Shown here: positions 1 to 64,000 of the stretch, piece after piece | How the letters are laid out: every line of letters starts with the position of its first letter | How positions within the stretch are numbered: position 1 is the first letter of the stretch | From: an uncultured Candidatus Saccharibacteria bacterium | GTDB lineage: Bacteria; Patescibacteriota; Minisyncoccia; Phycocordibacterales; UBA9973 | Direction of reading: 5' to 3' | Assembly: GCA_964520225.1 (NCBI GenBank) | Contig: CAZFNV010000001.1 | Location: 72,210 to 136,209, forward strand | DNA length: 64,000 nucleotides | The notes under the pieces: model-generated | What the model saw: the letters and a program-made list of their open reading frames with translations, nothing else | Databases searched by the model: none | What the model was told of the DNA's origin: nothing | Translations under genes and position numbers: made by a program

Positions 1-1159
1 CAACTGTTTGTGCAGTGTTAGGTGAGATTGCTCCATTGGCACCTGCTGATGGGGTGACGGTGTATTGGTTGGTAGCACAAGTAGAACCATTCCAGGTGGT
101 GTTAGGCGCACAAGATGCAGCTACTTGCGATTGCGCGAGCTCAATACTATTGTTGTATAAAAAAAAGTAACGCCCACCATAGGGCACATTAACCAACTGA
201 TTACCAGACTGCGGAGTGGCAAGAGTATTAGTTACAGTTATATCCGTCATGCCACTAGCAGTAATTTTAGTAGGAGTTGCCTTAGTATTGGTTATACCCC
301 AAGCTAAAGTCACATTACAGGTGCTTGCTCCGGATGCGATTTGACAAGAAGTGGTAGCCGGAGTAAGAGTTCCCGTCATTAAAAGAAAGTTTGCCGTACA
401 AGACTTATTAGCATTCATCGTCACCGAGCCGTCAGTACAGTCAGCATCTCCACTCCAGCTCGAGAAAACAGAGTTTGAGGCTGGAGTTTGAGTTAGAGTG
501 ACTGAAGTGCCTCCATTATATGTGCCCGCAGGTCCTGCCGTACCAGAACCTGAACCGGCAGTTCCTACAGAAAGGGTGTAAGTTTTAGTTTCTGAACAAG
601 AAGCGTCACTTCCTCCGTTTGAGCCCGCGCATGTCCATGTCCAAGAAGAAGTACCGCTGGCGTTATTTGTACTAGTACCTGCGTTACAGTTGTAGTGTGT
701 AGCTGAACATGAGCCGTTCACTGGCCTTGCTTCTGAACAAGGGGCGTCACTTCCACCACCCTGTCCGTAACAAGTCCAGTACCACCAGTTTGGAGTTTGC
801 GAAGTATTGCCCGAAGTACCCGCATCACAGTTGTAGTGTGTAGCTGAACATGAACCGTTAGTTATTGTAGGTGGGGTAGTATCTTCGTCTTCGGGTATAC
901 AAACACACATTTCTGGATAAATTATTGAGTACCCCTCTTCCTGCTCAGCTCCTCCCCAAACACATGAAGCTATCTCGGTTCCACAATCACAAGTATACGT
1001 TGCAGGATTGTTGGGATAAAAATTTTCCCCATCATCATAGCCACCATTGGAACACTGTATGCTGTCTGCAGAGACCAAACTTGGAGCAAGGAGAAAACCG
1101 AAGACCGCAAAAAGTCCCATTAAAAACAAAAGCAAACTCCCGTGATATTTGATGGTCAT
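1..1159 (-). CDS. Secreted repeat protein, partial (C-terminal part runs off the window start). It has an N-terminal signal/TM segment, two tandem ~50-aa NGSCSATHYNC[DN]AGTS repeats, and a module resembling the divergent InlB B-repeat.
   Basis: The minus-strand reading frame is open from the ATG at 1159 to position 1 (hand translation MTIKYHGSLLLFLMGLFAVFGFLLAPSLVSADS...). The start overlaps the upstream stop by 4 nt (ATGA). The track omits it because there is no in-window stop. Confidence 0.6.
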   Translation of the reverse strand, partial: MTIKYHGSLLLFLMGLFAVFGFLLAPSLVSADSIQCSNGGYDDGENFYPNNPATYTCDCGTEIASCVWGGAEQEEGYSIIYPEMCVCIPEDEDTTPPTITNGSCSATHYNCDAGTSGNTSQTPNWWYWTCYGQGGGSDAPCSEARPVNGSCSATHYNCNAGTSTNNASGTSSWTWTCAGSNGGSDASCSETKTYTLSVGTAGSGSGTAGPAGTYNGGTSVTLTQTPASNSVFSSWSGDADCTDGSVTMNANKSCTANFLLMTGTLTPATTSCQIASGASTCNVTLAWGITNTKATPTKITASGMTDITVTNTLATPQSGNQLVNVPYGGRYFFLYNNSIELAQSQVAASCAPNTTWNGSTCATNQYTVTPSAGANGAISPNTAQTV

Positions 1160-1686
1160 TTTGTGTATATTTCTATTAAAATGCTAGTTTGACCTTCTGA
1201 CAATTGCGTAGCGTTGAAACGATATAAATAATCTGAACTTTCTGCTTCTATGAATCCAAAGTTATTGGCGCGACTCGCTTTTTTAATGTCAAACTGAGCA
1301 TTCGAGAGTTGCACCAGTAGCTTCTGGTGAAATTCCGACAACGGTTTTTGAACTTTGAGATCTACCGTAAACGCGTTTCTGTCTTTAGACTGTTTTATCT
1401 CAACATCATAAGCCTCAGGATCTAAGAACTTATTTATTTCATCAGGCAAACTATTTGAGTCTATGGCTCCGAAAGTCTCTTTGGGTAAATCAGGCAAAAT
1501 AGAGTCTTTAAGGAGGACAGCCTTTACTTGTTCAACCGTAGGGCTTTCTTGCTCTTGCTCCGGATCGTTTGTATAAGTATCTTTCTTCGTAAATACAAAA
1601 AGTATTACTCCAAGCGTAATTAATAAAACTACAATAAGCCCAAAATGAGAATTTTTTGACTCAGTGGTCAAGTTATCACCTTCCAT
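1156..1686 (-). CDS. Hypothetical membrane-anchored protein (single N-terminal TM)
   Basis: 176-aa ORF with a hydrophobic segment HFGLIVVLLITLGVILFVF; it is translationally coupled to the downstream gene. Confidence 0.5.
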   Translation of the reverse strand: MEGDNLTTESKNSHFGLIVVLLITLGVILFVFTKKDTYTNDPEQEQESPTVEQVKAVLLKDSILPDLPKETFGAIDSNSLPDEINKFLDPEAYDVEIKQSKDRNAFTVDLKVQKPLSEFHQKLLVQLSNAQFDIKKASRANNFGFIEAESSDYLYRFNATQLSEGQTSILIEIYTK

Positions 1687-1833
1687 ATTAGAAAATTATA
1701 CCACTTATATAAAAATATACACAAATAAAAAAGGTGTGGAAAAGTTTTTTGGCAACAAAAAAGGAGCCGAACGCTACTTTTTTACAAGTGGAACGTCCAG
1801 CTCCAGATGGAACTAAACAAGAACAAGGAGTGC

Positions 1834-1863
1834 GGGCGGAGGGGTTCTGTACCCCCTCCGCCC
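1834..1863 (-). terminator. Perfect 11-bp GC hairpin (GGGCGGAGGGG/CCCCTCCGCCC) 12 nt after the metallopeptidase stop codon, followed by a U-rich tract on the minus strand
   Basis: The inverted repeat was read directly from the sequence. Confidence 0.5.
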
Positions 1864-1874
1864 CCTGGGCCCGA

Positions 1875-2696
1875 CTACTGATGGTCGAAGGTCAGGGTAT
1901 ACGATCCCGCCCTCGACTGGAAGGACGTCATCCCGGGCGGGAGCGTGCCTTCCGCGAGACGGAACATCATCTCACGGTTATCGGCTTCAGCCTTGGAGAG
2001 GAGCTGATCCTGGGTCTTTCCCCAGACCCCAGACATCAACCCTCCAGGGTCGTTGCTGTGGCACAAGCCGATCACAGCGTGACCAAGTTCGTGCCGGAAG
2101 GACGAAACGTAAACCCCGTTGGGACCGAAACGAACCCTCCCACTGGTGATTAGGTTGTTGTCCACCTGAACCCAGGCAGACCCCCAGCCAGTGTAGGAAG
2201 GATCGCGGATCACGTTCACGACCCCTTGACCCTCAAGCTGACCGTAAACGAGCTCAAGGGGAACGTTAAGCTGAGCCCGAAACTCTGGACTCAAAGCGCG
2301 CTCCATGACTTCACGTTCTCCCGCCGAGAAATCCGGCGAGATAGCGATGGTCATCGGCCCCATTGGCTTCCGAAGAGGACGGACGCCCCCGTTCTCGCCA
2401 GCGCTGAGCACTCCCTTGCCACAGAACGAAAGCAGCATGGCAGTCTCGACGGAATTGGCGCCACGGATGCCCCAGAGGGGGAGCTCGCTCGGCGGGACGG
2501 AAAACAGCTCCGGCCCCACCGACACGAACTGGAACGACGAGGGCAGAGCCGCAGGCGTCGGGGTAACGGTCGACTGGGCGCCGACGACCTTGCCGGTCGT
2601 GGTGGTAGTCGTCGCCGACGGCGCGACGGGAGAGTCCCCGCCGCACGCCACGCTGATGGCCGCGAGAGCCACCAGTACGAACATCTTCTTCAACAT
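1875..2696 (-). CDS. Secreted zinc metallopeptidase lipoprotein (HELGHAVIGLCH, a metzincin-like HExxHxxxGxxH motif with an LMSG Met-turn-like segment). High-GC coding sequence that looks foreign.
   Basis: The internal start MLKKMFVLVALAAISVAC at 2696 has a lipobox and a strong SD (AAAGGAGGG) 8 nt upstream. GC3 is strongly G/C, unlike the neighbouring genes. Confidence 0.6.
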   Translation of the reverse strand: MLKKMFVLVALAAISVACGGDSPVAPSATTTTTTGKVVGAQSTVTPTPAALPSSFQFVSVGPELFSVPPSELPLWGIRGANSVETAMLLSFCGKGVLSAGENGGVRPLRKPMGPMTIAISPDFSAGEREVMERALSPEFRAQLNVPLELVYGQLEGQGVVNVIRDPSYTGWGSAWVQVDNNLITSGRVRFGPNGVYVSSFRHELGHAVIGLCHSNDPGGLMSGVWGKTQDQLLSKAEADNREMMFRLAEGTLPPGMTSFQSRAGSYTLTFDHQ

Positions 2697-2778
2697 AATG
2701 GCCCTCCTTTCAGGCCATGCTCGCGGTTGAGCCACGAGCGAACACAGAAAAATTGTGAGGTACGATGATTTCGAGATG

Positions 2779-2787
2779 ATTATACCA
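2779..2787 (-). promoter_or_regulatory. Extended -10 promoter (TGgTATAAT) ~75 nt upstream of the metallopeptidase start
   Basis: Reverse complement of ATTATACCA at 2779-2787. Confidence 0.4.
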
Positions 2788-2974
2788 CAAAACACCCCTT
2801 TTTTGCAAATTTTGTGCATAACTTTGTGGATAAGTCTGCTGGTTTGCAATTATATGTATGCTGTGATAGTATTCTAGGCGTAAGAGTCCTGCAGCAACGG
2901 GGCTTTTATTTTTTAGAAAATAAGGAGTGCAAACGACCATATTTTCTAAAACCCCGTTAAATGATTTCAAATTT

Positions 2975-3238
2975 ATGGGAAAATTTTATTACATATATGT
3001 GCTTAAATCCCAAAAAGATGGCGCACTGTATGTGGGTTACACCGACAATTTGAAATCGCGATTTGAGCAACATTCGAAAGGACGTGTTACTTCGACAAAA
3101 AATCGCAGGCCGCTCGAACTAGTGTACTCTGAAGCTTGTTTAAGTAAACCCGATGCAACACATCGTGAGAGATATTTAAAAACAGCTTGGGGTAAAAAGT
3201 TTTTGAAGAATCGGCTCAAATCTTATTTAATGGGGTAA
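2975..3238 (+). CDS. Small stand-alone GIY-YIG nuclease domain protein (YhbQ-like)
   Basis: FYYIYVLKS..DGALYVGYTDNLKSRFEQH...ERYLK (GIY-YIG motifs). The start is taken at the internal ATG at 2975. Confidence 0.65.
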   Translation: MGKFYYIYVLKSQKDGALYVGYTDNLKSRFEQHSKGRVTSTKNRRPLELVYSEACLSKPDATHRERYLKTAWGKKFLKNRLKSYLMG

Positions 3239-3325
3239 TATTAAAAAATTTAATAGCGAGCAAGAGGTTAGTAAAATACCCCAATGAAATGCTCAAGCCT
3301 TGCTTGAGCCAAAAATTTCACGGGG

Positions 3326-3365
3326 TGACGATTTTAATAATCGCTTCGCTCATTTAAAATCGTCA
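3326..3365. promoter_or_regulatory. 12-bp perfect inverted repeat (TGACGATTTTAA/TTAAAATCGTCA) whose right arm ends in the A of the nusA ATG
   Basis: Seen directly in the sequence; 16-nt spacer. Confidence 0.4.
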
Positions 3366-4510
3366 TGTTAGATCTAAAAACATTCAAATCCGCGCTAGAA
3401 CAACTAGAAGAAGAGCGCAAAATTCCAAAAGAAAAAATTCTCGACGCCATTGAGCAGGCTATGGCTGCCGCGTATAAGAAAGATTACGGCAAGAAGGGTC
3501 AGATAATTCGCGCCAAGTTCGACCTCGAAACTGGTAAAACTGATTTTTATCAAATCAAGATAGTGGTAGATGAAAGCATCGCCATACTCGACGACAGCGA
3601 GGAGCCAGCAGATAGCGATGAGCGTGTGTACTTCAACAGCGAGCACCACATCCTGCTCGCAGATGCGAAGAAGATAAAGAGCGATGCCGAGCTTAATGAT
3701 GAGATAGTTTTCCCTCTCGAGGCGAAAGATGACTACGGTCGCATAGCTGCCCAAACAGCCAAGCAAGTTATAATCCAGAAAATCCGCGAAGCAGAACGCA
3801 CCTCTATTATGGACGAATACGGCGGTCGCGAAGGCGAGGTTATCTCTGGCGTAGTTCAGAAGATAGAGAGAGGCAATGTGTACGTAGACTTCAGCCGTGC
3901 TACTGGTATCTTGCCCGCAGAAGAGCAGATCCCAGGGGAGTATCTAGAGCAAGGTCAGCGCCTACGTGCATATCTCTACTCAGTAGAGGACGGTCCACGT
4001 GGTATCAACCTTCGCCTATCCCGCACCCATCCTAAATTTATTGAAAAACTCTTTGCAGCTGAAGCGCCCGAGATAGAAGACGGCACTGTAGAGATAAAAT
4101 CTGTAGCTCGCGAAGCTGGCGCACGATCCAAGATAGCCGTACATTCTAGCGATGAACATATCGACGCAGTCGGATCTTGTGTGGGACAAAAAGGAACTCG
4201 GGTAAATACTATCACCAGCGAGCTTCACGGCGAGAAAATCGACATAATCCCTTGGTCCGAAGATCCGAAAGTTTTCGTCGGCAACGCTCTTTCTCCTGCA
4301 AAAATAATTTCTATTGAAATAGATGAGGCAGAACACCGAGCTATCGTAGAAGTAGCCGAGGATCAACTGTCACTCGCCATCGGTAAAGGCGGGCAAAACG
4401 TGCGCCTAGCGGCCAAGCTCACTGGCTGGAAAATAGACATCAAGAGCAATAAATCTGGAGAGGAAACAGAAGAACAGGAAAGCGCAGAAGAAACAACTGA
4501 AGAGAAATAA
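3365..4510 (+). CDS. nusA: Transcription termination/antitermination factor NusA
   Basis: N-terminal domain, S1 and tandem KH regions (GKGGQNVRLAAKLTGWKIDIKS) are recognisable across the full length. Confidence 0.9.
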   Translation: MLDLKTFKSALEQLEEERKIPKEKILDAIEQAMAAAYKKDYGKKGQIIRAKFDLETGKTDFYQIKIVVDESIAILDDSEEPADSDERVYFNSEHHILLADAKKIKSDAELNDEIVFPLEAKDDYGRIAAQTAKQVIIQKIREAERTSIMDEYGGREGEVISGVVQKIERGNVYVDFSRATGILPAEEQIPGEYLEQGQRLRAYLYSVEDGPRGINLRLSRTHPKFIEKLFAAEAPEIEDGTVEIKSVAREAGARSKIAVHSSDEHIDAVGSCVGQKGTRVNTITSELHGEKIDIIPWSEDPKVFVGNALSPAKIISIEIDEAEHRAIVEVAEDQLSLAIGKGGQNVRLAAKLTGWKIDIKSNKSGEETEEQESAEETTEEK

Positions 4511-4572
4511 ACCTTCAATACTCGATTTAAATCCTGGCTTGAAAAAGCCAGGAAAAAGAATATACTTGTGAT

Positions 4573-5160
4573 ATGGCAAACATAAATCACAAACCATCCA
4601 AGTACATGCTGAATTTACTGCATGTTTTACCTCCATTCGTGGATGAAAAGAAAGGTGTAATAAATACAATCGTTGAGATAAACGCTGGTAGTATTAATAA
4701 GTACGAAACCATCACAGAATCTGGCCAGCTCAAGCTAGACCGAGTCGGATATTCTTCACTGGCATATCCGTTCGCATATGGTGCCATCCCGCAGACATGG
4801 GACTACGATGGCGATCCGCTAGATGTGGAGATAGTAAACGTCATCGAACCCCTCGTTCCGGGATGTCTGGTCGAGGCAAGAATAATCGGAGTCATGAAAT
4901 TCGAAGACAGTGGTGAAGTTGATGATAAAATAATTGCCGTACTCTCCGACGACAAGAGGAGTGACCATATTCAGTCTATTGAAGACTTAAGCGAACAGTT
5001 TAAAAAAGAAACAACCTACTTCTGGGAACATATCAAGTTTCTAAAGAAGCCAGGCACCGGTGTAACAAAAGGATTCTTTGATAAAAACGAAGCCCTAAGG
5101 GTTGTCAAAGAATGCGAGGAACGATACAAAGAACTCTATTCGCCCAAATTGAGTGAGTAG
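4573..5160 (+). CDS. ppa: Inorganic pyrophosphatase (family I)
   Basis: EINAGSINKYE...YPFAYGAIPQTWDYDGDPLDV motifs. The promoter is leaderless (TTGAAA-16-TATACT, then 6 nt to the ATG). Confidence 0.85.
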   Translation: MANINHKPSKYMLNLLHVLPPFVDEKKGVINTIVEINAGSINKYETITESGQLKLDRVGYSSLAYPFAYGAIPQTWDYDGDPLDVEIVNVIEPLVPGCLVEARIIGVMKFEDSGEVDDKIIAVLSDDKRSDHIQSIEDLSEQFKKETTYFWEHIKFLKKPGTGVTKGFFDKNEALRVVKECEERYKELYSPKLSE

Positions 5161-5202
5161 ATTTGAATTTTATTAGCTTATTAGTATTAATAAATAAAAA
5201 TT

Positions 5203-5901
5203 ATGAAAAAATATTTTGGTTTACTAATGGTTCTGGGTTTACTACTAGGCGGAAGCGTGGTAAAAGCCGAAGAAGATTTTGTGGCTTGCACCATGGACGC
5301 AAAACAGTGCCCTGACGGCTCTTTCGTAGGACGCCAAGGCCCTAGGTGTGAATTCGCTCCATGCCCTGGAGTTGCCGAAAAACGCGAAGCAGTGAGAGAA
5401 GGGTTTGCGAAAAAAAGAGAGGTAATGAAAACCGAAATGGAAAAAAGGCGTGAAGAGTTTATGAAAGAAGTGCAGGCCAAGAAAGAGGCTTTCCGCAACG
5501 CTGACAGCAAAGCAAAAACTGGCTTTTGCCAAGCCGCACGAGCAATGACCGAACAAAGATTCGAGTCTGCTACCACTAACCTGGACAAACTATACACTAG
5601 GATTACAAACGTAGTCGCAAAGTTTGAGGCTGATGGTAAAGATACCTCTACAGCAGAAGCATCTCTCGACAGCGCATCTGTGAAAATCAATGAGGCTAAA
5701 GACAAGACTGAAGAAATTAAAACCTTCATACCAGAATCCTGTGAAGAAGTAACTCCGGAGATTTTCGAACAGGTGAAAATTCTAGCCCGTGAAGCAAAAG
5801 ATCTATTGCAAGAAGCAAGGAGCTATTTGCGAGAAGCTGTGTCAGCACTCAAAGTATTGCGTGAAGATAGCGATAGCGCGACCGAAACAGATCAAAATTA
5901 A
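5203..5901 (+). CDS. Secreted Lys/Glu-rich coiled-coil protein, hypothetical
   Basis: Signal peptide MKKYFGLLMVLGLLLGGSVVKA; no recognisable motif. Confidence 0.5.
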   Translation: MKKYFGLLMVLGLLLGGSVVKAEEDFVACTMDAKQCPDGSFVGRQGPRCEFAPCPGVAEKREAVREGFAKKREVMKTEMEKRREEFMKEVQAKKEAFRNADSKAKTGFCQAARAMTEQRFESATTNLDKLYTRITNVVAKFEADGKDTSTAEASLDSASVKINEAKDKTEEIKTFIPESCEEVTPEIFEQVKILAREAKDLLQEARSYLREAVSALKVLREDSDSATETDQN

Positions 5902-5961
5902 TTAAGCCTTTGTTTTTAATTTAGATAAAGGTTACGACATTGAGTAATTAACTAAAAAACT

Positions 5962-6183
5962 ATGGAATCAGATCAAAAATCAAATGGTGCTTTCGTGAGT
6001 TCAATAATTATCATCATCATACTCATCGTCGGAGGTATATATCTTTTCAAGAAAACGCCAGCAAACGCTCCTACTCCTCAAAATGGCACTGAGGCTCTAC
6101 TCGAGTCAGACCTAAACTCTACCGCCGACCTAGAAGCTGAACTAGAAGGCATAGATTTAGAGAACTTGGATTCAGAAATATAA
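5962..6183 (+). CDS. Small membrane protein, hypothetical
   Basis: 73 aa with a single TM (IIIIIILIVGGIYLF); a terminator follows. Confidence 0.4.
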   Translation: MESDQKSNGAFVSSIIIIIILIVGGIYLFKKTPANAPTPQNGTEALLESDLNSTADLEAELEGIDLENLDSEI

Positions 6184-6207
6184 ACAAGATTCAATCTCAA
6201 AAATAAA

Positions 6208-6239
6208 ATCCCCGCCCATAGTAGCGGGGATTTTATTTT
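6208..6239 (+). terminator. Rho-independent terminator (ATCCCCGC / GCGGGGAT stem followed by TTTTATTTT)
   Basis: Seen in sequence. Confidence 0.7.
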
Positions 6240-6272
6240 GACAAAATCAACTTACGAATATAAGATAATGAA
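6238..6272 (+). promoter_or_regulatory. Leaderless promoter for tig: TTGACA-17-TAAGAT, then 6 nt to the ATG
   Basis: Seen in sequence. Confidence 0.45.
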
Positions 6273-7328
6273 ATGTCAAAAACTAAAGTCACAAAGTTAC
6301 CAAAAAGCGAAGTGGAGATAGAGGGCGAGCTTGCCGAAAACATATTTGAAGCGTATTTCCCTTTGGCGCTCAAGAGAATATTTGAGGACTTAGAGATAGA
6401 TGGCTTCCGCAAAGGCAAAGCACCGGAACATGTAGTACTTTCTAGGGTTCCTGAAAAAGTTATCTTGGAAGAAATGGCAGAAATGGCTCTACGGGAACAC
6501 TATCCAAAAATTCTCGAAGATGAAAAGATCGACGCTATAAGTCAGCCGGAAATTGCGATAACCAAGCTCGCCCGCAAGAACCCGCTCGGTTTTAAAATCA
6601 AGACTGCAGTTTTACCTGAAGTGAAATTGCCTGACTACAAAGCTCTAGCTAAAAAAATTCTTTCTTCCTTATCGGATAAGGACAAGGACACTTCCGTTAG
6701 TGATGAGGAAGTCGAAAACACAATACTCGACATCCGAAAATCTCGCGCACCGAAGAAGCATGTAACCGAAGGCGCAGAAGAAAAAGAGCTAGAAGGCAAA
6801 GAAGAACTGCCAGAGTGGAATGATGAGTTCGTAAAAGGGCTTGGACCTTTCGACAGTGTGGAAGATTTCAAAACCAAGCTCAAAGAAAATCTAAAAATAG
6901 AAAAAGCCAATCTCCAGAAAGAAAAAACTCGCATCAAAATAATAGAGGGTGTCATTGAGGACTCTGAGCTTGAAGTACCCGACATTCTGGTCGAGCTTGA
7001 ACTCAATAAAATTCTGGCTCGAATGGAGTCGGACATTACCCAAATGGGACTCAAGTTTGAAGACTATCTAAAACATTTGAACAAAACTGCGGAAGACTTG
7101 CGTAAAGAATTTCGCAAAGATGGCGAGAAGAAAGCCAAACTCGCCCTCATACTAAATGCAATAGCTAAAGCTGAGAAAATTGTTGCCGACCAGGCTAAAG
7201 TTGAACAAGAAGTGGAACAAATACTCGCTCACTACAAAGACGCTGACCCTGACCGCGCTCGTGCCCATGTGGAAGAAGTGCTCACTAACGAGCTCATATT
7301 TGCGTTACTCGAGAAAGACTCTGCTTAA
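6273..7328 (+). CDS. tig: Trigger factor, short form (the PPIase region appears reduced)
   Basis: Trigger-factor N-terminal signature GFRKGKAP; it lies next to clpP as in the tig-clpP arrangement. Confidence 0.8.
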   Translation: MSKTKVTKLPKSEVEIEGELAENIFEAYFPLALKRIFEDLEIDGFRKGKAPEHVVLSRVPEKVILEEMAEMALREHYPKILEDEKIDAISQPEIAITKLARKNPLGFKIKTAVLPEVKLPDYKALAKKILSSLSDKDKDTSVSDEEVENTILDIRKSRAPKKHVTEGAEEKELEGKEELPEWNDEFVKGLGPFDSVEDFKTKLKENLKIEKANLQKEKTRIKIIEGVIEDSELEVPDILVELELNKILARMESDITQMGLKFEDYLKHLNKTAEDLRKEFRKDGEKKAKLALILNAIAKAEKIVADQAKVEQEVEQILAHYKDADPDRARAHVEEVLTNELIFALLEKDSA

Positions 7329-7369
7329 GAACGACTTGAAAAATCGTTCAATATAAATATAATACTCGT

Positions 7370-7975
7370 ATGCTTATACCTACAGTGATAGAGAAAAGTC
7401 AGTTTGGTGAACGGGCGTATGATATATATTCTCGCCTTTTGCGCGAGCGGATAATATTTCTCGGTGGGCCGATAGACGACCACACTGCGAACATCGTCAT
7501 TGCCCAGTTGCTTTTCCTGGAATCTGAAGATCCTAAGAAAGATATATTTTTGTATGTGAACTCCCCTGGCGGTTCAGTGACCTCGACCATGGCTATTGTG
7601 GACACCATGAACCACGTACGCCCAGATGTAGCGACTTTCTGTGTTGGGCTCGCAGCTTCCGGCGGAGCGATAATCCTCTCTTCTGGTAAAAAGGGCAAGC
7701 GCTACATCCTACCAAACGCAGAAGTTATGATTCACCAACCACTCGGCGGTGTAGAGGGCCAAGCTACCGACATTGCAATATCGGCAAAGCATATTTTGAA
7801 AACTCGAGATAATTTAAATAAATTGCTAGCAAAAAATACAGGCAAATCCTTAACCCAAATCGAAAAAGACGTAGAACGCGACTTCTTTATGGACGCTGAA
7901 GAGGCTAAAAAGTACGGCCTGGTGGACGAAATAGTCACCAAATCTAAGAATAAACTCGAGAAATCCGCTGAGTAG
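7370..7975 (+). CDS. clpP: ATP-dependent Clp protease proteolytic subunit
   Basis: [10 protein letters not shown]...[10 protein letters not shown]...MIHQPLGG catalytic Ser and His contexts. Leaderless TTGAAA-16-TATAAT promoter. Confidence 0.9.
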
Positions 7976-8164
7976 ACAAAATCAAAATCATTTGTTATAC
8001 TAAAATTGTTGAAACAATTATTTGATTTAATCGTGCCAGTCTTAAGAGAACATACCTTATATTTATGAATTCTATCAGGGAAAATATGAAGAGGAGTATT
8101 GCAAATTTCGCTAGGGTCTTCGTCTTTCTGAAAACAAAGTCACAAATATAGTTGTGTGTGCTCT

Positions 8165-8187
8165 CATAAGCTGGAAGTAAGCTTATG
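8165..8187. promoter_or_regulatory. 8-bp inverted repeat CATAAGCT/AGCTTATG whose right arm contains the rny ATG
   Basis: Seen in sequence. Confidence 0.35.
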
Positions 8188-9717
8188 AACATAACCTTAA
8201 CAATAGTTTTACTAGGCACCGGGGTGTTACTCTTTGGTGTTTTAGTCGGTTATTACCTACGCTTCATTATCGCGCTCGGCAAACGCCGATCTATTGAGAT
8301 AGACATCAAGCAAATGATGGTCAGCGCCAAAGAAGAAGCGCAGAGAATATTAGACGAGGCCAAGAAAAAGTCTGAGGAACAGTTGGCCAGCTTGCGAGAA
8401 GAAGAACGCAAGAAGGTACAGGAGTTTAAAGAAACAGAAAAAAGGCTGGTGAAGAAGGACGAATTTCTGGATGCACGTCAACTGGAAATAGACAAAGAGG
8501 TAGAGAATATAAAGCTCAAAGTAGAAGAGATAAAGAAAATCCAAGAAAAAGTCACACGAATTGAGGAAGATAAAATAAAAGAACTAGAGAGGGTGGCTGG
8601 ATTATCAGAGAGTAACGCAAAAGAAGAACTGCTAAAAGATATTCAGAGGAAATACGGAGAGGATCTGGTAACGCAGATGCAGAAGCTAGAAAGTAGCAAT
8701 GGCGAGAAGTTAGAAGCCCGAGCTAAAGAAATATTGGCGACATCTGTCCAGCGTCTAGCGGCAAGTACCGCTTCTGAGCTGATGACGACCTCGGTCGCAA
8801 TAGCCAACAACGAAATAAAGGGTAAAATAATTGGTAAAGAAGGTCGCAACATTCGAGCCTTCGAACGAGCTGCTGGTGTAGAACTCATAGTGGACGACAC
8901 CCCGGGCTCTATCGTCATATCATCCTTCGATCCAATACGCCGACAAGTTGCCCGTCTTGCTCTTGAGAACTTAATTCTAGATGGACGCATACAACCAGCC
9001 AAGATTGAGGAGCTAGTAGAAAAAGCAAAAGAAGATATAAATAAAATAATAAAAGAAAAAGGCGAACAGGCAGTCTATGAATGCGGAATATTCAACTTTG
9101 ACCCGCGCATAGTTGCCATCATTGGTCGGCTTTATTTTCGCTCGAGTTATGGACAAAACGTGCTCCAGCATTCCATTGAAGCAGCCCATATTGCTGGCAT
9201 GATAGCGGAAGAGATTGGTGCCGATGTAGCGATAGCTAAAGCTGGGGCCCTAGTACACGATATAGGTAAGGCTCTCGACCACGAAGTGCAGGGTACGCAC
9301 GTGGAAATAGGTATGCGCATACTGCAAAAGTTCGGTGCAGATGAACGCATTGTGACAGCCATGAAGAGCCACCACGAGGACTACCCATATGAAACCATCG
9401 AGGCTAGAATAGTCCAAACAGCAGATGCTATATCAGGCGGTCGCCCAGGCGCAAGACGCGACTCAGTAGAGAATTATCTAAAGAGATTGCAAGAACTCGA
9501 GGCCCTAGTGAACGCCTTCCCTGCTGTTGAGAAATCTTATGCCCTCCAAGCTGGGCGCGAGATCCGCATATTTGTCACTCCAGAGAAAATTTCTGACGCT
9601 GAAGCCAAGATGATGGCTCGTGACATAGCAGTAAAAATAGAGCAAGAGCTCAAATACCCTGGTGAAATCAAGGTTACCATGATTCGTGAGACCAGAATCG
9701 TGGAATATGCTAGGTAA
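8185..9717 (+). CDS. rny: Ribonuclease Y
   Basis: N-terminal TM, coiled coil, a KH domain (GKIIGKEGRNIRAFE) and an HD domain (HSIEAAHIAGMIAEE...VHDIGKA). Confidence 0.9.
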   Translation: MNITLTIVLLGTGVLLFGVLVGYYLRFIIALGKRRSIEIDIKQMMVSAKEEAQRILDEAKKKSEEQLASLREEERKKVQEFKETEKRLVKKDEFLDARQLEIDKEVENIKLKVEEIKKIQEKVTRIEEDKIKELERVAGLSESNAKEELLKDIQRKYGEDLVTQMQKLESSNGEKLEARAKEILATSVQRLAASTASELMTTSVAIANNEIKGKIIGKEGRNIRAFERAAGVELIVDDTPGSIVISSFDPIRRQVARLALENLILDGRIQPAKIEELVEKAKEDINKIIKEKGEQAVYECGIFNFDPRIVAIIGRLYFRSSYGQNVLQHSIEAAHIAGMIAEEIGADVAIAKAGALVHDIGKALDHEVQGTHVEIGMRILQKFGADERIVTAMKSHHEDYPYETIEARIVQTADAISGGRPGARRDSVENYLKRLQELEALVNAFPAVEKSYALQAGREIRIFVTPEKISDAEAKMMARDIAVKIEQELKYPGEIKVTMIRETRIVEYAR

Positions 9718-9807
9718 TTGACCAAAATTCTCTACGAGGTATAATGAAAAGGTATTAAATAAGAGGGTACTTGGTCGAACTAATTACAAAACTAACCAAC
9801 ACACTCT

Positions 9808-10080
9808 ATGAACAAACAAGCATTAGCGGAACTGGTGCACGGCAAGCTAGGTGGCACTAAGGTCCAAGCTGAAGAGGTAGTGGACAGCATCTTCGATGCT
9901 ATTATCTCTACCTTGAAAAAAGGAGACGAAGTGTCCATAGCTGGTTTCGGTATATTCTCAGTTAAACAGAGAGCAGCTCGTACGGCTCGCAATCCAAAAA
10001 CTGGGGAACAAGTTAAAGTAGAAGCTAAGAGAGTGCCTAAATTCCGACCTGCAAAAGGTTTAAAGGATTCTGTTTCATAA
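9808..10080 (+). CDS. hup: DNA-binding protein HU/IHF family
   Basis: GFGIFSVKQRAARTARNPKTGE arm motif. Confidence 0.9.
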   Translation: MNKQALAELVHGKLGGTKVQAEEVVDSIFDAIISTLKKGDEVSIAGFGIFSVKQRAARTARNPKTGEQVKVEAKRVPKFRPAKGLKDSVS

Positions 10081-10110
10081 AAATTCTTTTCGCGCGAGAA
10101 GAATTAATCA

Positions 10111-10140
10111 AAAACCCGCCACTGGCGGGTTTTTGATTTT
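10111..10140 (+). terminator. Rho-independent terminator (ACCCGCC / GGCGGGT followed by TTTTGATTTT)
   Basis: Seen in sequence. Confidence 0.7.
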
Positions 10141-10145
10141 AGTAT

Positions 10146-10370
10146 TTATTTTTTATACAAAACAAAGAATGGGATTTTGTCTATGCCAATATAATTAAAC
10201 ATTTTGTAGTTCGCGCGACGAGCAGTCGGTGAGAGTTGATGCATCTTTAAATTGATTTTGGGCACGAAAGGATAGAATCTTACTTCTTGATGATGCGCAC
10301 CCCTATCATTCCATTTAAAGTTAGTGATTAATGGTGGAACCATATAGCCCGATTCCTTACTTTTAGACAT
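10146..10370 (-). CDS. Small hypothetical ORF (74 aa)
   Basis: ORF only; no SD and no recognisable motif. Confidence 0.2.
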   Translation of the reverse strand: MSKSKESGYMVPPLITNFKWNDRGAHHQEVRFYPFVPKINLKMHQLSPTARRANYKMFNYIGIDKIPFFVLYKK

Positions 10371-10462
10371 GCGGACATTAGATCATTTTTAGATCATGAG
10401 CGCAAGAAATGGTCATTGTTGTGACAAGTTGCAAGAATATATTAATGTTATATAATAGAAAA

Positions 10463-10551
10463 AGGCATTTGTGAGGAGTTCGCTTCTCTCGCGGTTAAAA
10501 TCAAACTGCAGCCAAATGCCATCAAAACATCTGCCGAAAGGCGGATTTTTT
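10463..10551 (+). ncRNA. Candidate small RNA (~90 nt). It has a TATAAT box at 10451-10456, an internal GGCATTTG/CAAATGCC helix, and a 3-prime hairpin CTGCC-GAAA-GGCGG followed by a U-run. The hairpin could equally be a bidirectional terminator of the minus-strand lexA operon.
   Basis: Promoter-like box, paired segments and terminator were read directly; there is no downstream plus-strand gene for ~3.6 kb. Confidence 0.25.
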
Positions 10552-10555
10552 GATT

Positions 10556-11044
10556 TCAGTCGTATTCTGGACTACCGCTATGCATGATTCTTTCCCCCTG
10601 TTTACTGAGACCCCAGAAAGGAATAATGCTTAGAAAAAATTTTTCTCCTCCATGAACCTGTTTCACAATTACTTTCACTCTAACTTTCGAATTATGAGAT
10701 TCCATTATCGCGATGAATTCATAGTAAGTGGTTACCTTCATAACACTCTGCCATTCCCCGTCTTTTTTCTTTATACGTTCGAACTTTTCTTTAGTTAAAA
10801 TACCTTGAAGTGTTCTTGATTGCTTAATAACTTCTGGCGCTAATTTTATATGCCTTAATCTATTATACTGATCCTTTATAGGCCTAGCACTATTCCAAGT
10901 TTTAAAAATTAAATGATCCCAGCCCTTAGTGTTAAAATGAATTTTTTCGTTCTTAAAATAAGAAGAGGAGACCTTCCCGATGTTTTGATAAAACTCCTCA
11001 GCATCTCTTTTAACTTTATTGAATTGTTCAACACTGAACTCCAT
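10556..11044 (-). CDS. Hypothetical protein, the distal gene of the lexA operon (candidate SOS-controlled cargo)
   Basis: 162-aa ORF lying 12 nt downstream of lexA on the same strand; no recognisable family. Confidence 0.5.
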   Translation of the reverse strand: MEFSVEQFNKVKRDAEEFYQNIGKVSSSYFKNEKIHFNTKGWDHLIFKTWNSARPIKDQYNRLRHIKLAPEVIKQSRTLQGILTKEKFERIKKKDGEWQSVMKVTTYYEFIAIMESHNSKVRVKVIVKQVHGGEKFFLSIIPFWGLSKQGERIMHSGSPEYD

Positions 11045-11055
11045 CTTTGATGATT

Positions 11056-11622
11056 TTAGTATTTCCTTATCACAGCTTTAAGCGTGGCAACAACCTTTAG
11101 GCTATATTCTGGGTAAATAGGCTTGTAGTTTTTGTTCGCGGGTTCGAGCCAACGCTTACCTGCCCGCTCGCGCAAATACTTCATCGTATATTCTCCATCC
11201 ACCTCGGCGATAACTATTTCACCATCACGAGCTGTGTTCGCCCGCTCTACCAGCACCATGTCCCCTTTCTCAATATGTGCATCTATCATAGAGTCGCCAT
11301 CAACTTCGAGCATATAAGTCAGTGATTTATTTTTTACTAGCAAGCTATCGAGCGATACCGTGTCGGTCATCTCTTCATCCACCGTCGCTGGTAGCCCAGC
11401 AGTCACCAGACCAAGCATTGGAACTTCACCGAAAGAGTTGGCAGGAATCAACCTACCTAGGTGATCCTTGGCCACGAGCCCTGCCTCAATTAATTTGTTC
11501 ACAACTTTGAAAACCGCATTCTTGGATTTGAAGCCGAAGAGCTTGGCCATCTCCGCATATGTGGGCATACGGTTGTGTTTACCGTAAAAGGATTCTAGCT
11601 CGGATTGATATTGATTACGCAT
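11056..11622 (-). CDS. lexA: LexA repressor (wHTH plus S24 peptidase)
   Basis: N-terminal HTH, VPMLGLVTAG cleavage region, GDSMIDAHIEKGD...K catalytic Ser/Lys. Confidence 0.85.
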   Translation of the reverse strand: MRNQYQSELESFYGKHNRMPTYAEMAKLFGFKSKNAVFKVVNKLIEAGLVAKDHLGRLIPANSFGEVPMLGLVTAGLPATVDEEMTDTVSLDSLLVKNKSLTYMLEVDGDSMIDAHIEKGDMVLVERANTARDGEIVIAEVDGEYTMKYLRERAGKRWLEPANKNYKPIYPEYSLKVVATLKAVIRKY

Positions 11623-11830
11623 GAGTGTTTAGAATGTCTCTGCGGAAAAATAAATCTACAAAACGATTAGTGAAACTCTTGTGAGTGTGGAAGCGAACTT
11701 TCTGCAGAAGCAACCTATGATCTCTCGCCTCTTTCCTGTAATCCAAGCCTCGTAGAATTTTCAAATCTATTTTTTTATTTATCTTCTGGATTTCTCTATC
11801 TAGCATTTTTAAATATTGTGATTGTGACAT
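11615..11830 (-). CDS. Small basic hypothetical ORF (71 aa) overlapping the lexA start by 8 nt; the first gene downstream of the LexA box
   Basis: ORF and operon position only. Confidence 0.35.
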   Translation of the reverse strand: MSQSQYLKMLDREIQKINKKIDLKILRGLDYRKEARDHRLLLQKVRFHTHKSFTNRFVDLFFRRDILNTHA

Positions 11831-11887
11831 TTTTTTAAGCTAGCTAGCTGGTTACCTAATAGCTGAGCAGCTGTGTGTAGTATAAGT

Positions 11888-11899
11888 GAACGAGCGTTC
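11888..11899. promoter_or_regulatory. LexA operator of the Cheo-box type, GAAC-N4-GTTC (GAACGAGCGTTC), 58 nt upstream of the lexA operon
   Basis: Exact match to the Gram-positive-type LexA box core; position relative to lexA. Confidence 0.55.
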
Positions 11900-11929
11900 A
11901 CCTGTCAACGTATCACCTGTGGAAAACTA

Positions 11930-13480
11930 TCAATTCACTTTCGGCCTATATTGGATGGCCTCTAAAATATGTCCGGATTTTATTTCGGGCGATCTTTCGA
12001 GGTCAGCAATCGTGCGTGCTATTTTAATAACCCGATGATATGCCCGCGCAGAGAGTCCTAGACGCTCAGCACTGCTATCTAAAATTTCTCGCACTTCTTT
12101 ATCTAACTTGATAATACTCGATAAATCTTTCACATTCATTTCACTATTCGTACTGATGGGCCTGCTGAGTTTCGTAAATCTTTTTTTCTGAATTTCCCGC
12201 GCCTGAGCTACTCGTTCTTTTATTTTCTCACTGCCCTCCCCGCTCGCTTCTCCGCCCAACTTTTTGAAATCCACATTGCCAACAGAAACCCACAAATCAA
12301 TACGGTCCATTATAGGGCCCGACAGCTTCCTTTTATATCTATCAAGGTCGGAAGGTTTACAGATACAATCTTTGGTTTTTGAGCCAGCATTTCCGCATGG
12401 ACAAGGATTCATCGCCGCGACTAGTATAAAATTGGATGGAAAAACAGCAGTTCCTTTCGCCCGAGAGATTGATACAATATTGTCCTCAAGTGGTTGACGT
12501 AAAGACTCGATTACTCTCTTTTCAAATTCCGGAAATTCATCAAGGAAAAGCACCCCGCGATGCGCGAGCGTCACCTCACCAGGCTTCGGATATGTTCCCC
12601 CGCCAATCATCGACACGTATGACGACGTATGATGTGGGGCACGAAATGGAGACACGGCTACGAGCTCGCCTGACGTAGCACCCGCCACAGAATGTATCCC
12701 GGTAATTTCCAAAACTTCATCAGTAGATAAGTCTGGCAGGAGCCCAGAGAAAACTCGCGCCAGCATCGTTTTACCTGTGCCGGGTGGTCCATACATAGCA
12801 ATGTTATGCCCACCTGCTGCTGCTATCTCGAGCCCGCGCTTGGCCCCTTCCTGCCCGCGAATATCTGAAAAGTCGCCGATTTTTGAATTTTTTTTGAAGT
12901 TTATTTTGGTTTTTGGTTGAGAAGTAATTTTTTTATAAGAAGGTTTGGCAGTTTTTGGATTTAGTGATAACAAATGCTCTATCACTTCCTTCAAACTCCC
13001 CGCGCCGAAGACTTGGAGCCCCTCCACAAGCGCGGCCTCTTCGGCATTTTCACTCGGCAGATATATTTCCTCGAAACCTCGCCTCTTGGCCTCCTGCGCG
13101 AGTGGTAGGGCGCCCCTAATTCGACGCAGAGTGCCATCGAGCCCGAGCTCACCAAGAAAAATTTTCTTATCTGGGTTAAATTTTATATCTCCTGCCGATA
13201 GCATGTAGCACAGCGCGATGCCTAAATCAAAAAACGGCCCCTCTTTTTTGAGGTCGGCCGGTGAAAGTGAAACGACAATCTTCTGGTTCTGGGCTTTTGG
13301 AGACTTATAGCCAGAATTCTTTATAGCACTACTCACTCTATCGCGCGATTCATCTACCGCCTTGTCGGGTAACCCTACAATACTGAAAGCATGCAACCCG
13401 CGCGAAAGATCAACCTCAATGGCAACAATTGCGCCCGAGAGTAGATTCACTTGAGCTGAATAAACTTTGGCGAAAGACAT
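11930..13480 (-). CDS. comM: Mg-chelatase-like AAA+ ATPase ComM/YifB family
   Basis: N-terminal Lon-protease-like domain, Walker A GPPGTGKT, and the ChlI-like C-terminal region. Confidence 0.85.
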   Translation of the reverse strand: MSFAKVYSAQVNLLSGAIVAIEVDLSRGLHAFSIVGLPDKAVDESRDRVSSAIKNSGYKSPKAQNQKIVVSLSPADLKKEGPFFDLGIALCYMLSAGDIKFNPDKKIFLGELGLDGTLRRIRGALPLAQEAKRRGFEEIYLPSENAEEAALVEGLQVFGAGSLKEVIEHLLSLNPKTAKPSYKKITSQPKTKINFKKNSKIGDFSDIRGQEGAKRGLEIAAAGGHNIAMYGPPGTGKTMLARVFSGLLPDLSTDEVLEITGIHSVAGATSGELVAVSPFRAPHHTSSYVSMIGGGTYPKPGEVTLAHRGVLFLDEFPEFEKRVIESLRQPLEDNIVSISRAKGTAVFPSNFILVAAMNPCPCGNAGSKTKDCICKPSDLDRYKRKLSGPIMDRIDLWVSVGNVDFKKLGGEASGEGSEKIKERVAQAREIQKKRFTKLSRPISTNSEMNVKDLSSIIKLDKEVREILDSSAERLGLSARAYHRVIKIARTIADLERSPEIKSGHILEAIQYRPKVN

Positions 13481-13492
13481 TTCCGCTTAATT

Positions 13493-13843
13493 CTATAAAT
13501 GTTCCTTGCAAGTCCGCGCAGCTGGGTTAGCTTCCAAGCGCGCAGGTTCTATTTCCCCCTTACAAACCTCGCATTTACCGAAAGATTCTTTACTTATTCT
13601 TTTCAGAGCGCCAAGTATATCCTTTAAACGTGGAGACAGCGCCTTCAACATAGAGCTTCGAGACTCAAAATCCTCAAAACGATCCGCCACGTCATTCTGG
13701 TCGGCCTCTGGCGCCTGCTGTTCCTCTGGAGTAGCCTCCCATTCCCCTGTTTCCGGATCAAGCTTACCCATTCCACTCAGCTCTTCTACCAGCATATCCC
13801 GCTCCTTCTCCAGTTTTTCTTTAATTTTCTTTTTATCTATCAT
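13493..13843 (-). CDS. DksA/TraR family C4 zinc-finger protein
   Basis: CEVCKGEIEPARLEANPAARTCKEHL C4 finger after a coiled coil. The start is taken at the internal ATG at 13843 (MIDKKKIKEK). Confidence 0.65.
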   Translation of the reverse strand: MIDKKKIKEKLEKERDMLVEELSGMGKLDPETGEWEATPEEQQAPEADQNDVADRFEDFESRSSMLKALSPRLKDILGALKRISKESFGKCEVCKGEIEPARLEANPAARTCKEHL

Positions 13844-14186
13844 AATGTTACCCAAATAATAGCACAAAAAAAATTTATAGCTAGTTTTTAGTAAAAAGAT
13901 AGGTGGATTGACTTTTGACCCTTTTTGGGCTAAACTACGGTTACGGTTAGATGGAAGCAAAAAGTCCAATTTTTCAGAAAAAACAGCCCCGACAGTAACC
14001 ATCGTGAGAATTCTTTCTACCCTGCCCTATGGCGGGGATGAATGCAGAATAATTTGGTCGCCAATAATTCTGCCCTTATAAAATAAGGCTAAAATAGAAT
14101 CCTTGCGGTAGCAATCTTGTTTTATAAAACCTCTATTTAAAATATCCCGTGATTTTTTCTGCCTAATCCTCGCCTCTGGGGCGATT

Positions 14187-15182
14187 TTGTTGCCTCTACC
14201 CGCTGAGGCTATTTCCCTGCCATCCATATCTTCAGTATTTGGTGGCCAAGCCCTAGCCCAAGAAGAAAACCCCCGCCCTGTGGACAATTTACAGACTATG
14301 GCCTTACTCCAGCCCACCCCAGCATCTATACGCACCGCGAGCGATGAAGAGATAAACAGCAGTATGGTAGCAGACAATAACGCTCTAGTGCCTTCCTCGA
14401 ATGCAGTGGAGGCCATCACCGGATCTCCGGCACAGAACATATTTTCAGGAGAAACAAGCATATATGTGGTTAGAGGTGGAGATACCTTGGATCAAATCGC
14501 CAAAATGTTCGGTGTTACTGTAGATACAATACTTTCTGCCAACGATCTCAAGAAGGGCGCCAAGCTAAAGGAGGGTGATATTTTGCTTATTTTGCCTTAT
14601 TCCGGCGTAGAATACACTGTAGTAAAGGGAGACACCCTAGAAAGCATAGCTAAAAAGCATAAAGTGGCCCTAAACGACATACTTTCTGCTAACGATATTG
14701 ATTCAGGCACTAAGATTTTACCTGGGGAAAAGCTCATGATCCCGGGTGCAAGTATGCTAGTGGAGGCTCCTAAATCTACTGGTTCTACTTCTTCAAAATC
14801 CTCTACGGGATCATCGGGGGCTACCGTAGACACAACTGGATACTTCTCTCACCCACTACCAGGCGCACGCAGAACCAGAGGTATAATTCCTCGTGTTCAC
14901 AAGGGTGTCGACCTAGCTGCTCGCGCTGGCACACCAATACTCGCTGCCGCAGATGGAACAGTAGAAATAGCTCGTTACGGTTGGAATGGAGGCTTCGGTA
15001 ACTATGTGGTTATAAAACATTCTAACGGCACTCGCACCCTATATGCACATATGTCCAAACTAGGAACATCTTATGGCACAAAAGTAGAAAAAGGTGAAGT
15101 TATAGGATACGTTGGTAACACCGGCAGATCTCGTGGAGACCACCTGCACTTCGAAGTCCTCGGTGGAAAAAATCCTTTCTAA
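14187..15182 (+). CDS. Secreted peptidoglycan hydrolase: two LysM domains plus an M23 peptidase
   Basis: YVVRGGDTLDQIAK and YTVVKGDTLESIAK LysM motifs; HKGVDLAA...GNTGRSRGDHLHFEV (M23 HxxxD...HxH). Confidence 0.85.
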   Translation: MLPLPAEAISLPSISSVFGGQALAQEENPRPVDNLQTMALLQPTPASIRTASDEEINSSMVADNNALVPSSNAVEAITGSPAQNIFSGETSIYVVRGGDTLDQIAKMFGVTVDTILSANDLKKGAKLKEGDILLILPYSGVEYTVVKGDTLESIAKKHKVALNDILSANDIDSGTKILPGEKLMIPGASMLVEAPKSTGSTSSKSSTGSSGATVDTTGYFSHPLPGARRTRGIIPRVHKGVDLAARAGTPILAAADGTVEIARYGWNGGFGNYVVIKHSNGTRTLYAHMSKLGTSYGTKVEKGEVIGYVGNTGRSRGDHLHFEVLGGKNPF

Positions 15183-15204
15183 ATAAGGAAAATCTCCTTC
15201 CATA

Positions 15205-15522
15205 AATAGCTTGACTTACTGATGGGCAAGGAGTAGTGTGTAATGAAGTCGAGTTCTTCGAAGAAATTATTCCCGCGAACCTAGCATGTGGATTAGACAC
15301 CCTCGTGTTAGTCGCCAGGCTTTTCATGTCACACGTAGTGAAAGTCTGACTCAGCCTCAAGCGTGGTTCACGCAAGAGCAAGTACAGGGAGAAGCTGACG
15401 TATAATGGGCTTGTAACCACTGCGGCGTCGCAACGGCGCCGGCCCATGGCTAAAGCGAAGAGCTTGACTTTTTTCACTCATCATAAATTCGGCACCCCTC
15501 GGGGTGCCTTTCGTTTTTTAAG
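15205..15522 (+). ncRNA. Candidate structured RNA of unknown class: a GC-enriched (~52%) non-coding island ending in a strong terminator (15491-15519, GGCACCC-CUCG-GGGUGCC plus a U-run)
   Basis: No ORF of 60 aa or more on either strand, local GC well above the flanks, and several helices. I could not match the conserved cores of RNase P RNA, tmRNA or SRP RNA. Confidence 0.3.
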
Positions 15523-15896
15523 TAAATAAATTCACAGTAAATGCTTCCGGCGAAACGCATATCCTGAACTTGACTTCAAGTATTTTTCAAACATTAGCGC
15601 TGTTTCTTTTGACGCAAATGCGCAATACCAAACTAATTTATATTTACCATTTTTCGTAGTTTCTACTTGGCCTTGATTATGGTAAATAAGTCTATCTTTC
15701 AGATTGTTGGACTAACCAACATAATATTCTTGCTTATCTGCATTAAATAAAATATAAGTGTAGTACATATTTTTTGCCCCACTCCATCAAGATTGCGCGA
15801 GGCCACTTCGCTTTCGTGTTTTTTATTATATCAATTTCAATATAGAGTTTTGTGGTGCTTGCACCGCGAAGCTCCTGATTCGTCAGGAGCGCAGTG

Positions 15897-15915
15897 GTGC
15901 GGGATAGGAGAATCG
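15897..15915 (-). repeat. 19-nt direct repeat of the 3-prime end (T-loop/acceptor) of tRNA-Gly(UCC), followed by an encoded CCA. The other copy is the genuine tRNA 3-prime end at 16018-16036.
   Basis: GTGCGGGATAGGAGAATCG occurs twice, 121 nt apart. The upstream copy reads ...ATCCCGC-A-CCA on the tRNA strand. Confidence 0.6.
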
Positions 15916-16018
15916 GCTACTACATAGCCAGGTGCTTTTCCGTCTCACCATACTCACAAGGAAAAGCCTTTCGATTCCCTACGCAAGCAAAGCAGTTTGC
16001 TTACTATCCCTTACTCTG

Positions 16019-16089
16019 TGCGGGATAGGAGAATCGAACTCCTAACCTCAGTTTGGAAAACTGATATTTTACCATTAAACTAATCCCGC
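16019..16089 (-). tRNA. tRNA-Gly (anticodon UCC), 71 nt, CCA not encoded
   Basis: Hand-folded cloverleaf: acceptor GCGGGAT/ATCCCGC, D-stem GTTT/AAAT, anticodon stem TCAGT/ACTGA with loop TTTCCAA, T-arm AGGAG-TTCGATT-CTCCT. Confidence 0.8.
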
Positions 16090-16171
16090 CTTCTTTCGCA
16101 ATTACTGAACGCCGCTCGAACCTTTTTTGAACGAAATCCCGAATGATGCCGCGCGGCGCATTATCAATCAA

Positions 16172-17425
16172 TTATAAACTATCCTCGGGAAAACCAATAG
16201 TGTCTTTCCCCATGTACGATCTCAACACCTCAGGAATAAGAATTGTCCCGTCCTCTTGTTGGTAATTTTCCAATATAGCGATAAGTGTTCTCGAGACAGC
16301 TATTGCTGTACCATTTAGCATATGCAGAAATTCTACCTTACCGTCTTTTCTGCGAACTTTAATATTTAGATTTCTTGCCTGATAATCGGTACAGTTTGAT
16401 GTTGAAGTTACTTCACCATAATCGTTTCGACCTGGCATCCATGCCTCAATATCATATTTTCTTGCTGCAATTGCCCCAAGATCTCCTGTGCACATCTCTA
16501 AAACTCGATACGGAATATTCAATTTTTGATAAATCCTCTCCTCAAGCTCCAATAGATACTTGTGCATTGAGTCAGATTGTTCTGGAAGACAATAAATGAA
16601 CATCTCTGCTTTCGTAAACTGATGCACACGATAGAGGCCGTGAGAATATTTTCCATACGCACCAGCTTCTTGCCTGAACGCATGAGAGTAACCAATATAT
16701 TTCAATGGTAATTTATCCTCTGGAATAATCTCGTCAGCATGCAACCCAGCAATAGTGACTTCAGCGGTTGCGATTAAACCAAGATCGTGACCGTCAATAG
16801 CATAAATTTGTGCCTCGTTTCCTTTTGGTAAATATCCAGTACCTAAATAAAATCTTGATTTTGCCAGATCGGGAGTTATCACTGGCACATACCCCTCTTG
16901 AATAAGCAATTTAAATGCGTACTGCACTAAAACTAATTCGAGTAATGCCAGATCACCAAGAAGAAAGTAAAATTGTGAGCCGGCCACTTTTGCACCGCCC
17001 TCAAAGTTAAGCATGCCAAGTCCTGTTCCCAACTCAAAATGTGTTTTCGGTTTAAATTTAAAGTTGGGTTTATCGCCCCATATTCTGATTACTTTATTAT
17101 CTGTTTCTGTTTTACCAATTGGCACATTATCAAAGGGTAGGTTCGGTATACCATTAAGTAATTTAGAAACATTTTCCTTAATTTCTAAAAGATTTTTTTC
17201 AACTTTTTGAAGGGTAATCTTAATTTGTTTCGCCTCTTCTCGTTTAGTATTATCTTTTGAAAGCTGATTACGTTGACTCCGTAAATTTTCGGATTCGGCC
17301 AGCATTTTTCGATATTCTTTATCTAATGACAAAAGTTGGTCAACAATCGACGGATCGTATCCCTTTGTGGTAATTCTGCTTCTAACTAATTCTGGATTTT
17401 CTCTTACAATTTTAATGTCTATCAT
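16172..17425 (-). CDS. serS: Seryl-tRNA synthetase
   Basis: N-terminal coiled-coil arm and the class II motifs (FRQEAGAYGKYSHGLYRVHQFTKAEMF). Confidence 0.9.
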   Translation of the reverse strand: MIDIKIVRENPELVRSRITTKGYDPSIVDQLLSLDKEYRKMLAESENLRSQRNQLSKDNTKREEAKQIKITLQKVEKNLLEIKENVSKLLNGIPNLPFDNVPIGKTETDNKVIRIWGDKPNFKFKPKTHFELGTGLGMLNFEGGAKVAGSQFYFLLGDLALLELVLVQYAFKLLIQEGYVPVITPDLAKSRFYLGTGYLPKGNEAQIYAIDGHDLGLIATAEVTIAGLHADEIIPEDKLPLKYIGYSHAFRQEAGAYGKYSHGLYRVHQFTKAEMFIYCLPEQSDSMHKYLLELEERIYQKLNIPYRVLEMCTGDLGAIAARKYDIEAWMPGRNDYGEVTSTSNCTDYQARNLNIKVRRKDGKVEFLHMLNGTAIAVSRTLIAILENYQQEDGTILIPEVLRSYMGKDTIGFPEDSL

Positions 17426-17427
17426 AG

Positions 17428-18723
17428 TTATTTTATTGTAGCGAGTAATATCGCTAAACTATTATTAAATCTATCAGCTGAATCCTCTAACACTCTTTTA
17501 ATATTGACCTCCTTGACTTCCACATTACCAATCACATTTATTTTTTCGAATAGAGGGTCGAAAAATAAATGAACCTCCTCAGGATATAACTCTTTCGTGA
17601 GGTGTAAAACATTAACAAATATTGGCTTAATTTCATCATTCCAAAAATCACGAGATTCTTGCGATAACATGTTTAATTTATCTGTTATTTCAGGCACCTC
17701 ATGGAATTTATAGGGGAGACTGGAAAGGGTTTTCCATATTTTATCGTCGCTTAAAATACCTTCTAAAAGAAGAATAATGCCTGGCACCAATAGAACTGAA
17801 GGGTTGTCGAGGTATCTCATTTCGATATAATCTTTTATGCGTATGTCGGTAAAAATAGTGGAATTATGGAATATATATGAATCGAGATTGGCATTATTTA
17901 AAAAACTCCGAAAAGGTAGCTCGCCGTGCAAAACCTTATATTCCCTATTTAATACATCAAAAATCGTCGGCGCGTCTAAAACTTTCTCAATGTAATCTTC
18001 GATTGCCCAGCGACCTTTTGCCCAAAAATCATTTCCGGGATCCCCGCATCTTTTCGGATCGGTATCGCGCCATACCATCTCTCGAAAAGAACGATACTTC
18101 TGAGTCTTGTCATTATAGACATGCGAATGAGACGAAAGAGCAAGCAACAATGGCTTCAAAAAAAGCAGACGGTTAACTTTTTCTTCTAAATCATTTTTTG
18201 AATTAAAATTAAAAGTGAGTTGCAGAGAAGTGGTGTCCCTCATCATGATTCTGCCAAGGGCGCCGGTGCCTTGAAAGTAGGTATCCATTATCTGGTAACG
18301 ATCCACAGGAAGAAGCGGCACGGAATTTACATCACCAATAGGAAATAAAGAAACATCACTAAAATTTATACCAAACTTTTCGGATAAAACTCTATAGGTT
18401 TGAAGTAGGTTCAAAAACTGTTTAACTAAAGACTGGGCATTTCCACTTCGGCAAGCGCTATACTCGAGCTGAGAACCTGGCTCCAGTGTAAATCTGACTC
18501 CATCTTTTTCAAAACCTACGGTTTTTCCAAATGGTGATGTTTTAAAACCCTTTTCGTAAACCAAATAATCAAAGATTTTTCTTAATCCTGAAATTTCTTT
18601 TCCGTTGTAAAAAAATAATCTCTGCTTATTTTTATCTAGGCAGAAAACTTCATATTCAAAGCCACAAGTTTTTTCATCTTGACCGGCGGTATGGTATTTT
18701 AGAATTTGCTGATAGGTAAGCAT
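17428..18723 (-). CDS. Glutamate-cysteine ligase family 2 / carboxylate-amine ligase (GshA/YbdK-like)
   Basis: FTLEPGSQLEYS resembles the GCS2 ITLEPGGQ.ELS signature. Gene order places it downstream of an ATP-grasp ligase and a DegT aminotransferase. Confidence 0.55.
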   Translation of the reverse strand: MLTYQQILKYHTAGQDEKTCGFEYEVFCLDKNKQRLFFYNGKEISGLRKIFDYLVYEKGFKTSPFGKTVGFEKDGVRFTLEPGSQLEYSACRSGNAQSLVKQFLNLLQTYRVLSEKFGINFSDVSLFPIGDVNSVPLLPVDRYQIMDTYFQGTGALGRIMMRDTTSLQLTFNFNSKNDLEEKVNRLLFLKPLLLALSSHSHVYNDKTQKYRSFREMVWRDTDPKRCGDPGNDFWAKGRWAIEDYIEKVLDAPTIFDVLNREYKVLHGELPFRSFLNNANLDSYIFHNSTIFTDIRIKDYIEMRYLDNPSVLLVPGIILLLEGILSDDKIWKTLSSLPYKFHEVPEITDKLNMLSQESRDFWNDEIKPIFVNVLHLTKELYPEEVHLFFDPLFEKINVIGNVEVKEVNIKRVLEDSADRFNNSLAILLATIK

Positions 18724-18725
18724 GG

Positions 18726-19715
18726 CTATTTAGATTTAATCTTTTCAATTTCGGCGAGGATTAATTTATAAAATTCTTCAGCAGGGTCGCGCCCCGCTTC
18801 TTTAAAAATTTCTTCATAATAACCGGGGAACGTATTTTCATCAACAATAACCGGTTTTCCATTATGAAATATCATATCAAAACCTATAACTTCGACACCG
18901 ATTGCCTTATAAGCTCTTAACGCCTCTTCTCGACATACTTGAGGCACTTCGCAACTATCAACTTCTCCGCCTATTTCGTTTGCGTCGTATACTTTCGTGG
19001 TTCCGTTTCCCATATCAGCCAACTTATTTTCTCTTTTCCTGTAACCATACATTATCTCACCATTGATAAGAGTTACACTGACCCATTCTTCGAGTTTATT
19101 TTCATAATATCTTTCCAATAGATATGCTTTGTCTGGCGTGGTTCTTGTAGTGCTGTCAATATAATCTGTAATATCACGTAGTGCAGCAAAGCTGTTTATT
19201 AAAGTGACCCCCTTGCCGAATCCGCCACGCCGCGGCTTCAAAACCGCCGCGCCCCATTCTTTCATAACGCGTTCGATATAGTGAAGATTTTTATAATCAA
19301 ATAAAACTGTTTCAGCTACCGAACCTCCGGCTTTTTTAATTGCCAAATGAGAAGCGTATTTATCCAATCCAATTTCAAAACCCATCGGATTGATTACCAC
19401 CTTAGTATCTTTGGATAATGTCTTCAACACATCAAGATCGTAACTACCTACACTTCTATCAACCTCGCAATACCAAAAGAAAATATCTAGATCATTTAAA
19501 CAAAAATTATCTACATATATCTTACCATCCTGAATAAAAGATTTTCTGAAATTTAAATCCCAATAAATATCCGCATCCTTAATGTCATTGATCATTTTTT
19601 CTAATTTTTGCTGTGTAGCCTTAGGTAAGCGTCCAATCCCGCCAAAATGGATTGAGGCACTTTGACCTTTCGATACTGGCGCCGGTATACAAAATCCTAC
19701 TTTAATTTTTTTCAT
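18726..19715 (-). CDS. ATP-grasp ligase (RimK / glutathione-synthetase-like)
   Basis: KPRRGGFGKGV ATP-grasp glycine-rich loop, with the C-terminal Mg/ATP-binding region. Confidence 0.6.
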   Translation of the reverse strand: MKKIKVGFCIPAPVSKGQSASIHFGGIGRLPKATQQKLEKMINDIKDADIYWDLNFRKSFIQDGKIYVDNFCLNDLDIFFWYCEVDRSVGSYDLDVLKTLSKDTKVVINPMGFEIGLDKYASHLAIKKAGGSVAETVLFDYKNLHYIERVMKEWGAAVLKPRRGGFGKGVTLINSFAALRDITDYIDSTTRTTPDKAYLLERYYENKLEEWVSVTLINGEIMYGYRKRENKLADMGNGTTKVYDANEIGGEVDSCEVPQVCREEALRAYKAIGVEVIGFDMIFHNGKPVIVDENTFPGYYEEIFKEAGRDPAEEFYKLILAEIEKIKSK

Positions 19716-20908
19716 ACTTTAATATCTATTAAGGTCGAAATAATAGTTTCTGCGATATAATCAAGATGATTCTTACGAAAGAAAACAGGCAACCTCATAT
19801 CGCACGCGAATTCAAGCATTACTTTTGTTTTCTCCAATGAAGGAATTTTTCCGATATATTTCCAATTCCAAAAAACTCTCGCATTGTCTGGATGAACACC
19901 AAAAACATATAGTGAGATACCGCATCTTCGTACTCTATCCATGAATGTTTTTGTTTGACTTAGTGTTAGTCCCTCAAGATTAAATTGGATAGAATCCGGA
20001 GCCATTCTTTCTCTTGAGTCAGGTTTTGGTATTTTTATATTTTGAGACATGGAAAGCTTGCTTACTAAATAACGATAGTTTTCGTTATAGATAGCAACTT
20101 TTTTCTCTATTTCTTTAATTTGACATCTAATGATTGCCGCAGAAACATTATTCATTCTTAGGTTAAAAGCTGGAAGAATATTTTTATATCGTTCAAAAAG
20201 CTTACTGTTCATAAAATGTTTTTCGTACATCTTTTCGTATGCACCGGACAGATAAATTGCTTTTACTATAATTTCTTCATCATCAGTGACCAACAGACCT
20301 CCCTCGCCTGCATTGATAATTTTATATGATTGAAAACTATAACAGCCAACTCTTCCAAAAGTTCCCACTGGTTTGTTATTCCACAAAACGCCTAAACTAT
20401 GCGCGGAATCCTCAATAAGAATAATCCCGTTATCTTTACACAATTTAACGATACGATCCATATCCGAAGTGTGACCCCTCATATGAGACAGAAGTAAAAC
20501 TTTTGTTTCTGCGGATATTTTTTTCTTTAAATCTTCTATATCTACGACGTATCTTTTATCGCACTCAACAAGTATAGGTATTGCGCCAACATGTAGTATG
20601 GCACTAGGAACAGCGGTAAAGGTAAAGGCAGGCACTAAAACTCTATCGCCAGGCTTAACACCACAACTAATAAGCGCGAGAAACATTGCGCTGCTGCAAG
20701 AGTTAAGAGCAAGGGCATATTTAACTCCAAGATATTTCGTAAAATCTTTTTCCAGTAAGGCCGCCTCTGAGTCTTGTGGCTTATCGCCAATATATCGGAA
20801 TAAATTTCCACTTTTTAAAATTTGGCTGACCCGCACAAGAGCCTCTTTTGGTATAGGATCAGCTCGATGAAAATCACTGATAGAAAGTCTGAATTTTTTA
20901 CTTTTCAT
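19712..20908 (-). CDS. DegT/DnrJ/EryC1/StrS-family PLP-dependent aminotransferase
   Basis: IEDSAHSLG..., FSFQSYKII (PLP lysine) and the overall fold-type I pattern. Confidence 0.75.
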   Translation of the reverse strand: MKSKKFRLSISDFHRADPIPKEALVRVSQILKSGNLFRYIGDKPQDSEAALLEKDFTKYLGVKYALALNSCSSAMFLALISCGVKPGDRVLVPAFTFTAVPSAILHVGAIPILVECDKRYVVDIEDLKKKISAETKVLLLSHMRGHTSDMDRIVKLCKDNGIILIEDSAHSLGVLWNNKPVGTFGRVGCYSFQSYKIINAGEGGLLVTDDEEIIVKAIYLSGAYEKMYEKHFMNSKLFERYKNILPAFNLRMNNVSAAIIRCQIKEIEKKVAIYNENYRYLVSKLSMSQNIKIPKPDSRERMAPDSIQFNLEGLTLSQTKTFMDRVRRCGISLYVFGVHPDNARVFWNWKYIGKIPSLEKTKVMLEFACDMRLPVFFRKNHLDYIAETIISTLIDIKV

Positions 20909-21038
20909 ATTATTTCAGCAAATCTTACATGGAAACGCTCAACGCTCTGGTGATTTTCGCCCAAGTTCGAGCGCCTAGCTTATTCACTGCACTACTTTCA
21001 TCCTTCATGGATGTAGTGTATTTAATATCCGCCTTCTT

Positions 21039-21109
21039 TCGGGCCGCCGCGAATCGAACGCGGTCTAAACGGTCCCAAACCGCTTGTACTACCGGTATAC
21101 TACGGCCCG
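21039..21109 (-). tRNA. tRNA-Pro (anticodon UGG), 71 nt
   Basis: Hand-folded: acceptor CGGGCCG/CGGCCCG, anticodon stem AGCGG/CCGTT with loop TTTGGGA (G37), T-arm CCGCG-TTCGATT-CGCGG. The track ORF 20925..21116 overlaps it and is spurious. Confidence 0.8.
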
Positions 21110-21134
21110 CTCTCACGTTAACTTGCGCAGTATA

Positions 21135-21545
21135 TCATAAAATTATATCGCTTACCACTTTTACACGGGCAGTTTTATTTTTCATATCCATATACACCAC
21201 CAGCAGGTCTACTTGCCACTCCGTGTCATCAGGAATATTCTTAGACAGCAAGTAGGTTTGGACTGTTCTTGATAGGCGTTTCATTTTCCACGGATGCATA
21301 TTATCTTCTGGCTTATACCCAGACGTTTCACGAATAACTTCCCCCTTAAAAATATCAGTCGAAACACTCTTTACCTCCACAAAGTGTATTTTGCCTAACT
21401 TCTGAGCCACTACATCTATTTCTCCCCACTTTTTTGTGTAATTTCTCTCTATTATAGAAAAATCATGTTTCATAAGAAACTTTACGGCAATATTTTCGCC
21501 AGTTTCGCCTATTTTTTGTTTCTCTGAAGTAAAAACTTTAGGCAT
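21135..21545 (-). CDS. yraN: YraN family (UPF0102) endonuclease
   Basis: GEIDVVAQKLGKIHFVEVKS core. Confidence 0.6.
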   Translation of the reverse strand: MPKVFTSEKQKIGETGENIAVKFLMKHDFSIIERNYTKKWGEIDVVAQKLGKIHFVEVKSVSTDIFKGEVIRETSGYKPEDNMHPWKMKRLSRTVQTYLLSKNIPDDTEWQVDLLVVYMDMKNKTARVKVVSDIIL

Positions 21546-21773
21546 AATAGCCAGGTTTCATGAAAAACATATCTTTTATATGTTTCACATGAAACAAAGT
21601 AGTGATTTTTTGTGTCTTTTACTATTATAACCTTATTTTATAAGGATATTTTTAATAAAAAGCACTTTAAAGACAGATTTGCAAACTGTCCTTTATAAAC
21701 ATTACAAACATAGTTATCCCCAGAAACTGGGTAAAACCTTGCTTTATAAGGAATAATTTAAAAGGACATTGTT

Positions 21774-21848
21774 TGGTGCACCCGGAGGGATTCGAACCCC
21801 CAATGACAGTTCCGAAGACTGTAGTGATATCCATTTCACCACGGGTGC
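21774..21848 (-). tRNA. tRNA-Arg (anticodon UCG), 75 nt with encoded CCA
   Basis: Hand-folded: acceptor GCACCCG/CGGGTGC perfect, D-stem GTGA/TCAC, anticodon stem ACAGT/ACTGT with loop CTTCGGA, T-loop TTCGAAT. Confidence 0.75.
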
Positions 21849-21986
21849 ATTATATAGAAAATACAACAATAATTATATATCATAATACTAAATTAGTAAA
21901 ATATCCTTGTATTATAAAGCTAAGTTTGAAATTGCAAAATCTTTATAAAAATATTATAATCTCTGTAGTCATTATAAATAATGCTG

Positions 21987-22057
21987 GCGGTCATGGTTTA
22001 GTGGTAGAACACGTCCTTGCCAAGGATGAGACGGGAGTTCGATTCTCCCTGGCCGCA
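21987..22057 (+). tRNA. tRNA-Gly (anticodon GCC), 71 nt
   Basis: Hand-folded: acceptor GCGGTCA/TGGCCGC, anticodon stem CGTCC/GGATG with loop TTGCCAA, T-arm GGGAG-TTCGATT-CTCCC. The track ORF starting at 22017 begins inside it. Confidence 0.8.
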
Positions 22058-22061
22058 CAAA

Positions 22062-23609
22062 ACAAAATTGGACAAAAGGACAGATTTAATATCCAGGGTT
22101 CCAGAAAAAGTTTCATATGTAACCAGCACTCTGGAAAAAGCTGGTTTTGAAGCCTATCTAGTGGGTGGGTGTGTGCGAGATCTAGTTTTGGGCAGGGAAC
22201 CGAAAGATTGGGATGTGACAACAAATGCCAAGCCAGAACAGATAATAGAGCTATTCGAAAAAACAGTGTATGAAAACACATTTGGCACAGTGGGGGTGTG
22301 TGTTATTCGTGAAACAGCTAAAAATAGCGTTATTCATGAAACACCGGAGTATGAGATCATTGAGGTTACTCCTTACAGAATAGAAGGTAAATATAGCGAT
22401 TTTAGACACCCAGAGGAGGTGAAATTCGCAGATAAGATAGAAGAAGACCTAAAAAGACGTGATTTCACGGTAAACGCCCTAGCTCTAGACTCTAAAGGAC
22501 ACTTAGTAGACTTGTTTGAGGGTATAAAGGACATAAAAGATTCTTCGTTACGGACAGTGGGGGAGCCGGTGGACAGGTTTACCGAAGATCCTCTGCGCAT
22601 GCTCCGCGCTGTGCGCTTTGCCTGCCAACTAAACTTTTCGATATCCAACGAAACTTCTGAATGTATTGCAAAAAACTCGGAGTTGATAGGAAAAATATCT
22701 TCGGAAAGAATACGCGACGAGTTCACAAAAATATTAATGACGGAAAATGCTAGTATGGGTATAGTTCTACTTCAAAAGCTTGGCTTATTGAAGCATTTTA
22801 TTCCTGAGTTTGAGGAAGGAATAGGTTGCATGCAAGAAGGGGAACACATCTATGATGTATGGGGGCACCTGCTCACTTCACTCCAACACTCTGCTAATAA
22901 AAACTGGCCACTTGAGACAAGACTCTCCGCACTTTTTCATGACATAGGCAAGCCCCGCACTAGACGAATCTCTGGTAGCGCCACCAAGAAGAAATACACC
23001 TTCTACGGCCATGAAGTAGTGGGCGCCCGCATGACAGAAAAGATACTTGAAAGATTAAAATTTCCCAGAAAAGAAATAGAGCTAGTAACTAAAATGGTTC
23101 GCCATCACATGTTCTTTTCTGATACGGAACAAATCACCCTGTCAGCAGTGAGGCGCATAATAACCAAAGTAGGCAGAGACAACATTTGGCTTCTAATGAA
23201 TGTGCGTGAGTGCGACAGAGTAGGCACAAATAAGAAAGAAACTTCTTATCGCCTTCGCAAATATTTCGCCATGATCGAAGAAGCTCTGCGTGACCCTATA
23301 TCAGTGGCTCAACTCAAAATAAATGGGGAATACATGATAAAGGAACTCGGCATCACGCCAGGTCCCAGAATGGGGTACATATTAAACGCCCTACTCGAAG
23401 AGGTGCTGGACGCGCCAGAAAAAAATACAGTAGAACACCTTTCAGAACTAGTGAGATCACTCGACATGCTCGGCGACAAAGAGTTGAAGGCCCTCGGCGA
23501 CCGCGGAAAAGAAAAGAAAGAAGAACTCGAAGAGCAAGAGGTGGAGAAATTACATCAAAAACACGGAGTGAGCTCGGGCAAGGGAACCGAACGCAAGGCC
23601 GGAGCCTGA
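22062..23609 (+). CDS. cca: CCA-adding tRNA nucleotidyltransferase with HD domain and a Lys/Glu-rich C-terminal tail
   Basis: GGCVRDLVLGREPKDWDV head-domain motif and LFHDIGKP HD motif. The track start (TTG 22017) lies inside tRNA-Gly; the likely start is the in-frame TTG at 22062 just after the tRNA (start uncertain). Confidence 0.7.
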   Translation, partial: TKLDKRTDLISRVPEKVSYVTSTLEKAGFEAYLVGGCVRDLVLGREPKDWDVTTNAKPEQIIELFEKTVYENTFGTVGVCVIRETAKNSVIHETPEYEIIEVTPYRIEGKYSDFRHPEEVKFADKIEEDLKRRDFTVNALALDSKGHLVDLFEGIKDIKDSSLRTVGEPVDRFTEDPLRMLRAVRFACQLNFSISNETSECIAKNSELIGKISSERIRDEFTKILMTENASMGIVLLQKLGLLKHFIPEFEEGIGCMQEGEHIYDVWGHLLTSLQHSANKNWPLETRLSALFHDIGKPRTRRISGSATKKKYTFYGHEVVGARMTEKILERLKFPRKEIELVTKMVRHHMFFSDTEQITLSAVRRIITKVGRDNIWLLMNVRECDRVGTNKKETSYRLRKYFAMIEEALRDPISVAQLKINGEYMIKELGITPGPRMGYILNALLEEVLDAPEKNTVEHLSELVRSLDMLGDKELKALGDRGKEKKEELEEQEVEKLHQKHGVSSGKGTERKAGA

Positions 23610-23670
23610 CGAGGCGAGGAGGGTTCGCAAGATTTTTCAGCAGAAAAATACTTGTGAAAGGAAATAAAAC

Positions 23671-25350
23671 TTACGAAACTTCTTGCTGATAACAAGGCTC
23701 GCAGTAGATTATTTCTTTACGGTCGGGGGAGTAAGCTGTTTCGAATTCTGTTCTACATTTTTCAGCGCCGTGAATATGATTTTTTAGATCACACATGCAA
23801 GCGCGAGCCCAGAGTTTACGTGGGTTGCGTTTTTTCATACGGTCTTGATGCCGGCACTCGAAGTCTTTGCGTGGCAGGGGAATGTTCATCCGCCTGTAAA
23901 AGGCGAGCTCACCGCGAGTAATGCGAAAATTCTTTTTACAATCTTGACACACTAGTACTTGGCTTAAAATATCATCACTAACTTCGCCTATAGTTCCCGG
24001 CATCGCATCTTCAGTAACAGTTTCTTGGCCATAGGTGCCGGTAGTTTTTTCTTGCCAATTGAACCCTCGCGCCCTGGCTTCTGCCTCGGTGATTTTGTAG
24101 TGATCGAAGCCAAGAGTCTCGTTAAAACCAAAAGGAGAGAAGGTGGAAGGGAAAAATTGGCCGTAAGTTCCATCTTTTTTCATGGTTTCGTAAATATCAT
24201 TTCTGATTTGCTCATATTCTTCTTTCGAATATTCTTTATTCAAAACCATATATTGACCCTTGCGAATAGCATTGCACCCGATAGCACTGGATAGGTTGTG
24301 ACAATTTTCAGAATACTCAACTTCATTGCAGTAAAAAATATATGCGCAATTTTTTGACTTACTGCACTGTAGCGCACCCATAATGTTGTAGCAAAGTTCG
24401 TTTTTGTAATAAAAGTTATTACAATCCATGCTGTCCATAGACTCTTCGGTGTCTGCAACATATGAACAATTTTTAGACCCAGTAGTGTCAAAAATTCTGA
24501 CGCCATCGTGGCAATTATGCATATAGTCTCCAGTGACATTATTACATTTTGTTTGTGAGGAGAACTTGAAAATACTTTTTTTCTTCAGCTCTTCAAATTG
24601 CTGTTTGGCTTTTTGTATATTTTCATAACTTGAAAAGATTTCCTGCTTTTTCTTTTCGAATTCTTCTTTGGAATATTTGACGTTTAAAATAGCGTTTGAT
24701 AAGTTGCGCCCATTTACACAAAAGATACAGTTGTTGGAGTTACGGACGTTATAACAGAAAACAAGATCAGAGGAGGATTGGCATTGCTCAGAGTACATAC
24801 ACTTGAAACATTCACGCGTATCTACACACTCATAGCATAATTCAGACTGATGTATGAAGGCGCAGTCAACACAAGATTTGCATTTCTGGATCAAGCGACT
24901 GTACATACAGTCTTCATTGTACTCAGCGGCGAAAATTAAGTAGCAGTCTTTGTTGTCAGAAGCGCCATTCGTATATTCACTACGAACAGAGTTAAGGGCC
25001 ACCAATGCAAGACGAGGAACTTTGAGCTGAAGCTCTCTGTACTGTTCAAAAAAAGGTGCGCCTTTCTTATATTCTTGCCCGAAATCTTTCGGATCCCACT
25101 TATCACTCCACCAGCACTCATGACAGTACACAGGGAATTGTGAATCCTTCGCATAGAGAGAAACAATATCCTTGGAACACATATCGCACGATCGCTTGTA
25201 AAAAGTTCTTTCGTTTCTGAAAGCCAAGCGCTTCATGGCCCTACAATCAGGACAGTCGACTGGTGGAGGAACTTTAACTTGCTCGTAAAAAATCGTATCG
25301 GCTTTTCTTATCTCAAACCCATTCCCGCAAGTTTTACAATTTTTTTGCAT
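23671..25350 (-). CDS. Large cysteine-rich protein (~60 Cys) with homologous zinc-ribbon modules at both termini and a central array of degenerate Cys-containing repeats; unknown function
   Basis: N-terminal CKTCGNGFEI...PVDCPDCRAMKRLAFRNERTFYKRSC..C and C-terminal CQDCKKNFRI...FECRHQDRMKKRNPRKLWARACMC align with each other. The centre has repeated ~14-aa NC..-type units. No signal peptide. Confidence 0.55.
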   Translation of the reverse strand: MQKNCKTCGNGFEIRKADTIFYEQVKVPPPVDCPDCRAMKRLAFRNERTFYKRSCDMCSKDIVSLYAKDSQFPVYCHECWWSDKWDPKDFGQEYKKGAPFFEQYRELQLKVPRLALVALNSVRSEYTNGASDNKDCYLIFAAEYNEDCMYSRLIQKCKSCVDCAFIHQSELCYECVDTRECFKCMYSEQCQSSSDLVFCYNVRNSNNCIFCVNGRNLSNAILNVKYSKEEFEKKKQEIFSSYENIQKAKQQFEELKKKSIFKFSSQTKCNNVTGDYMHNCHDGVRIFDTTGSKNCSYVADTEESMDSMDCNNFYYKNELCYNIMGALQCSKSKNCAYIFYCNEVEYSENCHNLSSAIGCNAIRKGQYMVLNKEYSKEEYEQIRNDIYETMKKDGTYGQFFPSTFSPFGFNETLGFDHYKITEAEARARGFNWQEKTTGTYGQETVTEDAMPGTIGEVSDDILSQVLVCQDCKKNFRITRGELAFYRRMNIPLPRKDFECRHQDRMKKRNPRKLWARACMCDLKNHIHGAEKCRTEFETAYSPDRKEIIYCEPCYQQEVS

Positions 25351-25360
25351 AAAATTAAAT

Positions 25361-27052
25361 CTATCTCGAGTGTTGCTGACGTTCTTCTAGGTACTTTAAA
25401 TGTTTTTGTTTTTCCTCCTCAAAAGCTTCGGCTCGAACACCGTGGTTCTGAACCATACCTGAAGCATACTGAGCACCCAGGTATTGAGGCATAACCACAA
25501 AAGACGCACCGTGTTCGTAGAGCTCTTTCGTGTTTTGGATATCATGCGAAACCACAATTATAATCCCATTAGGGTTGTGATTGTGGTAGTAGGTCACTAA
25601 TCCAAGATTCGTTTTAAAATCCGGTATAGTGGAAATTACTATTTCTGCATCTCGCATTTTTATTTCTTCTAAAAAGTTCACATCATCTGCATCACCATAG
25701 CGATGGGGGATACCACTAGCTCGCATCTTTTCTATCGAACCCGGGTCGAAATCAACGACCAGATGTTTGCTGTGCATCCGCTCAGCCACGTTCACGAAGT
25801 CATATCCCACTCGATCATAACCAAAAATAATCATATTATAAACCTCCGAAACATCGGTATCCTCGCCTTCGGCAAAATTTTTACGAAATTCTAAAAGTTT
25901 TAATATAGGCCTAACTCGAGAATATATTTTGTCAGCATACAAAATCAAATATGTTGAACCACCGATAGTTACGATACCTACGAGAGTGACTAATGAGACT
26001 ACCTCCTGACTAATGTGTCCGAAGGAGAAACCGAGCGCCATTAAGATAAGAGAGAACTCACTAATCTGGGCTACTGTAAGTCCAGCTAAAAAACCTGTCC
26101 GACTCTTATAGCCGAGCAGATTCATAAGGACAATCACGATAATAGGATTACCTATCAAAATAAATAAGGAAAGGATAAGGGCTGGAACTATTAGGGTAGC
26201 TACATTTGAAATAACGATCTGCGAACCAAGCACCACAAAGAATAGTAGGACGAAAAAATCCCGCAGAGGTTTCAGGCGCGAACCTATTTCCTGTGAAAAT
26301 GGAGAAACTGAAAGCAAAACACCTGCCACTAAAGCGCCGATCTCCAAAGAAAAACCGAGGTGATAAAAAACCCCAGCCATACCCAAACCCCAAGTTATCG
26401 AGAAAAGAAAAAGCGCTTCTTGTGATTTAGCTAAAAAGGTGGAGAGTTTAGGCAAAACATATCTACTAATTAAGTATAAAAACAGGAAGAACAATAGCCC
26501 TCGCAAAAACATCAGAGTAATATTCTGATCTGCACCCTTGGCCGAAGAACCATATAGCGAAACAAGGAGGAGAATAGCTGTAGCTATTATGTCTTGTACC
26601 AGAAGAAAACCAACCGATATCTTGCCGTAAAGCTTCTGCAAATCTCCTTTATCTGACAGAAGCTTCAAGATGATTATGGTGCTACTGAAAGTCAGCGCTA
26701 TGCCGGCATATAGAGAAGCCGTAACTCCGAATCCTAACACTCGCATAAGCATGAAACCAAAAATAGAAGTAACAACAACTTGCCCAAGTCCAGTAATGAG
26801 TGACACTTTACCGACCTCCCTTATTATGTCCGGCCTTAAGCTTAGCCCCACCACAAACAACAGTATGGCAATGCCAAGCTTCGAAAAGAGTTCAATATAT
26901 TCAATACTGGTAATTATGTTGAGCGCATATGGTCCAACCAGTATTCCGCTTAAGATGTACCCCACGATCAGAGGCTGTCGCAGAAATCTCATCAACACAG
27001 AAACCACCGTAGCAACACCTAAGATAAGAACAATTTCTGTAAATACATACAT
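25361..27052 (-). CDS. Kef-type monovalent cation:proton antiporter (CPA2) with C-terminal RCK/TrkA-N domain
   Basis: A 12-13 TM Na/H-exchanger domain followed by IIFGYDRVGYDF (Rossmann GxGxxG-like RCK). Confidence 0.8.
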   Translation of the reverse strand: MYVFTEIVLILGVATVVSVLMRFLRQPLIVGYILSGILVGPYALNIITSIEYIELFSKLGIAILLFVVGLSLRPDIIREVGKVSLITGLGQVVVTSIFGFMLMRVLGFGVTASLYAGIALTFSSTIIILKLLSDKGDLQKLYGKISVGFLLVQDIIATAILLLVSLYGSSAKGADQNITLMFLRGLLFFLFLYLISRYVLPKLSTFLAKSQEALFLFSITWGLGMAGVFYHLGFSLEIGALVAGVLLSVSPFSQEIGSRLKPLRDFFVLLFFVVLGSQIVISNVATLIVPALILSLFILIGNPIIVIVLMNLLGYKSRTGFLAGLTVAQISEFSLILMALGFSFGHISQEVVSLVTLVGIVTIGGSTYLILYADKIYSRVRPILKLLEFRKNFAEGEDTDVSEVYNMIIFGYDRVGYDFVNVAERMHSKHLVVDFDPGSIEKMRASGIPHRYGDADDVNFLEEIKMRDAEIVISTIPDFKTNLGLVTYYHNHNPNGIIIVVSHDIQNTKELYEHGASFVVMPQYLGAQYASGMVQNHGVRAEAFEEEKQKHLKYLEERQQHSR

Positions 27053-27082
27053 GCCTTTAAATATAGCACGTGAACAAGAAAA

Positions 27083-27871
27083 TTATAACTCAATCATCAC
27101 TGGGCAATGGTCGGAGCCCATGACTTCGGGCAGAATTTTGGCAGATTTTATTTTGTTAGCCAGCTTATTACTCACGAATATATAGTCTATGCGCCAGCCT
27201 ATGTTGCGCGTGCGAGCGTTCGCAAAGTGGCTCCACCAGGTATAGTGGCCATTGCCTTTAGTTTTCGTACGGAAGGTGTCTATGAAACCGGCATCGACTA
27301 TGTTTTGCGCGCCCGCGCGCTCCTCCGTGGTGAAACCTTTTTTACCAATGTTTTCTTTCGGCCGAGCCAAATCGTCTTCAGTGTGTGCCACATTCAAATC
27401 GCCACAGAAAATAACTGGCTTCTTCTTTTCTAAACTCTTAACATATTCTAAAAATGCAGGGTCCCAACCTTTGTGTCGCAAGGGTAGGCGAGTAAGGTCG
27501 TCTTTCGCATTCGGAGTATAAACACATACAACAAAAAAATTTTTAAACTCGGCGGTGATTACTCGCCCCTCGGCGTTCGTGTCACCATACTTATCACTTA
27601 GTTTATATTTTTCGGCTATTGTATCCGGTAAATTATTTTGCACTGAAATAGGATCTTCCTTGGAAAAAATAGCCGTGCCGCTGTAACCCTTCTTCTCCGC
27701 TGAGTTCCAGAATTCTTTGTAATCAGGCAAATCTACTTCACTTTGACTCCTCTCGGCCTTGGTTTCTTGTAAACATAGAATATACGGCTCTGATTTTTTA
27801 ATAAAAGGCAGAAACAACCCCTTCCTGTGTACCGCCCTTATGCCATTTACGTTCCAAGAAATTATTCGCAT
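27083..27871 (-). CDS. xth: Exodeoxyribonuclease III (EEP family AP endonuclease)
   Basis: MRIISWNVNGIRA...LQETK...GSDHCPV motifs. Confidence 0.9.
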   Translation of the reverse strand: MRIISWNVNGIRAVHRKGLFLPFIKKSEPYILCLQETKAERSQSEVDLPDYKEFWNSAEKKGYSGTAIFSKEDPISVQNNLPDTIAEKYKLSDKYGDTNAEGRVITAEFKNFFVVCVYTPNAKDDLTRLPLRHKGWDPAFLEYVKSLEKKKPVIFCGDLNVAHTEDDLARPKENIGKKGFTTEERAGAQNIVDAGFIDTFRTKTKGNGHYTWWSHFANARTRNIGWRIDYIFVSNKLANKIKSAKILPEVMGSDHCPVMIEL

Positions 27872-27872
27872 G

Positions 27873-28838
27873 TTATTTTTTGTTATGAAACTTTTTATGT
27901 ACTTCTTTTAAATGTTTGTCAGTAACGTGGGTGTAAATCTGGGTAGTCACGATGCTGGCATGGCCGAGGAGGGCTTGCACTGATCGTATGTCTGCGCCGT
28001 TTGAGAGGAGGTCGGTAGCGAAGGAGTGGCGGATAGTGTGCGGAGTAACCTTCTTCGACATACCAGACTTCGTAGCATACTCACGCACTATCCGCTCTAT
28101 CGAGTGGCGATTAAGCGCGCCGCTCGCAGTTATTCTGTCTCTGCTTTTTTTGTTTTTATCGTTTTCACGATCAACCCGCACAAACATTGCCTCGTCCATA
28201 TCTTTTCGTTCTGCTAAATATTTTTTCACAGCGTTTCGCGCTTTTTCGGAAATGAAAACTACGCGAATCTTACTACCCTTACCTCGCACTGAAAGTTCAT
28301 CAGCATCGATGTTGATATCACGGGCGAGGGAACACAGCTCTGTCACGCGGAGCCCGGTAGAAAAAAGTAGCTCGAGTATGGCTTTGTCGCGCAGGGATTT
28401 GAGGTCATTACCATTCGGGGCCTTGAGTAGTGCTTCGAGCTCTTCGCTAGTTATAAGGTCTAGGTGTCGCTCAGGAACTTTGGCCAGCTCAATACGTTCC
28501 GCAGGAAGAGTTTTCACTTCACGGCGGGCTAGATATTTGAGAAACGCGCGAAGGGCTATCAAATAATAGTTCTGTGTTTTTTTAGAAAGGGTTTGTTCGT
28601 AGCCTACGTTGCGAGCATTAAAGCCGCGCGATTTCCAAGGCAGGTTAGATTGGCGGTTCAGCCACAGCCTAAACTCGCGCACAGTGTCATCAGTAATGCG
28701 CGCAGGTTCATCGTTCTTGATAAAGCTTAAAAAGCGCGAAAGGTAGCGGTCGTAATTCTCAACTGTTTTGAGCGACCGCCCTTTTTCTATTTCAATATAT
28801 TCCAAAAATTGAGTTTTGAGAGCTTTTAGAGATGCCAT
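27873..28838 (-). CDS. xerC: Tyrosine recombinase XerC/XerD family
   Basis: C-terminal R..HxxR...Y catalytic context (TPHTIRHSFATDLL...LLGHASIVTTQIYTH). The start is taken at the internal ATG at 28838 (MASLKAL), which is leaderless after a TATACT box. Confidence 0.8.
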   Translation of the reverse strand: MASLKALKTQFLEYIEIEKGRSLKTVENYDRYLSRFLSFIKNDEPARITDDTVREFRLWLNRQSNLPWKSRGFNARNVGYEQTLSKKTQNYYLIALRAFLKYLARREVKTLPAERIELAKVPERHLDLITSEELEALLKAPNGNDLKSLRDKAILELLFSTGLRVTELCSLARDINIDADELSVRGKGSKIRVVFISEKARNAVKKYLAERKDMDEAMFVRVDRENDKNKKSRDRITASGALNRHSIERIVREYATKSGMSKKVTPHTIRHSFATDLLSNGADIRSVQALLGHASIVTTQIYTHVTDKHLKEVHKKFHNKK

Positions 28839-28980
28839 GTAAAAAGTATAGCAGGTTGAATGTATCAAAATCTCTATTTACAAAAATAAAATTTTATTGT
28901 AAAAATTAGTGCAGATTAGCCCTTAAATAGGGTATGGTTTTTTGACAACCCTTCTAAAGGAGGACAAAAATGATCATCCT

Positions 28981-29619
28981 TTACTTTAGATTGAATCTTT
29001 TTTTGAAATAGTTGTATTTATATTTTTTATATTCAAAAACTTCGTTGGCTTGTTTATTCAACTTCACGACATATGCAAAGAACTCATTTTTGTTAAAAAT
29101 CTTTAACCCTAAATCACGGCATACTTTCTCTACCTCCTCAGTTATTTTATTTAGATTTTTGTTTCCTACCGCCATTTTTTCGGCTTCGTAGTAGTAGCTG
29201 TGACCTGGAACCTCTACCAGGGCAAACTCAATACCTTTATAATCAAATACTTTACTTTTACGGACACACAACATCCCCTTGGTAAGTCCAATTTCCCCGA
29301 ATATTTCAACCAAGGTATCAAAGGTTCCTCGCTCAGTGAAAATTCCTATTTCTTTTCTTTGTTCTTTTTCGCCCCATTTACCGACCTTAATAATGATTTC
29401 TGGAATATTGTTTGTAACTCGCAGGCGTATATCTTTTTGCCTATTCCTAACTCCACCTTTCAAAAAGGTAGAATAATCTATCAAAACCCGATCCTTTTCA
29501 GCTTTTTTCACGCCATGTTTAGAGAAAAATCTAACAAGAGCTTGAAATTCTTTTTTAGACAAGGGGCCGCGGGTTTCTACTTCTATATTTTTTTTCATAA
29601 TATTATTTAGTTTAATCAT
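28981..29619 (-). CDS. CYTH-like domain protein (triphosphate tunnel metalloenzyme family)
   Basis: N-terminal NIEVETRG (ExExK-like) and the overall size; tentative. Confidence 0.4.
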   Translation of the reverse strand: MIKLNNIMKKNIEVETRGPLSKKEFQALVRFFSKHGVKKAEKDRVLIDYSTFLKGGVRNRQKDIRLRVTNNIPEIIIKVGKWGEKEQRKEIGIFTERGTFDTLVEIFGEIGLTKGMLCVRKSKVFDYKGIEFALVEVPGHSYYYEAEKMAVGNKNLNKITEEVEKVCRDLGLKIFNKNEFFAYVVKLNKQANEVFEYKKYKYNYFKKRFNLK

Positions 29620-29731
29620 AAGAAAATTTACTTTACTAGCATTGTAACACGGCCAAGGGTCTTGCCACCACGCCTATATATATGTGTGCGGGGGCTTGCA
29701 ATTTTTATTATTTTATGCTAGTATATTAAGT

Positions 29732-29995
29732 ATGTTAGCTAAGAAGAAAAAGCAGTTAGTTATAAAGAAAAATCAAATACACGATAAAGATACTGGATCT
29801 CCAGAGGTACAGGTGGCTGTTTTGTCTACAAAAATAGACGAACTGGCTAAACATTTGAAGAAACACAAGAAGGATAATCACTCACGTCGTGGCCTCATCA
29901 AGATGGTAGCTGACCGACGCAAACATTTGAAATATTTAGAGCGCAAAGACAAATCTCGACACGGTGTTTTGGTAAAGAAAATGGAGCTTGCCTAA
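29732..29995 (+). CDS. rpsO: 30S ribosomal protein S15
   Basis: GSPEVQVAVLS...HLKKHKKDNHSRRGLIKMV. The start is taken at the internal ATG at 29732; leaderless after TTGCAA-17-TAGTAT. Confidence 0.9.
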   Translation: MLAKKKKQLVIKKNQIHDKDTGSPEVQVAVLSTKIDELAKHLKKHKKDNHSRRGLIKMVADRRKHLKYLERKDKSRHGVLVKKMELA

Positions 29996-30105
29996 ATTCT
30001 AATGGAATCAAACACCCCGAAGGAAAGCATAGCTTCCTACGGGGCGAGAAGTGGTATAATATCTCTGGGTAAAATTTTTAATATTTTGTAATTATTTTTT
30101 TATTT

Positions 30106-30615
30106 ATGACTGTTATCAAGCATGAAGAACAGCGGGTGGGTGTTTTTATTGATACTCAAAACCTCTACCACTCGGCTAGGCATTTATACAAAGCGCGGGT
30201 CAACTTCGGCGCAGTCCTCAAGGAAGTTGTAGCTGGACGCAAACTCGTACGCGCAGTGGCTTATGTCATTACCACCGAAGCAGGGGACGAGAAGAATTTC
30301 TTTGAAGCTCTGCAGAAGCAAGGTATCGAAACCAAAACTAAAGATTTACAAATATTTCAGGGTGGCGCCAAGAAAGCTGACTGGGATGTGGGCCTCGCAG
30401 TAGACGCTATTAAAATGGCGCCTAGGCTTGACTCTGTAATCATAGTGTCTGGGGATGGCGACTTCATTCCGCTAGTAGAATATCTGCAGACCATCGGCAT
30501 ACAGGTAGAAGTGGCATCTTTTGGTCAATCAACTTCTTCGAAACTACGCGAAGTAGTGGACGAGTTCGTAGATCTTTCAGCTAGCCCTAGGAAGTTTTTG
30601 ATAGGGGTAAGGTAA
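30106..30615 (+). CDS. NYN-domain (LabA-like) protein inserted between rpsO and pnp
   Basis: VGVFIDTQNLYHSAR...IVSGDGDFIPLVEYLQ (NYN catalytic Asp pattern). Confidence 0.7.
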   Translation: MTVIKHEEQRVGVFIDTQNLYHSARHLYKARVNFGAVLKEVVAGRKLVRAVAYVITTEAGDEKNFFEALQKQGIETKTKDLQIFQGGAKKADWDVGLAVDAIKMAPRLDSVIIVSGDGDFIPLVEYLQTIGIQVEVASFGQSTSSKLREVVDEFVDLSASPRKFLIGVR

Positions 30616-30764
30616 ATATTGCCTTTGTGAGAAAAAATGCTATTCTGTTTAAAGTTTATCAGTTAACTTGGTTCGTCTTTAGATAGAGCTAATGTTTCAC
30701 TTCAAAGTGGCACACTACTTTATTCTGAAGATGAACTCGGTCTCGTTACAGGCGAGACATATAT

Positions 30765-32900
30765 ATGCAACAAAAAGAATATAGTTTAGAGATCGGAGGC
30801 AAGACGCTAACGGCGACTTTCTCTGATTTAGCTGACCAAGCTCACGGCTCGGTCTTGGTGCGTTATGGTGAGACTGTGGTGCTCGCCACCGCGTGCATGT
30901 CGCCAGACAAGAAGGAGGGTCTAGGATTTTTTAACCTTACAGTAGATTACATAGAGAGGTACTACGCCTCCGGTAAAATTTCTGGTAGTCGCTTCGTAAA
31001 ACGTGAAGGCAAGCCATCCGATGACGCCATCTTAGCGAGCCGAATCATCGACCGCACCCTGCGCCCGCTCTTCGACCAATCTATCAGGAACGCAGTACAG
31101 GTGATAGTCACAGTGCTTTCGCTTGATGAAAATGATTCGGTAATCCTCGCGGTTAATGCGGCGTCGCTCGCGCTTATGGTTTCTGACATTCCTTGGTCTG
31201 GACCTGTCGGCGCAGTACGTATCGGAAAGTATGATGATAATAACTTTAAAATAAATCCGCCCGCTTCACTCCGAAGCGAAGAAGCACAGTATAAATACGA
31301 TCTAGCGGTTTGCGGTAAAAATGGAAACATAAATATGATCGAAGCCTCTGCTCGGGAAGTAAAAGAGGAGGAGCTTGAGCTCGCTCTCACAGAAGCAAGC
31401 AAAGAAATAACTCGCCTGGAAGAATTTCAGAAGAAGATAGCCGAGGAGATAGGTAAGAAGAAGAGGGTAGTGGAGAAAGAAGAAATTTCCGCGGAATCAA
31501 AGAAGCTTTTTGAGGAAAATATTCTACCTAAAATGGAAAGCGCGCTTATGTCAGGCCGAGCCGGCAAAGATGAGATAGATGCTCTACACACAGAGTGGAA
31601 TGACATGGTCCGAGAAAAATTTCCAGACCAAAAAGACTTTTCCGCTGAAGATGCTATTTTCGACGACACAGAGAATGACATATTGCACGAAAAAGCAATC
31701 AAGGAAAACAGGCGCGCAGATGGCAGGCGAATGGATGAAGTACGCGCCATCTTTGCCCAAGCGGGTGGTGTATCGAAAGTATTGCATGGTTCTGGAATAT
31801 TTTATCGCGGGGGAACCCATGTATTCTCAGCACTAACTCTCGGTGGACCAGAAGACAAACACATGGTAGACGGCATGCAAGGTGAGAAGGAGCTACGCTT
31901 CATGCACCATTACAACTTCCCACCATATTCGAGCGGAGAGACTGGTCGCGCAGGATTTACAAACCGCAGGGAAGTAGGACACGGCGCACTCGCAGAAAAA
32001 GCGCTAGCTATGGTACTACCCCCTGTTACAGAATTTCCTTACACCATTCGTGTAGTTTCTGAATCGATGGCATCGAACGGTTCTACTTCACAAGCCTCTA
32101 TCTGTGCATCAACACTAGCGCTAATGGACGGCGGTGTACCTATCAAAGCACCAGTCGCTGGTATTGCGATGGGCTTAATGTATAAAAATGACAACGAGTA
32201 TAAAGTTCTCACCGACATCCAGGGGCCGGAAGACCACCATGGTGATATGGATTTCAAAGTAGCTGGCACGGCAGAGGGGGTAACTGCGATACAGCTCGAT
32301 GTAAAAGTAGAGGGCGTACCGATAAAAATTCTCGGAGAAGCAATGCGTCAGGCAAAAACTGCCCGCACCCAGATACTCGAAGTAATGAAGAGCGCCATCA
32401 GCGCTCCACGCGCAAATATTTCAGCTAGCGCGCCGAAAATATTAATGATGAAAATTAATCCAGATAAGATCGGTCTTGTGATCGGCGGCGGCGGAAAAAC
32501 AATCAAAGAGATAATGGAGAGAACTGGCGCTGAAATAAACATAGAAGATGATGGTTCTGTATTCCTCACAGGTAAAGCTGACGGTCCAGAAAAAGCTCGC
32601 GCCATAATTGAGGAAATGACTCATGAATATACGGTAGGCGACATGCTAAAGGGTGAAGTGGTAAAGATAGCAGACTTCGGCGCATTCGTCCGACTCAATT
32701 CATCGACTGACGGTATGGTACATATTTCCGAGCTTGCCCCATTCCGTGTAGAGCGAGTTAGCGATATAATAAAAGAGGGTATGATCGTACCAGTGAAAGT
32801 TATCAAAGTGGATACAGAGCGAGGAAAAATAAGCTTGTCCATCCGCGAAGCTGATAAAAATTTCTTCGCGCCGAAAACTTCTGCTGGTAGTCCTGCCTAA
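30765..32900 (+). CDS. pnp: Polyribonucleotide nucleotidyltransferase (PNPase)
   Basis: Two RNase PH domains with KH and S1 domains at the C-terminus (GKVVKIADFGAFVRL). Confidence 0.9.
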   Translation: MQQKEYSLEIGGKTLTATFSDLADQAHGSVLVRYGETVVLATACMSPDKKEGLGFFNLTVDYIERYYASGKISGSRFVKREGKPSDDAILASRIIDRTLRPLFDQSIRNAVQVIVTVLSLDENDSVILAVNAASLALMVSDIPWSGPVGAVRIGKYDDNNFKINPPASLRSEEAQYKYDLAVCGKNGNINMIEASAREVKEEELELALTEASKEITRLEEFQKKIAEEIGKKKRVVEKEEISAESKKLFEENILPKMESALMSGRAGKDEIDALHTEWNDMVREKFPDQKDFSAEDAIFDDTENDILHEKAIKENRRADGRRMDEVRAIFAQAGGVSKVLHGSGIFYRGGTHVFSALTLGGPEDKHMVDGMQGEKELRFMHHYNFPPYSSGETGRAGFTNRREVGHGALAEKALAMVLPPVTEFPYTIRVVSESMASNGSTSQASICASTLALMDGGVPIKAPVAGIAMGLMYKNDNEYKVLTDIQGPEDHHGDMDFKVAGTAEGVTAIQLDVKVEGVPIKILGEAMRQAKTARTQILEVMKSAISAPRANISASAPKILMMKINPDKIGLVIGGGGKTIKEIMERTGAEINIEDDGSVFLTGKADGPEKARAIIEEMTHEYTVGDMLKGEVVKIADFGAFVRLNSSTDGMVHISELAPFRVERVSDIIKEGMIVPVKVIKVDTERGKISLSIREADKNFFAPKTSAGSPA

Positions 32901-32905
32901 TAAAA

Positions 32906-33808
32906 ATGACAGGGGAAGAAAATCAAAAAAATAATTTTGATTCCACAAATACTGAAACAAAAGTTATTAAAACCTTCGCGGATGACATGGCGGAGGTTAT
33001 TGAAGGTGACAAAGAAGGTCTGGTCAAGAAAATCATAGATCAAGAAGAAGCGCGCGAAGCTGAGAGATTAGCGATGTCACCGGAGTCAGGCCAGAATAAA
33101 TTATTTATAGTGCTAGGCTTTTTACTGATACTCGCCACCTTTGTGATACTTACACTATCCTTCATGAGAAAAGAGCCTAGTGTTGTGAATGTAGAGAACA
33201 GTTTTACCCCCATGATATTTAGCGATGAGAGCGCTTTTGTAGAAATATCTGACCTGAATAGAGATGAAATCATAGAATCCATTAACAATAGAATCGACGC
33301 CACTGAGCTCAGGGAAGAAGAGCTCCTTGGCCTGTATCTGACAGATAGTAATACGATAGTCGGGTTAGAAGAATTCTTGCGATTAATAAAAGGGGGCTTG
33401 GTAATACCTAAACTCGAGGGGCTGGGTGGGTTAATAAGCGACAATTTCCTAATAGGCGCTGCGGTTAAAAATAGAGAAAAAAACTTTTTTATTTTACTTA
33501 AAGTCCGCTCGACCACAGATGTCTTCGGTAGCTTGCGCGAGTGGGAGGGTAAAATATTTGCCGACTTGCATAAATTTTTTGGTTTTGAATTATCGTCCGA
33601 GACAGAATCTTTACTTCGAAAGAGTTTTACCGACCAGATCATTGCCAACAAAAATGCACGAGTGCTCTACACGAAAGACGATGAAACTTATGAAAACATC
33701 GCCATTATGTATGTATTTGCGAATGACAACCACGTGATAATAGCGCGAGACCCGCTAGTTGTGAATGAGGTGCTCGCCCGCCTGGCTTCAGGGAGAGTGA
33801 AGAAATAG
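32906..33808 (+). CDS. Hypothetical single-TM protein
   Basis: ORF with a TM segment LFIVLGFLLILATFVILTLSF; no recognisable motif. Confidence 0.45.
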   Translation: MTGEENQKNNFDSTNTETKVIKTFADDMAEVIEGDKEGLVKKIIDQEEAREAERLAMSPESGQNKLFIVLGFLLILATFVILTLSFMRKEPSVVNVENSFTPMIFSDESAFVEISDLNRDEIIESINNRIDATELREEELLGLYLTDSNTIVGLEEFLRLIKGGLVIPKLEGLGGLISDNFLIGAAVKNREKNFFILLKVRSTTDVFGSLREWEGKIFADLHKFFGFELSSETESLLRKSFTDQIIANKNARVLYTKDDETYENIAIMYVFANDNHVIIARDPLVVNEVLARLASGRVKK

Positions 33809-33810
33809 GA

Positions 33811-35454
33811 TTACGCCTCCGGCAACTCTACATAGAAAGTTGAACCTTTGCCTGCGCCTTCAGACTCGGCCCAGACCCGGGACTTGTGCGCATCGAGTAT
33901 AAGCTTGACCGAGTATAGGCCATAGCCCGTGGAGTCTACATTTATTTTTACTGAATCTTTACCACGGCCACCTTCGGTAAATAGCTTCTGCTTGTCTTCC
34001 TCTGTTAGACCGACACCAGTGTCTTTGACACTAAGTAATATTTTATTATTTTGTTTTTGAAGTCGCACAGTAATGAGACCTTCTTTAGTATAAACAACAG
34101 AATTACCCACCAGATTATTCACCACCTCTTTGAGCCAGATAGGGTCACCGGTAGTTGCGAAGTCTCCTTCACCTATCTCTTTTTCTATCTTGAGCCCTTT
34201 AGCTTCCGCGGGGCCAGCCTTTTCTTCTATAACTTTTTCAACTAATTCTTTAAAATTGACCGACCTCATATCATACTGTATTTTACCTTCGCCCATATTG
34301 AATGCATTTAGAACTAGATCAACTGTCATGATACCTGCATTATCAGATTCGAGCCCAGCCTTGGCCATCCTGGTGAGATCAGGAGTAATATTGCCGAAGC
34401 TACCGTCAAGCATCCCAGAGAAAATATATTTCGAACGGGTGAAAGAACCCTTAACCTTGTGGTTGATAAGATGCATGAGCGACTCACGCTGCTTGAGTAG
34501 GTCTTGAAGCTTGAAGTTAAGCTTAGCTAACTGTTCACGCTGTTCAATCTCGCGTTTTACAGACCTAATAAGATATCTGCCTAAAATAACCGCTGTTGCA
34601 AAACCTAAACCGTTTAGAACGAAATTGGTCCGCTCTTTAATAAAAAAGAATTGGGAACCGATCAGAAAAACCAAACCCCACACCATAGCCTGGGCAGCGA
34701 AGAGTTTTATATGAAAAGTTTGATAACGAACAGATAAAATACTTATGTATATCATGAACACCACCATGCCAACTAAACCATAGAGCTCGATCTGAGAATC
34801 CGGCAATAATCCAAGTTTTGTAAAATACGTGGCCACGAACTCCATACCAAAAAAAGAGAAAAGAAATAGTTCGATTCCAACCCCCATGAGCAGTATCTGC
34901 CTCCTAAGATCGTAATCAGCGCTTTTATATCGGACAATAAAGAGGATTAATATCCAAACCATTGCCAGGAATCCTAATGCTGACCCGTAAGACTTGAAGG
35001 AGAGAGACTCAAATTCAAAAGCATCGCAGTTCGTAATATTAAAACCCGCTAAATTAGAATGACCTGCTGCAAAAATCACAATGGGTAGCAACAGCGCCAG
35101 AAGCAACACCTTGAGAGGCAAAGATATGTCCTTCTTGTTTAAGAAAACATGCGCAAAATAAATACAGAAAACTGCAATCAGTCCAAGAATAAAGGTAAAG
35201 AAAGACCACACAAAAGCTATAAATTCTCCATTCACATTTGTCCACGCGATTAATGTCCCTAGCACCCATACGGCAAAAGTAACAGAGATAAATAAGAGTA
35301 GCTTGTTAAGTAAATATTTTCTGTCCCTTGAAAATATGTAGAACCCCAACCACAAGGCAACCATGGTGGCCGGAATCTGCGCATAGTAAAGCAAAGATGG
35401 GACATCAGGGGAAAAAATAAAATATGATGGTTCTGTAAAAAGATAGCAGATCAT
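33811..35454 (-). CDS. Orphan sensor histidine kinase with an N-terminal multi-TM sensor domain
   Basis: About 8 TM helices, a dimerisation region, and an HATPase_c domain (N-box NLVGNSVVYT, DTGVGL, GYGLYSVKLILDAH). There is no adjacent response regulator. Confidence 0.7.
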   Translation of the reverse strand: MICYLFTEPSYFIFSPDVPSLLYYAQIPATMVALWLGFYIFSRDRKYLLNKLLLFISVTFAVWVLGTLIAWTNVNGEFIAFVWSFFTFILGLIAVFCIYFAHVFLNKKDISLPLKVLLLALLLPIVIFAAGHSNLAGFNITNCDAFEFESLSFKSYGSALGFLAMVWILILFIVRYKSADYDLRRQILLMGVGIELFLFSFFGMEFVATYFTKLGLLPDSQIELYGLVGMVVFMIYISILSVRYQTFHIKLFAAQAMVWGLVFLIGSQFFFIKERTNFVLNGLGFATAVILGRYLIRSVKREIEQREQLAKLNFKLQDLLKQRESLMHLINHKVKGSFTRSKYIFSGMLDGSFGNITPDLTRMAKAGLESDNAGIMTVDLVLNAFNMGEGKIQYDMRSVNFKELVEKVIEEKAGPAEAKGLKIEKEIGEGDFATTGDPIWLKEVVNNLVGNSVVYTKEGLITVRLQKQNNKILLSVKDTGVGLTEEDKQKLFTEGGRGKDSVKINVDSTGYGLYSVKLILDAHKSRVWAESEGAGKGSTFYVELPEA

Positions 35455-35891
35455 ATTGGTATTTCTTCTTGGTTTAATTCTAAGTCTTGAATCTCAACAG
35501 GGTTTTCTTCTTGGTTTTGCAGGTGCTCACAAGACCCCTGCGCAGAATCGGGGGTACAATATTCTATGTAACACTCAGTCTCACCAGGTAAACACACGCT
35601 TGCGTTTTCGCAATCAGTCACATCATTGCCACAGAATTCATATAAATTCTTTGCGTGTTTTTTCACAAGAGAATAGTAATACTCCTCGGAACATTCTTCA
35701 TCCAGACAACCCACAAAACAGCTCTCTGAAAATGGGTCGCATACCCCTTCGTAGCCCACCAGATAATCCTGCTCTATAAAAAACCGATCATAAGACAAAA
35801 CCATTATCCAAAGAGTAAAAATAAATATTATGTAAAAAAAGAAATTGTCGCGAAGGTGAGTAAGCATGATATGTTCTGCGTAAAATCGCAC
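35451..35891 (-). CDS. Small membrane-anchored 12-Cys protein, hypothetical, overlapping the histidine kinase start by 4 nt
   Basis: A TM segment (FFFYIIFIFTLWIMVL) followed by a Cys-rich acidic ectodomain. Confidence 0.45.
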   Translation of the reverse strand: MRFYAEHIMLTHLRDNFFFYIIFIFTLWIMVLSYDRFFIEQDYLVGYEGVCDPFSESCFVGCLDEECSEEYYYSLVKKHAKNLYEFCGNDVTDCENASVCLPGETECYIEYCTPDSAQGSCEHLQNQEENPVEIQDLELNQEEIPI

Positions 35892-35939
35892 AAATGAATT
35901 ATAACACAGGCAAGCTGCAATGGCCCACTCTGTAATAAA

Positions 35940-36857
35940 CTAAAGGGCGAGAAGCATGTATGTGCCCACACCAGTGATGCTAATAGCAATGAGTTTTTGA
36001 TACAAATACCTAGCTTGTATTTTTTCAACGCTAATCTTTGGGAAAAATAAGGTTAAGAATATGCCGATAGCTAACACAAAGATCGGCTGGAAGGACTCAG
36101 TGACCAACACCAGAGCCACGGGCACAAGCATATAAGCATAAGAAAAGGCGAAGTTGCCGAGCATAAACAGCACCTCGTTTAAAATATTTAATGATAAGAT
36201 TGATGTCGAATTTTCTTTTATCGCAAGCAAAAAATGCTCACGATAGGAGCGCACACCAACAAAAAGAATTATTCCTATAACAACCAGAGTAAGATGTTCC
36301 CAAAAAAGGGACCGCCAAAGATTTTCCTCTAGCGCCACCATCTTAAAGACCACTGAGCCGGCTGCCCAGAAAAAGGAGGCCGCCACCATATAGGGAACTG
36401 TTTTGCGACGAAGTTTTAATTTATTCTCCGAGTCTATTTCGAAGGAAATTATAGTAGTACCTAGAATAATTATTGCCATAGACAATATTTGCATCTGGGT
36501 AAGCGTTTCGTTTAGTATAAAATAACCCAAAACATATCCAAACACCGGTACCAGCTGATAAAAAACAATTGTAACAGAAGCCTCCTCGTCTTGGAGGGCG
36601 ACAAGGTAACACCACAGAACAAGAAAATTTAAGATACCGACGACAGCCATCACTGCTATGTTCTGCGGGTCTATATCCAATATTGTTGTGTCTGCTAAAA
36701 AAAATAGTGGTAACGGTAATGCTGAGACTAGCGCTGAAAACAAAAGTAGAGTTCCGACCCCGCTTTGTTTGAAATATTTTTCAAGTAAAATTTTATCAAT
36801 ATGGTTCGTCAGAGCGTAAAGGAACGGTCCAGACAATGCAATCAAAAACCAAATCAT
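35940..36857 (-). CDS. EamA/DMT superfamily transporter
   Basis: 10-TM architecture with duplicated EamA-like halves. Confidence 0.65.
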   Translation of the reverse strand: MIWFLIALSGPFLYALTNHIDKILLEKYFKQSGVGTLLLFSALVSALPLPLFFLADTTILDIDPQNIAVMAVVGILNFLVLWCYLVALQDEEASVTIVFYQLVPVFGYVLGYFILNETLTQMQILSMAIIILGTTIISFEIDSENKLKLRRKTVPYMVAASFFWAAGSVVFKMVALEENLWRSLFWEHLTLVVIGIILFVGVRSYREHFLLAIKENSTSILSLNILNEVLFMLGNFAFSYAYMLVPVALVLVTESFQPIFVLAIGIFLTLFFPKISVEKIQARYLYQKLIAISITGVGTYMLLAL

Positions 36858-36884
36858 TCTAGAATTATACTGTATAATAAGGGT

Positions 36885-37802
36885 TTAATCAACGGTTATA
36901 CGCAAGCCCAACTTGTATTTCTTTAAAAATTGGATGGGGCGGTAACTCATTTTGGATCTTTTGATTTCTTGTATACCCAAATCCTGCTGCCAATTCCATT
37001 CCTCAACTCCTCGTTCATAGAGATAAGTAGCTATATTTCTGTTTAGGAATTCCGCACCTCCTCTGTACTGTTTATCTACCTTGAAAAAGTGTGAGACCGC
37101 ATAGCCAAATGACAATATTTCTTCCACGGCAAATCCTACTATTCTATCGCCGACCATAATACAAGGGAACAGTATGTTTCTATGCTTGTCTGGCTCGCTC
37201 AATAGGGCATGGAAGGCCTTCTCCTCATGTAGGGCATCGTTGTCTTTGTTTTTCTTCCAATCATTAAAAACGCTTTTTATCTGATCATGCATTACACTGT
37301 CACCTAGGTGATGTAGGACAAATTTGGCGTCTGGATATTTATCTAAAAAATTTTCTGCTAAATGTCTTTTGGTTTTAAAAGCTACACCTCTTAGATCTTT
37401 GAGTAGAGAAACTGAAAATACATAATCAAAGTTATCTCTATCTTCCTCTATTATAAAATCAGACTTGTCTAGATCTTTTACAACCTCCTCTGTTACCAAT
37501 TTCAGAACGGGAGAAATACTCGCCTGTTCGGCAAATTTTATAAGCTCACGAGCAGTATCCTCGGGTTTAATGTTGCCAAAAAAAGAAAAGAAGTGGTCTC
37601 CGGACAAGTAATCGGTAAATCTAACAACAAGATTTCCGTTCAGCTTAGAAATCAGCCTTTCTTTCTTGGTATCCCAAGCCCACATACTAGTAAAGTTAAA
37701 ATCAGAGTAGGGGAGAAGATTTGAAGTAAACTCTTCTATTTCAGGCTTGTCCTCTAGGTCTATGCTCTTAAATTCTGGAAATGTAGGAATCATGAGAGAC
37801 AA
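36885..37802 (-). CDS. Hypothetical protein, possibly a DUF2156/MprF-C-like acyltransferase fold (tentative)
   Basis: Weak resemblance only; it is not membrane-bound. Confidence 0.3.
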   Translation of the reverse strand: MSLMIPTFPEFKSIDLEDKPEIEEFTSNLLPYSDFNFTSMWAWDTKKERLISKLNGNLVVRFTDYLSGDHFFSFFGNIKPEDTARELIKFAEQASISPVLKLVTEEVVKDLDKSDFIIEEDRDNFDYVFSVSLLKDLRGVAFKTKRHLAENFLDKYPDAKFVLHHLGDSVMHDQIKSVFNDWKKNKDNDALHEEKAFHALLSEPDKHRNILFPCIMVGDRIVGFAVEEILSFGYAVSHFFKVDKQYRGGAEFLNRNIATYLYERGVEEWNWQQDLGIQEIKRSKMSYRPIQFLKKYKLGLRITVD

Positions 37803-37910
37803 AGCAAAACAAAATACATAATCAATATACCAAAAAATATGCTTTTAAACAAACATTGTATTTGGAATAAAAAACATACGCTTTACCTTAAAAAGGGGGA
37901 GGCCTCGCCA

Positions 37911-37939
37911 TTGACAAAATGCAAAAAATATGCTAATCA
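37911..37939 (+). promoter_or_regulatory. Sigma70-like promoter TTGACA-17-TAATCA with a TGc extended -10, driving the first high-GC gene; SD AAAGGTAG
   Basis: It shares TTGACA-N8-AAAATATGCTAAT with the promoter at 39571. Confidence 0.45.
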
Positions 37940-37974
37940 GATGAGGAAAGTTCATTAAAAAGAAAGGTAGAAAA

Positions 37975-39420
37975 ATGAAGAGCAAGCTGACCTTCGTGGC
38001 CGCGTTCGTGCTGGTGCTGGTGGCGATCCTCGCCATCGGGTTCTGGACCTCCGAGGTCCAGGCTCAAGAGGTTGCCCCCATGGAGTGGGGGACGATCGAA
38101 GGTGCCAAGGGGACGGCCAACTTGGCCGAGCTCCAAAAGGAGATCAAACGGCTCTCTACGGAGCTTGAAGCAGTTCGTAGAGAAGTGGCCAAGCTCCCTC
38201 AGCTACAACGGGAGCTAAACGAGCTCAAAGCGAGAGGGCAAGCGCCACCATCTGCAACCGCCATCGATGCTTCGCCGCGCATGAGCGCGGCGGCTGAGAC
38301 TGTCCCGAAGGATGAGGCGCGACCTCAGGTCCTCGGCCTCACCTGGGGCCAAGCTGCTCTAGTGGCGCTGTTTCTCGGGTCGGCTTGGGCTTACTACTGG
38401 TGGAGACAACACAAGCCAGAAGAAGTAACTCCAGCAAGACCGAGCGGGATGCCTGGCCTCGCCAGCATCTTTCCGCCAGATCACACAGAAGATCCGTCGG
38501 AGACAGTCGCCTACAATCATGAAAAGAGGCGGCCGCAGTTTCCGCCCGAAAAGAAAGGATGGCGGGAAAAAATGCCTGAGGTGGTACAAAATTGGCTGAG
38601 AGCCAACTTCCCGGGTGCGGGATGGGTCATCCTCCTCGCGCTCATGGGCTCCGCCCAGGCGCAGGAGGCCGGCATCCCGCCGTGCAAGATCGGTCCGATC
38701 TTGGCTGGCGGACTCGTCACCGCTGGGCAGGAGAAGCAAATCCAGATCTCCGTCCGCGGATGCGGAGAGGTGAAGGGGATCAAAACCACAGGAAGCGCTG
38801 TCAGGTTCGGTACGGTGTCTCGTGACGGCAGCATCATCACCACTTCGGCCGTAGTGGAAGAAGATGCGTCTGCATCCACTAGGCCGATCCGTCTCGTTCT
38901 GGAGAACGGAAGCGAGGTGGAGGCTCCGAGAGGGGTCTTCATCATCGTTCGCTCGAAGAGCGAGGAAGACATCCGCCGTGAAGCTGCAGCGGCTACGGCC
39001 AAAGTCAACACGAGAGTGTCCTCCCTGCGGGAGGAGATGATCGCCGGGTTCGCCGAGCTCCGTAAGGAATCTGGCCAGCCTCGCACGGTGGTGCCCCTCG
39101 AGGCATCACCCTCACCCAACCACAAATTGGTCGAGGCAGCCCTCCCGAGCTTGCTCGAGCGGATCGACCGTCTCGAGAAGGCTCCTGTGACGACGTCCAC
39201 ACCAGTCAGCTCGGCCGAGCTGGAGGAGTTGCGAAAGGACATTCGCAAGCTCTTCCATCTCGTCGACGAATTGGCAGAGAATGACCGCCGAATCGCCCGG
39301 ATTCAGGTCGTAGACAAGAAATACTTCGGCCTGAAAAGAACACAGCGGATGTTCAGTCAGCCGACGTTTGACTCGGCCACGGCAATACAGTTGTCGGTCA
39401 GAAAGGAGACGAAGAAGTAA
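37975..39420 (+). CDS. High-GC (foreign-like) secreted membrane protein: signal peptide, coiled coil, TM, second hydrophobic segment, ~100-aa Cys-pair beta domain and a C-terminal coiled coil. Paralog of 39784..40959.
   Basis: Full-length ORF with GC-rich third codon positions and an N-terminal signal peptide MKSKLTFVAAFVLVLVAILAIG. The beta-domain motif IQISVRGCGEVKG...RLVLENGSEV...VFIIVRS aligns with the downstream gene. Confidence 0.6.
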   Translation: MKSKLTFVAAFVLVLVAILAIGFWTSEVQAQEVAPMEWGTIEGAKGTANLAELQKEIKRLSTELEAVRREVAKLPQLQRELNELKARGQAPPSATAIDASPRMSAAAETVPKDEARPQVLGLTWGQAALVALFLGSAWAYYWWRQHKPEEVTPARPSGMPGLASIFPPDHTEDPSETVAYNHEKRRPQFPPEKKGWREKMPEVVQNWLRANFPGAGWVILLALMGSAQAQEAGIPPCKIGPILAGGLVTAGQEKQIQISVRGCGEVKGIKTTGSAVRFGTVSRDGSIITTSAVVEEDASASTRPIRLVLENGSEVEAPRGVFIIVRSKSEEDIRREAAAATAKVNTRVSSLREEMIAGFAELRKESGQPRTVVPLEASPSPNHKLVEAALPSLLERIDRLEKAPVTTSTPVSSAELEELRKDIRKLFHLVDELAENDRRIARIQVVDKKYFGLKRTQRMFSQPTFDSATAIQLSVRKETKK

Positions 39421-39487
39421 TGAAGCTTGGGTAGCCCGGTGACACCCTAAGATCACCGGCAGGTGAAGGCCCTGATCGCCTTCGATA

Positions 39488-39526
39488 GGCCCGGCGCGTT
39501 TTACGCGCTGGGCCTTTAACTTTTCT
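39488..39526 (+). terminator. Rho-independent terminator (GGCCCGGCGCG-UUUUA-CGCGCUGGGCC followed by a U-rich tract)
   Basis: Seen in sequence. Confidence 0.6.
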
Positions 39527-39570
39527 ATAAAAAACCAAAACACACATATTTTAAATAAGCAATAATATTC

Positions 39571-39599
39571 TTGACATTTTAGGTAAAATATGCTAATAT
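39571..39599 (+). promoter_or_regulatory. Sigma70-like promoter TTGACA-17-TAATAT (TGcTAATAT extended -10) in the AT-rich spacer between the two high-GC genes
   Basis: Seen in sequence. Confidence 0.5.
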
Positions 39600-39783
39600 A
39601 TTAAGATATAGTTCTTTGACTTTTTACTTCTAAAATCCCGTAGTAGATCCTAATAGCTTTAGGATTCACTACAGGATATATTCTACCTACATATATTTGG
39701 ACGAGGCAGATAGCGCCCCTAAGGGGCATTACCTGCTTCGCCCAAATTTTTTGGGTGATAGAAACTTCCTGAGGAGGAAGACC

Positions 39784-40959
39784 ATGACGAAGATCATGTC
39801 GTTCGTTCTCGCGCTCGTGCTGTCGTCGTTCGTCGCCGGCGCCCAGGAGGTCCCCGTCCGGGACTTTCCGCCCGAGACGACGCCGACGGCGTCGCCCACG
39901 GCCACGCCCCGCCCCACCCCGGCCGCCAACGCGGTGGCCCCGACTCCCGAGAAGGAGGAGGAGTCCTGGCCGTGGTGGATGCTCCCAATCGGAGTTTTGA
40001 GCGGGATCGTAGCGATCGGAGGCGGGATCTGGTTCTTCTTCTGGCGCAAGCCGAAGGAGAAACCGGCGCCTCGTCGCCCCATCGGGCACGAGGATGCGGA
40101 TGAGCCGCCGCACCACCACGGTGGTGGGCACGGCACGGCCATCGCCCTCTTGCTCAGCCTGACCCTCGTGGGTCAGGTCTGGGCACAGACGCCCGCGCCC
40201 TCGCCGACCGCTACGCCGGCTTCGCCGGCGTGCGAGATCGTGAAGGTCATCAGTGAGCACACCGTGGTTCGGAGCGTTCCGAACCCGGTGACCAAACCGG
40301 CGGACGTCGAGTTCCGTCTCGCCGTCCGGGGTTGCGAAACCCCGGCGGTGAAGGGGGTCGAGGCCGCCGCACGCGGCGTCTCGTTCACCGACGTCACCCG
40401 CGAGGGTGACGTGGTCAAGGCGAAGGTGGTCGTCACCACCGACGCCGAGACGGGCCCTGCCCGCCTTCGCCTCGTCCTCGCGGACGGGTCGAAGGTAAAG
40501 AGCCTGGAGAACGTTTTCATCGACGTTCGTTCGGCCGAGGTCGCCGCGGCCCACAAGGTCGCGATGGCCGAAATCTCCCGTGCGTCCTCCGTCGCTCACA
40601 AGGCGGCGAAGGACGTCGCGACGATCCGAACCGAGCTCGCTCGGGTCGAGGCGGACCTCGGGCGGCAGCTCGCTTCCGTGGAGGCTTCGGCCTTGACGGA
40701 GGCGCAGGTGCGCGCGATCGTCGTCGAGGCCCTGTCTCCTTTGTACAAGGAGATCCAGGTTCTCGCGCGGGTGGACGATGCCATCGCTGGCAATCTCCAC
40801 GAGCTCGCCTCCGCCACCGAGTTGGTGGCCAAGGAGAAGGTGAAGAAAAGCACCTTCGGGGGTAAGAAGCCCCACAACCTCGAGGCCGCCAAGATGGCGG
40901 AGGAGATCAGGAAGAACCTCTCGCTGGAAGGTGAGGGAGGAAAGGAGGACGAATCGTAG
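39784..40959 (+). CDS. High-GC (foreign-like) secreted membrane protein, paralog of 37975..39420: signal peptide, Pro/Thr linker, TM, His/Gly-rich loop, second hydrophobic segment, Cys-pair beta domain, coiled coil
   Basis: The start is taken at the ATG at 39784 (MTKIMSFVLALVLSSFVAGAQE) with SD GAGGAGGA. Beta domain FRLAVRGCETPAVKG...RLVLADGSKV...VFIDVRS. The long antisense ORF 39601..40986 is a GC artefact. Confidence 0.6.
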   Translation: MTKIMSFVLALVLSSFVAGAQEVPVRDFPPETTPTASPTATPRPTPAANAVAPTPEKEEESWPWWMLPIGVLSGIVAIGGGIWFFFWRKPKEKPAPRRPIGHEDADEPPHHHGGGHGTAIALLLSLTLVGQVWAQTPAPSPTATPASPACEIVKVISEHTVVRSVPNPVTKPADVEFRLAVRGCETPAVKGVEAAARGVSFTDVTREGDVVKAKVVVTTDAETGPARLRLVLADGSKVKSLENVFIDVRSAEVAAAHKVAMAEISRASSVAHKAAKDVATIRTELARVEADLGRQLASVEASALTEAQVRAIVVEALSPLYKEIQVLARVDDAIAGNLHELASATELVAKEKVKKSTFGGKKPHNLEAAKMAEEIRKNLSLEGEGGKEDES

Positions 40960-41129
40960 AAGTAGTAAGGGGTGAGGTCGCGACACCCAAAGTTCGCGAC
41001 AACGGTAGTGGATCCCGATGATCTACAATATCAAGAGCCAGCACGTACCCCAAGAAAGGAGGAACGCTGGCTCTTTAACATTTATGGGCAACACTAGCGA
41101 GAAAATTTTTTAAATAATATAATTAATAA

Positions 41130-43577
41130 ATGCCAAAACTATCTTTAGATTTAAGTAGTCAACCAATCGCAAAAAGTAAAGACGTTCCGCCGCAAAAAGG
41201 GCTGGAAGAAAAATTGAAAAAATTTAAGGCAGAAACTTTAGAAATACTTCAGGCAAATGTGAATGATGTAGGTTTTCTAGTTGAAAAAAAGAAGAGTGAA
41301 TGGTTCGCGAAGCAGTTCGCAGAACTTTCCACCAAAGCACCAAAAGGAACATTGGGGAGATTTCTAAAAGGGCTCGAAAAGTCATTTAAGTCAGATGCGG
41401 AAGTTGCTAAAAAGAAGCTGGATGCGGAAAACAAAGGAGTGCTAACAAAGGTCTCGAGCGTGGCACATTTGGCAAAAAATGTTTTACGTCCGATTCGCCT
41501 TATAATGGATGTCACAGGAATGTCGCCAGCTGGAGCACAAAGGCTAGTAATGGCCGGAGGGATGCTAACTTCACGAGTACTCGGCGCAAGTAAGGAGGCT
41601 CGTTTTGCGAATGAAAAACTCATAGAACAAACTCGCGGTGGTACCACAGAAGCGGATATCCAAAAAGCTGAAGAAGAAGCCTGGAGAATATACAATCGGG
41701 CTAGGTTAGATTCTGGTGTTCAAATTCCACCTGAAGATGTTGAATATTATAAAAGCGGAGAAGCGGGGGTAAAACACAATGTTACAGTTGATGCGCTCAA
41801 GAAAGCGTATTTAAAAGGTATTCCAAAAGATTTACAAGAAAGACTCAAAAAAGACACAGGAGCAGTTTATGATCTCACTCAAAGAATTTTAAGAAGGTCT
41901 TTAGAGCTGAGTGTTGCCAAGTTGAATAATAATATAAGAAAAATAAAGGAGAATAAAAAACTTTCGGCTGAAAAAAAGAAGGCGAAGACGGAAGAGCTTT
42001 TGCGTTGGTGGGAAAGGGGGCTTATGGATTATGATCGCGCCTTAACACAGGCAGGTACAGTAGACAAATTTGCAGTTCTCGCGCGCTACGGAGAAACAGC
42101 CGCAAAAACATTAGTCCGTGCAGCGACATTGCAAACAGCCTACCTAACCCTAGAGAAAGTTTGGGAAGGGCTGGCAAAGATAGGAGCAAGTCTGGCATCA
42201 CAAGACGATTTTAGCGCGTATGATCTAAAGGCAAATCTGAAAGTAAAAGAACTGGCCACGGCAAGGTTAACAAAAATTGCAGAGAAAGCCGAGCTCGCAC
42301 AAAAAAATTTAGAAGCAAATAAGGCAGCAGAAGCAAGGTGGCGAGCTGATACAATGTGGGGACAACCGACAAAGGTACCCATGGCACCTGCGACAACAGA
42401 AGTCGAAACACCACAAACAACAACTCCGACAGGACCTACTCCTACTCTAGAGTCTACTCCAGAGGGAGCACAAGTAAAAACAGAAATCTCAGAGGAAAAA
42501 CCTGAGGTTAATGTTACACCAACAGAAGCAACACATGGGGTAGAAGAAACTCCAGAAAAGCCTCGAGAATTTGCGGACGAAGAAGATACAGAAGTTGCCC
42601 CTACTGAAACAAAGGCAGAAGAAGTGGTAACACCAACTGCGCCAGCAGAAACACCAGCAACGCCAGAAGAAATGACCGAAGAGCCTAGAGATTTTTCTGA
42701 GGAGGAGGAAGTAATGAAAATTCCTATGGGTGGCAATGAAAACCCACTAAGAACTGAAAGCTTAGAAGAGTTAGAAGCATCAGACGAAGACACAACCAAA
42801 GAGGAGCTAGGTGATAAACATAAGAAGTTTGGTTTTGAGGTTAATAAACGAGAGGAAGTAAAATTACATCCAGAACAAACAGAGTACTTGAGAGGTATCG
42901 GTGTACCTGAGGAAAAAATGGGCGACCCTGAAGCTATACGCCAATACTTAGAAGGAGATGTGCCAGAATCTGATGAGGCGCCAATACACATGACGGCTGA
43001 ATATAATCCAGGAAACATATCTGCGGATGTAGACACTACTGAAGAAATTGCTGGAGAAGAAACCACACCAAAAAATAGTATAGAAAAAGTAATAAAAAAG
43101 TTGGAGCACGCATATGGAGAGCCTGGGAAAATAGAAACTGAGTACTTAGAAGACAAGGAGATAGTCCCAGAGCAAGCCGAGATGGTAGAAGAGGCTCCAG
43201 TCCAAGAAAACATTACAGAAGAGATTGCAGGGAATAGGTACGACCTGTCGCCCGAGGCTCTACAAGAAGTAGATACGGCATACAACGATGCCCTACACAA
43301 GCTTGCTTATGGTGAAGAAACGAAACTTGCAGGAACAAAGATATCTACATTCCTACCAAAAAATCCAAAAATAATTGCCGAGGGTTTTGATATGGAAGGG
43401 GTTAAAACTCCAGTGCATTCCTATCTCGAAAAAGTTCGCGCCATAACTGGAGTAAAGCCCAAGCTTGGTGGATGGTTTAGTAGGGAAGAAAATGTAGAAA
43501 AATATCTTGCGCGCGCGCTACAATACGCTGCAGCAAGGAATGACGGCACCCTGGAAAAACTCAAGATAGTCGGCTAG
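41130..43577 (+). CDS. Large (815 aa) acidic hypothetical protein with a Thr/Pro/Glu-rich low-complexity centre; no TM
   Basis: ORF spanning the whole interval and tightly spaced to uvrD. Confidence 0.5.
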   Translation: MPKLSLDLSSQPIAKSKDVPPQKGLEEKLKKFKAETLEILQANVNDVGFLVEKKKSEWFAKQFAELSTKAPKGTLGRFLKGLEKSFKSDAEVAKKKLDAENKGVLTKVSSVAHLAKNVLRPIRLIMDVTGMSPAGAQRLVMAGGMLTSRVLGASKEARFANEKLIEQTRGGTTEADIQKAEEEAWRIYNRARLDSGVQIPPEDVEYYKSGEAGVKHNVTVDALKKAYLKGIPKDLQERLKKDTGAVYDLTQRILRRSLELSVAKLNNNIRKIKENKKLSAEKKKAKTEELLRWWERGLMDYDRALTQAGTVDKFAVLARYGETAAKTLVRAATLQTAYLTLEKVWEGLAKIGASLASQDDFSAYDLKANLKVKELATARLTKIAEKAELAQKNLEANKAAEARWRADTMWGQPTKVPMAPATTEVETPQTTTPTGPTPTLESTPEGAQVKTEISEEKPEVNVTPTEATHGVEETPEKPREFADEEDTEVAPTETKAEEVVTPTAPAETPATPEEMTEEPRDFSEEEEVMKIPMGGNENPLRTESLEELEASDEDTTKEELGDKHKKFGFEVNKREEVKLHPEQTEYLRGIGVPEEKMGDPEAIRQYLEGDVPESDEAPIHMTAEYNPGNISADVDTTEEIAGEETTPKNSIEKVIKKLEHAYGEPGKIETEYLEDKEIVPEQAEMVEEAPVQENITEEIAGNRYDLSPEALQEVDTAYNDALHKLAYGEETKLAGTKISTFLPKNPKIIAEGFDMEGVKTPVHSYLEKVRAITGVKPKLGGWFSREENVEKYLARALQYAAARNDGTLEKLKIVG

Positions 43578-43595
43578 CTGTGTTATATTATCTAG

Positions 43596-45770
43596 GTGCA
43601 GGGGAAAAATCATCTAGACGAACTAAATCCTAAACAAAGAGAAGCGGCCATCCACAAAGACGGGCCGCTTTTGGTCGTGGCCGGCGCAGGTGCGGGTAAA
43701 ACTAAAACCATAACTCACCGCATAGTGAACTTGATAAATGAGGGTGTCGCGCCAGATAGCATACTCGCAGTAACTTTTACCAATAAAGCAGCAAAGGAAA
43801 TGCGGGAAAGAATATTGAAAGCTTTAGAAGAACGAAGAGCGGAACATCCTCCTCGCTTTCCTCGCCAGCCCAGCGTGCCGGCTCAGGGTTTCGCCCTCAC
43901 TACCGAGCCGAGCTCGGACCATGCTATTGAGGGCTCAAAACCCGCTGCGGAGGGTGTTCCGCCCTTCGTCTCTACCTTTCATTCGCTCGGTGTACATATA
44001 TTGAAAGAGAATGCGCGCAGGCTAGGGCTCAGCCGATATTTCAGCATACTAGATGAGGGTGATGTGGTGAGTATGATCCGCGAAATACAGAAGGAGCTAG
44101 GTATTGATCCAAAACAATATGAACCAAGGAAAATACGCGGAGCAATCTCGCGCGAGAAAGGTAAGTTTGCACATATTGATGAATACGCAGGCGCCAATAT
44201 GAACCCGTTCGGCCGAATAGTCACAGAAGTCTGGCGCAAATATGAAGACAGAAAAGCGGGGGAGAATGCGCTCGACTTCGACGACCTGCTACTTAAAACA
44301 GTAAAGCTCTTGAAGGAGCACGAGGATGTTCGAGAACATTATCAAAGCCGCTGGCAATACATACACGTAGATGAATATCAGGATACGAATGAAGTGCAGT
44401 ACCTCCTGACCAAACTCCTCGCAGAGAAACATCAGAATATTTGTGTGGTAGGGGATGGCGATCAAAACATATACAGCTGGCGCGGAGCAAATTTGAAAAA
44501 TATTTTGAACTTTGAGAAGGATTATAAAAATGCGAAGGTAGTGCTCTTGGAAGAGAATTATAGATCGACGCAAAATATTCTAGAAGCAGCGAATGAAGTG
44601 ATAAAGAAAAATCAATTTCGCGTAGAGAAAAATCTTTTCACTCGCAATGACACGGGGGAGAAGATCGGGTTATATGAAGCGCTCTCTGAAGCAGAAGAAG
44701 CCGACTTCGTAGCGACGAAAATTTTGGAAATTATAGACAGCGGAGCCACTGATGCTTTCGAGGGACTTGGGAGCGCGACGGCGCGAGCACGAGGAATTTT
44801 TCAGCAGAAAAATATCCGTACCCTAGAAAGTATTAGTGGCGACGCAGATTCTTCGGATATAAAAATTCTATCATCTGCTCCGCCTGATTTTTCTGACATT
44901 GCAGTTCTTTACCGCACTAATTTCCAGTCACGAGTGCTTGAAGAAGCGATGCTCCGCTACAATATTCCATATCAAGTGCTCGGAGTAAAATTCTTTGAAC
45001 GTAAAGAGGTGAAGGACACGCTAGCCTACCTCCGCGCAGCATTAAACCCTGAAAGTTTGTCAGACATAAAAAGAATAATAAACTTTCCAAAGCGAGGCAT
45101 AGGTAAGGCAACACTAGATAAAGTGTTTGCAAAAAATCTAGAGAGTTTGCCTGCCAGCACGAGAGTTAAAATAAATTCTTTCTACCAACTACTCACGGAG
45201 ATAAAAGAAAAGATAGAGACAGTAAGTGCAGAAGAGGCGATAAAATTCACAGTGAAAAAGTCAGGAATTGAACGAGAGTTGTTAGAAGGTGGTGAAGATG
45301 ATGCAGAAAGACTAGCCAACATTAAAGAGCTGGCTACGCTCGCGCTTAAATATGAAGAGCTCGAGCCACCACGTGGAATTGAAAAATTATTAGAGGAGGC
45401 ATCGCTTGCTACTGATCAAGATTCGCTAACAGAAAAAAGTGCAAAAAAAGATAAGTTTGGAGTGAAGCTCATGACTGTACACGCATCGAAGGGGCTAGAA
45501 TTTAAATATGTATTCGTGGTTGGGCTTGAAGATGGACTTTTCCCAGCTTCGGCAAGAGGTGGTGAGAAAAGAGATGATGAAGAAGAACGCCGACTTTTCT
45601 ATGTAGCTCTCACTCGCGCACGACATAAAATATTTTTGTCTTTCGCAAATTTTCGCACCATATTCGGCTCTCGCCAGATAAACGCACCATCAGAATTCTT
45701 AAGCGACATACCTGCCGACCTACTCGAACGCGAAAGGGACAAAAGCGGAGTAAAAACGATTTATATATAG
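43596..45770 (+). CDS. uvrD: UvrD/PcrA-type ATP-dependent DNA helicase (GTG start) carrying a ~47-aa GC-rich Pro/Ala-rich insertion after motif Ia
   Basis: VVAGAGAGKTKT (motif I), TFTNKAAKEM (Ia), DEYQDTN (II), and later helicase motifs. Confidence 0.85.
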   Translation: MQGKNHLDELNPKQREAAIHKDGPLLVVAGAGAGKTKTITHRIVNLINEGVAPDSILAVTFTNKAAKEMRERILKALEERRAEHPPRFPRQPSVPAQGFALTTEPSSDHAIEGSKPAAEGVPPFVSTFHSLGVHILKENARRLGLSRYFSILDEGDVVSMIREIQKELGIDPKQYEPRKIRGAISREKGKFAHIDEYAGANMNPFGRIVTEVWRKYEDRKAGENALDFDDLLLKTVKLLKEHEDVREHYQSRWQYIHVDEYQDTNEVQYLLTKLLAEKHQNICVVGDGDQNIYSWRGANLKNILNFEKDYKNAKVVLLEENYRSTQNILEAANEVIKKNQFRVEKNLFTRNDTGEKIGLYEALSEAEEADFVATKILEIIDSGATDAFEGLGSATARARGIFQQKNIRTLESISGDADSSDIKILSSAPPDFSDIAVLYRTNFQSRVLEEAMLRYNIPYQVLGVKFFERKEVKDTLAYLRAALNPESLSDIKRIINFPKRGIGKATLDKVFAKNLESLPASTRVKINSFYQLLTEIKEKIETVSAEEAIKFTVKKSGIERELLEGGEDDAERLANIKELATLALKYEELEPPRGIEKLLEEASLATDQDSLTEKSAKKDKFGVKLMTVHASKGLEFKYVFVVGLEDGLFPASARGGEKRDDEEERRLFYVALTRARHKIFLSFANFRTIFGSRQINAPSEFLSDIPADLLERERDKSGVKTIYI

Positions 45771-45782
45771 ATATTAGGATGC

Positions 45783-46628
45783 TTAACTTTCTTTCTTGAA
45801 TATATACTCAAGGACAGATTTTACCTTGGCACTACCGTCGATTTTATCTAAGTTGGAATAAACTTCGTCGAGCTTATCCTTTAGCATGCTCTTTACTTGC
45901 TCCTCTCCAAACCGGTAGACGCTTGTATTCTTGTCTTTATCTACCCCCGTCGGCTTACCGGTTAAAGTAGAGTTTTTCAAGTCTCTCAAATCATCAAACA
46001 GCTGATAAGCAAGTGCAAGATCATTACCAATCTTTTCGAATACATTTAAAAGGTTCTGTTTTTTTAATAGATGAACGGGTAGAAGCACGGCTAAAAACAG
46101 CATACTATTCTTGAGTTGCATAGAAGATATGAGATCGTTGTCATTTTTCTTAATATCAAGATCCAGCTCCTGGCCCAGGAGGACATTTTTTATCGCCTGA
46201 TTTATTAAAACATCAGCCTGCATAACTTCCTGGACATCACCCAGGTGATCCTGTATAGCCTCGTTCAATAATTTTCTACCTTCTTCTTGTAAGAAGAGCC
46301 CCGCAAAGATAGCGTTTGATTCTCCGTACTCCAAATGAACTGATGGCTTACCTTTTCGGAGAGGCGCATTGTCAATAGAGGGCAAATCATCAAAAATCAG
46401 AGACGACTGATGCAGAAACTCCAGCGCTACAATAGCTTTATCGTACCGACCGTCAGCACCACCCAACAATCTGTAAATCTCCATCGCAATAATGGCTCTA
46501 TATCTCTTGCCTTCAGGTAATATGGAATACCTAGCAGCCAGTAGGTGCTGATAGCGTCGGTTAACATCTAAATAGGCACTGATCTTAGAATCAACATAGC
46601 TCTTTTGGATCCTAAAAAAGTCGTCCAT
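45783..46628 (-). CDS. Polyprenyl diphosphate synthase (trans-IPPS)
   Basis: First DDxxD region LIFDDLPSIDNAPLRKGKPS and second YQLFDDLRD. Confidence 0.75.
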   Translation of the reverse strand: MDDFFRIQKSYVDSKISAYLDVNRRYQHLLAARYSILPEGKRYRAIIAMEIYRLLGGADGRYDKAIVALEFLHQSSLIFDDLPSIDNAPLRKGKPSVHLEYGESNAIFAGLFLQEEGRKLLNEAIQDHLGDVQEVMQADVLINQAIKNVLLGQELDLDIKKNDNDLISSMQLKNSMLFLAVLLPVHLLKKQNLLNVFEKIGNDLALAYQLFDDLRDLKNSTLTGKPTGVDKDKNTSVYRFGEEQVKSMLKDKLDEVYSNLDKIDGSAKVKSVLEYIFKKES

Positions 46629-46714
46629 CAGTTAATCGTAGCACTTAGAGGCTGAGTTTCATAGACAAAACAGTAAACTAGCAACCCCCAATCGCCCTGT
46701 GTTATAGTTTTCTT

Positions 46715-48310
46715 GTGGAAATATTCAGAAAAATACGCCTATATATACAGTCTACGCCAATCACATTGGAATCCTGGTTAGTGTCTTTTGTCGGAATTGT
46801 GCTAGTAAGGATTTCTTTTGAGCAATTTTCGAGCTATCTACCCCGACATTTTGTGCTTTTAGACTTGCCGACAATTATGCACTACGCGTACGCCTTCCTC
46901 GCGATCAGTGCTCTATTTATGGTGATCATGAGAATTTTCACCAATCTAAGCCTCCACGAGATAATCGTAAGCTCGACTTTTGCACTGCTAATAATATGGA
47001 TCCCCCCGGTATTCGACTTAGCGTCGAGCGGAATAGGTGGACACACTATTGGTTATATTTTTGTGTCGGGACCAGAGCTGTTAGCCAGGTTCACAATGTT
47101 CTTCGGCGCCAACACCACCACTGGAGCCACTTTGGGTGTTCAGCTAGAAATAATTTTGGCCCTGATTATATGTTTCACGTACATTTTTCTTATCACTAAA
47201 AATATCTGGCGTAGCTTGGGAGCAACGATTTCTTTCTACTGCGCTATTTTTTTCTTATTTAATTTACCTTCATTCATAGCCCTGGCGTTACCAGCAGGCG
47301 CCACGCCATTTGATACCATAGCCAGAGCGCTCGCCGATTCTAATATAATCCAAAACAATATTCACCCTGAGTGGAGCACAACGCGCCTAGCGCTAGTGCA
47401 TCTTGGATTCAATAAAGCAATGGCTGGCGTACACATTATAATTGTGATGCTTTCGGTGGTTCTACTGGCTTATCTAGACATGCGTACCAAGTTTATTGCT
47501 GTAGCTAAAAATAGCCGAGTACTCCGACTAGCTTGCTACTGTCTGATGTTTGTTTTCGGAAGCCTACTGGCTGGTGAGAATCTTGGAGGCTGGGTAGATA
47601 TTCAGGGTTATATTTTGGCGCTCATATCTATAGTTTGCGCTTGTATATTCAGCATATGCCAGAACGACCTTCACGACGAAGAGATCGACAGGATTTCTAA
47701 TGCTTCTCGCCCACTCGTATCTGGGAAATTATCACGAGAGGATATGTCCTTGGTTTCAAAAATATTTTTATTGTTCAGCCTTATGACCGCCTATGTGGCT
47801 GGTCATTATGTGTTGGTGTTCATTTCCATTTTTATACTTCTCTACTATATTTATTCCAACCCGCCCCTGCGCCTCAAAAGAATTCCGATACTTAGCTCTT
47901 TATTGATAGGCCTAGCATGTATGTCGCTAATAATGGCAGGGTTTTTTTTGATGAGTGAAGACAAAAACATTGTCGCTTTTCCGGTAGAATTAATTTTACC
48001 CACAATACTATTATTTACATTGGCATCCAGCATACGAGATATAAAGGACGTAGAAGGAGATAGTGCTTCTGGCATATACACCCTGCCCGTACTGCTTGGC
48101 GTAGAAAAAACAAAAAAATTACTCGGGGGACTAATGTTCATACCAATACTTATTTCACCTGTGTTTTTTGACTCGGCAACTTTATGGTTACCAGCCATCG
48201 TGACCAGTATACTTTCTTGGTATTTTATAAATGCCAAGAATTATGCGGAGTGGAAAATTTTTGTTTTATATATTATATATTTCACAATAATTATTGTGAG
48301 TGTATTTTAA
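46715..48310 (+). CDS. UbiA-family prenyltransferase fused to an additional N-terminal multi-TM domain (GTG start)
   Basis: NDLHDEEIDRISNASRPLVSG (UbiA NDxxDxxxD) in the C-terminal half; about 14 TM segments in total. Confidence 0.6.
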   Translation: MEIFRKIRLYIQSTPITLESWLVSFVGIVLVRISFEQFSSYLPRHFVLLDLPTIMHYAYAFLAISALFMVIMRIFTNLSLHEIIVSSTFALLIIWIPPVFDLASSGIGGHTIGYIFVSGPELLARFTMFFGANTTTGATLGVQLEIILALIICFTYIFLITKNIWRSLGATISFYCAIFFLFNLPSFIALALPAGATPFDTIARALADSNIIQNNIHPEWSTTRLALVHLGFNKAMAGVHIIIVMLSVVLLAYLDMRTKFIAVAKNSRVLRLACYCLMFVFGSLLAGENLGGWVDIQGYILALISIVCACIFSICQNDLHDEEIDRISNASRPLVSGKLSREDMSLVSKIFLLFSLMTAYVAGHYVLVFISIFILLYYIYSNPPLRLKRIPILSSLLIGLACMSLIMAGFFLMSEDKNIVAFPVELILPTILLFTLASSIRDIKDVEGDSASGIYTLPVLLGVEKTKKLLGGLMFIPILISPVFFDSATLWLPAIVTSILSWYFINAKNYAEWKIFVLYIIYFTIIIVSVF

Positions 48311-48312
48311 AT

Positions 48313-49086
48313 ATGAAAAATCATCGGGCGAAAAAATCTCTAGGGCAAAATTTCTTGAAATCCACTAGCGCCTTGCGGGCGATAGTAGAAGCAGGAGAGA
48401 TAAAGAGTGGAGAAACTGTGCTTGAAATTGGCCCCGGCAAAGGAGCGCTTACAGAACAGCTTCTAGCTAGTAGCACTCAGGTGATAGCTGTCGAGAAAGA
48501 CAGACAACTTGTAGAACTATTAAAAAATAAATTCGCAAAAGAAATCGAAGCCGGGAAATTAGTGCTAATTAATGATGATATTTTAGAATTTCTTCCTAGC
48601 GCCTACAGCCTAAAGCCTAGTGCCTACAAAGTTATCGCCAACATTCCGTACAACATCACCGGCGCCATAATAAAAAAATTCCTAACTGGAAACGAACAAC
48701 CTGAGAGGATGGTACTCATGGTGCAAAACGAAGTTGCGAAAAGGATCGTAGCTTCTGATAAAAAGGAGAGCCTTCTTTCTGTTTCAGTGAAAGCATACGG
48801 AAACCCTGAAATAATTCTGAAGGTGCCAGCGCGGTACTTCTCTCCAGCGCCTCAAGTAGATTCGGCGGTAATAGTGATCAAAAACATTTCCCGTGAATTT
48901 TTCACAGAAAATAAAATTTCTGAAGCACGATTCTGGGAGGTGGCACATGCCGGATTTGCCCATAAACGCAAAAAGCTTTCTGGCAACCTAAAGGGGATAG
49001 TAAGTGAAGACTCACAAAGATCTATAGGTGATAAGCGGGCAGAAGACCTGTCTCTTTCAGACTGGGTTAAAATATGTCGAGCATAA
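48313..49086 (+). CDS. rsmA: 16S rRNA (adenine1518/1519-N6)-dimethyltransferase
   Basis: LGQNFL, VLEIGPGKGALTE (SAM binding) and NIPYNIT motifs. The start is taken at the ATG at 48313. Confidence 0.85.
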   Translation: MKNHRAKKSLGQNFLKSTSALRAIVEAGEIKSGETVLEIGPGKGALTEQLLASSTQVIAVEKDRQLVELLKNKFAKEIEAGKLVLINDDILEFLPSAYSLKPSAYKVIANIPYNITGAIIKKFLTGNEQPERMVLMVQNEVAKRIVASDKKESLLSVSVKAYGNPEIILKVPARYFSPAPQVDSAVIVIKNISREFFTENKISEARFWEVAHAGFAHKRKKLSGNLKGIVSEDSQRSIGDKRAEDLSLSDWVKICRA

Positions 49087-49087
49087 T

Positions 49088-50047
49088 TTGCTACTGTGCA
49101 CTAAAACAGTGTATAATTTCTGTATTAATAAATTATTTTGGGCGAAAAACAAGATAGCTATCTTGGTTGCCTTAGCGGTAATCTTTTTGGCTGGTTTGTT
49201 TTGGAGCAAAAATCAAACTGAGTTTAGTAACCCTGATAATATGAGGGGTCTAGTGTATAGCAACACCCCCCTTGAGGATCTTGTGACTAAAGACACAGAC
49301 GGAGACGGGGTGCTCGATTGGGAAGAAGCACTCTGGGGCACAGACCCAACCAAAACGGATACTGATGGTGACGGGATAACAGACAAAGAAGAAATAGAGG
49401 GGCTCAAGGCAGAGGCGGGCGTGGATCCAGATTCTATAATATTCTCAGCTAACGCAGAAAACCTAACTGAAACTGACAAATTTGCACGCGAACTTTTTAC
49501 CACAGCAGCGGCCCTTAGCCAGGGAGGCGCATTAGATGAAGAGACTATCGACGCAATTGGTAATTCTTTAGCAGAAAACTTTTATACATCGAAACAAAGG
49601 AAAATTTTTACTATAACCGACATAAAGACGATTGATAATGAGAGTAAAGAGACAACCCTAGAATACGGAAAACAGTTGGGCACAATACAAGAAAAATACC
49701 CCCTCGGCAAGGCTGAAGATGTGGCCTTTACATTATTAAACTCCATAACCCCTGAGGGCGAAACTGATGTTGCGGCACTAAACAAACTCGACCCAACAAT
49801 AAACCAGTTGAATAATATAGTGAGAGAACTCGCAATTACAGATACGCCTAGATATATAGCGCCCATGCATCTATTGATTATAAATGAATTTCAGCATCTT
49901 TCTGAAAACATCTCCGATATGAAGAAAATAGAAGATGACCCGGTGGTGGCGTTGGGAGCGATAAATACATATGAAGAGAATTTAAGCGAGATATCTATAT
50001 ACTTAAGACAGCTTTTTATGTTGATAAATATGAAATTGAATAGTTGA
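49088..50047 (+). CDS. Membrane-anchored protein with thrombospondin-type-3-like Ca-binding DxDGDG repeats; first gene of the T4SS-like locus (start uncertain: TTG 49088 or GTG 49109)
   Basis: TM segment IAILVALAVIFLAGLFW followed by DTDGDGVLDWEE and DTDGDGITDKEE. Confidence 0.45.
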   Translation: MLLCTKTVYNFCINKLFWAKNKIAILVALAVIFLAGLFWSKNQTEFSNPDNMRGLVYSNTPLEDLVTKDTDGDGVLDWEEALWGTDPTKTDTDGDGITDKEEIEGLKAEAGVDPDSIIFSANAENLTETDKFARELFTTAAALSQGGALDEETIDAIGNSLAENFYTSKQRKIFTITDIKTIDNESKETTLEYGKQLGTIQEKYPLGKAEDVAFTLLNSITPEGETDVAALNKLDPTINQLNNIVRELAITDTPRYIAPMHLLIINEFQHLSENISDMKKIEDDPVVALGAINTYEENLSEISIYLRQLFMLINMKLNS

Positions 50048-50076
50048 CAATAGCGTTCTATAATTAGAGTAACATT

Positions 50077-51837
50077 ATGCTAAAGAAGCTGATAAAAAAA
50101 TGGAGGGTTGAAAAGTTTATAGCTGGGCTAATGATATGCGCTATCCTCACGCCTGTGTTCGCAACCTTTATGGCACCGCGACAGGTGGAAGCCCAGTATG
50201 TTGACCCCTTTAATGCTGGCGCCTGGATTAAAGATTTGATAAACCAGACATTTAAACAAATAAAAATGCACGTGGGGAGAATACTACTCAACAGGCTCAA
50301 CCAAAGCGTTACGAAATGGATAGCTTCAGGATTCCACGGCAACCCCTTCTACCTAGAGAATTCGAAGTCGTTTTTCAAAGATATAGTTAAATATGAGGTG
50401 AAGAATATAGTAGATACTTATGCATACAATAGGGACAAGTTCCCGTTCGGGCGTAGTTTTGCTTTAAACACAATCTCTGCTTATCAACGCAACCTAGAAG
50501 ACAACACAGCCTACACTCTCAGCCGAGTTATTAATGACCCGGTTTTCCTGGAAAACTATAGAAATGATTTCAATGTGGGTGGATGGGATGGATTCTTCAT
50601 CAACACCCAGTATCCGCAGAACAACTATATAGGCTTTCAGATGCTCGCAACAGAAGAGTTGGCGCGCAAGCTAGACGGAACCGCTCAAACTGCAGCCCAG
50701 AAAGTAAACACTATACTTGAGCAAAGTGGAGGATTTTTAGCTCCGCAGGTATGTGCAGACCCTGGCACAAAATACAACAATGGTAAAAACGAATTCTTGC
50801 AACCAAGATTTGATATGGCAAAATTTGAAAGAGACAATCCTTATAACTGTGATTCCTCTGATTCTCTGGGTTTCGCAATTTGTAATGACCAATGGAACGC
50901 AAAGCTTGAAAAAGAAAAAGCCGACTGGGCGAAAGATAACACTTGTAAAAACTTAGTGACCACGACCCCTGGGAGTGTGGTAGCTAACCAGATAGAAACA
51001 ACCCTGCAATCCAAGATAAGACAAACAGAGCTAGCTGCTGCTATGGGTAACGCTCTGGCAACAGGATTCGGACTTTTGTTAGACAGCCTTCTTCAGAAAG
51101 GCCTGACCAAGTTAGGAGGTGTGCTAGATTCCACGGCAGGCACAGATACGGTTAACCTTAGACCTAATGCTGTAGGGGGAAGTGGGGTAAATGTAGAAAC
51201 GTGCCAGAGCGTGGGCTCAAGCATCGCAACAGGTAACGCATCCGGCTACACCCAAGAAGGCGAGTACCTGAACCTAGACATCGAACTAAACAACTCCGGA
51301 GCAAGCGAATCTTGCACTAGCGTAAGCGTGCCAGGAGGAACACCGCCAGATTTGTCGGAATTTAATCGATACCCCATTCCTGGCGGTGGCAGTGTAGATA
51401 ACCCTCCTCCGGCTGGTGGCTGTGGTGGAGGCGACAACGAACATTGCACCTGTAAAGCCAATAACGATCTAGATGGTTTGGGGCTGGGTATATTCTCGAA
51501 ATACAGAGCGGCTGTGGTGGCAGCGAGAGATGCAGTACATGCTAACCCAAGCCCAGCAGTCGGACTTGATGCCAACGGCAACTTCCTAGGCTATTCATAT
51601 GGTGACACTTATGCTAAAGCCATAGTCTGCGAGCTTCGCAAAGCAGGCTACCTAGCCGACGGAGTGAACGATGAGATAGGTGTGGCGCGAACAGGTGACA
51701 CCTTCCAAGAAAACTTCGATGTATATTCTAGCATCGGGCTCGTCAATGTCCGCTTCATGGCGTTCTGCACCAGCTTAAATGGCGATGGAGCCTACCCAGA
51801 ATTCAGCACTAGCGGCCGAGGATTCACTTGCCAGTAA
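50077..51837 (+). CDS. Secreted hypothetical protein (586 aa) with Cys pairs and Gly/Pro-rich segments
   Basis: Signal peptide IAGLMICAILTPVFATFMAPRQVEAQ. Confidence 0.5.
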   Translation: MLKKLIKKWRVEKFIAGLMICAILTPVFATFMAPRQVEAQYVDPFNAGAWIKDLINQTFKQIKMHVGRILLNRLNQSVTKWIASGFHGNPFYLENSKSFFKDIVKYEVKNIVDTYAYNRDKFPFGRSFALNTISAYQRNLEDNTAYTLSRVINDPVFLENYRNDFNVGGWDGFFINTQYPQNNYIGFQMLATEELARKLDGTAQTAAQKVNTILEQSGGFLAPQVCADPGTKYNNGKNEFLQPRFDMAKFERDNPYNCDSSDSLGFAICNDQWNAKLEKEKADWAKDNTCKNLVTTTPGSVVANQIETTLQSKIRQTELAAAMGNALATGFGLLLDSLLQKGLTKLGGVLDSTAGTDTVNLRPNAVGGSGVNVETCQSVGSSIATGNASGYTQEGEYLNLDIELNNSGASESCTSVSVPGGTPPDLSEFNRYPIPGGGSVDNPPPAGGCGGGDNEHCTCKANNDLDGLGLGIFSKYRAAVVAARDAVHANPSPAVGLDANGNFLGYSYGDTYAKAIVCELRKAGYLADGVNDEIGVARTGDTFQENFDVYSSIGLVNVRFMAFCTSLNGDGAYPEFSTSGRGFTCQ

Positions 51838-51910
51838 GATATTGCTGACAAAGCAATGGGTTATAAAGTGTAAAGTTGAAAATTGTAAGGTTTGTGATAT
51901 AATACAGCAC

Positions 51911-52129
51911 ATGAAATCGCGAAATTTTACAGCCCTATTTAAGAAAGTTGGCAAGTTCTATGCCGCTTGGGTAGAGGAAGTGCCTGGAGTAAACACCCAA
52001 GGCAAAACTCTGAATGAAGCTCGCGAGAATCTAAAAGAAGCTTTGATGTTAGTCCTAGAAACTCAGCGGCACATAGTCCAAAAAGAAGCAGGCGCTGGCT
52101 ATATAAAAAGAGAAGTGCTCTTTGCATAA
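51911..52129 (+). CDS. hicB: HicB-family antitoxin (UPF0150)
   Basis: FTALFKKVGKFYAAWVEEVPGVNTQGKTLNEARENLKEAL. The start is taken at the internal ATG at 51911. Confidence 0.65.
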   Translation: MKSRNFTALFKKVGKFYAAWVEEVPGVNTQGKTLNEARENLKEALMLVLETQRHIVQKEAGAGYIKREVLFA

Positions 52130-52138
52130 AAACCCCTT

Positions 52139-52333
52139 ATGAAACGCACCGACTTAATAACACACCTGAGAAAAAACGGTGTGATCTTTTTGAGAGAGGG
52201 AAATTCTCATAGTGTTTACTATAATCCAGAAAATGGCCGGGCTTCTACCATACCGAGACACTCCGAGATAAACACTTTCACTGGCCGAAAAATCTGTCGA
52301 GACCTTGGTGTACCTTTGATCCAAATGAGGTAA
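52139..52333 (+). CDS. hicA: HicA-family mRNA interferase toxin
   Basis: KRTDLITHLRKNGVIFLREGNSHSVYYNPENGRASTIPRHSEIN...LGV pattern; 9 nt after hicB. Confidence 0.65.
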   Translation: MKRTDLITHLRKNGVIFLREGNSHSVYYNPENGRASTIPRHSEINTFTGRKICRDLGVPLIQMR

Positions 52334-52434
52334 CTTCTATTCAGAAGACACCGAAAAGCAAAAGGCTGTACACTTAAAATAAAAATAGTGTTAAAATAAA
52401 GAGGTGGGTCCCGTAGTAGATTTTTATTACGATT

Positions 52435-52704
52435 ATGTTCTATGTATACATAATTGAAAGTGTAGTCGGGAAAAACTTATATATCGGCTTCACTAAAGAT
52501 CTCAAGAAAAGACTACTGGAACATAATCAAGGGTTAAATTTTTCTACTAAAAGATATGGTAAATGGAACATTATATACTACGAAGCCTGCGCAGAAGAAA
52601 GCGATGCTAGGCGCAGAGAAAAATACCTAAAAACAACACAAGGAGGGAGGTTGAGAAAAAGAAGAATAAAGGATTATTTATATAAATTGAAAAATTTAAC
52701 ATAA
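52435..52704 (+). CDS. Small stand-alone GIY-YIG nuclease domain protein (second copy)
   Basis: FYVYIIESVVGKNLYIGFTKDLKKRLLEHN...EKYLK. Confidence 0.65.
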   Translation: MFYVYIIESVVGKNLYIGFTKDLKKRLLEHNQGLNFSTKRYGKWNIIYYEACAEESDARRREKYLKTTQGGRLRKRRIKDYLYKLKNLT

Positions 52705-52721
52705 TAAAAATTCACTACAGG

Positions 52722-52811
52722 ATGAAAAGGGTCTGGTTAACAATTCCAATATTCGCACTCGTGCTCTTTTTTGCTTTCTTTGGTGGAGTAAGCGATGCGG
52801 GGGCGGAGGAG
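52722..52811 (+). pseudogene. Duplicated 5-prime end (signal-peptide coding, 30 codons and then a stop) of the TrbL/VirB6-like gene. It is about 90% identical to 53446-53530 and forms an ~89-bp direct repeat flanking the NYN gene.
   Basis: MKRVWLTIPIFALVLFFAFFGGVSDAGAEE* compared with MKRYLLTIPIFALVLFFAFFGGVSDAGAQ... in the downstream gene. Confidence 0.6.
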
Positions 52812-52822
52812 TAAAATAAAAA

Positions 52823-53362
52823 ATGGATAAAGAGCAAGCAAAAAACATAGCTTTCATAGATGGCCAAAATTTATATATGGCAACAAAAGAAAGCGTGGAG
52901 CCTTGGTCTGTCGATTTTACTCGTTTTCGTATTTACTTATTACAAAAGTATGGCGTTGAACGTGCGTATTACCATCTGGGATATTTAGATGAAGAAAATC
53001 AAGATTTATACGAACAAATTCAAAATGCAGGATTTATTTTAGTATTTAAAAAACATAATCCTGCTATGATGGGTAAGAAGAAGGGAAACGTCGATTCTGA
53101 CATAATTTTTTCTGCCATGAGACGCGTCTATAAAAAAGAGAATTTCGATAAAGTTATATTTGTTTCAGGAGATGGTGATTATAAGGCTTTGGTAGATTTC
53201 TTGATTGAAGAGAACAGGTTTGCAAAAATACTCTTCCCAAGCAGGAGAAACTATTCGTCTCTATATAAAGCACTATCAAATAATTTTTTCGCTTTCCTAG
53301 ATAATCCAGACACAAAAGATAAAATAGAGCATAAAAAAGAAAAGGGTGCCTTAGGTAATTAA
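52823..53362 (+). CDS. NYN-domain (LabA-like) protein (second copy), lying between the two copies of the TrbL 5-prime repeat
   Basis: IAFIDGQNLY...VIFVSGDGDYKALVDFL. Its SD (GAGGAG) is supplied by the end of the upstream repeat copy. Confidence 0.7.
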   Translation: MDKEQAKNIAFIDGQNLYMATKESVEPWSVDFTRFRIYLLQKYGVERAYYHLGYLDEENQDLYEQIQNAGFILVFKKHNPAMMGKKKGNVDSDIIFSAMRRVYKKENFDKVIFVSGDGDYKALVDFLIEENRFAKILFPSRRNYSSLYKALSNNFFAFLDNPDTKDKIEHKKEKGALGN

Positions 53363-53445
53363 CCTTTCGGACCCCTTTTCGTCGTAATATATACATGTTA
53401 GCAGATAGATAAAAAAAGTCAACAGTGTTAAAATATAATCACCGG

Positions 53446-55914
53446 ATGAAAAGATACTTGTTAACAATTCCAATATTCGCGCTCGTGCTCTTTTTTGCTT
53501 TCTTTGGCGGAGTAAGCGATGCGGGGGCGCAGACGACAACATCCGCACCGAATGAAGTTGTGGGAACTTGCACGGTAACTTACTATGTAATCGTGGCTGG
53601 TGGTGGAATCTCAAAAATTGGCACACAAACACTACCTAATATGACAGTAAGTGAGTGCGACCTCTTTAAAGAACCGAGCAATGGCAGCATCCCGTCTGTG
53701 GTTGGTGCTAAATATACCACAGCGGTAAATGACCGCATACGCACTAAGCCTGGGGACGTAACACCTACTGGCATAGTGCCAACCAGCAACTCCGAAGATC
53801 CTAACGCCTTTCAAAACAGCATCAACGAGGGATGCCCTAGTATAATAAGAGGCACTCTAACTGGCTGTCTTTTAAAATTTATTTACTATTTTTACTTCCA
53901 ACTACCAACATTCATTTTGTATGTTGCGGCGTATGTTTTTAATATATTAATGTCGCTGGTGATACAAGACTCAATGTATCAGCATGATTTTATTAACAAC
54001 GCATGGAGCGTGGTACGAGATCTTTCAAATGTATTCTTTATATTGATACTACTTTATATCGGAATAAAAACTGTGCTTGGTATGGGCGGACATGAAACAA
54101 AAAAGGTTATTACATCAGTTGTGCTCATGGCGCTACTAATAAACTTTTCGATGTTCTTCACGCGTATTGTGATCGACTCGTCCAACATGCTGGCATTAAT
54201 ATTTTATCGTGAGTTAGACACTAAATATGAAACAGAAACTGGAGAAAAGGTGGAAAGGCCGTTCACATCTGTTACGCCAGGTAAAGAAAAGGACGCAGCG
54301 GGTGCATTATATTCAAAATTTGATGCCACGCGCTTAATGAGACAAGAGGTTGTAAGTCAGATTGGTGCAACTACCGTTAATAGCATACCTGTGCTGGGAA
54401 ATCTAGAAAGCTTTGGAATAAAGTTCGGGATCATTGTTGTTTCAGGAACCATCATGATAGTCGCGGCGTATGTGTTTTTTGTTTCGGGGATTTTCTTCCT
54501 AGGAAGGATTATTGACCTGTGGATACTGATGATCACTGCACCGTTTGCATTTATGTCTTACGCATTACCGAGCCTTGCGCACACAGAATACGGCTGGAGT
54601 AAGTGGACCGAGAAGCTAATTTCAGTAGCATTTATGGCCCCGGCGTTTATGTTTTTCTTGTATTTAATATTTTTAATACTTGGAACGAAAAATTTCTTTA
54701 GTGGCTTCATAGACCCTAGCAACACATCGTGGATTGGAATACTTATGGGGATATTCCTTCCCGCGGCAATAATTCTTGGCTTACTACTAAAAGCAAAAGA
54801 CTTAGCCAAAAAGGCTGGAGGACAATTTGGAGAGACCGTTATGTCGGGAGCTAAATTGGCGGGAGGTCTTGCGCTTGGCGCTACTGGCGCCGGAGTGGCA
54901 GCTTTGGGAACTAGATATGTTGGAGGCGCTGCAATGAAAACTCTCGCCGACAAAGGGTTACGAGAAAGGGCGCTGAGTGGAGACACTGCTGCTCAAAAAG
55001 AGATAGAGCGAGCGGGAAGAAATGTGAATAGAAGTTTCGACTTCCGCGACACCAAGCTAGGTAAATTTGTGGCCGATAAATCTGGTGTCAAATTTACTGA
55101 AGGAAGAATATCTTCCATGCTGGGTCTTGATACTCATGCATTTGAAGGCGGAATAGCCGGACAAATCAAGCATGCCAAAGAGCATGAGGAGAAAAATATA
55201 AAAGCATATATGCTGAGCGCGGGCGAAGCTAATGAGCAAGACACAAAGGCTGAGATTGCAAATAAGGAAATAGAAGAGAGGCAGAAACAATACAACAAGG
55301 AACTCAAGAAGGCAAGAGAGACAGACCCACTATTGGATGAAGATAAATTCAAAGAAGAATTTGTTAAAAACAACGGTAGCCTAGAGAAAGTGGCGACAGC
55401 GAAAGATATTAATGACGATATAAAGAGAAGATACTTTGCTCAGAAAGAAAGCCACCACGACGCAGAGGGATTAAAGGCGGCAATGAAAGATTTAGTAAAG
55501 GCATTAAAAACAACAGGTAAGGCGTCTGGGGCAGGTATGGCAGGATCAGCGGCAATGGGGGCTTATACCGGAGGCGCCGCTGGGGCTCTTGGTGCAGTAA
55601 CAGTAACTGGGGCTGTGCTTGGAACCGGTATACCGATAGCAGGTGGAATGTTCTTGAAAAAATTGAAAAATGTCTTGAAGAACGAAGGCGCTATACATGC
55701 CTACGGATTAGCAGAAGCAAAGAGACCGAAAAGCAATAAAGAGAAATTAGCGGAAGCAGTTAAAGAACTAGGACTTGATAATAAGAAAGAGAGTCATGGA
55801 GGCGGTGGTGGGCACGCACCGTCACATTCCGCACCGCCACACAAAGAAGAATCTCATGGTCCAACTGGAGGCGACCACGGCAGTGGAGGAGATCATGGTA
55901 ATGGCCATAACTAA
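53446..55914 (+). CDS. TrbL/VirB6-like polytopic membrane protein of the T4SS-like system, with a secreted N-terminal domain and a Gly/Ala/His-rich C-terminal tail
   Basis: Signal peptide followed by ~6-7 TM helices in the TrbL-like arrangement (FILYVAAYVFNIL..., LILLYIGIKTVLG, VVLMALLINFSMFF, IVVSGTIMIVAAYVFFVSGIFFLG, WILMITAPFAFMSYAL, FMAPAFMFFLYLIFLILG). The start is taken at the ATG at 53446; leaderless after TATAAT. Confidence 0.6.
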   Translation: MKRYLLTIPIFALVLFFAFFGGVSDAGAQTTTSAPNEVVGTCTVTYYVIVAGGGISKIGTQTLPNMTVSECDLFKEPSNGSIPSVVGAKYTTAVNDRIRTKPGDVTPTGIVPTSNSEDPNAFQNSINEGCPSIIRGTLTGCLLKFIYYFYFQLPTFILYVAAYVFNILMSLVIQDSMYQHDFINNAWSVVRDLSNVFFILILLYIGIKTVLGMGGHETKKVITSVVLMALLINFSMFFTRIVIDSSNMLALIFYRELDTKYETETGEKVERPFTSVTPGKEKDAAGALYSKFDATRLMRQEVVSQIGATTVNSIPVLGNLESFGIKFGIIVVSGTIMIVAAYVFFVSGIFFLGRIIDLWILMITAPFAFMSYALPSLAHTEYGWSKWTEKLISVAFMAPAFMFFLYLIFLILGTKNFFSGFIDPSNTSWIGILMGIFLPAAIILGLLLKAKDLAKKAGGQFGETVMSGAKLAGGLALGATGAGVAALGTRYVGGAAMKTLADKGLRERALSGDTAAQKEIERAGRNVNRSFDFRDTKLGKFVADKSGVKFTEGRISSMLGLDTHAFEGGIAGQIKHAKEHEEKNIKAYMLSAGEANEQDTKAEIANKEIEERQKQYNKELKKARETDPLLDEDKFKEEFVKNNGSLEKVATAKDINDDIKRRYFAQKESHHDAEGLKAAMKDLVKALKTTGKASGAGMAGSAAMGAYTGGAAGALGAVTVTGAVLGTGIPIAGGMFLKKLKNVLKNEGAIHAYGLAEAKRPKSNKEKLAEAVKELGLDNKKESHGGGGGHAPSHSAPPHKEESHGPTGGDHGSGGDHGNGHN

Positions 55915-55919
55915 AATAT

Positions 55920-56858
55920 ATGGATGAAAACAAAGAAAAAATTATAAAGGAAGGATTTAATAAACTCCCAGAGCGGATTCGGGAATTTATTCTGTCTGAA
56001 TTTTTCGAAACGTCTCTATTAGAGATAGAGCAGAAATATCAACTAAACCCAGAACAATCGAGCCTTTTAGAACAAGATACAACTTTTGTAGTTATGGGCT
56101 TACTTGGACCAGGAGATTATAGAACAGAATTGTCGCGCAACCTGAATTTTGACCAAGTCAAAATAGACCTAGTCGCAAAAGATGTGGAGCAGAAAATATT
56201 TTCTGCTCTAAATAAAGAGGCACTGGAAGTATCGAGCGAACCAACGCCCGATATGTCCGGCGCGCTGGATCCGCGGATACAAAAACTTCCCGAGGGAATA
56301 AAAAAGATTATTGAAGATTCGAAATATCAGTCTGCACTCTACGATGTGGCTCGCGCCCACAAGCTCAGCATCAGCCAGATGGGCACGCTTGAGCGCCTAA
56401 CCACCGACCTAATAACCGGCACCACCCGGCCTGAAGACTTCCAGAAAACCTTGGCGCGAAGTTTTGCTCTACCTCCAGAAGAAATAGCCAAGCTAGCTGA
56501 TGAAGTAAATAATAAAGTCTTCCGTAAAATTCGCGAGGGGCTAATGATAATGTCGGGTAGAAATCCATCAGAGATAGTAGAACAGCCAGTGGAGCTACCA
56601 GCTGAAGACAAGTCACTACTCAAAACTCACGGCATAGAGGTAGTAGATGAGGTGGCGCCAGAAGAGCCCGAGGTGCACCCGCTCATCGCCCAAAAACTTT
56701 CCGCCCCACTCCAAGTGCCGATAATCAAGACAGACCACAGCCCAACTCCGGCGCCAATAGCTACAACAGAGGCTAAATCTGCCCCAGCACCAGCCGCAAA
56801 ACCAGAATCTAAACCTTACGCCAAAGGCTCAGACCCATACAGGGAAATACCGGAATAA
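55920..56858 (+). CDS. Hypothetical cytoplasmic acidic protein with a Pro/Ala-rich C-terminus
   Basis: ORF only. Confidence 0.45.
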   Translation: MDENKEKIIKEGFNKLPERIREFILSEFFETSLLEIEQKYQLNPEQSSLLEQDTTFVVMGLLGPGDYRTELSRNLNFDQVKIDLVAKDVEQKIFSALNKEALEVSSEPTPDMSGALDPRIQKLPEGIKKIIEDSKYQSALYDVARAHKLSISQMGTLERLTTDLITGTTRPEDFQKTLARSFALPPEEIAKLADEVNNKVFRKIREGLMIMSGRNPSEIVEQPVELPAEDKSLLKTHGIEVVDEVAPEEPEVHPLIAQKLSAPLQVPIIKTDHSPTPAPIATTEAKSAPAPAAKPESKPYAKGSDPYREIPE

Positions 56859-56860
56859 TA

Positions 56861-56890
56861 GGCTCTAGGCATTAGGCCCTAGGCACTAGC
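56861..56890. repeat. Left arm of an imperfect ~30-bp inverted repeat built of GCCTA/TAGGC units (GGCTCTAGGCATTAGGCCCTAGGCACTAGC). The right arm is at 57241-57273.
   Basis: The right arm is ~75% identical to the reverse complement of the left arm. A related unit array lies inside rsmA at 48589-48625. Confidence 0.55.
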
Positions 56891-56899
56891 TATAAATAC

Positions 56900-57259
56900 A
56901 TGAAGACTTACCAAGACTTGATAGTTTGGAAGAAATCTATAGAGCTAGTAATCGCTATATATAGCCTTACGGATAAATTCCCAAGAGAAGAAATATTTGG
57001 CATAACTTCACAAATCCGCCGAGCAGCAGTATCAATACCTTCAAATATCGCTGAAGGTAAAATGCGTGGCGGAAATATAGAATTAAAAAGGTTTCTGCTG
57101 ATCGCTTTTGCTTCGGGCGCGGAACTCGAAACTCAGCTTATAATAGCTAGAAAATTACCTAAAATGGTAAATTTAGATTATAATAAAGTGGATCCTCTTT
57201 TAAATGAGGTTATGAGGATGTTAAATAAAATGATTACTCAGCTAGAGCCTAAAGCCTAG
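56900..57259 (+). CDS. Four-helix-bundle protein of the 23S rRNA intervening-sequence protein family
   Basis: YQDLIVWKKSIELVIAIYSLTDKFPREEIFGITSQIRRAAVSIPSNIAEG...ASGAELETQLIIARKL closely matches the family consensus as I remember it. Confidence 0.8.
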   Translation: MKTYQDLIVWKKSIELVIAIYSLTDKFPREEIFGITSQIRRAAVSIPSNIAEGKMRGGNIELKRFLLIAFASGAELETQLIIARKLPKMVNLDYNKVDPLLNEVMRMLNKMITQLEPKA

Positions 57260-57273
57260 TTGCCTAGCGCCTA
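57241..57273. repeat. Right arm of the inverted repeat flanking the four-helix-bundle ORF (GCTAGAGCCTAAAGCCTAGTTGCCTAGCGCCTA)
   Basis: Seen in sequence. Confidence 0.55.
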
Positions 57274-57276
57274 CTC

Positions 57277-57696
57277 ATGCAATTTAAAGTTCCACAATTT
57301 TTGGATATAGAAGATAAAATTTTCGGACCATTTACTTTCCGAGAATTTGTATACCTCGCTGGTGGGGCAGGGCTGTGTTTCGTACTTTACCGCTTGCTCG
57401 GGCTATATGGTGGAGCAATACCAATAATAATCATAGCCGGATTTTCTTTAGCCTTAGCATTTTACAAACCCAACAATAAGCCATTTATAGAAATGCTACA
57501 AGCAGGGAGTAAATATATGCTACAGAGCAAGTTGTACATATGGCAGAGGAGACAAGAAGAGAGGAAAAGGCCACGCATAGAGAACACCGCCAACACCAGC
57601 ACGGAAGGTCGTAACCCCAGACTAACTGGAAGCAAGCTCCGCGACCTAGCCTGGAGCCTAGATGTATTAGATATGGAACAACATAAACACAGCTAA
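57277..57696 (+). CDS. PrgI-like (VirB3-like) small membrane protein of the T4SS-like system
   Basis: N-terminal VPQFLDIEDKIFGPFTFREFVYL followed by two TM segments; it lies immediately upstream of VirB4. Confidence 0.5.
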   Translation: MQFKVPQFLDIEDKIFGPFTFREFVYLAGGAGLCFVLYRLLGLYGGAIPIIIIAGFSLALAFYKPNNKPFIEMLQAGSKYMLQSKLYIWQRRQEERKRPRIENTANTSTEGRNPRLTGSKLRDLAWSLDVLDMEQHKHS

Positions 57697-57701
57697 TAAA
57701 C

Positions 57702-58340
57702 ATGGCCTTAAGCGCAAAGAGAACTCAAGAGTTTGTGCCTATCCGCGAAATCCGTGACGGTATCGTGGTCTTGAAAGATGACAGCCTGCGTGCACTAGTA
57801 CTCGCGAACTCAGTCAATCTATCTTTAAAATCTGCTGATGAGCAAAAAGCCACGATCCTCCAATTCCAAAACTTTCTAAACACTCTGGACTTTCCGGTTC
57901 AGATATCTGTGCAATCCAGGCGCCTCGACATAGGTCCATACTTGATGCTACTCGAAAACCGACTCAAGGTGCAGACCGAGCCTCTACTCAAACTTCAGAC
58001 CAAAGAATACATCGAATTTATAAAGAATTTCACCGAGTCGGTAAGCATAATGACAAAGAGCTTTTTTATAGTGGTACCCTATACTCATGTAAACATACCA
58101 AAACCAAGCGGTGGAATGTTCAGCTTCTTCTCACGACCTAGTGCTGACGAAAAACGCATGAACGAGAAAGCTGAGTTTGAAGAGAAACGTTCCCAGCTTG
58201 AGCAAAGAGTGGGCGTAATACAAAGCGGGCTCGGTAGATGTGGAATAAAGTCTGTCCAGCTAGGCACTGAAGAGGTGATAGAAGTGTTTTACAAAGTTTT
58301 CAACCCGGGACAGACAGAAGGGCATATTAAGTTGGAGTAG
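57702..58340 (+). CDS. VirB4/PrgJ-like ATPase, N-terminal domain fragment (the gene is split; continues at 58376)
   Basis: EFVPIREIRDGIVVLKDDSLRALVLANSVNLSLKSADEQKATILQFQNFLNTLDFPVQI matches the VirB4 N-domain pattern. Confidence 0.6.
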   Translation: MALSAKRTQEFVPIREIRDGIVVLKDDSLRALVLANSVNLSLKSADEQKATILQFQNFLNTLDFPVQISVQSRRLDIGPYLMLLENRLKVQTEPLLKLQTKEYIEFIKNFTESVSIMTKSFFIVVPYTHVNIPKPSGGMFSFFSRPSADEKRMNEKAEFEEKRSQLEQRVGVIQSGLGRCGIKSVQLGTEEVIEVFYKVFNPGQTEGHIKLE

Positions 58341-58375
58341 TAGATAGCGTGCTAGTATATATCTAAACAAAAACG

Positions 58376-60214
58376 ATGGGGATACTTGATAAAATTTTAG
58401 GAAGAAAGCCAATAGACGACACATTAAATGCGTCCACTTTAGCCGTTCTGCCGGAAGAAATATATGAATCGGCGAATCTCGAGCTTCAAGACGTCATAGC
58501 TCCCTCTGCGCTGAAAATTGATTCGAAATCCATCAACCTGGGGGACAAAATAGCCCGCACATTTTTCATAATTTCTTATCCTAGATTCCTAACCGACAAC
58601 TGGTTCTCGCCAGTTATTAACTTGGATAAGGTTTTTGATATCTCCATATTCATCCACCCTATAGACACCTCACTGGTATTGCGACAATTCCAGAAAAAAG
58701 TGGCCGAGGTGCAAAGTCAGATCAATGTTCGAGAGGCGAAAGGAATGGTACGCGACCCAATGCTCGACACGGCATATCAGGATCTCGAAAGTCTGCGCGA
58801 CAACTTAATTCAGGCCCAAGAAAAAATGTTCGATGTGGGTGTGTATATCACCATATACGCAGACAGCGAGCTAGAATTATTCAAAATCGAGACAGAGATC
58901 AAGTCTATGCTCGAAGCTAAACTTATCTATATAAAACCAGCCCTTTTCCAGCAAGAAGACGGCTTCAAGAGTGTGATGCCTACCAACACTGACATTTTAA
59001 ACATCAACCAGAAACTTAATTCTGAACCTTTGTCTAGTATATTTCCATTTGTATCTTTCGACCTCACTTCTGACAAAGGAATACTCTACGGGGTAAATAG
59101 ACACAACTCTAGTTTGGTCATATTCGACCGTTTTTCATTAGAAAATTACAACTCTATTATTTTTGCCAAGTCCGGCTCTGGTAAATCATATACTACAAAG
59201 TTAGAAATACTGCGCAGTCTAATGTTCGATATTGATGTCATGGTGATAGACCCAGAACGCGAATACGAATTCCTGTCCGAAGCTGTGGGTGGGAGGTATT
59301 TCAACATCTCTATTTCATCAGATCACCATATGAATCCTTTCGACCTGCCGATACCTCGCGAAGACGAAACAGCAGAGGACGTGCTCCGCTCTAATATCAT
59401 TAGCCTAGTCGGTCTCTTTCGCATAATGCTCGGAGGGCTAACACCAGAGGAAGACTCTATGATAGACCGCGCCATCTCAGAAACATACGCGATGAAGGAC
59501 ATCACTCCTGATTCAGATTTCCGCAACATAGAACCGCCCCTGCTTTCCGACTTTGAAATGGTGCTCGGGGGTATGGAGGGAAGTGAATCTTTGCTCTCGC
59601 GTCTGACTAAATACACGCGTGGTTCTTGGGCAACATTCCTCAACCGACCGTCCAATGTGGATATTGATAAAAAATTCGTAGTGTTCTCAATCCGCGACAT
59701 GGAAGACGAGCTCAAACCGGTAGCTATGTATATCATCATGCACTACATCTGGAACGCTGTCCGTAAAAACCTGAAGAAGCGCCTCTTGGTGGTGGATGAG
59801 GCTTGGTGGATGATGAAGTCGGAGGACACGGCATCTTTCCTATACTCCATAGCTAAACGCGGAAGAAAATATTATCTAGGCCTGGCCACTATTACTCAAG
59901 ATGCGGCTGACTTTATGAACTCTCCATACGGGGTACCGATAATTACCAACTCTTCCATCCAAATATTACTGAAGCAGTCAGCAACGACCATTGATGTACT
60001 CCAGAGAACCTTCAACCTTACAGATGAAGAAAAATATCTATTATTGGAATCAAACGTAGGAGAGGGTATATTCTTCGCCGGCACTAAACACGTAGCAATA
60101 AAGATGATCGCTTCCTACACCGAAGACCAGATAATAACCTCCGACCCATCCCAAATACTATCTACTCGTAAAGCAAAAGAAGAACACGAGGAAGTAGAAA
60201 TGAACTCCAGGTAG
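58376..60214 (+). CDS. VirB4/TrbE-like T4SS ATPase, C-terminal ATPase part
   Basis: Walker A AKSGSGKS, Walker B LLVVDEAWWMM and the TITQDAADF region. Confidence 0.75.
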   Translation: MGILDKILGRKPIDDTLNASTLAVLPEEIYESANLELQDVIAPSALKIDSKSINLGDKIARTFFIISYPRFLTDNWFSPVINLDKVFDISIFIHPIDTSLVLRQFQKKVAEVQSQINVREAKGMVRDPMLDTAYQDLESLRDNLIQAQEKMFDVGVYITIYADSELELFKIETEIKSMLEAKLIYIKPALFQQEDGFKSVMPTNTDILNINQKLNSEPLSSIFPFVSFDLTSDKGILYGVNRHNSSLVIFDRFSLENYNSIIFAKSGSGKSYTTKLEILRSLMFDIDVMVIDPEREYEFLSEAVGGRYFNISISSDHHMNPFDLPIPREDETAEDVLRSNIISLVGLFRIMLGGLTPEEDSMIDRAISETYAMKDITPDSDFRNIEPPLLSDFEMVLGGMEGSESLLSRLTKYTRGSWATFLNRPSNVDIDKKFVVFSIRDMEDELKPVAMYIIMHYIWNAVRKNLKKRLLVVDEAWWMMKSEDTASFLYSIAKRGRKYYLGLATITQDAADFMNSPYGVPIITNSSIQILLKQSATTIDVLQRTFNLTDEEKYLLLESNVGEGIFFAGTKHVAIKMIASYTEDQIITSDPSQILSTRKAKEEHEEVEMNSR

Positions 60215-60250
60215 CTATATGCTATACTTAAATGGTGTATCTGGGTAGTT

Positions 60251-61255
60251 ATGAATATAGATTATTCTAAATCTTTCGTGCTAAAAATTTTCTTTATGCT
60301 CGTGGCCTTCGGAGGCTCGTATATGTTGAGCGGTTTTTATACGCACGCACAAATCGTAAGTGATGTTTATATAGCTACGATACCAGAAAATCCAGAGCCA
60401 GGAGAAGATGTAACGGTACAAGTAAGTAGTTACACTATCAATGTGGACGGCACACTGATAACCTGGTATGAAAATGGTAAACGAGTTTCCTCGGGGATTG
60501 GACTTAAGTCTCACTCAATGAAGGCTCCAGACTCAGGCAAAGAAACAACCGTTGTAGCAAGACTAGAGACGCTGGAAGATAGTGTTGATGTGTCAGTGGT
60601 AATTCGTCCTTCAGTGATGGTAATACTATGGGAAACTAGTGATTCATATGTGCCCCCTTTCTATAAAGGCAAGGCATTGCTGACTGCAGACAGCGCCGTG
60701 AAGATAGTGGCGATGCCAGAGATAGGCCAAGGAAGCACGCGAGTTAACCCGAAAAATATGGTTTACTCTTGGCGCAAGGATTATAGTAACGACCAGGAAG
60801 CCTCTGGCTATGGTAAAAATTATTTTATTTACACTAGCGACTATCTAGACCCATCGAGCTTCATAGAGGTATCAGCAACCACGGTGGCTGGAGATAAAAC
60901 ATCTTCTGGGGGGACAAATATAGGTACCTACCAACCAAAAGTTCTGTTTTATAAAGTTGATGAAGCACTAGGCACACTCTTTGAAAATGCACTAAAAAGT
61001 GGACACAGAATTGTAAATAAGGAAGTTGTGTTTGTGGCCCCGTATTTTATTTCACCGAGAGACTTGAGAATTCCGAGACTCGACTGGTCTTGGTATATTA
61101 ATGATTCCAGGATAATAAACGAGAACATCCAGCCAAACATCATCCCTCTACAAGTAGAGAGTGGTGTGTCCGGGATGTCTAAACTTAGAATTTTAATAGA
61201 GCACAGAGATAAATTAACCCAAACAGCAAATGGTGAAATACAGTTTGAATTCTAA
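60251..61255 (+). CDS. Secreted or membrane-anchored hypothetical protein
   Basis: N-terminal hydrophobic segment FVLKIFFMLVAFGGSYMLSGF. Confidence 0.45.
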   Translation: MNIDYSKSFVLKIFFMLVAFGGSYMLSGFYTHAQIVSDVYIATIPENPEPGEDVTVQVSSYTINVDGTLITWYENGKRVSSGIGLKSHSMKAPDSGKETTVVARLETLEDSVDVSVVIRPSVMVILWETSDSYVPPFYKGKALLTADSAVKIVAMPEIGQGSTRVNPKNMVYSWRKDYSNDQEASGYGKNYFIYTSDYLDPSSFIEVSATTVAGDKTSSGGTNIGTYQPKVLFYKVDEALGTLFENALKSGHRIVNKEVVFVAPYFISPRDLRIPRLDWSWYINDSRIINENIQPNIIPLQVESGVSGMSKLRILIEHRDKLTQTANGEIQFEF

Positions 61256-61256
61256 A

Positions 61257-62138
61257 ATGCGAAAATATATTTTATACATACTAATACTAGCAACATTTGT
61301 TGGGATATTCGGCCCAGTGGCGCGCATAGAAGCGCAAGGGGGGACAAGTGAGCCTTATAAACTACTTGCACCACTACCTTGTTCTAAGGACACACCGGGA
61401 TGCGAAAGCGGAAAACTGACAACATTTAACCCCACAAATGAAAATGGTTCTGCTTTAGGTAGCTATCTAAACCTTATAGTTCAGCTAGTTATAGGGATAT
61501 CCGCAATACTAGCTGTGGTTATGATAGTAATGGGAGGTATAGAATATATGGGTAGCGAGCTTATATCCAGTAAGGAGGCGGGAAAAGACAGGATTAAGGA
61601 CGCACTACTCGGGCTCTTGATAGCCCTCGGTGCATACGCACTATTGAACACAATCAACCCGAGTTTATTGAAAAGTAATATAAATATTCCTGATGCAAAG
61701 GTTACAGTAGTGGTAGACGATAGCGTGCCCCAGACACCAGTGGGCGGAAAATATAAAAACGGCATAGCGGAAAATACCCCCCTGACAGGCACTCCGACAC
61801 CATTACCACCAGGGGTTACTCTTAACGCAGCACAATGTACTTTCGTTGGACAGCGAGGATGCACGTCTACTATTGGCCTCAATATGAGTCAGGTGCAAGC
61901 AATACAGCGAGGATGTAATTGTAATATTGTTATAACTGGTGGTACAGAGTGGTGGCTACACGGAGGACAATCTGGCAGCACAACACACCAAAATGGTAGT
62001 TCAACTGTAGACTTAAGACCAAACCCTCAATTAAACGCATATCTCAGTGGGGGAAAACCTTTAGTACTAAACTCTCGATATCCTCCACCAAATGGACCTT
62101 ATTATTGGGAAGGAGATCATTGGCACATTGGCAGGTAA
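61257..62138 (+). CDS. Pilin-like (VirB2/TrbC-like) protein: a signal peptide, two hydrophobic helices and a Cys-containing C-terminal extension
   Basis: MRKYILYILILATFVGIFGPVARIEAQ signal, followed by LNLIVQLVIGISAILAVVMIVMGGIEY and ALLGLLIALGAYALL. The start is taken at the ATG at 61257. Confidence 0.45.
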   Translation: MRKYILYILILATFVGIFGPVARIEAQGGTSEPYKLLAPLPCSKDTPGCESGKLTTFNPTNENGSALGSYLNLIVQLVIGISAILAVVMIVMGGIEYMGSELISSKEAGKDRIKDALLGLLIALGAYALLNTINPSLLKSNINIPDAKVTVVVDDSVPQTPVGGKYKNGIAENTPLTGTPTPLPPGVTLNAAQCTFVGQRGCTSTIGLNMSQVQAIQRGCNCNIVITGGTEWWLHGGQSGSTTHQNGSSTVDLRPNPQLNAYLSGGKPLVLNSRYPPPNGPYYWEGDHWHIGR

Positions 62139-62148
62139 TTAAATTTTT

Positions 62149-63468
62149 ATGTCGCAAAGAAACTTTACACTTTTCATAATAACTCTCATCTTGGTAGTAG
62201 CCGGTATTTTTGGATTTTTATATTTTTATCAAGGTCAGAACCAGCAGCCAGGGGAGGGTGGTGGTACAAATTTCTTGTCTAGATTCAACCCTTTCGGTCA
62301 AAGTAACCCCGTAACCCCGACCCCAGAAGAGCCTATAGACATATCCGAACCAGAAACTCCGACTCTGGAAGTGCCACAACTACCAAGCAAGCTCACCCAG
62401 ATATCATCTGTGCCGGTGGCAGGTTATGAGATACTGATGCGAGAACGCCTGAAAGAGATGGTAGAAGTAGCGCCGAGTGAAGCCACACCCGCAACGTCCT
62501 CAACCTCAAAACCAGTAGCGCCTGCTACTGAATTAGTAACCAGCACACGTTATGTAGACCGAGCATCTGGCAATATTTATCAAACTTTCCTAGATCAAGT
62601 AGCTGAGAGACGATTCTCCACTACCACCATACCGAAGGTGTATGAGGCATATTTTGGCAATAAAAACTCTTCCGTAATACTGCGCTATTTAAAGACTGAC
62701 AACAAGACAATCCAGACATTCCAGGGCGCTGTGCCTAAGGAAATACTGGGCGCGGATGCAATGGAAAACGAGCTCACAGGCACCTTCCTACCAGAGGGAA
62801 TTACTGAAATGAGTATTTCGCCAGATGGAAGCAAGATGTTTTATTTGGTTAACGTTGGCGATGTAAGCGTCGGAACAACTTTAAACTTTGCGGACAATAA
62901 AAAAACGCAGATATTTGATTCGCCATTTACTGAATGGTTAGTACAATGGCCAAGCACTAATTTAATCACCCTCAATACTAAACCTTCAGCGTTTATAGAG
63001 GGCCATATGTATTCCTTAAATCCAACAAGTAAAAGCTTTAGTAGAACCCTGGGGGGCGTACTAGGGCTCACGACCCTCACTAGCCCGAGTGGTAAATCGG
63101 TGCTTTATGGCGACAGTAGCTTGTCTTTGAATATTTTAAGTATAGACAAAAACACCAGAACCCCAGCGGGCGTCCGAACACTACCAGAGAAGTGTGTGTG
63201 GGGTAGCGACAGCATAACCCTATACTGCGCTGTGCCAGTATTTCTAGAAGTAGGGCAGTACCCTGACAGCTGGTATCAAGGTGAAGTTTCATTCGCAGAT
63301 CAAATATGGAAAATAGACACAGTAAATGGGACCACTGATCTTATAATAGATACAACTCTGGACGGGAAAAACATAGATGCTATTAAGCTCGCACTAGATA
63401 AAGACAATAAATATATATTGTTTGTAAACAAAAAAGACTCTATGCTCTGGAAGCTGGATTTGGAATAG
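62149..63468 (+). CDS. Membrane-anchored hypothetical protein (439 aa) with a beta-rich ectodomain
   Basis: TM segment FTLFIITLILVVAGIFGFLYFY. Confidence 0.45.
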   Translation: MSQRNFTLFIITLILVVAGIFGFLYFYQGQNQQPGEGGGTNFLSRFNPFGQSNPVTPTPEEPIDISEPETPTLEVPQLPSKLTQISSVPVAGYEILMRERLKEMVEVAPSEATPATSSTSKPVAPATELVTSTRYVDRASGNIYQTFLDQVAERRFSTTTIPKVYEAYFGNKNSSVILRYLKTDNKTIQTFQGAVPKEILGADAMENELTGTFLPEGITEMSISPDGSKMFYLVNVGDVSVGTTLNFADNKKTQIFDSPFTEWLVQWPSTNLITLNTKPSAFIEGHMYSLNPTSKSFSRTLGGVLGLTTLTSPSGKSVLYGDSSLSLNILSIDKNTRTPAGVRTLPEKCVWGSDSITLYCAVPVFLEVGQYPDSWYQGEVSFADQIWKIDTVNGTTDLIIDTTLDGKNIDAIKLALDKDNKYILFVNKKDSMLWKLDLE

Positions 63469-63490
63469 CTCGAGAGTTTAGCTAGTTGGT

Positions 63491-63982
63491 TTATAGCTTT
63501 AAGCTATCGCCAATGTATTTAATAACCACCCGCCTAGTATTTCCTGCGCCTATGGACTCAGTTTCTAGATCTGGGGCGTCAGCTATAAATTCATGTATGA
63601 TCCTGCGCTCAAAAGCGGACATAGGGTCTACCTCAATATTTGATTTGAAATAGCGAGCTCGCTCAGACATCATATGAGCCACTGCACGGACACTATCGAT
63701 GCGCCTTTTTTGAAAATCATTTACGTCCACCAAAACACTTGCGCCAGGAAGCTCGCCCGGGGCAGGGGTTTCTGATTCTTTGGATTCAATAATCCTGCGA
63801 ACCAAGTGATTCAAGGCGTGGAGAGCCTCACCCTCGCGGGCAGTAAAGTGGTGTGGCTCGCTCACTTCAAGAGAAAATATAACACCGGAGTTTTTCTCCT
63901 CTATGGCCTCGATTTTATTCACTAAAATAGTGGTCTTTTCTACTAATTCTTTTATTAGATTTTCTATATCTTGTTTTTTCAT
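63491..63982 (-). CDS. jag: Jag/KhpB-like RNA-binding protein (KH plus R3H)
   Basis: ERRIIHEFIADAPDLETESIGAGNTRRVVIKY R3H motif. Confidence 0.7.
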   Translation of the reverse strand: MKKQDIENLIKELVEKTTILVNKIEAIEEKNSGVIFSLEVSEPHHFTAREGEALHALNHLVRRIIESKESETPAPGELPGASVLVDVNDFQKRRIDSVRAVAHMMSERARYFKSNIEVDPMSAFERRIIHEFIADAPDLETESIGAGNTRRVVIKYIGDSLKL

Positions 63983-64000
63983 AAAATTATATTTCTTCAG

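What the first reader, a model, noticed from the sequence alone, without database searches (positions are those of the whole stretch)
37911..41075. High-GC island carrying a paralogous pair of secreted coiled-coil membrane proteins of an unrecognised family, under native-looking AT-rich promoters
Both ORFs (37975-39420 and 39784-40959) are ~62-65% GC with G/C-dominated third codon positions, against ~38% GC in the surrounding genome. They share an architecture I cannot assign to any known family: a cleavable signal peptide, a TM helix, a short cytoplasmic loop, a second signal-like hydrophobic segment, a ~100-aa beta-type domain with a conserved Cys pair (C-x(22-27)-VRGC ... RLVL.-GS.V ... VFI.VRS), and a long C-terminal coiled coil. 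Each is preceded by an AT-rich sigma70-type promoter sharing TTGACA-N8-AAAATATGCTAAT plus an SD, and the pair is separated by a GC hairpin terminator. Most native genes here are leaderless. That points to a gene (with its promoter) from a high-GC donor that was duplicated and embedded in the host regulatory context, or to an assembly chimera.
Basis: seen in the sequence. Interest (0 to 1): 0.8.

Follow-up and report, generated by a model that had tools for sequence, protein, structure and literature searches.

The report
Permanently GC-rich surface-protein genes in CPR bacterium
Two neighbouring genes for membrane-anchored surface proteins in an AT-rich ultra-small (CPR/Patescibacteria) bacterium are real, native and inherited. 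In every relative checked they are kept far more GC-rich and more tightly RNA-folded than the rest of the genome, so this is not a fresh foreign import or an assembly error.

Summary
ORF1 (37975-39420) and ORF2 (39784-40959) have GC3 of 0.70 and 0.86, against 0.32-0.45 in flanking genes. They are paralogues and share a promoter type. The interpretation (recent import from a high-GC donor, or a chimera) does not hold. An independent assembly spans both junctions. Eleven loci from different samples carry 14 copies of this small family (29 clusters in 1.84 billion proteins). The longer contigs show the same neighbourhood (EamA, UvrD). Every copy is a GC island (GC3 0.58-0.86) in AT-rich DNA, although synonymous sites of flanking orthologues are near saturation. 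GC-richness follows the transcript body, from a conserved 5' hairpin to the terminator. Spacers between the two genes are 0.17-0.29 GC. Family coding sequences fold far more stably than synonymous shuffles (z -3 to -9); native genes do not. Native genes lack Shine-Dalgarno sites, while ORF2 and most family copies have long leaders and strong ones. My best reading is a native envelope-protein locus whose mRNA is kept GC-rich and structured by selection. The force itself is unproven. The protein has a signal peptide, a transmembrane hairpin, an Ig-like domain and a coiled coil. Its function is unknown.

The parts
37911..37939 (+). Promoter of ORF1: TTGACA, 17-nt spacer containing a TATG (-16 TRTG-type) motif, then TAATCA
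   Evidence: Exact match to the shared pattern. It is one of only two sites in 64 kb that fit TTGACA-N12-TRTG-N-TANNNT with at most 1 mismatch. The same promoter type precedes family genes in L002, L003, L004, L005, L010, L016, L017 and L018.
37975..39420 (+). ORF1, 481 aa. It has a signal peptide, an N-terminal coiled coil, a TM helix, a loop, a second signal-like hydrophobic segment, an Ig-like 2-Cys domain (about 38680-38967), a coiled coil and a basic C-terminus. GC is 0.60 and GC3 0.70.
   Evidence: The orthologue is the 509-aa gene of L002 (28-33% identity). The coding sequence folds more stably than synonymous shuffles, z -5.0.
39421..39515 (+). 3' UTR of ORF1, GC 0.63, with three hairpins. 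Hairpin 1 is 39436-39459 (loop ACACCCUAAGA). Hairpin 2 is 39465-39483 (loop CCCUGAUC). The terminator is 39487-39515, followed by UUUAACUUUU.
   Evidence: MFE -48 kcal/mol, z -3.8. Terminator scan. The same three-hairpin layout and the CCYGAUC loop occur in L002, L003, L004, L005 and L017.
39516..39694 (+). AT-rich gap between the two GC-rich genes: spacer (GC 0.18), ORF2 promoter 39571-39599 (TTGACA-17-TAATAT with TG), and early leader (GC 0.29)
   Evidence: The low GC here argues against a regional GC-raising process.
39696..39749 (+). Conserved 5'-leader hairpin UUUGGACGAGGCAGAUAG...CUUCGCCCAAA. No Rfam family matches it.
   Evidence: RNAalifold on 8 copies gives 22 pairs, 7 of them with compensatory changes. 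The covariance model R1 scores 70 bits here and finds no other copy in the window. It scores 68 bits on L014, which was not in the training set. Sense scores are about 20 bits above antisense. Rfam has no credible hit.
39765..39780 (+). Mini-hairpin CUUCC-UGAGGA-GGAAG that partly encloses the Shine-Dalgarno sequence GAGGAGG (39771-39777), 6 nt before the ATG
   Evidence: Read directly from the sequence. Flagged as an inverted repeat. The same arrangement lies before the L002 373-aa gene. A function as a translational gate is inferred only.
39784..40959 (+). ORF2, 391 aa. It has a signal peptide (cleavage predicted after AGA, residue 20), the motif QEVPVRDF, a Pro/Thr linker, TM helix 66-87, a basic/His loop, a second hydrophobic helix 117-129 ending in VWA-Q, an Ig-like 2-Cys domain (about 40231-40533), a coiled coil at 251-350 and a C-terminal motif KVKK..FGGKKPHN..AEEIRK. 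GC is 0.67 and GC3 0.86.
   Evidence: The orthologue is P0003 of L002 (40-46% identity). The coding sequence folds far more stably than synonymous shuffles: z -9.4 with whole-gene shuffles and -8.4 with 40-codon blocks.
40960..41079 (+). 3' UTR of ORF2, GC 0.53, with hairpins at 40977-41000 and 41004-41032 (loop CCCGAU). The terminator AGAGCCAGC...GCUGGCUCU is at 41034-41074; its loop carries GAAAGGAGG and it is followed by UUAAC.
   Evidence: Fold z -3.5. The pattern is unique in the window. Bases 41027-41079 are identical over 53 nt to L002 9716-9768. That is the longest exact match in 20 kb compared between the two genomes.

Best explanation
This is a native, vertically inherited locus of a CPR/Patescibacteria lineage. 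It encodes two paralogous envelope proteins.

Protein (inferred from sequence and model): each is exported by a signal peptide and held in the membrane by a helical hairpin. Outside the cell it displays an Ig-like, probably disulfide-bonded domain followed by a roughly 100-residue coiled coil and a conserved basic C-terminal motif.

Transcript (partly shown, partly inferred): each gene is its own transcription unit, built differently from the rest of the genome.
- A near-consensus strong promoter.
- For ORF2-type genes, a long leader with a conserved stem-loop.
- A Shine-Dalgarno site (strong for ORF2, weak for ORF1) in a genome whose other genes are leaderless or lack one.
- A coding sequence written in G/C-ending codons and arranged to base-pair locally.
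- A 3' UTR with three hairpins.

I propose that the high GC is an actively maintained property of the transcript, not a scar of transfer. It would make a heavily structured, nuclease-resistant, long-lived mRNA that needs an SD site to be translated, and so supply an abundant surface protein in a very small, slow cell.

Shown here: the composition, its persistence across lineages, its confinement to the transcript body, the excess folding, and the conserved RNA elements.

Inferred: that selection on mRNA stability or translation is the cause, and that the protein sits on the surface and is abundant.

The confidence of 0.45 is for the whole statement, including the cause. That the locus is native and its composition actively maintained I hold at about 0.8.
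For: Native and inherited:
- Eleven loci carry 14 family copies. The four that reach far enough show UvrD downstream, directly (L003, L005) or after one large gene (window, L002, L016); L002 and L016 also share the upstream EamA..PNPase block. L004 keeps only the 815-aa-like neighbour, L009 and L018 lie beside a LysM/M23 gene instead, and L010, L015 and L017 show other neighbours.
- An independent assembly spans the junctions.
- No flanking direct repeats and no adjacent tRNA or integrase.

Maintained composition:
- Family GC3 is 0.58-0.86, against 0.19-0.52 in neighbouring genes.
- Four-fold sites of window/L002 flanking orthologues are 0.32-0.41 identical, against 0.25-0.28 expected, so they are near saturation.
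- ORF2-type copies exceed ORF1-type copies in GC3 in all three genomes that have both: 0.86/0.70, 0.79/0.68 and 0.64/0.58.

Tied to the transcript, not the region:
- The leader hairpin, CDS and 3' UTR are 0.51-0.67 GC.
- The spacer, promoter and early leader between two GC-rich genes are 0.17-0.34.

Excess structure:
- Nine of nine family coding sequences fold more stably than synonymous-codon shuffles, z -3.0 to -9.4. This survives shuffling within 40-codon blocks.
- Seven native genes give z -0.9 to +1.3. Two genes from truly GC-rich contigs give -1.9 and +0.5.
- The excess is larger on the sense strand in 8 of 9 genes.

Dedicated RNA elements:
- The leader hairpin shows covariation.
- The 3' UTRs fold into hairpins with a conserved loop, z -2.3 to -6.9.
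- The same promoter and leader precede other GC-rich genes: the L004 203-aa gene, and the L014 215-aa gene, which has no signal peptide. Composition therefore goes with the regulatory module rather than with one protein family.

Translation signals: native genes lack SD sites.
Against: - There are no expression, half-life or proteome data, so stability and abundance are inferred.
- Most of the excess folding is strand-symmetric (mean excess -87 kcal sense against -68 antisense). A DNA-level or mutational cause is not excluded.
- Only two control genes from GC-rich genomes were available.
- ORF1 and L009 lack the leader hairpin and are still GC-rich. The L004 203-aa gene has the leader but shows no excess folding (z -0.4).
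- I know of no documented case where selection for mRNA structure pushes GC3 to 0.86 in a genome at 0.40. Selection on each synonymous site would have to be strong in lineages expected to have small populations.
- GC1 and GC2 are also raised, which is also what a long history in a GC-rich genome would produce.
Confidence: 0.45

Rival explanations
1. Ancient horizontal transfer from a GC-rich donor, either a single old event with unusually slow amelioration or repeated re-acquisition or allelic replacement. The foreign-type SD site and codon usage would be leftovers.
For: - GC1/GC2/GC3 of ORF2 (0.67/0.49/0.86) look like a gene from a genome of about 66% GC.
- The genes use SD sites while native genes do not.
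- One homologue of the Ig-like domain, P0019, lies on a uniformly 0.6-GC contig.
- ORF2 and its L002 orthologue share more identical codons than flanking genes do: 0.68 against 0.47 expected, and 33 of 39 in the first 60 codons. A 53-nt non-coding stretch is identical between the two genomes. Both could reflect later exchange between lineages.
- A 30-kb region of 63-68% GC has been reported in a CPR genome of 51% GC (bioRxiv 10.1101/2020.04.08.032540).
Against: - The locus sits in a conserved neighbourhood wherever the contigs reach far enough, and is GC-rich in all 11 CPR loci.
- The paralogue pair predates the window/L002/L016 splits.
- Flanking four-fold sites are near saturation. By my rough estimate a passive signal would have lost about two thirds of its excess per lineage since the window/L002 split alone.
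- Only 1 of 15 inspected contexts is GC-rich, and the whole family is 29 clusters in 1.84 billion proteins. No donor pool is visible.
- Transfer does not explain the excess folding over synonymous shuffles.
- It does not explain why AT-rich host-type promoters and leaders are conserved as part of the unit, or why the same module precedes unrelated GC-rich genes.
Confidence: 0.15
2. GC-biased gene conversion at a recombination hot spot. Surface-antigen alleles would be exchanged often between cells, using the conserved promoter/leader and terminator as homology arms, and GC-biased repair would drive GC upward.
For: - The proteins evolve fast (28-46% identity where PNPase is 82% and UvrD 74%), as expected for exposed antigens.
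- Non-coding flanks are highly conserved, including the 53-nt identity at non-orthologous positions.
- The locally low synonymous divergence at the 5' end of ORF2 would fit mosaic exchange.
Against: - The unconstrained spacers and early leaders inside the locus, between two GC-rich genes, are 0.17-0.29 GC, below the genome average. Conversion tracts should not skip them.
- Neighbouring gene ends show no GC rise.
- Biased conversion does not predict codon arrangements that raise folding above synonymous shuffles.
- From my own knowledge of the literature, the effects reported for bacteria are a few percent of GC3, not a doubling.
Confidence: 0.1
3. Codon-level control of translation. G/C-ending codons are rare in this genome, so the genes would be translated slowly, or only when particular tRNAs or ribosome states are available. 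That could help membrane insertion of a protein with complex topology, or gate its expression.
For: - The composition change begins at about codon 2 and ends at the stop codon.
- The family proteins all have a signal peptide and a two-helix membrane hairpin.
- The genes use a different initiation mode from native genes.
Against: - The 3' UTRs and the leader hairpin are also GC-rich although not translated.
- The L014 215-aa gene, with the same leader and GC3 0.71, has no signal peptide.
- Rare-codon use does not predict excess base-pairing relative to shuffles that keep codon usage.
- The full tRNA set of the genome is not in the window, so this was not tested directly.
Confidence: 0.12
4. Mobile gene cassettes. 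The conserved imperfect hairpin would be a recombination site, as attC is in integrons, and GC-rich cassettes running from the hairpin to the terminator would be captured downstream of resident promoters.
For: - GC-richness starts at the hairpin and ends at the terminator.
- The 5' arm of the hairpin is invariant while the 3' arm and the top vary.
- The same promoter and hairpin precede at least three unrelated genes.
Against: - No integrase is adjacent. The nearest tyrosine recombinase is 9 kb away and looks Xer-like.
- ORF1-type copies are GC-rich without any hairpin.
- G-U pairs and a 20-bit sense-strand advantage in the covariance model point to an RNA element.
- Gene order is stable where the loci can be compared, with no cassette arrays.
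- No RYYYAAC/GTTRRRY cores are visible on reading the sequence.
Confidence: 0.05
5. Assembly or binning chimera that joins GC-rich DNA of another organism to an AT-rich contig.
For: Only the abrupt composition change.
Against: - An independent Logan contig is identical over 16.3 kb across both junctions.
- The same junction architecture occurs in ten other loci from NCBI, ENA, JGI and Logan assemblies of different samples.
- The junctions fall inside conserved functional units: promoter, leader, SD, ATG.
Confidence: 0.01

Closest known systems
Compositionally atypical genomic islands from horizontal transfer (including the 30-kb region of 63-68% GC reported in the CPR genome UBA1547, bioRxiv 10.1101/2020.04.08.032540)
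   Same: A sharp GC and codon-usage jump relative to the host genome. In the UBA1547 case the jump was also shown by spanning long reads to be real rather than a mis-assembly.
   Different: - Here each island is a single gene.
- It sits at a conserved chromosomal site in many lineages and has no mobility signature.
- Its family is essentially confined to the same AT-rich lineage.
- It stays GC-rich although neutral sites of neighbouring genes are saturated.
Genes for abundant surface proteins whose mRNA is stabilised by a structured 5' UTR. Examples from my own knowledge, not checked in papers here: S-layer genes such as Lactobacillus slpA, E. coli ompA, B. subtilis aprE, and the STAB-SD of B. 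thuringiensis cryIIIA
   Same: A strong promoter, a long leader with a stable stem-loop, a strong SD site, a hairpin-rich 3' end and a secreted envelope protein. The proposed logic, a long-lived mRNA for a high-copy protein, is the same.
   Different: In those cases only the UTR carries the stabiliser. Here the whole coding sequence is recoded to high GC and to extra base-pairing, in a genome that otherwise uses no SD sites. No abundance or half-life data exist for this locus.
Phage 'morons': autonomous units with their own promoter and terminator and an atypical composition (own knowledge)
   Same: Each gene is a self-contained unit of promoter, gene and terminator, with a composition unlike its neighbours.
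   Different: The locus is not in a prophage. It is flanked by housekeeping genes (EamA transporter, UvrD, PNPase) and its position is conserved over deep divergence.
Ig-like (E-set) beta-sandwich domains of bacterial surface proteins, for example the Bacteroides SGBP-B domain (6e57) and domains of the S-layer protein SbsC (4uj8)
   Same: The predicted fold of residues 151-249 of ORF2 is a two-sheet beta-sandwich. Foldseek gives E about 3e-4 and probability about 1.0.
   Different: The similarity is at fold level only (about 20% identity or less over 100 residues). No sequence family matches. The combination with a TM hairpin, an N-terminal QxxxPR motif and a C-terminal coiled coil is not found in those proteins.
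Integron attC hairpins
   Same: An imperfect inverted repeat with conserved bottom, variable top and conserved mismatches, adjacent to different genes.
   Different: The hairpin lies upstream of the gene and downstream of a promoter. It behaves as a sense-strand RNA element, with no adjacent integrase and no cassette arrays.

Membership tests
Recently acquired horizontal-transfer island | Composition and codon usage unlike the host genome | tested here: met
   GC3 is 0.70 and 0.86, against 0.32-0.45 in flanking genes.
Recently acquired horizontal-transfer island | Patchy presence: absent from the same site in related genomes | tested here: not met
   The pair is present between EamA and UvrD in L002 and L016, and a family copy lies directly upstream of UvrD in L003 and L005. 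L004 does not reach UvrD.
Recently acquired horizontal-transfer island | Closest homologues lie in a donor lineage of matching composition | tested here: not met
   The family is 29 clusters in 1.84 billion proteins. Of 15 inspected genomic contexts, 14 are AT-rich CPR-type contigs and one (L008) is GC-rich.
Recently acquired horizontal-transfer island | Mobility signature: flanking direct repeats, or an adjacent tRNA or integrase | tested here: not met
   No direct repeats bracket the island. The nearest tRNA is about 16 kb away. The nearest recombinase is 9 kb away.
Assembly chimera | The junction is not reproduced by independent assemblies or samples | tested here: not met
   A Logan contig is identical across both junctions. 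Ten further loci show the same junction type.
Assembly chimera | No read pairs span the junction, or coverage changes abruptly | not testable with these tools
   Reads of SRR15237813 could not be mapped here.
Any curated protein family (Pfam-A, NCBIfam, PDB sequences) | A match above the curated threshold | tested here: not met
   Only sub-threshold coiled-coil noise was found.
Ig-like / E-set beta-sandwich fold | A two-sheet beta-sandwich of about 100 residues that matches solved Ig-like domains | tested here: met
   AlphaFold pLDDT is above 90 for residues 151-249. Foldseek hits SGBP-B, titin Ig and SbsC at E 3e-4 to 4e-3. This is fold level only.
Any Rfam RNA family (for the 5' leader hairpin) | A covariance-model match at or near the gathering score | tested here: not met
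   The only hits at gathering score are tRNAs. In the relaxed search, one spurious 21-bit hit to a miRNA precursor.
Abundant surface or S-layer protein gene with an mRNA-stabilising leader | A secreted protein behind a strong promoter and a long structured 5' UTR | tested here: met
   Signal peptides. A consensus promoter with a TG/TRTG motif. A 185-nt leader with a covarying hairpin for ORF2. ORF1 has only a short leader.
Abundant surface or S-layer protein gene with an mRNA-stabilising leader | High transcript stability and protein abundance, or lattice formation | not testable with these tools
   No transcriptome, proteome or imaging data are available.
Abundant surface or S-layer protein gene with an mRNA-stabilising leader | A known wall-anchoring domain (SLH, CWB2 and the like) | tested here: not met
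   No Pfam domain is found. Anchoring appears to be by a TM hairpin instead.
Integron-type gene cassette | An adjacent intI integrase, promoterless cassettes in arrays, and attC with RYYYAAC/GTTRRRY cores | tested here: not met
   No integrase is adjacent. Each gene has its own promoter. The cores are not visible on reading the sequence. No dedicated attC search tool was run.

The most novel reading that the evidence does not exclude
These ultra-small bacteria may run two mRNA regimes in one cell. The bulk of genes would be AT-rich, leaderless and free of Shine-Dalgarno sites. A small regulon would instead share a strong promoter and, usually, the UUGGACGAGGCAGAUAG leader hairpin. That regulon includes this surface-protein family, the L004 203-aa gene and the L014 215-aa gene, and perhaps the metzincin-like lipoprotein at 1800-2740 and the L002 210-aa gene. 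Its members are SD-dependent and are kept GC-rich and hyper-structured over their whole length, as a heritable, selected property of the transcript. Gene-specific GC content would then be a regulatory or stability device rather than a record of ancestry.

A still bolder variant cannot be excluded and has no direct support: codon usage, SD site and signal peptide are tuned for expression inside a GC-rich host cell after transfer through the type IV secretion system encoded at 57-60 kb. I put that at no more than 0.03.
Probability: 0.3. Interest if true: 0.85.

Novelty: new variant of a known kind. Interest (0 to 1): 0.72.

Why it matters
- Method: atypical GC is routinely read as horizontal transfer or contamination, and binning tools discard such stretches. 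Here the atypical composition is a stable, inherited and apparently functional property of particular genes. It is a counter-example worth knowing for HGT detection, for amelioration clocks and for cleaning metagenome-assembled genomes of CPR bacteria.
- RNA biology: the locus offers a testable case of whole-transcript recoding for RNA structure. It comes with a new conserved 5'-leader motif and new 3'-UTR motifs, and an SD-dependent gene set inside an otherwise leaderless genome.
- CPR biology: the locus points to a lineage-specific envelope protein (Ig-like domain on a coiled-coil stalk with a membrane hairpin). It is a candidate component of the poorly known surface that these episymbionts use to meet their hosts.

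Tried and rejected
- Word-indexed homologue searches. Three searches with ORF1, ORF2 and a 4-sequence profile found only self and one relative. The exhaustive HMMER search was needed to find the family.
- Protein-based locus scan of genome contigs. The 25-sequence alignment had no stretch conserved enough to search with, so I used the leader DNA motif instead.
- Metagenome motif hits. Two of the four are chance: L012 lies inside a coding region and scores 13 bits, and L013 lies in a GC-rich contig and scores 28 bits.
- Rfam. No family matches the leader.
- Antisense ORFs. The long antisense ORFs (39601-40986, 461 aa; 38517-39248, 243 aa) were considered as genes and rejected. They are the usual stop-free shadow frames of GC-rich DNA and are not conserved in length in L002.
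- Translational selection for optimal codons. Rejected because PNPase and the other housekeeping genes in the window do not share the bias.
- Diversity-generating retroelement or A-specific mutagenesis. No A depletion relative to T in the genes (AT skew is zero or positive). I did not search for a reverse transcriptase or template repeat.
- Flanking att-like direct repeats. None found.
- S-layer identity. Literature searches found no description of this family or of GC-rich native genes in CPR, so I do not claim it.
- Sense versus antisense folding test. It gives only a weak sense bias, so it does not settle RNA-level against DNA-level causes.

Full report
**1. The observation**

The window averages about 0.42 GC. 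Between 37.9 and 41.1 kb two blocks rise to 0.54-0.63 and 0.65-0.71, separated by an AT-rich gap.

| Gene | Coordinates | Length | GC1/GC2/GC3 |
|---|---|---|---|
| ORF1 | 37975-39420 | 481 aa | 0.62/0.47/0.70 |
| ORF2 | 39784-40959 | 391 aa | 0.67/0.49/0.86 |
| 12 neighbouring genes | - | - | GC3 0.32-0.45 |

The two proteins are paralogues over about 120 residues (33% identity, E 9e-11).

The shared promoter string occurs only at 37911 and 39571 in 64 kb. A 13-pair GC hairpin terminator lies between the genes at 39487-39515. No Pfam, NCBIfam or PDB sequence family matches.

**2. Not a chimera**

The Logan assembly of run SRR15237813 contains a 16,320-bp contig identical to window 28474-44793. 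It crosses every composition junction. More importantly, the same structure recurs in assemblies of other samples (section 3).

**3. A small family, always GC-rich, in a recurring neighbourhood**

Word-indexed searches found only one relative. An exhaustive HMMER search of 1.84 billion cluster representatives, using the domain profile, found 29 proteins. Nearly all are 330-570 aa (the full-length ones mostly 400-570) with the domain in the same relative position.

The alignment shows a common plan:
- a signal peptide ending in A-Q, then x-x-P-R;
- a Pro/Thr/Ala-rich linker, with or without a coiled coil;
- a TM helix, a short charged loop, and a second hydrophobic segment ending in a signal-peptidase-like A-x-A;
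- a domain of about 100 residues with two nearly invariant Cys;
- a long coiled coil;
- a C-terminal motif of the type LAEGQ..LA..KVKK.FWG.KKPLNPEVAEAAERIRQA.

I recovered DNA for 15 family genes.
- Fourteen of them lie in eleven AT-rich loci: the window, L002, L003, L004, L005, L009, L010 and L015-L018.
- MAG records label these loci Candidatus Saccharibacteria or Paceibacterota, and one comes from 0.1-um-filtered groundwater.
- In all fourteen the gene is a GC island: GC 0.51-0.67 and GC3 0.58-0.86, next to genes with GC3 of 0.19-0.52.

Where the contigs are long enough the neighbourhood is conserved.
- L002 and L016 repeat the window's order: PNPase .. HATPase .. EamA .. [pair] .. large protein .. 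UvrD.
- L003 and L005 have a family gene directly upstream of UvrD.
- The shorter loci are less informative. L004 keeps only the 815-aa-like neighbour, L009 and L018 lie beside a LysM/Peptidase_M23 gene, and L010, L015 and L017 show unrelated neighbours.
- The ORF1-type/ORF2-type pair is present in the window, L002 and L016, so the duplication is older than their divergence.

The fifteenth gene, P0019, sits on a 1.4-kb contig that is 0.6 GC throughout. It shares only the Ig-like domain.

**4. Why passive foreign ancestry is not enough**

| Window vs L002 | Amino-acid identity |
|---|---|
| PNPase | 82% |
| UvrD | 62-74% |
| UbiA | 66% |
| ORF2-type | 40-46% |
| ORF1-type | 28-33% |

At codons with the same amino acid, four-fold sites of flanking orthologues are 0.32-0.41 identical, against 0.25-0.28 expected from composition. 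They are close to saturation.

My back-of-envelope estimate (an inference) starts from a Jukes-Cantor distance of about 1.4 substitutions per site between the two genomes. On that basis, a neutral GC3 excess should have lost roughly two thirds of its size in each lineage since this split alone. The family is much older than that split. Yet GC3 is 0.86 and 0.79 for the ORF2-type copies and 0.70 and 0.68 for the ORF1-type copies. In all three genomes with both paralogues the ORF2-type copy is the richer one. That looks like gene-specific set-points rather than a common decay curve.

**5. The composition follows the transcript, not the region**

| Segment (window and L002) | GC |
|---|---|
| Leader hairpin | 0.51-0.56 |
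| Late leader | 0.42-0.61 |
| Coding sequences | 0.57-0.67 |
| 3' UTRs up to the terminator | 0.51-0.63 |
| Non-transcribed spacers | 0.17-0.26 |
| Promoters | 0.21-0.34 |
| Early leaders | 0.25-0.29 |

The AT-rich segments keep these low values even when they lie between two GC-rich genes. A regional process such as biased gene conversion, a local mutation bias or a replication effect would not skip these poorly conserved stretches.

**6. Dedicated regulatory RNA**

- Promoter: TTGACA, a 17-nt spacer with a TATG motif, then TAATAT or a near variant. Only the two sites in the window fit this pattern, and the same promoter precedes family genes elsewhere.
- Leader hairpin: ORF2-type and most single-copy genes carry a hairpin 50-95 nt downstream. 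It reads UUUGGACGAGGCAGAUAG, variable top, YUCGYCCAAA.
  - RNAalifold on eight copies predicts 22 pairs, 7 with compensatory changes. The lower stem is conserved in sequence, and most copies keep an A-C mismatch.
  - A covariance model finds one copy in the window (39696-39749, 70 bits). It also finds an unseen copy in L014 (68 bits). Sense always scores about 20 bits above antisense.
  - Rfam has nothing comparable.
- 3' UTRs: they fold into three hairpins (z -2.3 to -6.9). The middle loop is conserved as CCYGAUC. In several loci the terminator loop carries GAAAGGAGG.
- A 53-nt terminator segment is identical between the window (after ORF2) and L002 (after the ORF1-type gene). It is the longest exact match in 20 kb compared.
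- The promoter-plus-hairpin module also precedes other GC-rich genes: a 203-aa secreted coiled-coil protein in L004, and a 215-aa Cys-rich protein without a signal peptide in L014/L011 (GC3 0.71). High GC therefore goes with the module rather than with one protein family.

**7. A different way of starting translation**

About 40 native gene starts in the window show almost no Shine-Dalgarno sequence. Several have a TATAAT box 6-10 nt before the ATG, which implies leaderless mRNAs. ORF2 (GAGGAGG), the family genes in other loci and the other GC-rich genes have long leaders with strong SD sites. ORF1 has only a short leader and a weak SD. In ORF2 and its L002 orthologue the SD sits in a small CUUCC/GGAAG hairpin.

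**8. Excess base-pairing in the coding sequence**

I compared summed MFEs of 120-nt windows with those of sequences in which synonymous codons were permuted. The protein and the gene's own codon usage were kept.

| Gene set | z-score |
|---|---|
| 9 family genes | -3.0 to -9.4 (ORF1 -5.0, ORF2 -9.4) |
| 3 other GC-rich CPR genes | -2.2 to -2.9 |
| L004 203-aa gene | -0.4 |
| 7 native genes | -0.9 to +1.3 |
| 2 genes from truly GC-rich contigs | -1.9 and +0.5 |

Restricting the permutation to 40-codon blocks leaves the result intact: -5.0 to -8.4, with controls at -0.2 and -0.4. In ORF2 the excess is spread over most windows.

Folding the reverse complement shows that most of the excess is strand-symmetric. 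The sense strand has the larger excess in 8 of 9 genes, with a mean of -87 against -68 kcal. Codon order in these genes therefore favours local pairing. That the relevant molecule is the mRNA is likely but not proven.

**9. The protein**

AlphaFold with the family alignment gives mean pLDDT 76.5 for ORF2:
- signal-peptide helix 2-17;
- TM helix 66-87;
- hydrophobic helix 117-129;
- a confident beta-sandwich at 151-249;
- two long helices at 251-301 and 306-350;
- a small C-terminal element.

Residues 21-30, the conserved QEVPVRDF motif, are also modelled with high confidence and include a strand. This hints that the mature N-terminus may dock on the sandwich. Foldseek against the PDB returns only generic Ig-like domains: SGBP-B, titin, NCAM and SbsC, at E 3e-4 and weaker.

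The inferred topology puts both the N-terminal segment and the Ig-like/coiled-coil part outside the cell, joined by a membrane hairpin. If the A-x-A site after the second helix is cleaved, the outer part would be released instead. A surface role (attachment, envelope scaffold) is plausible but not shown.

**10. Synthesis**

The locus is native and inherited, and its composition is actively maintained. I hold that with about 0.8 confidence.

The most coherent cause is selection on the transcript. A strong promoter, 5' and 3' protective hairpins, a GC-rich and over-paired body and an SD site together would make a long-lived mRNA that can still be translated. That would suit a high-copy envelope protein in a cell with few ribosomes and few transcripts. 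I put about 0.4-0.45 on this.

The rivals are:
- ancient transfer with retention or re-acquisition (0.15);
- codon-level translational control (0.12);
- biased gene conversion (0.10);
- hairpin-mediated cassettes (0.05);
- a chimera (0.01).

The weak points are the lack of any expression data, the largely strand-symmetric folding excess, the few GC-rich control genes, and the absence of a precedent for so large a selected shift in GC3.

**11. Novelty**

The protein family and the RNA motifs are undescribed in the libraries searched. Four literature searches found no description of native, persistently GC-rich genes in CPR bacteria. The nearest report is a 30-kb GC-rich region in a CPR genome, which its authors interpreted as possible recent transfer or a mobile element.

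I classify the finding as a new variant of a known kind: an autonomous, highly equipped surface-protein transcription unit. There is a realistic chance that it represents a new principle, in which gene-specific GC content is a maintained property of the transcript.

Noticed in passing
window 1800-2740 (minus strand; ATG near 2698, stop near 1875): A second GC-rich island (GC 0.57-0.68, flanks 0.32-0.39). It encodes a lipoprotein-type secreted protein with a HELGHAVIGLCH metzincin-like zinc motif; Pfam Peptidase_M10 matches only at E 0.006. It has its own promoter (TTGCAA..TGGTATAAT), an SD site AAGGAGGG and a GC hairpin after the stop. Codon-shuffle folding gives z -2.9. It has no leader hairpin. 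Its relatives were not searched.
   Followed up: partly
whole window, about 40 gene starts: Native genes almost never have a Shine-Dalgarno sequence. Several carry TATAAT 6-10 nt upstream of the ATG, which implies mostly leaderless or SD-independent initiation in this organism. The 16S anti-SD tail is not in the window, so it could not be checked.
   Followed up: partly
window 41130-43577 (+); L002 11344-13851; L004 4049-6529: An 815-835-aa protein always lies just downstream of the GC-rich pair. Its N- and C-terminal parts are conserved and its centre is an acidic Pro/Thr-rich stretch. It has host-like GC3 (0.32), no signal peptide and no Pfam or NCBIfam match. It could be a functional partner.
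   Followed up: no
L002 7162-7794: The related genome has a third GC-rich gene (210 aa, GC3 0.69, signal peptide, beta-rich, no Pfam) at the position where the window has an LPG_synthase_C gene (36885-37802). Codon-shuffle z is -2.2.
   Followed up: partly
L014 680-1700 (and L011), contigs OBEQ010343551.1 and Ga0209515_10002103: The same promoter and leader hairpin precede an unrelated GC-rich gene: 215 aa from the first ATG, or 203 aa from the SD-led ATG. It is Cys-rich and zinc-ribbon-like, has no signal peptide and has GC3 0.71, in a background of 0.34-0.53 GC.
   Followed up: partly
window 41027-41079 vs L002 9716-9768: A 53-nt exact identity in a terminator hairpin whose loop contains GAAAGGAGG. 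It lies at non-orthologous positions in two genomes whose synonymous sites are near saturation. Similar loops occur in L004 and L017. Together with the CCYGAUC loop of the middle 3'-UTR hairpin, these resemble parts of an extended SD sequence (AAGGAGGUGAUC). A possible contact with the ribosomal 3' tail is untested.
   Followed up: partly
window 39784-39963 vs L002 10001-10180: In the first 60 codons of ORF2 and its orthologue, 33 of 39 positions with the same amino acid use the same codon, against 17 expected. This includes a low-complexity Pro/Thr linker. The rest of the gene and the flanking genes are far less conserved at synonymous sites. This could be a constraint on the RNA at the 5' end of the gene, or a recent conversion.
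   Followed up: partly
L008 (Logan SRR20950758, 1.4 kb): This is the only homologue of the Ig-like domain found in uniformly GC-rich DNA (0.54-0.64). Its N- and C-terminal parts are different, and it has no CPR-type promoter or leader. The direction of transfer is unknown.
   Followed up: partly
L002 13871-16957 vs window 43596-45770: UvrD is 1028 aa in the relative, with a weak Intein_splicing hit, but 724 aa in the window. An intein is probably present in one lineage only.
   Followed up: no
window 57277-60214; 27873-28868; 2927-3238; 30106-30615 and 52823-53362: Context genes: type IV secretion components (PrgI, and a VirB4/TraG-like ATPase), a Xer-type tyrosine recombinase, a GIY-YIG nuclease next to the first GC island, and two NYN-domain genes.
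   Followed up: no

What the first reader, a model, noticed from the sequence alone, without database searches (positions are those of the whole stretch)
49088..63468. T4SS-like envelope locus (TrbL/VirB6-like, PrgI-like, VirB4, pilin-like, several secreted proteins) interrupted by selfish cassettes
Contiguous same-strand genes encode a TSP3-repeat anchor protein, a large secreted protein, a TrbL-like 6-7-TM protein with a secreted N-domain, a PrgI/VirB3-like protein, VirB4 (Walker A and B), a two-helix pilin-like protein, and three further secreted or anchored proteins. No VirD4, VirB11 or relaxase is present in the window. Similar reduced VirB4/VirB6 modules in Patescibacteria are thought to mediate DNA uptake or host attachment; the accessory secreted proteins here are all uncharacterised.
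Basis: partly seen in the sequence, partly recalled or inferred. Interest (0 to 1): 0.6.

Follow-up and report, generated by a model that had tools for sequence, protein, structure and literature searches.

The report
Patescibacterial type IV secretion gene cluster
This is the chromosomal type IV secretion gene cluster typical of ultra-small Patescibacteria, a system already described in 2023-2025; the one detail that seems new is that its single 'pilin' gene is fused to a cell-wall-cutting enzyme domain, which relatives replace with other wall-active enzyme domains.

Summary
Between ksgA and jag-yidC-rnpA lies a same-strand cluster: TSP3 anchor protein, 586-aa surface protein, VirB6-like polytopic protein, cytoplasmic 312-aa protein, PrgI/VirB3, TrsD-like VirB4 N-domain, VirB4 ATPase, 334-aa Ig-like protein, pilin-like protein and a 439-aa anchored protein. 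HicAB, GIY-YIG, NYN and 23S-IVP genes interrupt it. No VirD4, VirB11 or relaxase was found in the window. Gene order is conserved in 80 Paceibacteria/Nomurabacteria genomes, and the selfish genes are absent or elsewhere in most of them. VirB4 is 75-90% identical across these genomes, more conserved than neighbouring housekeeping genes. This is the MPF-FATA-derived Patescibacteria T4SS of Quinonero-Coronel et al. 2025 and Wang et al. 2023, so it is a new member of a known kind.

Two corrections apply. VirB4 is split into two genes. The VirB6-like protein fits no TrbL/VirB6 Pfam model, only Mycoplasma ICE transmembrane families.

One addition: the "pilin" is a VirB2-like membrane hairpin fused to a C-terminal domain with an LAS (hedgehog/DD-peptidase) fold and invariant His/Asp/His-x-His. 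At the same position relatives carry NlpC/P60, VanY/M15, SLT, amidase, CHAP or YkuD domains. I read it as the system's wall-active VirB1 analogue.

The parts
49088..50047 (+). N-terminally anchored protein with bacterial TSP3 (Ca-binding) repeats. The ORF tool gives GTG 49028; TTG 49088 directly follows the ksgA stop.
   Evidence: PF18884 TSP3_bac E 2.2e-8. One TM segment. Found upstream of the cluster in 34 of 80 loci, which is every locus with enough upstream DNA.
50077..51837 (+). 586-aa surface protein: N-terminal anchor or signal, a conserved N-domain (about residues 50-350) and a variable Cys-rich C-terminal part.
   Evidence: No Pfam or NCBIfam hit for the window protein. It has 277 homologues. 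Their C-terminal parts carry T2SS-T3SS_pil_N (12 of 46), Ig_NUP210 (6) and SprB (3). DUF4141 hits 3 of 46, best 6.7e-5. Syntenic in 41 of 80 loci.
51779..53362 (+). Inserted selfish genes: hicB (probable start 51911) to 52129, hicA 52139-52333, GIY-YIG nuclease 52435-52704, NYN nuclease 52823-53362.
   Evidence: Pfam hits. Absent from nearly all syntenic loci: 0, 0, 2 and 1 of 80. A promoter-like site lies at 51876-51903.
53446..55914 (+). Extended VirB6-like polytopic membrane protein: signal or TM segment, a Cys-containing outer N-domain, seven TM segments (162-455) and a long hydrophilic C-terminal tail with a His/Gly-rich end.
   Evidence: TM scan. NCBIfam NF045848 E 1.6e-3 over the full profile. 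Of the homologues, 19 of 50 hit NF045848 (best 9.5e-9) and 8 of 50 hit NF045889. No Pfam TrbL/VirB6 hit. Syntenic in 64 of 80 loci.
55920..56858 (+). Cytoplasmic 312-aa protein: two copies of a helical domain of about 95 aa, a low-complexity linker and an invariant C-terminal DPYRE motif. Role unknown, possibly an adaptor.
   Evidence: No TM segment. No family hit. Alignment of 24 homologues. Syntenic in 49 of 80 loci.
56900..57259 (+). Inserted 23S-rRNA-intervening-sequence (four-helix bundle) protein gene.
   Evidence: PF05635 E 2.7e-34. Present in 13 of 80 loci at different positions.
57277..57696 (+). PrgI / VirB3-like small membrane protein.
   Evidence: PF12666, 38.9 bits against a cut-off of 27. 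Found in 76 of 80 loci, median identity 58%.
57702..58340 (+). TrsD-like protein, equivalent to the N-terminal domain of VirB4 encoded as a separate gene.
   Evidence: NF045975 N-part E 2.7e-8, CD1110 positions 2-102, and TrsD. PF26593 TraC-like is on record for the identical protein. Double stop codon, then the VirB4 ATG in another frame. Found in 80 of 80 loci, median identity 70%.
58376..60214 (+). VirB4 ATPase (C-terminal two thirds of a canonical VirB4) with Walker A and B motifs.
   Evidence: NF045971, 365.9 bits against a cut-off of 325, profile positions 181-734 of 752. P-loop_TraG 4.6e-27. 75-90% identity to 80 genomes.
60251..61255 (+). 334-aa anchored or secreted protein that is beta-rich and Ig-like.
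   Evidence: One N-terminal hydrophobic segment. Only weak Ig/PKD-type hits across 29 homologues. Found in 75 of 80 loci.
61230..62138 (+). Signal peptide, a VirB2-like two-helix hairpin (residues about 75-141) and a C-terminal LAS-fold domain (about 150-302). It is a probable hairpin-anchored peptidoglycan peptidase. The likely true start is 61272.
62149..63468 (+). 439-aa N-terminally anchored protein with a Pro-rich linker and a probable beta-propeller-like ectodomain.
   Evidence: One TM segment. Scattered weak beta-propeller hits. Two of 29 homologues carry PG_binding_1, best E 5.3e-11. Found in 69 of 80 loci.
48313..49086 (+). ksgA/rsmA, the upstream chromosomal flank (not part of the machine).
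   Evidence: Recognised by eye from the translation, not profile-tested. Conserved flank in 24 loci. The paper lists KsgA among the commonest virB4 neighbours.
63491..63982 (-). jag (R3H), the downstream chromosomal flank. yidC and rnpA follow on the source contig.
   Evidence: PF01424. L081 shows R3H, 60KD_IMP and Ribonuclease_P downstream.

Best explanation
The locus is the vertically inherited, origin-proximal type IV secretion system of a Paceibacteria (Nomurabacteria-like) patescibacterium. The system derives from the monoderm MPF-FATA conjugation machinery but has no relaxase or coupling protein in the locus.

Shown here:
- A membrane core of a VirB6-like polytopic protein, PrgI/VirB3, and a VirB4 split into a TrsD-like N-domain protein and the ATPase.
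- A single VirB2-like hairpin protein whose C-terminus carries an LAS-fold domain.
- Four more anchored or secreted proteins and one cytoplasmic protein, kept in fixed order across at least 60 species.
- Small selfish genes (HicAB, GIY-YIG, NYN, IVP) that have inserted between the T4SS genes.

Inferred:
- VirB4 with TrsD powers assembly or transport through the VirB6/VirB3 channel.
- The hairpin places the LAS domain on the outer face of the membrane. There it cuts peptide stems of peptidoglycan, either to let the machine cross the cell's own wall (the VirB1 role) or to breach the host's wall.
- The fast-evolving surface proteins (TSP3 protein, 586-aa, 334-aa and 439-aa proteins) form the extracellular part and the host contact.
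- The machine serves the host-dependent lifestyle, through protein export or another contact-dependent exchange, and not conjugation.
For: Family placements: PrgI above its cut-off. VirB4 CD1110 family above its cut-off, and TrsD/VirB4 N-part hits. TraC-like Pfam on record for the identical 212-aa protein. T4SS_pilin in 47 of 47 and TrbC in 37 of 47 homologues. Mycoplasma ICE TM families in 19 and 8 of 50 VirB6-like homologues.

Synteny: the order TSP3, 586-aa, VirB6-like, 312-aa, PrgI, TrsD, VirB4, 334-aa, hairpin protein, 439-aa, jag recurs in 80 Paceibacteria-type genomes.

Conservation: VirB4 has median 83% identity and TrsD 70%, against ksgA 55%, uvrD 61% and jag 53% in the same loci.

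Chromosomal context: ksgA lies upstream and jag-yidC-rnpA downstream, as published for this system (PMC12102498).

Missing conjugation parts: no other P-loop ATPase in 64 kb, and no relaxase found.

Function: T4SS genes, including PrgI, TrsD, VirB6 and the pilins, are essential for epibiotic growth in Southlakia epibionticum (PMC10633639; PMC12102498).

Nearest plasmid relatives: monoderm CD1110-type VirB4 at 28-36% identity.
Against: - No experiment exists for any Paceibacteria T4SS. The essentiality data come from Saccharimonadia, a different class with short pilin arrays.
- The VirB6 assignment rests on weak hits. The window protein scores E 1.6e-3, far below the curated cut-off, and has no Pfam or PDB sequence match.
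- Metal-site geometry could not be inspected.
- A VirD4 homologue may exist elsewhere in the genome; the paper reports many distant T4CP genes.
- The substrate is unknown.
Confidence: 0.8

Rival explanations
1. It is an integrated conjugative element, or a decaying remnant of one, and the T4SS moves DNA between cells.
For: The components are homologous to MPF-FATA conjugation proteins of Firmicutes, Actinobacteria and Mycoplasma ICEs. Mobile-type genes (HicAB, GIY-YIG, NYN) sit inside the cluster.
Against: No relaxase, T4CP or integrase lies in or next to the cluster. The chromosomal site is identical, between ksgA and jag-yidC-rnpA, in dozens of species. VirB4 is more conserved than housekeeping neighbours, which is the opposite of decay. 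The mobile-type genes are absent from most orthologous loci. Only 109 relaxases were found in the 103 Patescibacteria genomes that carry one, in a genome set holding 2,474 virB4 genes.
Confidence: 0.05
2. It is a DNA-uptake (competence) machine analogous to the Helicobacter ComB T4SS. It would import DNA as a source of genes or nucleotides.
For: There is no relaxase or T4CP, as in ComB. Patescibacteria cannot make nucleotides. In the ABY1 class the T4SS loci co-localise with comF, recG and radA. A ComM-like gene lies in the window at 11930-13480.
Against: In S. epibionticum, competence needs type IV pili and ComEC. Deleting comEC abolishes transformation but not viability, whereas the T4SS is essential. 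The ComM-like gene is 45 kb away and is not part of the conserved synteny. Nothing in the locus binds or processes DNA.
Confidence: 0.1
3. The hairpin-hydrolase protein is a true VirB2 pilin. It polymerises into a pilus that displays the enzyme domain, or the domain is cleaved off at the conserved PQTP linker.
For: The hairpin matches T4SS_pilin and TrbC/VirB2 models. Patescibacteria are proposed to build VirB2 pili. In the solved F-pilus structure the pilin N-terminus faces outward (from my own knowledge). A conserved D-x-PQTP linker separates the two domains.
Against: No known VirB2 pilin carries a C-terminal enzyme of 150-450 aa (from my own knowledge and the reviews read). In the nearest conjugative relative examined, the hairpin protein and the hydrolase are separate genes. 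Membrane-anchored hydrolases are the rule for monoderm VirB1 analogues.
Confidence: 0.2
4. The secreted and anchored accessory genes are ordinary envelope or cell-wall maintenance genes that merely sit next to a minimal VirB3/VirB4/VirB6 module.
For: None of the TSP3, 586-aa, 334-aa or 439-aa proteins hits a T4SS family. The region near the origin is rich in housekeeping genes.
Against: Their order relative to virB4 is kept across 34-75 of 80 loci while the surrounding genes vary. The hydrolase domain is physically fused to a T4SS-specific hairpin. Some 586-aa homologues give DUF4141 hits, a family I recall from Bacteroidetes conjugative transposons; that link was not tested here.
Confidence: 0.1

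Closest known systems
Patescibacteria-clade T4SS (Quinonero-Coronel et al. 2025, PMC12102498; Wang et al. 2023, PMC10633639; McLean et al. 2020, PMC7427843)
   Same: The component set is the same: VirB4 with an adjacent TrsD, PrgI/VirB3, VirB6-like and a PF18895 VirB2-like protein. There is no relaxase or T4CP nearby. The location is chromosomal, near ksgA and rnpA and therefore near the origin. The RAAC4_OD1 orthologue of the hairpin gene is listed as 'VirB2' in that paper's Table S3 and is my locus L060.
   Different: The published text treats the PF18895 proteins as pilins and states that most genomes with VirB2 lack VirB1. Here, and in 71 related loci, the single VirB2-like gene itself carries a wall-active enzyme domain. 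Saccharimonadia have arrays of short pilins instead.
CD1110/CTn2-type MPF-FATA conjugation modules of Firmicutes (example: C. perfringens pSXP-169_2, L082)
   Same: VirB4 is of the CD1110 family, above the curated cut-off, at 28-36% identity. Both share the order TM protein, PrgI, VirB4, then a wall hydrolase downstream.
   Different: The plasmid also has MobC, a relaxase, DUF3801 and VirD4. Its VirB4 is unsplit at 783 aa. Its 125-aa hairpin-like protein and its 850-aa SLT hydrolase are separate genes.
pGO1/pSK41-type T4SS (TrsD + TrsE)
   Same: A separate small protein homologous to the VirB4 N-terminus is encoded just upstream of virB4 (NF041427 TrsD hit; paper).
   Different: The TrsD hit is weak (E 7e-3). 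According to the paper, the pGO1 subclass lacks a recognisable VirB6, whereas this locus has a VirB6-like protein.
Mycoplasma ICE transfer proteins (Mbov_0395 pilin-like, Mbov_0396/MMCAP2_0566 TM proteins, Mbov_0397 VirB4)
   Same: The hairpin protein, the polytopic protein and both VirB4 parts all give their only or best NCBIfam hits to this set.
   Different: All scores fall far below the curated cut-offs. Mycoplasmas have no cell wall, and no hydrolase fusion is expected there (my inference).
Monoderm VirB1 analogues (PrgK, TraG of pIP501, CwlT, TcpG) and LAS/M15 peptidases (VanY, VanX, MepA, Ply500, Shh-N fold)
   Same: The architecture is a membrane anchor plus a peptidoglycan hydrolase encoded beside virB4. 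The C-domain has the hedgehog/DD-peptidase fold with conserved His, Asp and His-x-His.
   Different: The anchor is a VirB2-like hairpin and not a single TM helix. The window's domain matches no Pfam M15 model. The His-Asp spacing is one residue longer than in the VanY motif, and hhalign against VanY-type relatives was not significant.

Membership tests
Patescibacteria-clade T4SS (MPF-FATA-derived) | VirB4 ATPase related to MPF-FATA VirB4 | tested here: met
   NF045971 CD1110 family, 365.9 bits against a cut-off of 325. 75-90% identity to 80 Paceibacteria/Nomurabacteria MAG loci. No phylogenetic tree was built.
Patescibacteria-clade T4SS (MPF-FATA-derived) | TrsD homologue (VirB4 N-domain-like) encoded next to virB4 | tested here: met
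   The 212-aa protein hits the VirB4_plasma N-part at 2.7e-8 and TrsD at 7e-3. TraC-like Pfam is on record for the identical protein. It is a separate gene in 80 of 80 loci.
Patescibacteria-clade T4SS (MPF-FATA-derived) | PrgI/VirB3 homologue | tested here: met
   PF12666, 38.9 bits against a cut-off of 27.
Patescibacteria-clade T4SS (MPF-FATA-derived) | No relaxase and no T4CP in the cluster | tested here: met
   Only three Walker-A ORFs exist in the window. No relaxase Pfam hit in the ten largest other ORFs. Fourteen mid-size ORFs were read by eye only. The rest of the genome was not seen.
Patescibacteria-clade T4SS (MPF-FATA-derived) | Chromosomal, near origin-linked genes (ksgA, rnpA, dnaA) | tested here: met
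   ksgA is upstream. jag, yidC and rnpA are downstream. dnaA itself was not seen.
TrbL/VirB6 (Pfam PF04610 and relatives) | Match to the family profile | tested here: not met
   No Pfam hit for the window protein or for any of 50 homologues at E up to 1. No PDB VirB6 sequence match.
TrbL/VirB6 (Pfam PF04610 and relatives) | Polytopic protein with five or more TM helices encoded beside VirB3/VirB4, with or without large hydrophilic domains ('extended VirB6') | tested here: met
   Seven TM segments between residues 162 and 455, plus a hydrophilic tail of about 360 aa. It lies two genes upstream of PrgI. Homologues hit Mycoplasma ICE TM families. This shows it works like a VirB6; it does not show family membership.
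VirB2/TrbC/T4SS_pilin | Signal peptide followed by a two-helix hydrophobic hairpin that matches the profile | tested here: met
   The window protein scores 25.0 bits against a cut-off of 26.6. 47 of 47 homologues match, best 5.9e-11. AF2 places helices at 75-108 and 112-141.
VirB2/TrbC/T4SS_pilin | Small protein (about 70-120 aa when mature) that polymerises into a pilus | tested here: not met
   Size: the ORF is 302 aa (about 288 from the likely start) and orthologues are 183-733 aa, with enzyme domains. Polymerisation cannot be tested with these tools.
LAS / MEROPS M15-type zinc peptidases | Hedgehog/DD-peptidase fold | tested here: met
LAS / MEROPS M15-type zinc peptidases | Conserved His, Asp and His zinc ligands (H-x(n)-D and H-x-H or E-x-x-H) | tested here: inconclusive
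   H253-x7-D261 and E294-x2-H297-W-H299 are invariant in 47 sequences. The best hhalign stretch aligns TSHxxGSxTVD with the VanY motif SxHxxGxAxD, but not significantly. The 3D clustering of these residues could not be inspected.
LAS / MEROPS M15-type zinc peptidases | Match to a curated M15 profile | tested here: not met
   No Peptidase_M15 or VanY hit in any of 47 members at E up to 5.
Conjugative T4SS (ICE or plasmid) | Relaxase, oriT and coupling protein associated with the mating-pair-formation genes | tested here: not met
   oriT was not searched.

The most novel reading that the evidence does not exclude
In Paceibacteria the single 'VirB2 pilin' of the T4SS is not a pilus subunit. It is the membrane-hairpin carrier of an interchangeable peptidoglycan-active head. 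The heads seen are the new LAS-like domain found here, VanY/M15, NlpC/P60, SLT, amidases and YkuD. This head would be the missing VirB1 of the patescibacterial T4SS, or a weapon that opens the host's wall at the contact site. Its frequent swapping between close relatives, while VirB4 stays above 75% identical, would then track the wall chemistry of different hosts.
Probability: 0.4. Interest if true: 0.6.

Novelty: new member of a known kind. Interest (0 to 1): 0.38.

Why it matters
The cluster itself adds one more example to a system already catalogued across thousands of Patescibacteria genomes, so it does not change the picture.

Two points are useful to people working on that system.

First, in the Paceibacteria-type loci examined here (80 genomes) the complete conserved module has eleven genes. 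Five are anchored, secreted or cytoplasmic proteins that no T4SS profile recognises. These are the obvious candidates for the unknown outer parts of the machine.

Second, the gene counted as 'VirB2 pilin' in this class is a fusion with a wall-active enzyme domain that differs between relatives. This offers a candidate for the 'missing VirB1'. It questions whether these bacteria build VirB2 pili at all. It also gives a simple biochemical handle, muralytic activity and specificity, on how these epibionts cross or open cell walls.

Tried and rejected
- PDB sequence searches found nothing meaningful. They covered the hairpin protein, the VirB6-like protein, and the 439-aa, 586-aa and 334-aa proteins.
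- Pfam scans of 50 VirB6-like homologues gave no TrbL/VirB6 hit.
- Pfam scans of the 439-aa and 334-aa families gave only scattered beta-propeller and Ig-like hints.
- hhalign of the LAS-like domain against the VanY-type domains of relatives was not significant.
- My narrow hairpin HMM did not detect the 125-aa hairpin-like protein or the SLT hydrolase of the C. perfringens plasmid, so the claim that they are separate genes rests on annotation and inspection of one example.
- Promoter and terminator scans were at background level.
- The idea that the TrsD/VirB4 split is a frameshift artefact was rejected. There is a double stop codon, the split occurs in 80 of 80 loci, and IVP genes are inserted between the two genes in L068, L069 and L077.
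- The idea that the cluster is a mobile element was rejected on synteny and conservation.

Full report
**What is there**

The + strand from 49.0 to 63.5 kb carries a tight row of ORFs. Profile searches give the following.
- A TSP3-repeat anchor protein (PF18884, E 2.2e-8).
- A 586-aa protein with an N-terminal hydrophobic segment and no family hit.
- HicB-like/HicA, GIY-YIG and NYN genes (HicB-like is 26.2 bits, just under its cut-off).
- An 829-aa polytopic protein (822 aa from the likely ATG). It has a signal or TM segment, seven TM segments between residues 162 and 455, and a hydrophilic tail of about 360 aa.
- A cytoplasmic 312-aa protein.
- A 23S-rRNA-IVP gene, and PrgI at 38.9 bits against a cut-off of 27.
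- A 212-aa protein matching the N-terminal part of VirB4 models and TrsD. PF26593 TraC-like is on record for the identical sequence.
- A 612-aa VirB4 ATPase. It scores 365.9 bits on NF045971 (CD1110 family) against a cut-off of 325, aligned to profile positions 181-734. Walker A and B motifs are visible.
- A 334-aa protein with a signal or anchor.
- A 302-aa protein with a T4SS_pilin/TrbC hairpin.
- A 439-aa anchored protein.

The flanks are ksgA upstream (recognised by eye) and jag on the minus strand downstream. yidC and rnpA follow on the source contig.

**VirB4 is a true split gene**

The TrsD-like ORF ends in TAG TAG. The ATPase starts 35 nt later in another frame. The split is present in all 80 related loci. 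In L068, L069 and L077 an IVP gene sits between the two halves.

**No partner ATPases or relaxase**

Only three ORFs of 150 aa or more in the whole 64 kb carry a Walker A motif: VirB4, UvrD/PcrA and a ComM-like protein. This excludes VirD4 and VirB11. The ten largest remaining ORFs are housekeeping genes or lack any hit. Fourteen mid-size ORFs, read by eye, look like NusA, trigger factor, SerRS, Xth, XerC/D and similar (not profile-tested).

**Who carries it, and is the arrangement real**

VirB4 finds 594 relatives in the species-representative genome collection. The best 80 are 75-90% identical. All are MAGs labelled Nomurabacteria, Paceibacterota, Parcubacteria, Kaiserbacteria or Wolfebacteria, or 'Saccharibacteria' as named by automated pipelines.

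A tblastn of every window protein against these loci gave hits in the following numbers of loci.

| Protein | Loci with a hit (of 80) |
|---|---|
| TrsD | 80 |
| VirB4 | 80 |
| PrgI | 76 |
| 334-aa protein | 75 |
| Hairpin protein | 72 |
| 439-aa protein | 69 |
| VirB6-like | 64 |
| jag | 59 |
| 312-aa protein | 49 |
| 586-aa protein | 41 |
| TSP3 protein | 34 |

The shortfalls are largely explained by contig ends and by sequence divergence. Gene order is the same almost everywhere.

The selfish genes are not part of this synteny. HicA and HicB occur in 0 loci, NYN in 1, GIY-YIG in 2 (in L006 at another position) and IVP in 13 at various positions. The 'interrupted by selfish cassettes' statement is therefore correct.

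Median identities across these loci are as follows.

| Gene | Median identity |
|---|---|
| VirB4 | 83% |
| TrsD | 70% |
| PrgI | 58% |
| uvrD (housekeeping) | 61% |
| ksgA (housekeeping) | 55% |
| jag (housekeeping) | 53% |
| Envelope-exposed proteins | 28-43% |

The loci were picked by VirB4 similarity, which biases the VirB4 figure upward. Even so, the cytoplasmic motor is under unusually strong constraint, while the surface parts evolve fast.

**Comparison with what is known**

This is the system described by Quinonero-Coronel et al. 2025 (PMC12102498). That paper reports:
- a Patescibacteria-specific VirB4 clade sister to MPF-FATA;
- TrsD as the most frequent partner;
- PrgI/VirB3, VirB6 and PF18895 or TrbC 'VirB2-like pilins';
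- very few relaxases, and T4CP genes usually far from virB4;
- a location near dnaA, dnaN, rnpA, rpmH and ksgA in Paceibacteria.

Their Table S3 lists the RAAC4_OD1 genes in the same order (TrsD, VirB4, one gene, VirB2). That genome is my locus L060.

In Southlakia epibionticum the T4SS genes are essential for growth on the host. No coupling protein or relaxase is recognisable there. The authors suggest protein export or another role instead of DNA transfer (PMC10633639). The comEC knockout is viable (PMC12857230).

The nearest plasmid VirB4 proteins are CD1110-type proteins of Streptomyces, Bacillales and Clostridium, at 28-36% identity. In C. perfringens pSXP-169_2 the module reads MobC, relaxase, DUF3801, VirD4, a 125-aa hairpin-like protein, a 264-aa TM protein, PrgI, an unsplit 783-aa VirB4, and an 850-aa SLT hydrolase. 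This shows what the patescibacterial locus has lost and what it has kept.

**The VirB6-like protein**

The window protein and 50 homologues give no Pfam TrbL/VirB6 hit, and there is no PDB sequence hit.

It does belong with conjugal-transfer TM proteins. Of 50 homologues, 19 hit NF045848 (MMCAP2_0566 family, best 9.5e-9) and 8 hit NF045889 (Mbov_0396 ICE TM protein, best 5.8e-6). The window protein aligns over the whole NF045848 profile at E 1.6e-3.

With its topology and position, it works like an 'extended VirB6' as defined in PMC12857230. Membership in VirB6 proper is not shown.

**The 'pilin'**

The hairpin is well supported. All 47 aligned homologues hit T4SS_pilin and 37 hit TrbC/VirB2.

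The protein continues for about 150 residues after the hairpin. Within that stretch C203, C211-T-S, C229, G238-T, W242, H244, H253, D261, E294 and H297-W-H299 are invariant. No Pfam model matches it.

The strongest support comes from the genes at the same position in relatives. In 71 related loci that gene is always one ORF of 183-733 aa.
- Thirteen carry the same LAS-like domain.
- Among the other 58, 53 hit T4SS_pilin. Their C-terminal parts hit NlpC/P60 (13), VanY (9), Amidase_5 (6), YkuD (5), Peptidase_M15_4 (3), SLT_2 (3), SLT (2), CHAP (2), Amidase_2 (1), SLT_4 and Extensin-like_C. These counts may overlap within a protein.

Explicit examples:

| Locus | Hairpin (T4SS_pilin) | C-terminal enzyme domain |
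|---|---|---|
| L060 (RAAC4_OD1) | 203-271 | YkuD 339-467 |
| L022 | 211-274 | Peptidase_M15_4 376-439 |
| L017 | 188-249 | NlpC/P60 330-432 |
| L070 | 290-356 | Amidase_2 434-585 |
| L002 | 224-285 | VanY 346-448 |

Most of these are peptidoglycan hydrolases; YkuD is an L,D-transpeptidase domain, so 'wall-active' is the safer collective term.

A profile of the LAS-like domain finds 1,237 cluster representatives at E of 1e-3 or better among 1.84 billion. The domain nearly always lies at the C-terminus, after 140 or more residues.

I therefore read this gene as a VirB2-like membrane hairpin carrying an exchangeable wall-active head. It would be the functional counterpart of the membrane-anchored VirB1 analogues of monoderm T4SSs.

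The published main text does not mention this fusion. It states that most genomes with VirB2 lack VirB1. My literature searches found no description of it, though the library is not exhaustive.

**Other accessory proteins**

- 586-aa family: a conserved N-domain, with C-terminal parts that vary. These include pilus-N/Ig-like and SprB repeats. Three of 46 members hit DUF4141, and one NCBI record bears that name. This points to a surface or adhesin role.
- 334-aa family: only weak Ig/PKD-like hits.
- 439-aa family: weak beta-propeller hints, and two members carry PG_binding_1.
- 312-aa family: cytoplasmic, with one or two helical domains of about 95 aa and an invariant C-terminal DPYRE motif.

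Their roles remain inferred from position and conservation only.

**Mechanism, and how sure I am**

*Shown:* the component families, the split VirB4, fixed synteny at an origin-proximal chromosomal site, the lack of relaxase, T4CP and VirB11 in 64 kb, and the hairpin-enzyme fusion with its domain swapping.

*Inferred:*
- VirB4 with TrsD docks on PrgI and the VirB6-like channel.
- The hairpin puts the enzyme outside the membrane. The conserved cysteines and the known VirB2 topology suggest this.
- The variable surface proteins contact the host.
- The machine supports the host-dependent lifestyle and not conjugation, by analogy with Southlakia.

I put 0.8 on the identity and general role of the locus. 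I put about 0.7 on the C-terminal domain being a peptidoglycan peptidase. I put about 0.4 on the stronger claim that the hairpin protein is an anchor or weapon carrier and not a pilus subunit.

**Verdict**

This is a correct and careful first-stage call on a system already in the literature. It is a new member of a known kind. Its modest added value lies in the eleven-gene conserved module and the VirB2-hairpin/wall-enzyme fusion.

Noticed in passing
window 37975-40959: This is a GC-rich island (53-58% GC against about 42% elsewhere). It holds two paralogous + strand genes (37975-39420 and 39697-40959) for secreted or TM proteins with coiled-coil tails. Neither has a Pfam hit. It may be a foreign insertion.
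   Followed up: partly
window 55920-56858 and homologues in L002-L069: The cytoplasmic 312-aa protein family has one or two copies of a helical domain of about 95 aa. Its C-terminal D-P-Y-(R/H)-E motif is essentially invariant: D-P-Y in 24 of 24 homologues, and R/H-E in 23 of them (L066 has DPYLE). This looks like a docking peptide.
   Followed up: partly
L068, L069, L077 (between trsD and virB4); window 56900-57259: 23S-rRNA-IVP (four-helix bundle) genes occupy different intergenic slots of the T4SS cluster in 13 of 80 genomes. One slot is the gap between the two VirB4 halves.
   Followed up: partly
window 58376-60214 compared with 48313-49086 and 43596-45770: VirB4 (median 83% identity) and TrsD (70%) are better conserved across the 80 genomes than the neighbouring housekeeping genes ksgA (55%), uvrD (61%) and jag (53%).
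   Followed up: yes
window 51876-51903: This is the best sigma-70-like site of the region (11 of 12 matches, with an extended -10 TG). It lies just upstream of the internal ATG (51911) of hicB, inside the 3' end of the 586-aa gene. That fits a self-contained toxin-antitoxin insertion.
   Followed up: no
window 41130-43577: An 815-aa protein with a long acidic, Pro/Thr/Glu-rich low-complexity middle part. It has no Pfam hit and lies directly upstream of uvrD/pcrA.
   Followed up: no
window 46715-48310 and 45783-46628: A 14-TM protein (531 aa) lies next to a polyprenyl-synthase-like gene. Both sit between uvrD and ksgA in the window but are absent from that position in all 80 related loci.
   Followed up: partly
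window 14187-15182; 27873-28868; 23671-25350: Read by eye only: a secreted LysM plus M23 (LytM-type) peptidase, a XerC/D-like tyrosine recombinase, and a 559-aa Cys-rich protein with no Pfam hit.
   Followed up: no
L002:12869-14224: One orthologue of the hairpin protein carries a CBM_10 carbohydrate-binding module (residues 137-163) in the outer N-terminal part ahead of the hairpin, as well as VanY at the C-terminus. Both ends of the hairpin can therefore carry extracellular modules.
   Followed up: no
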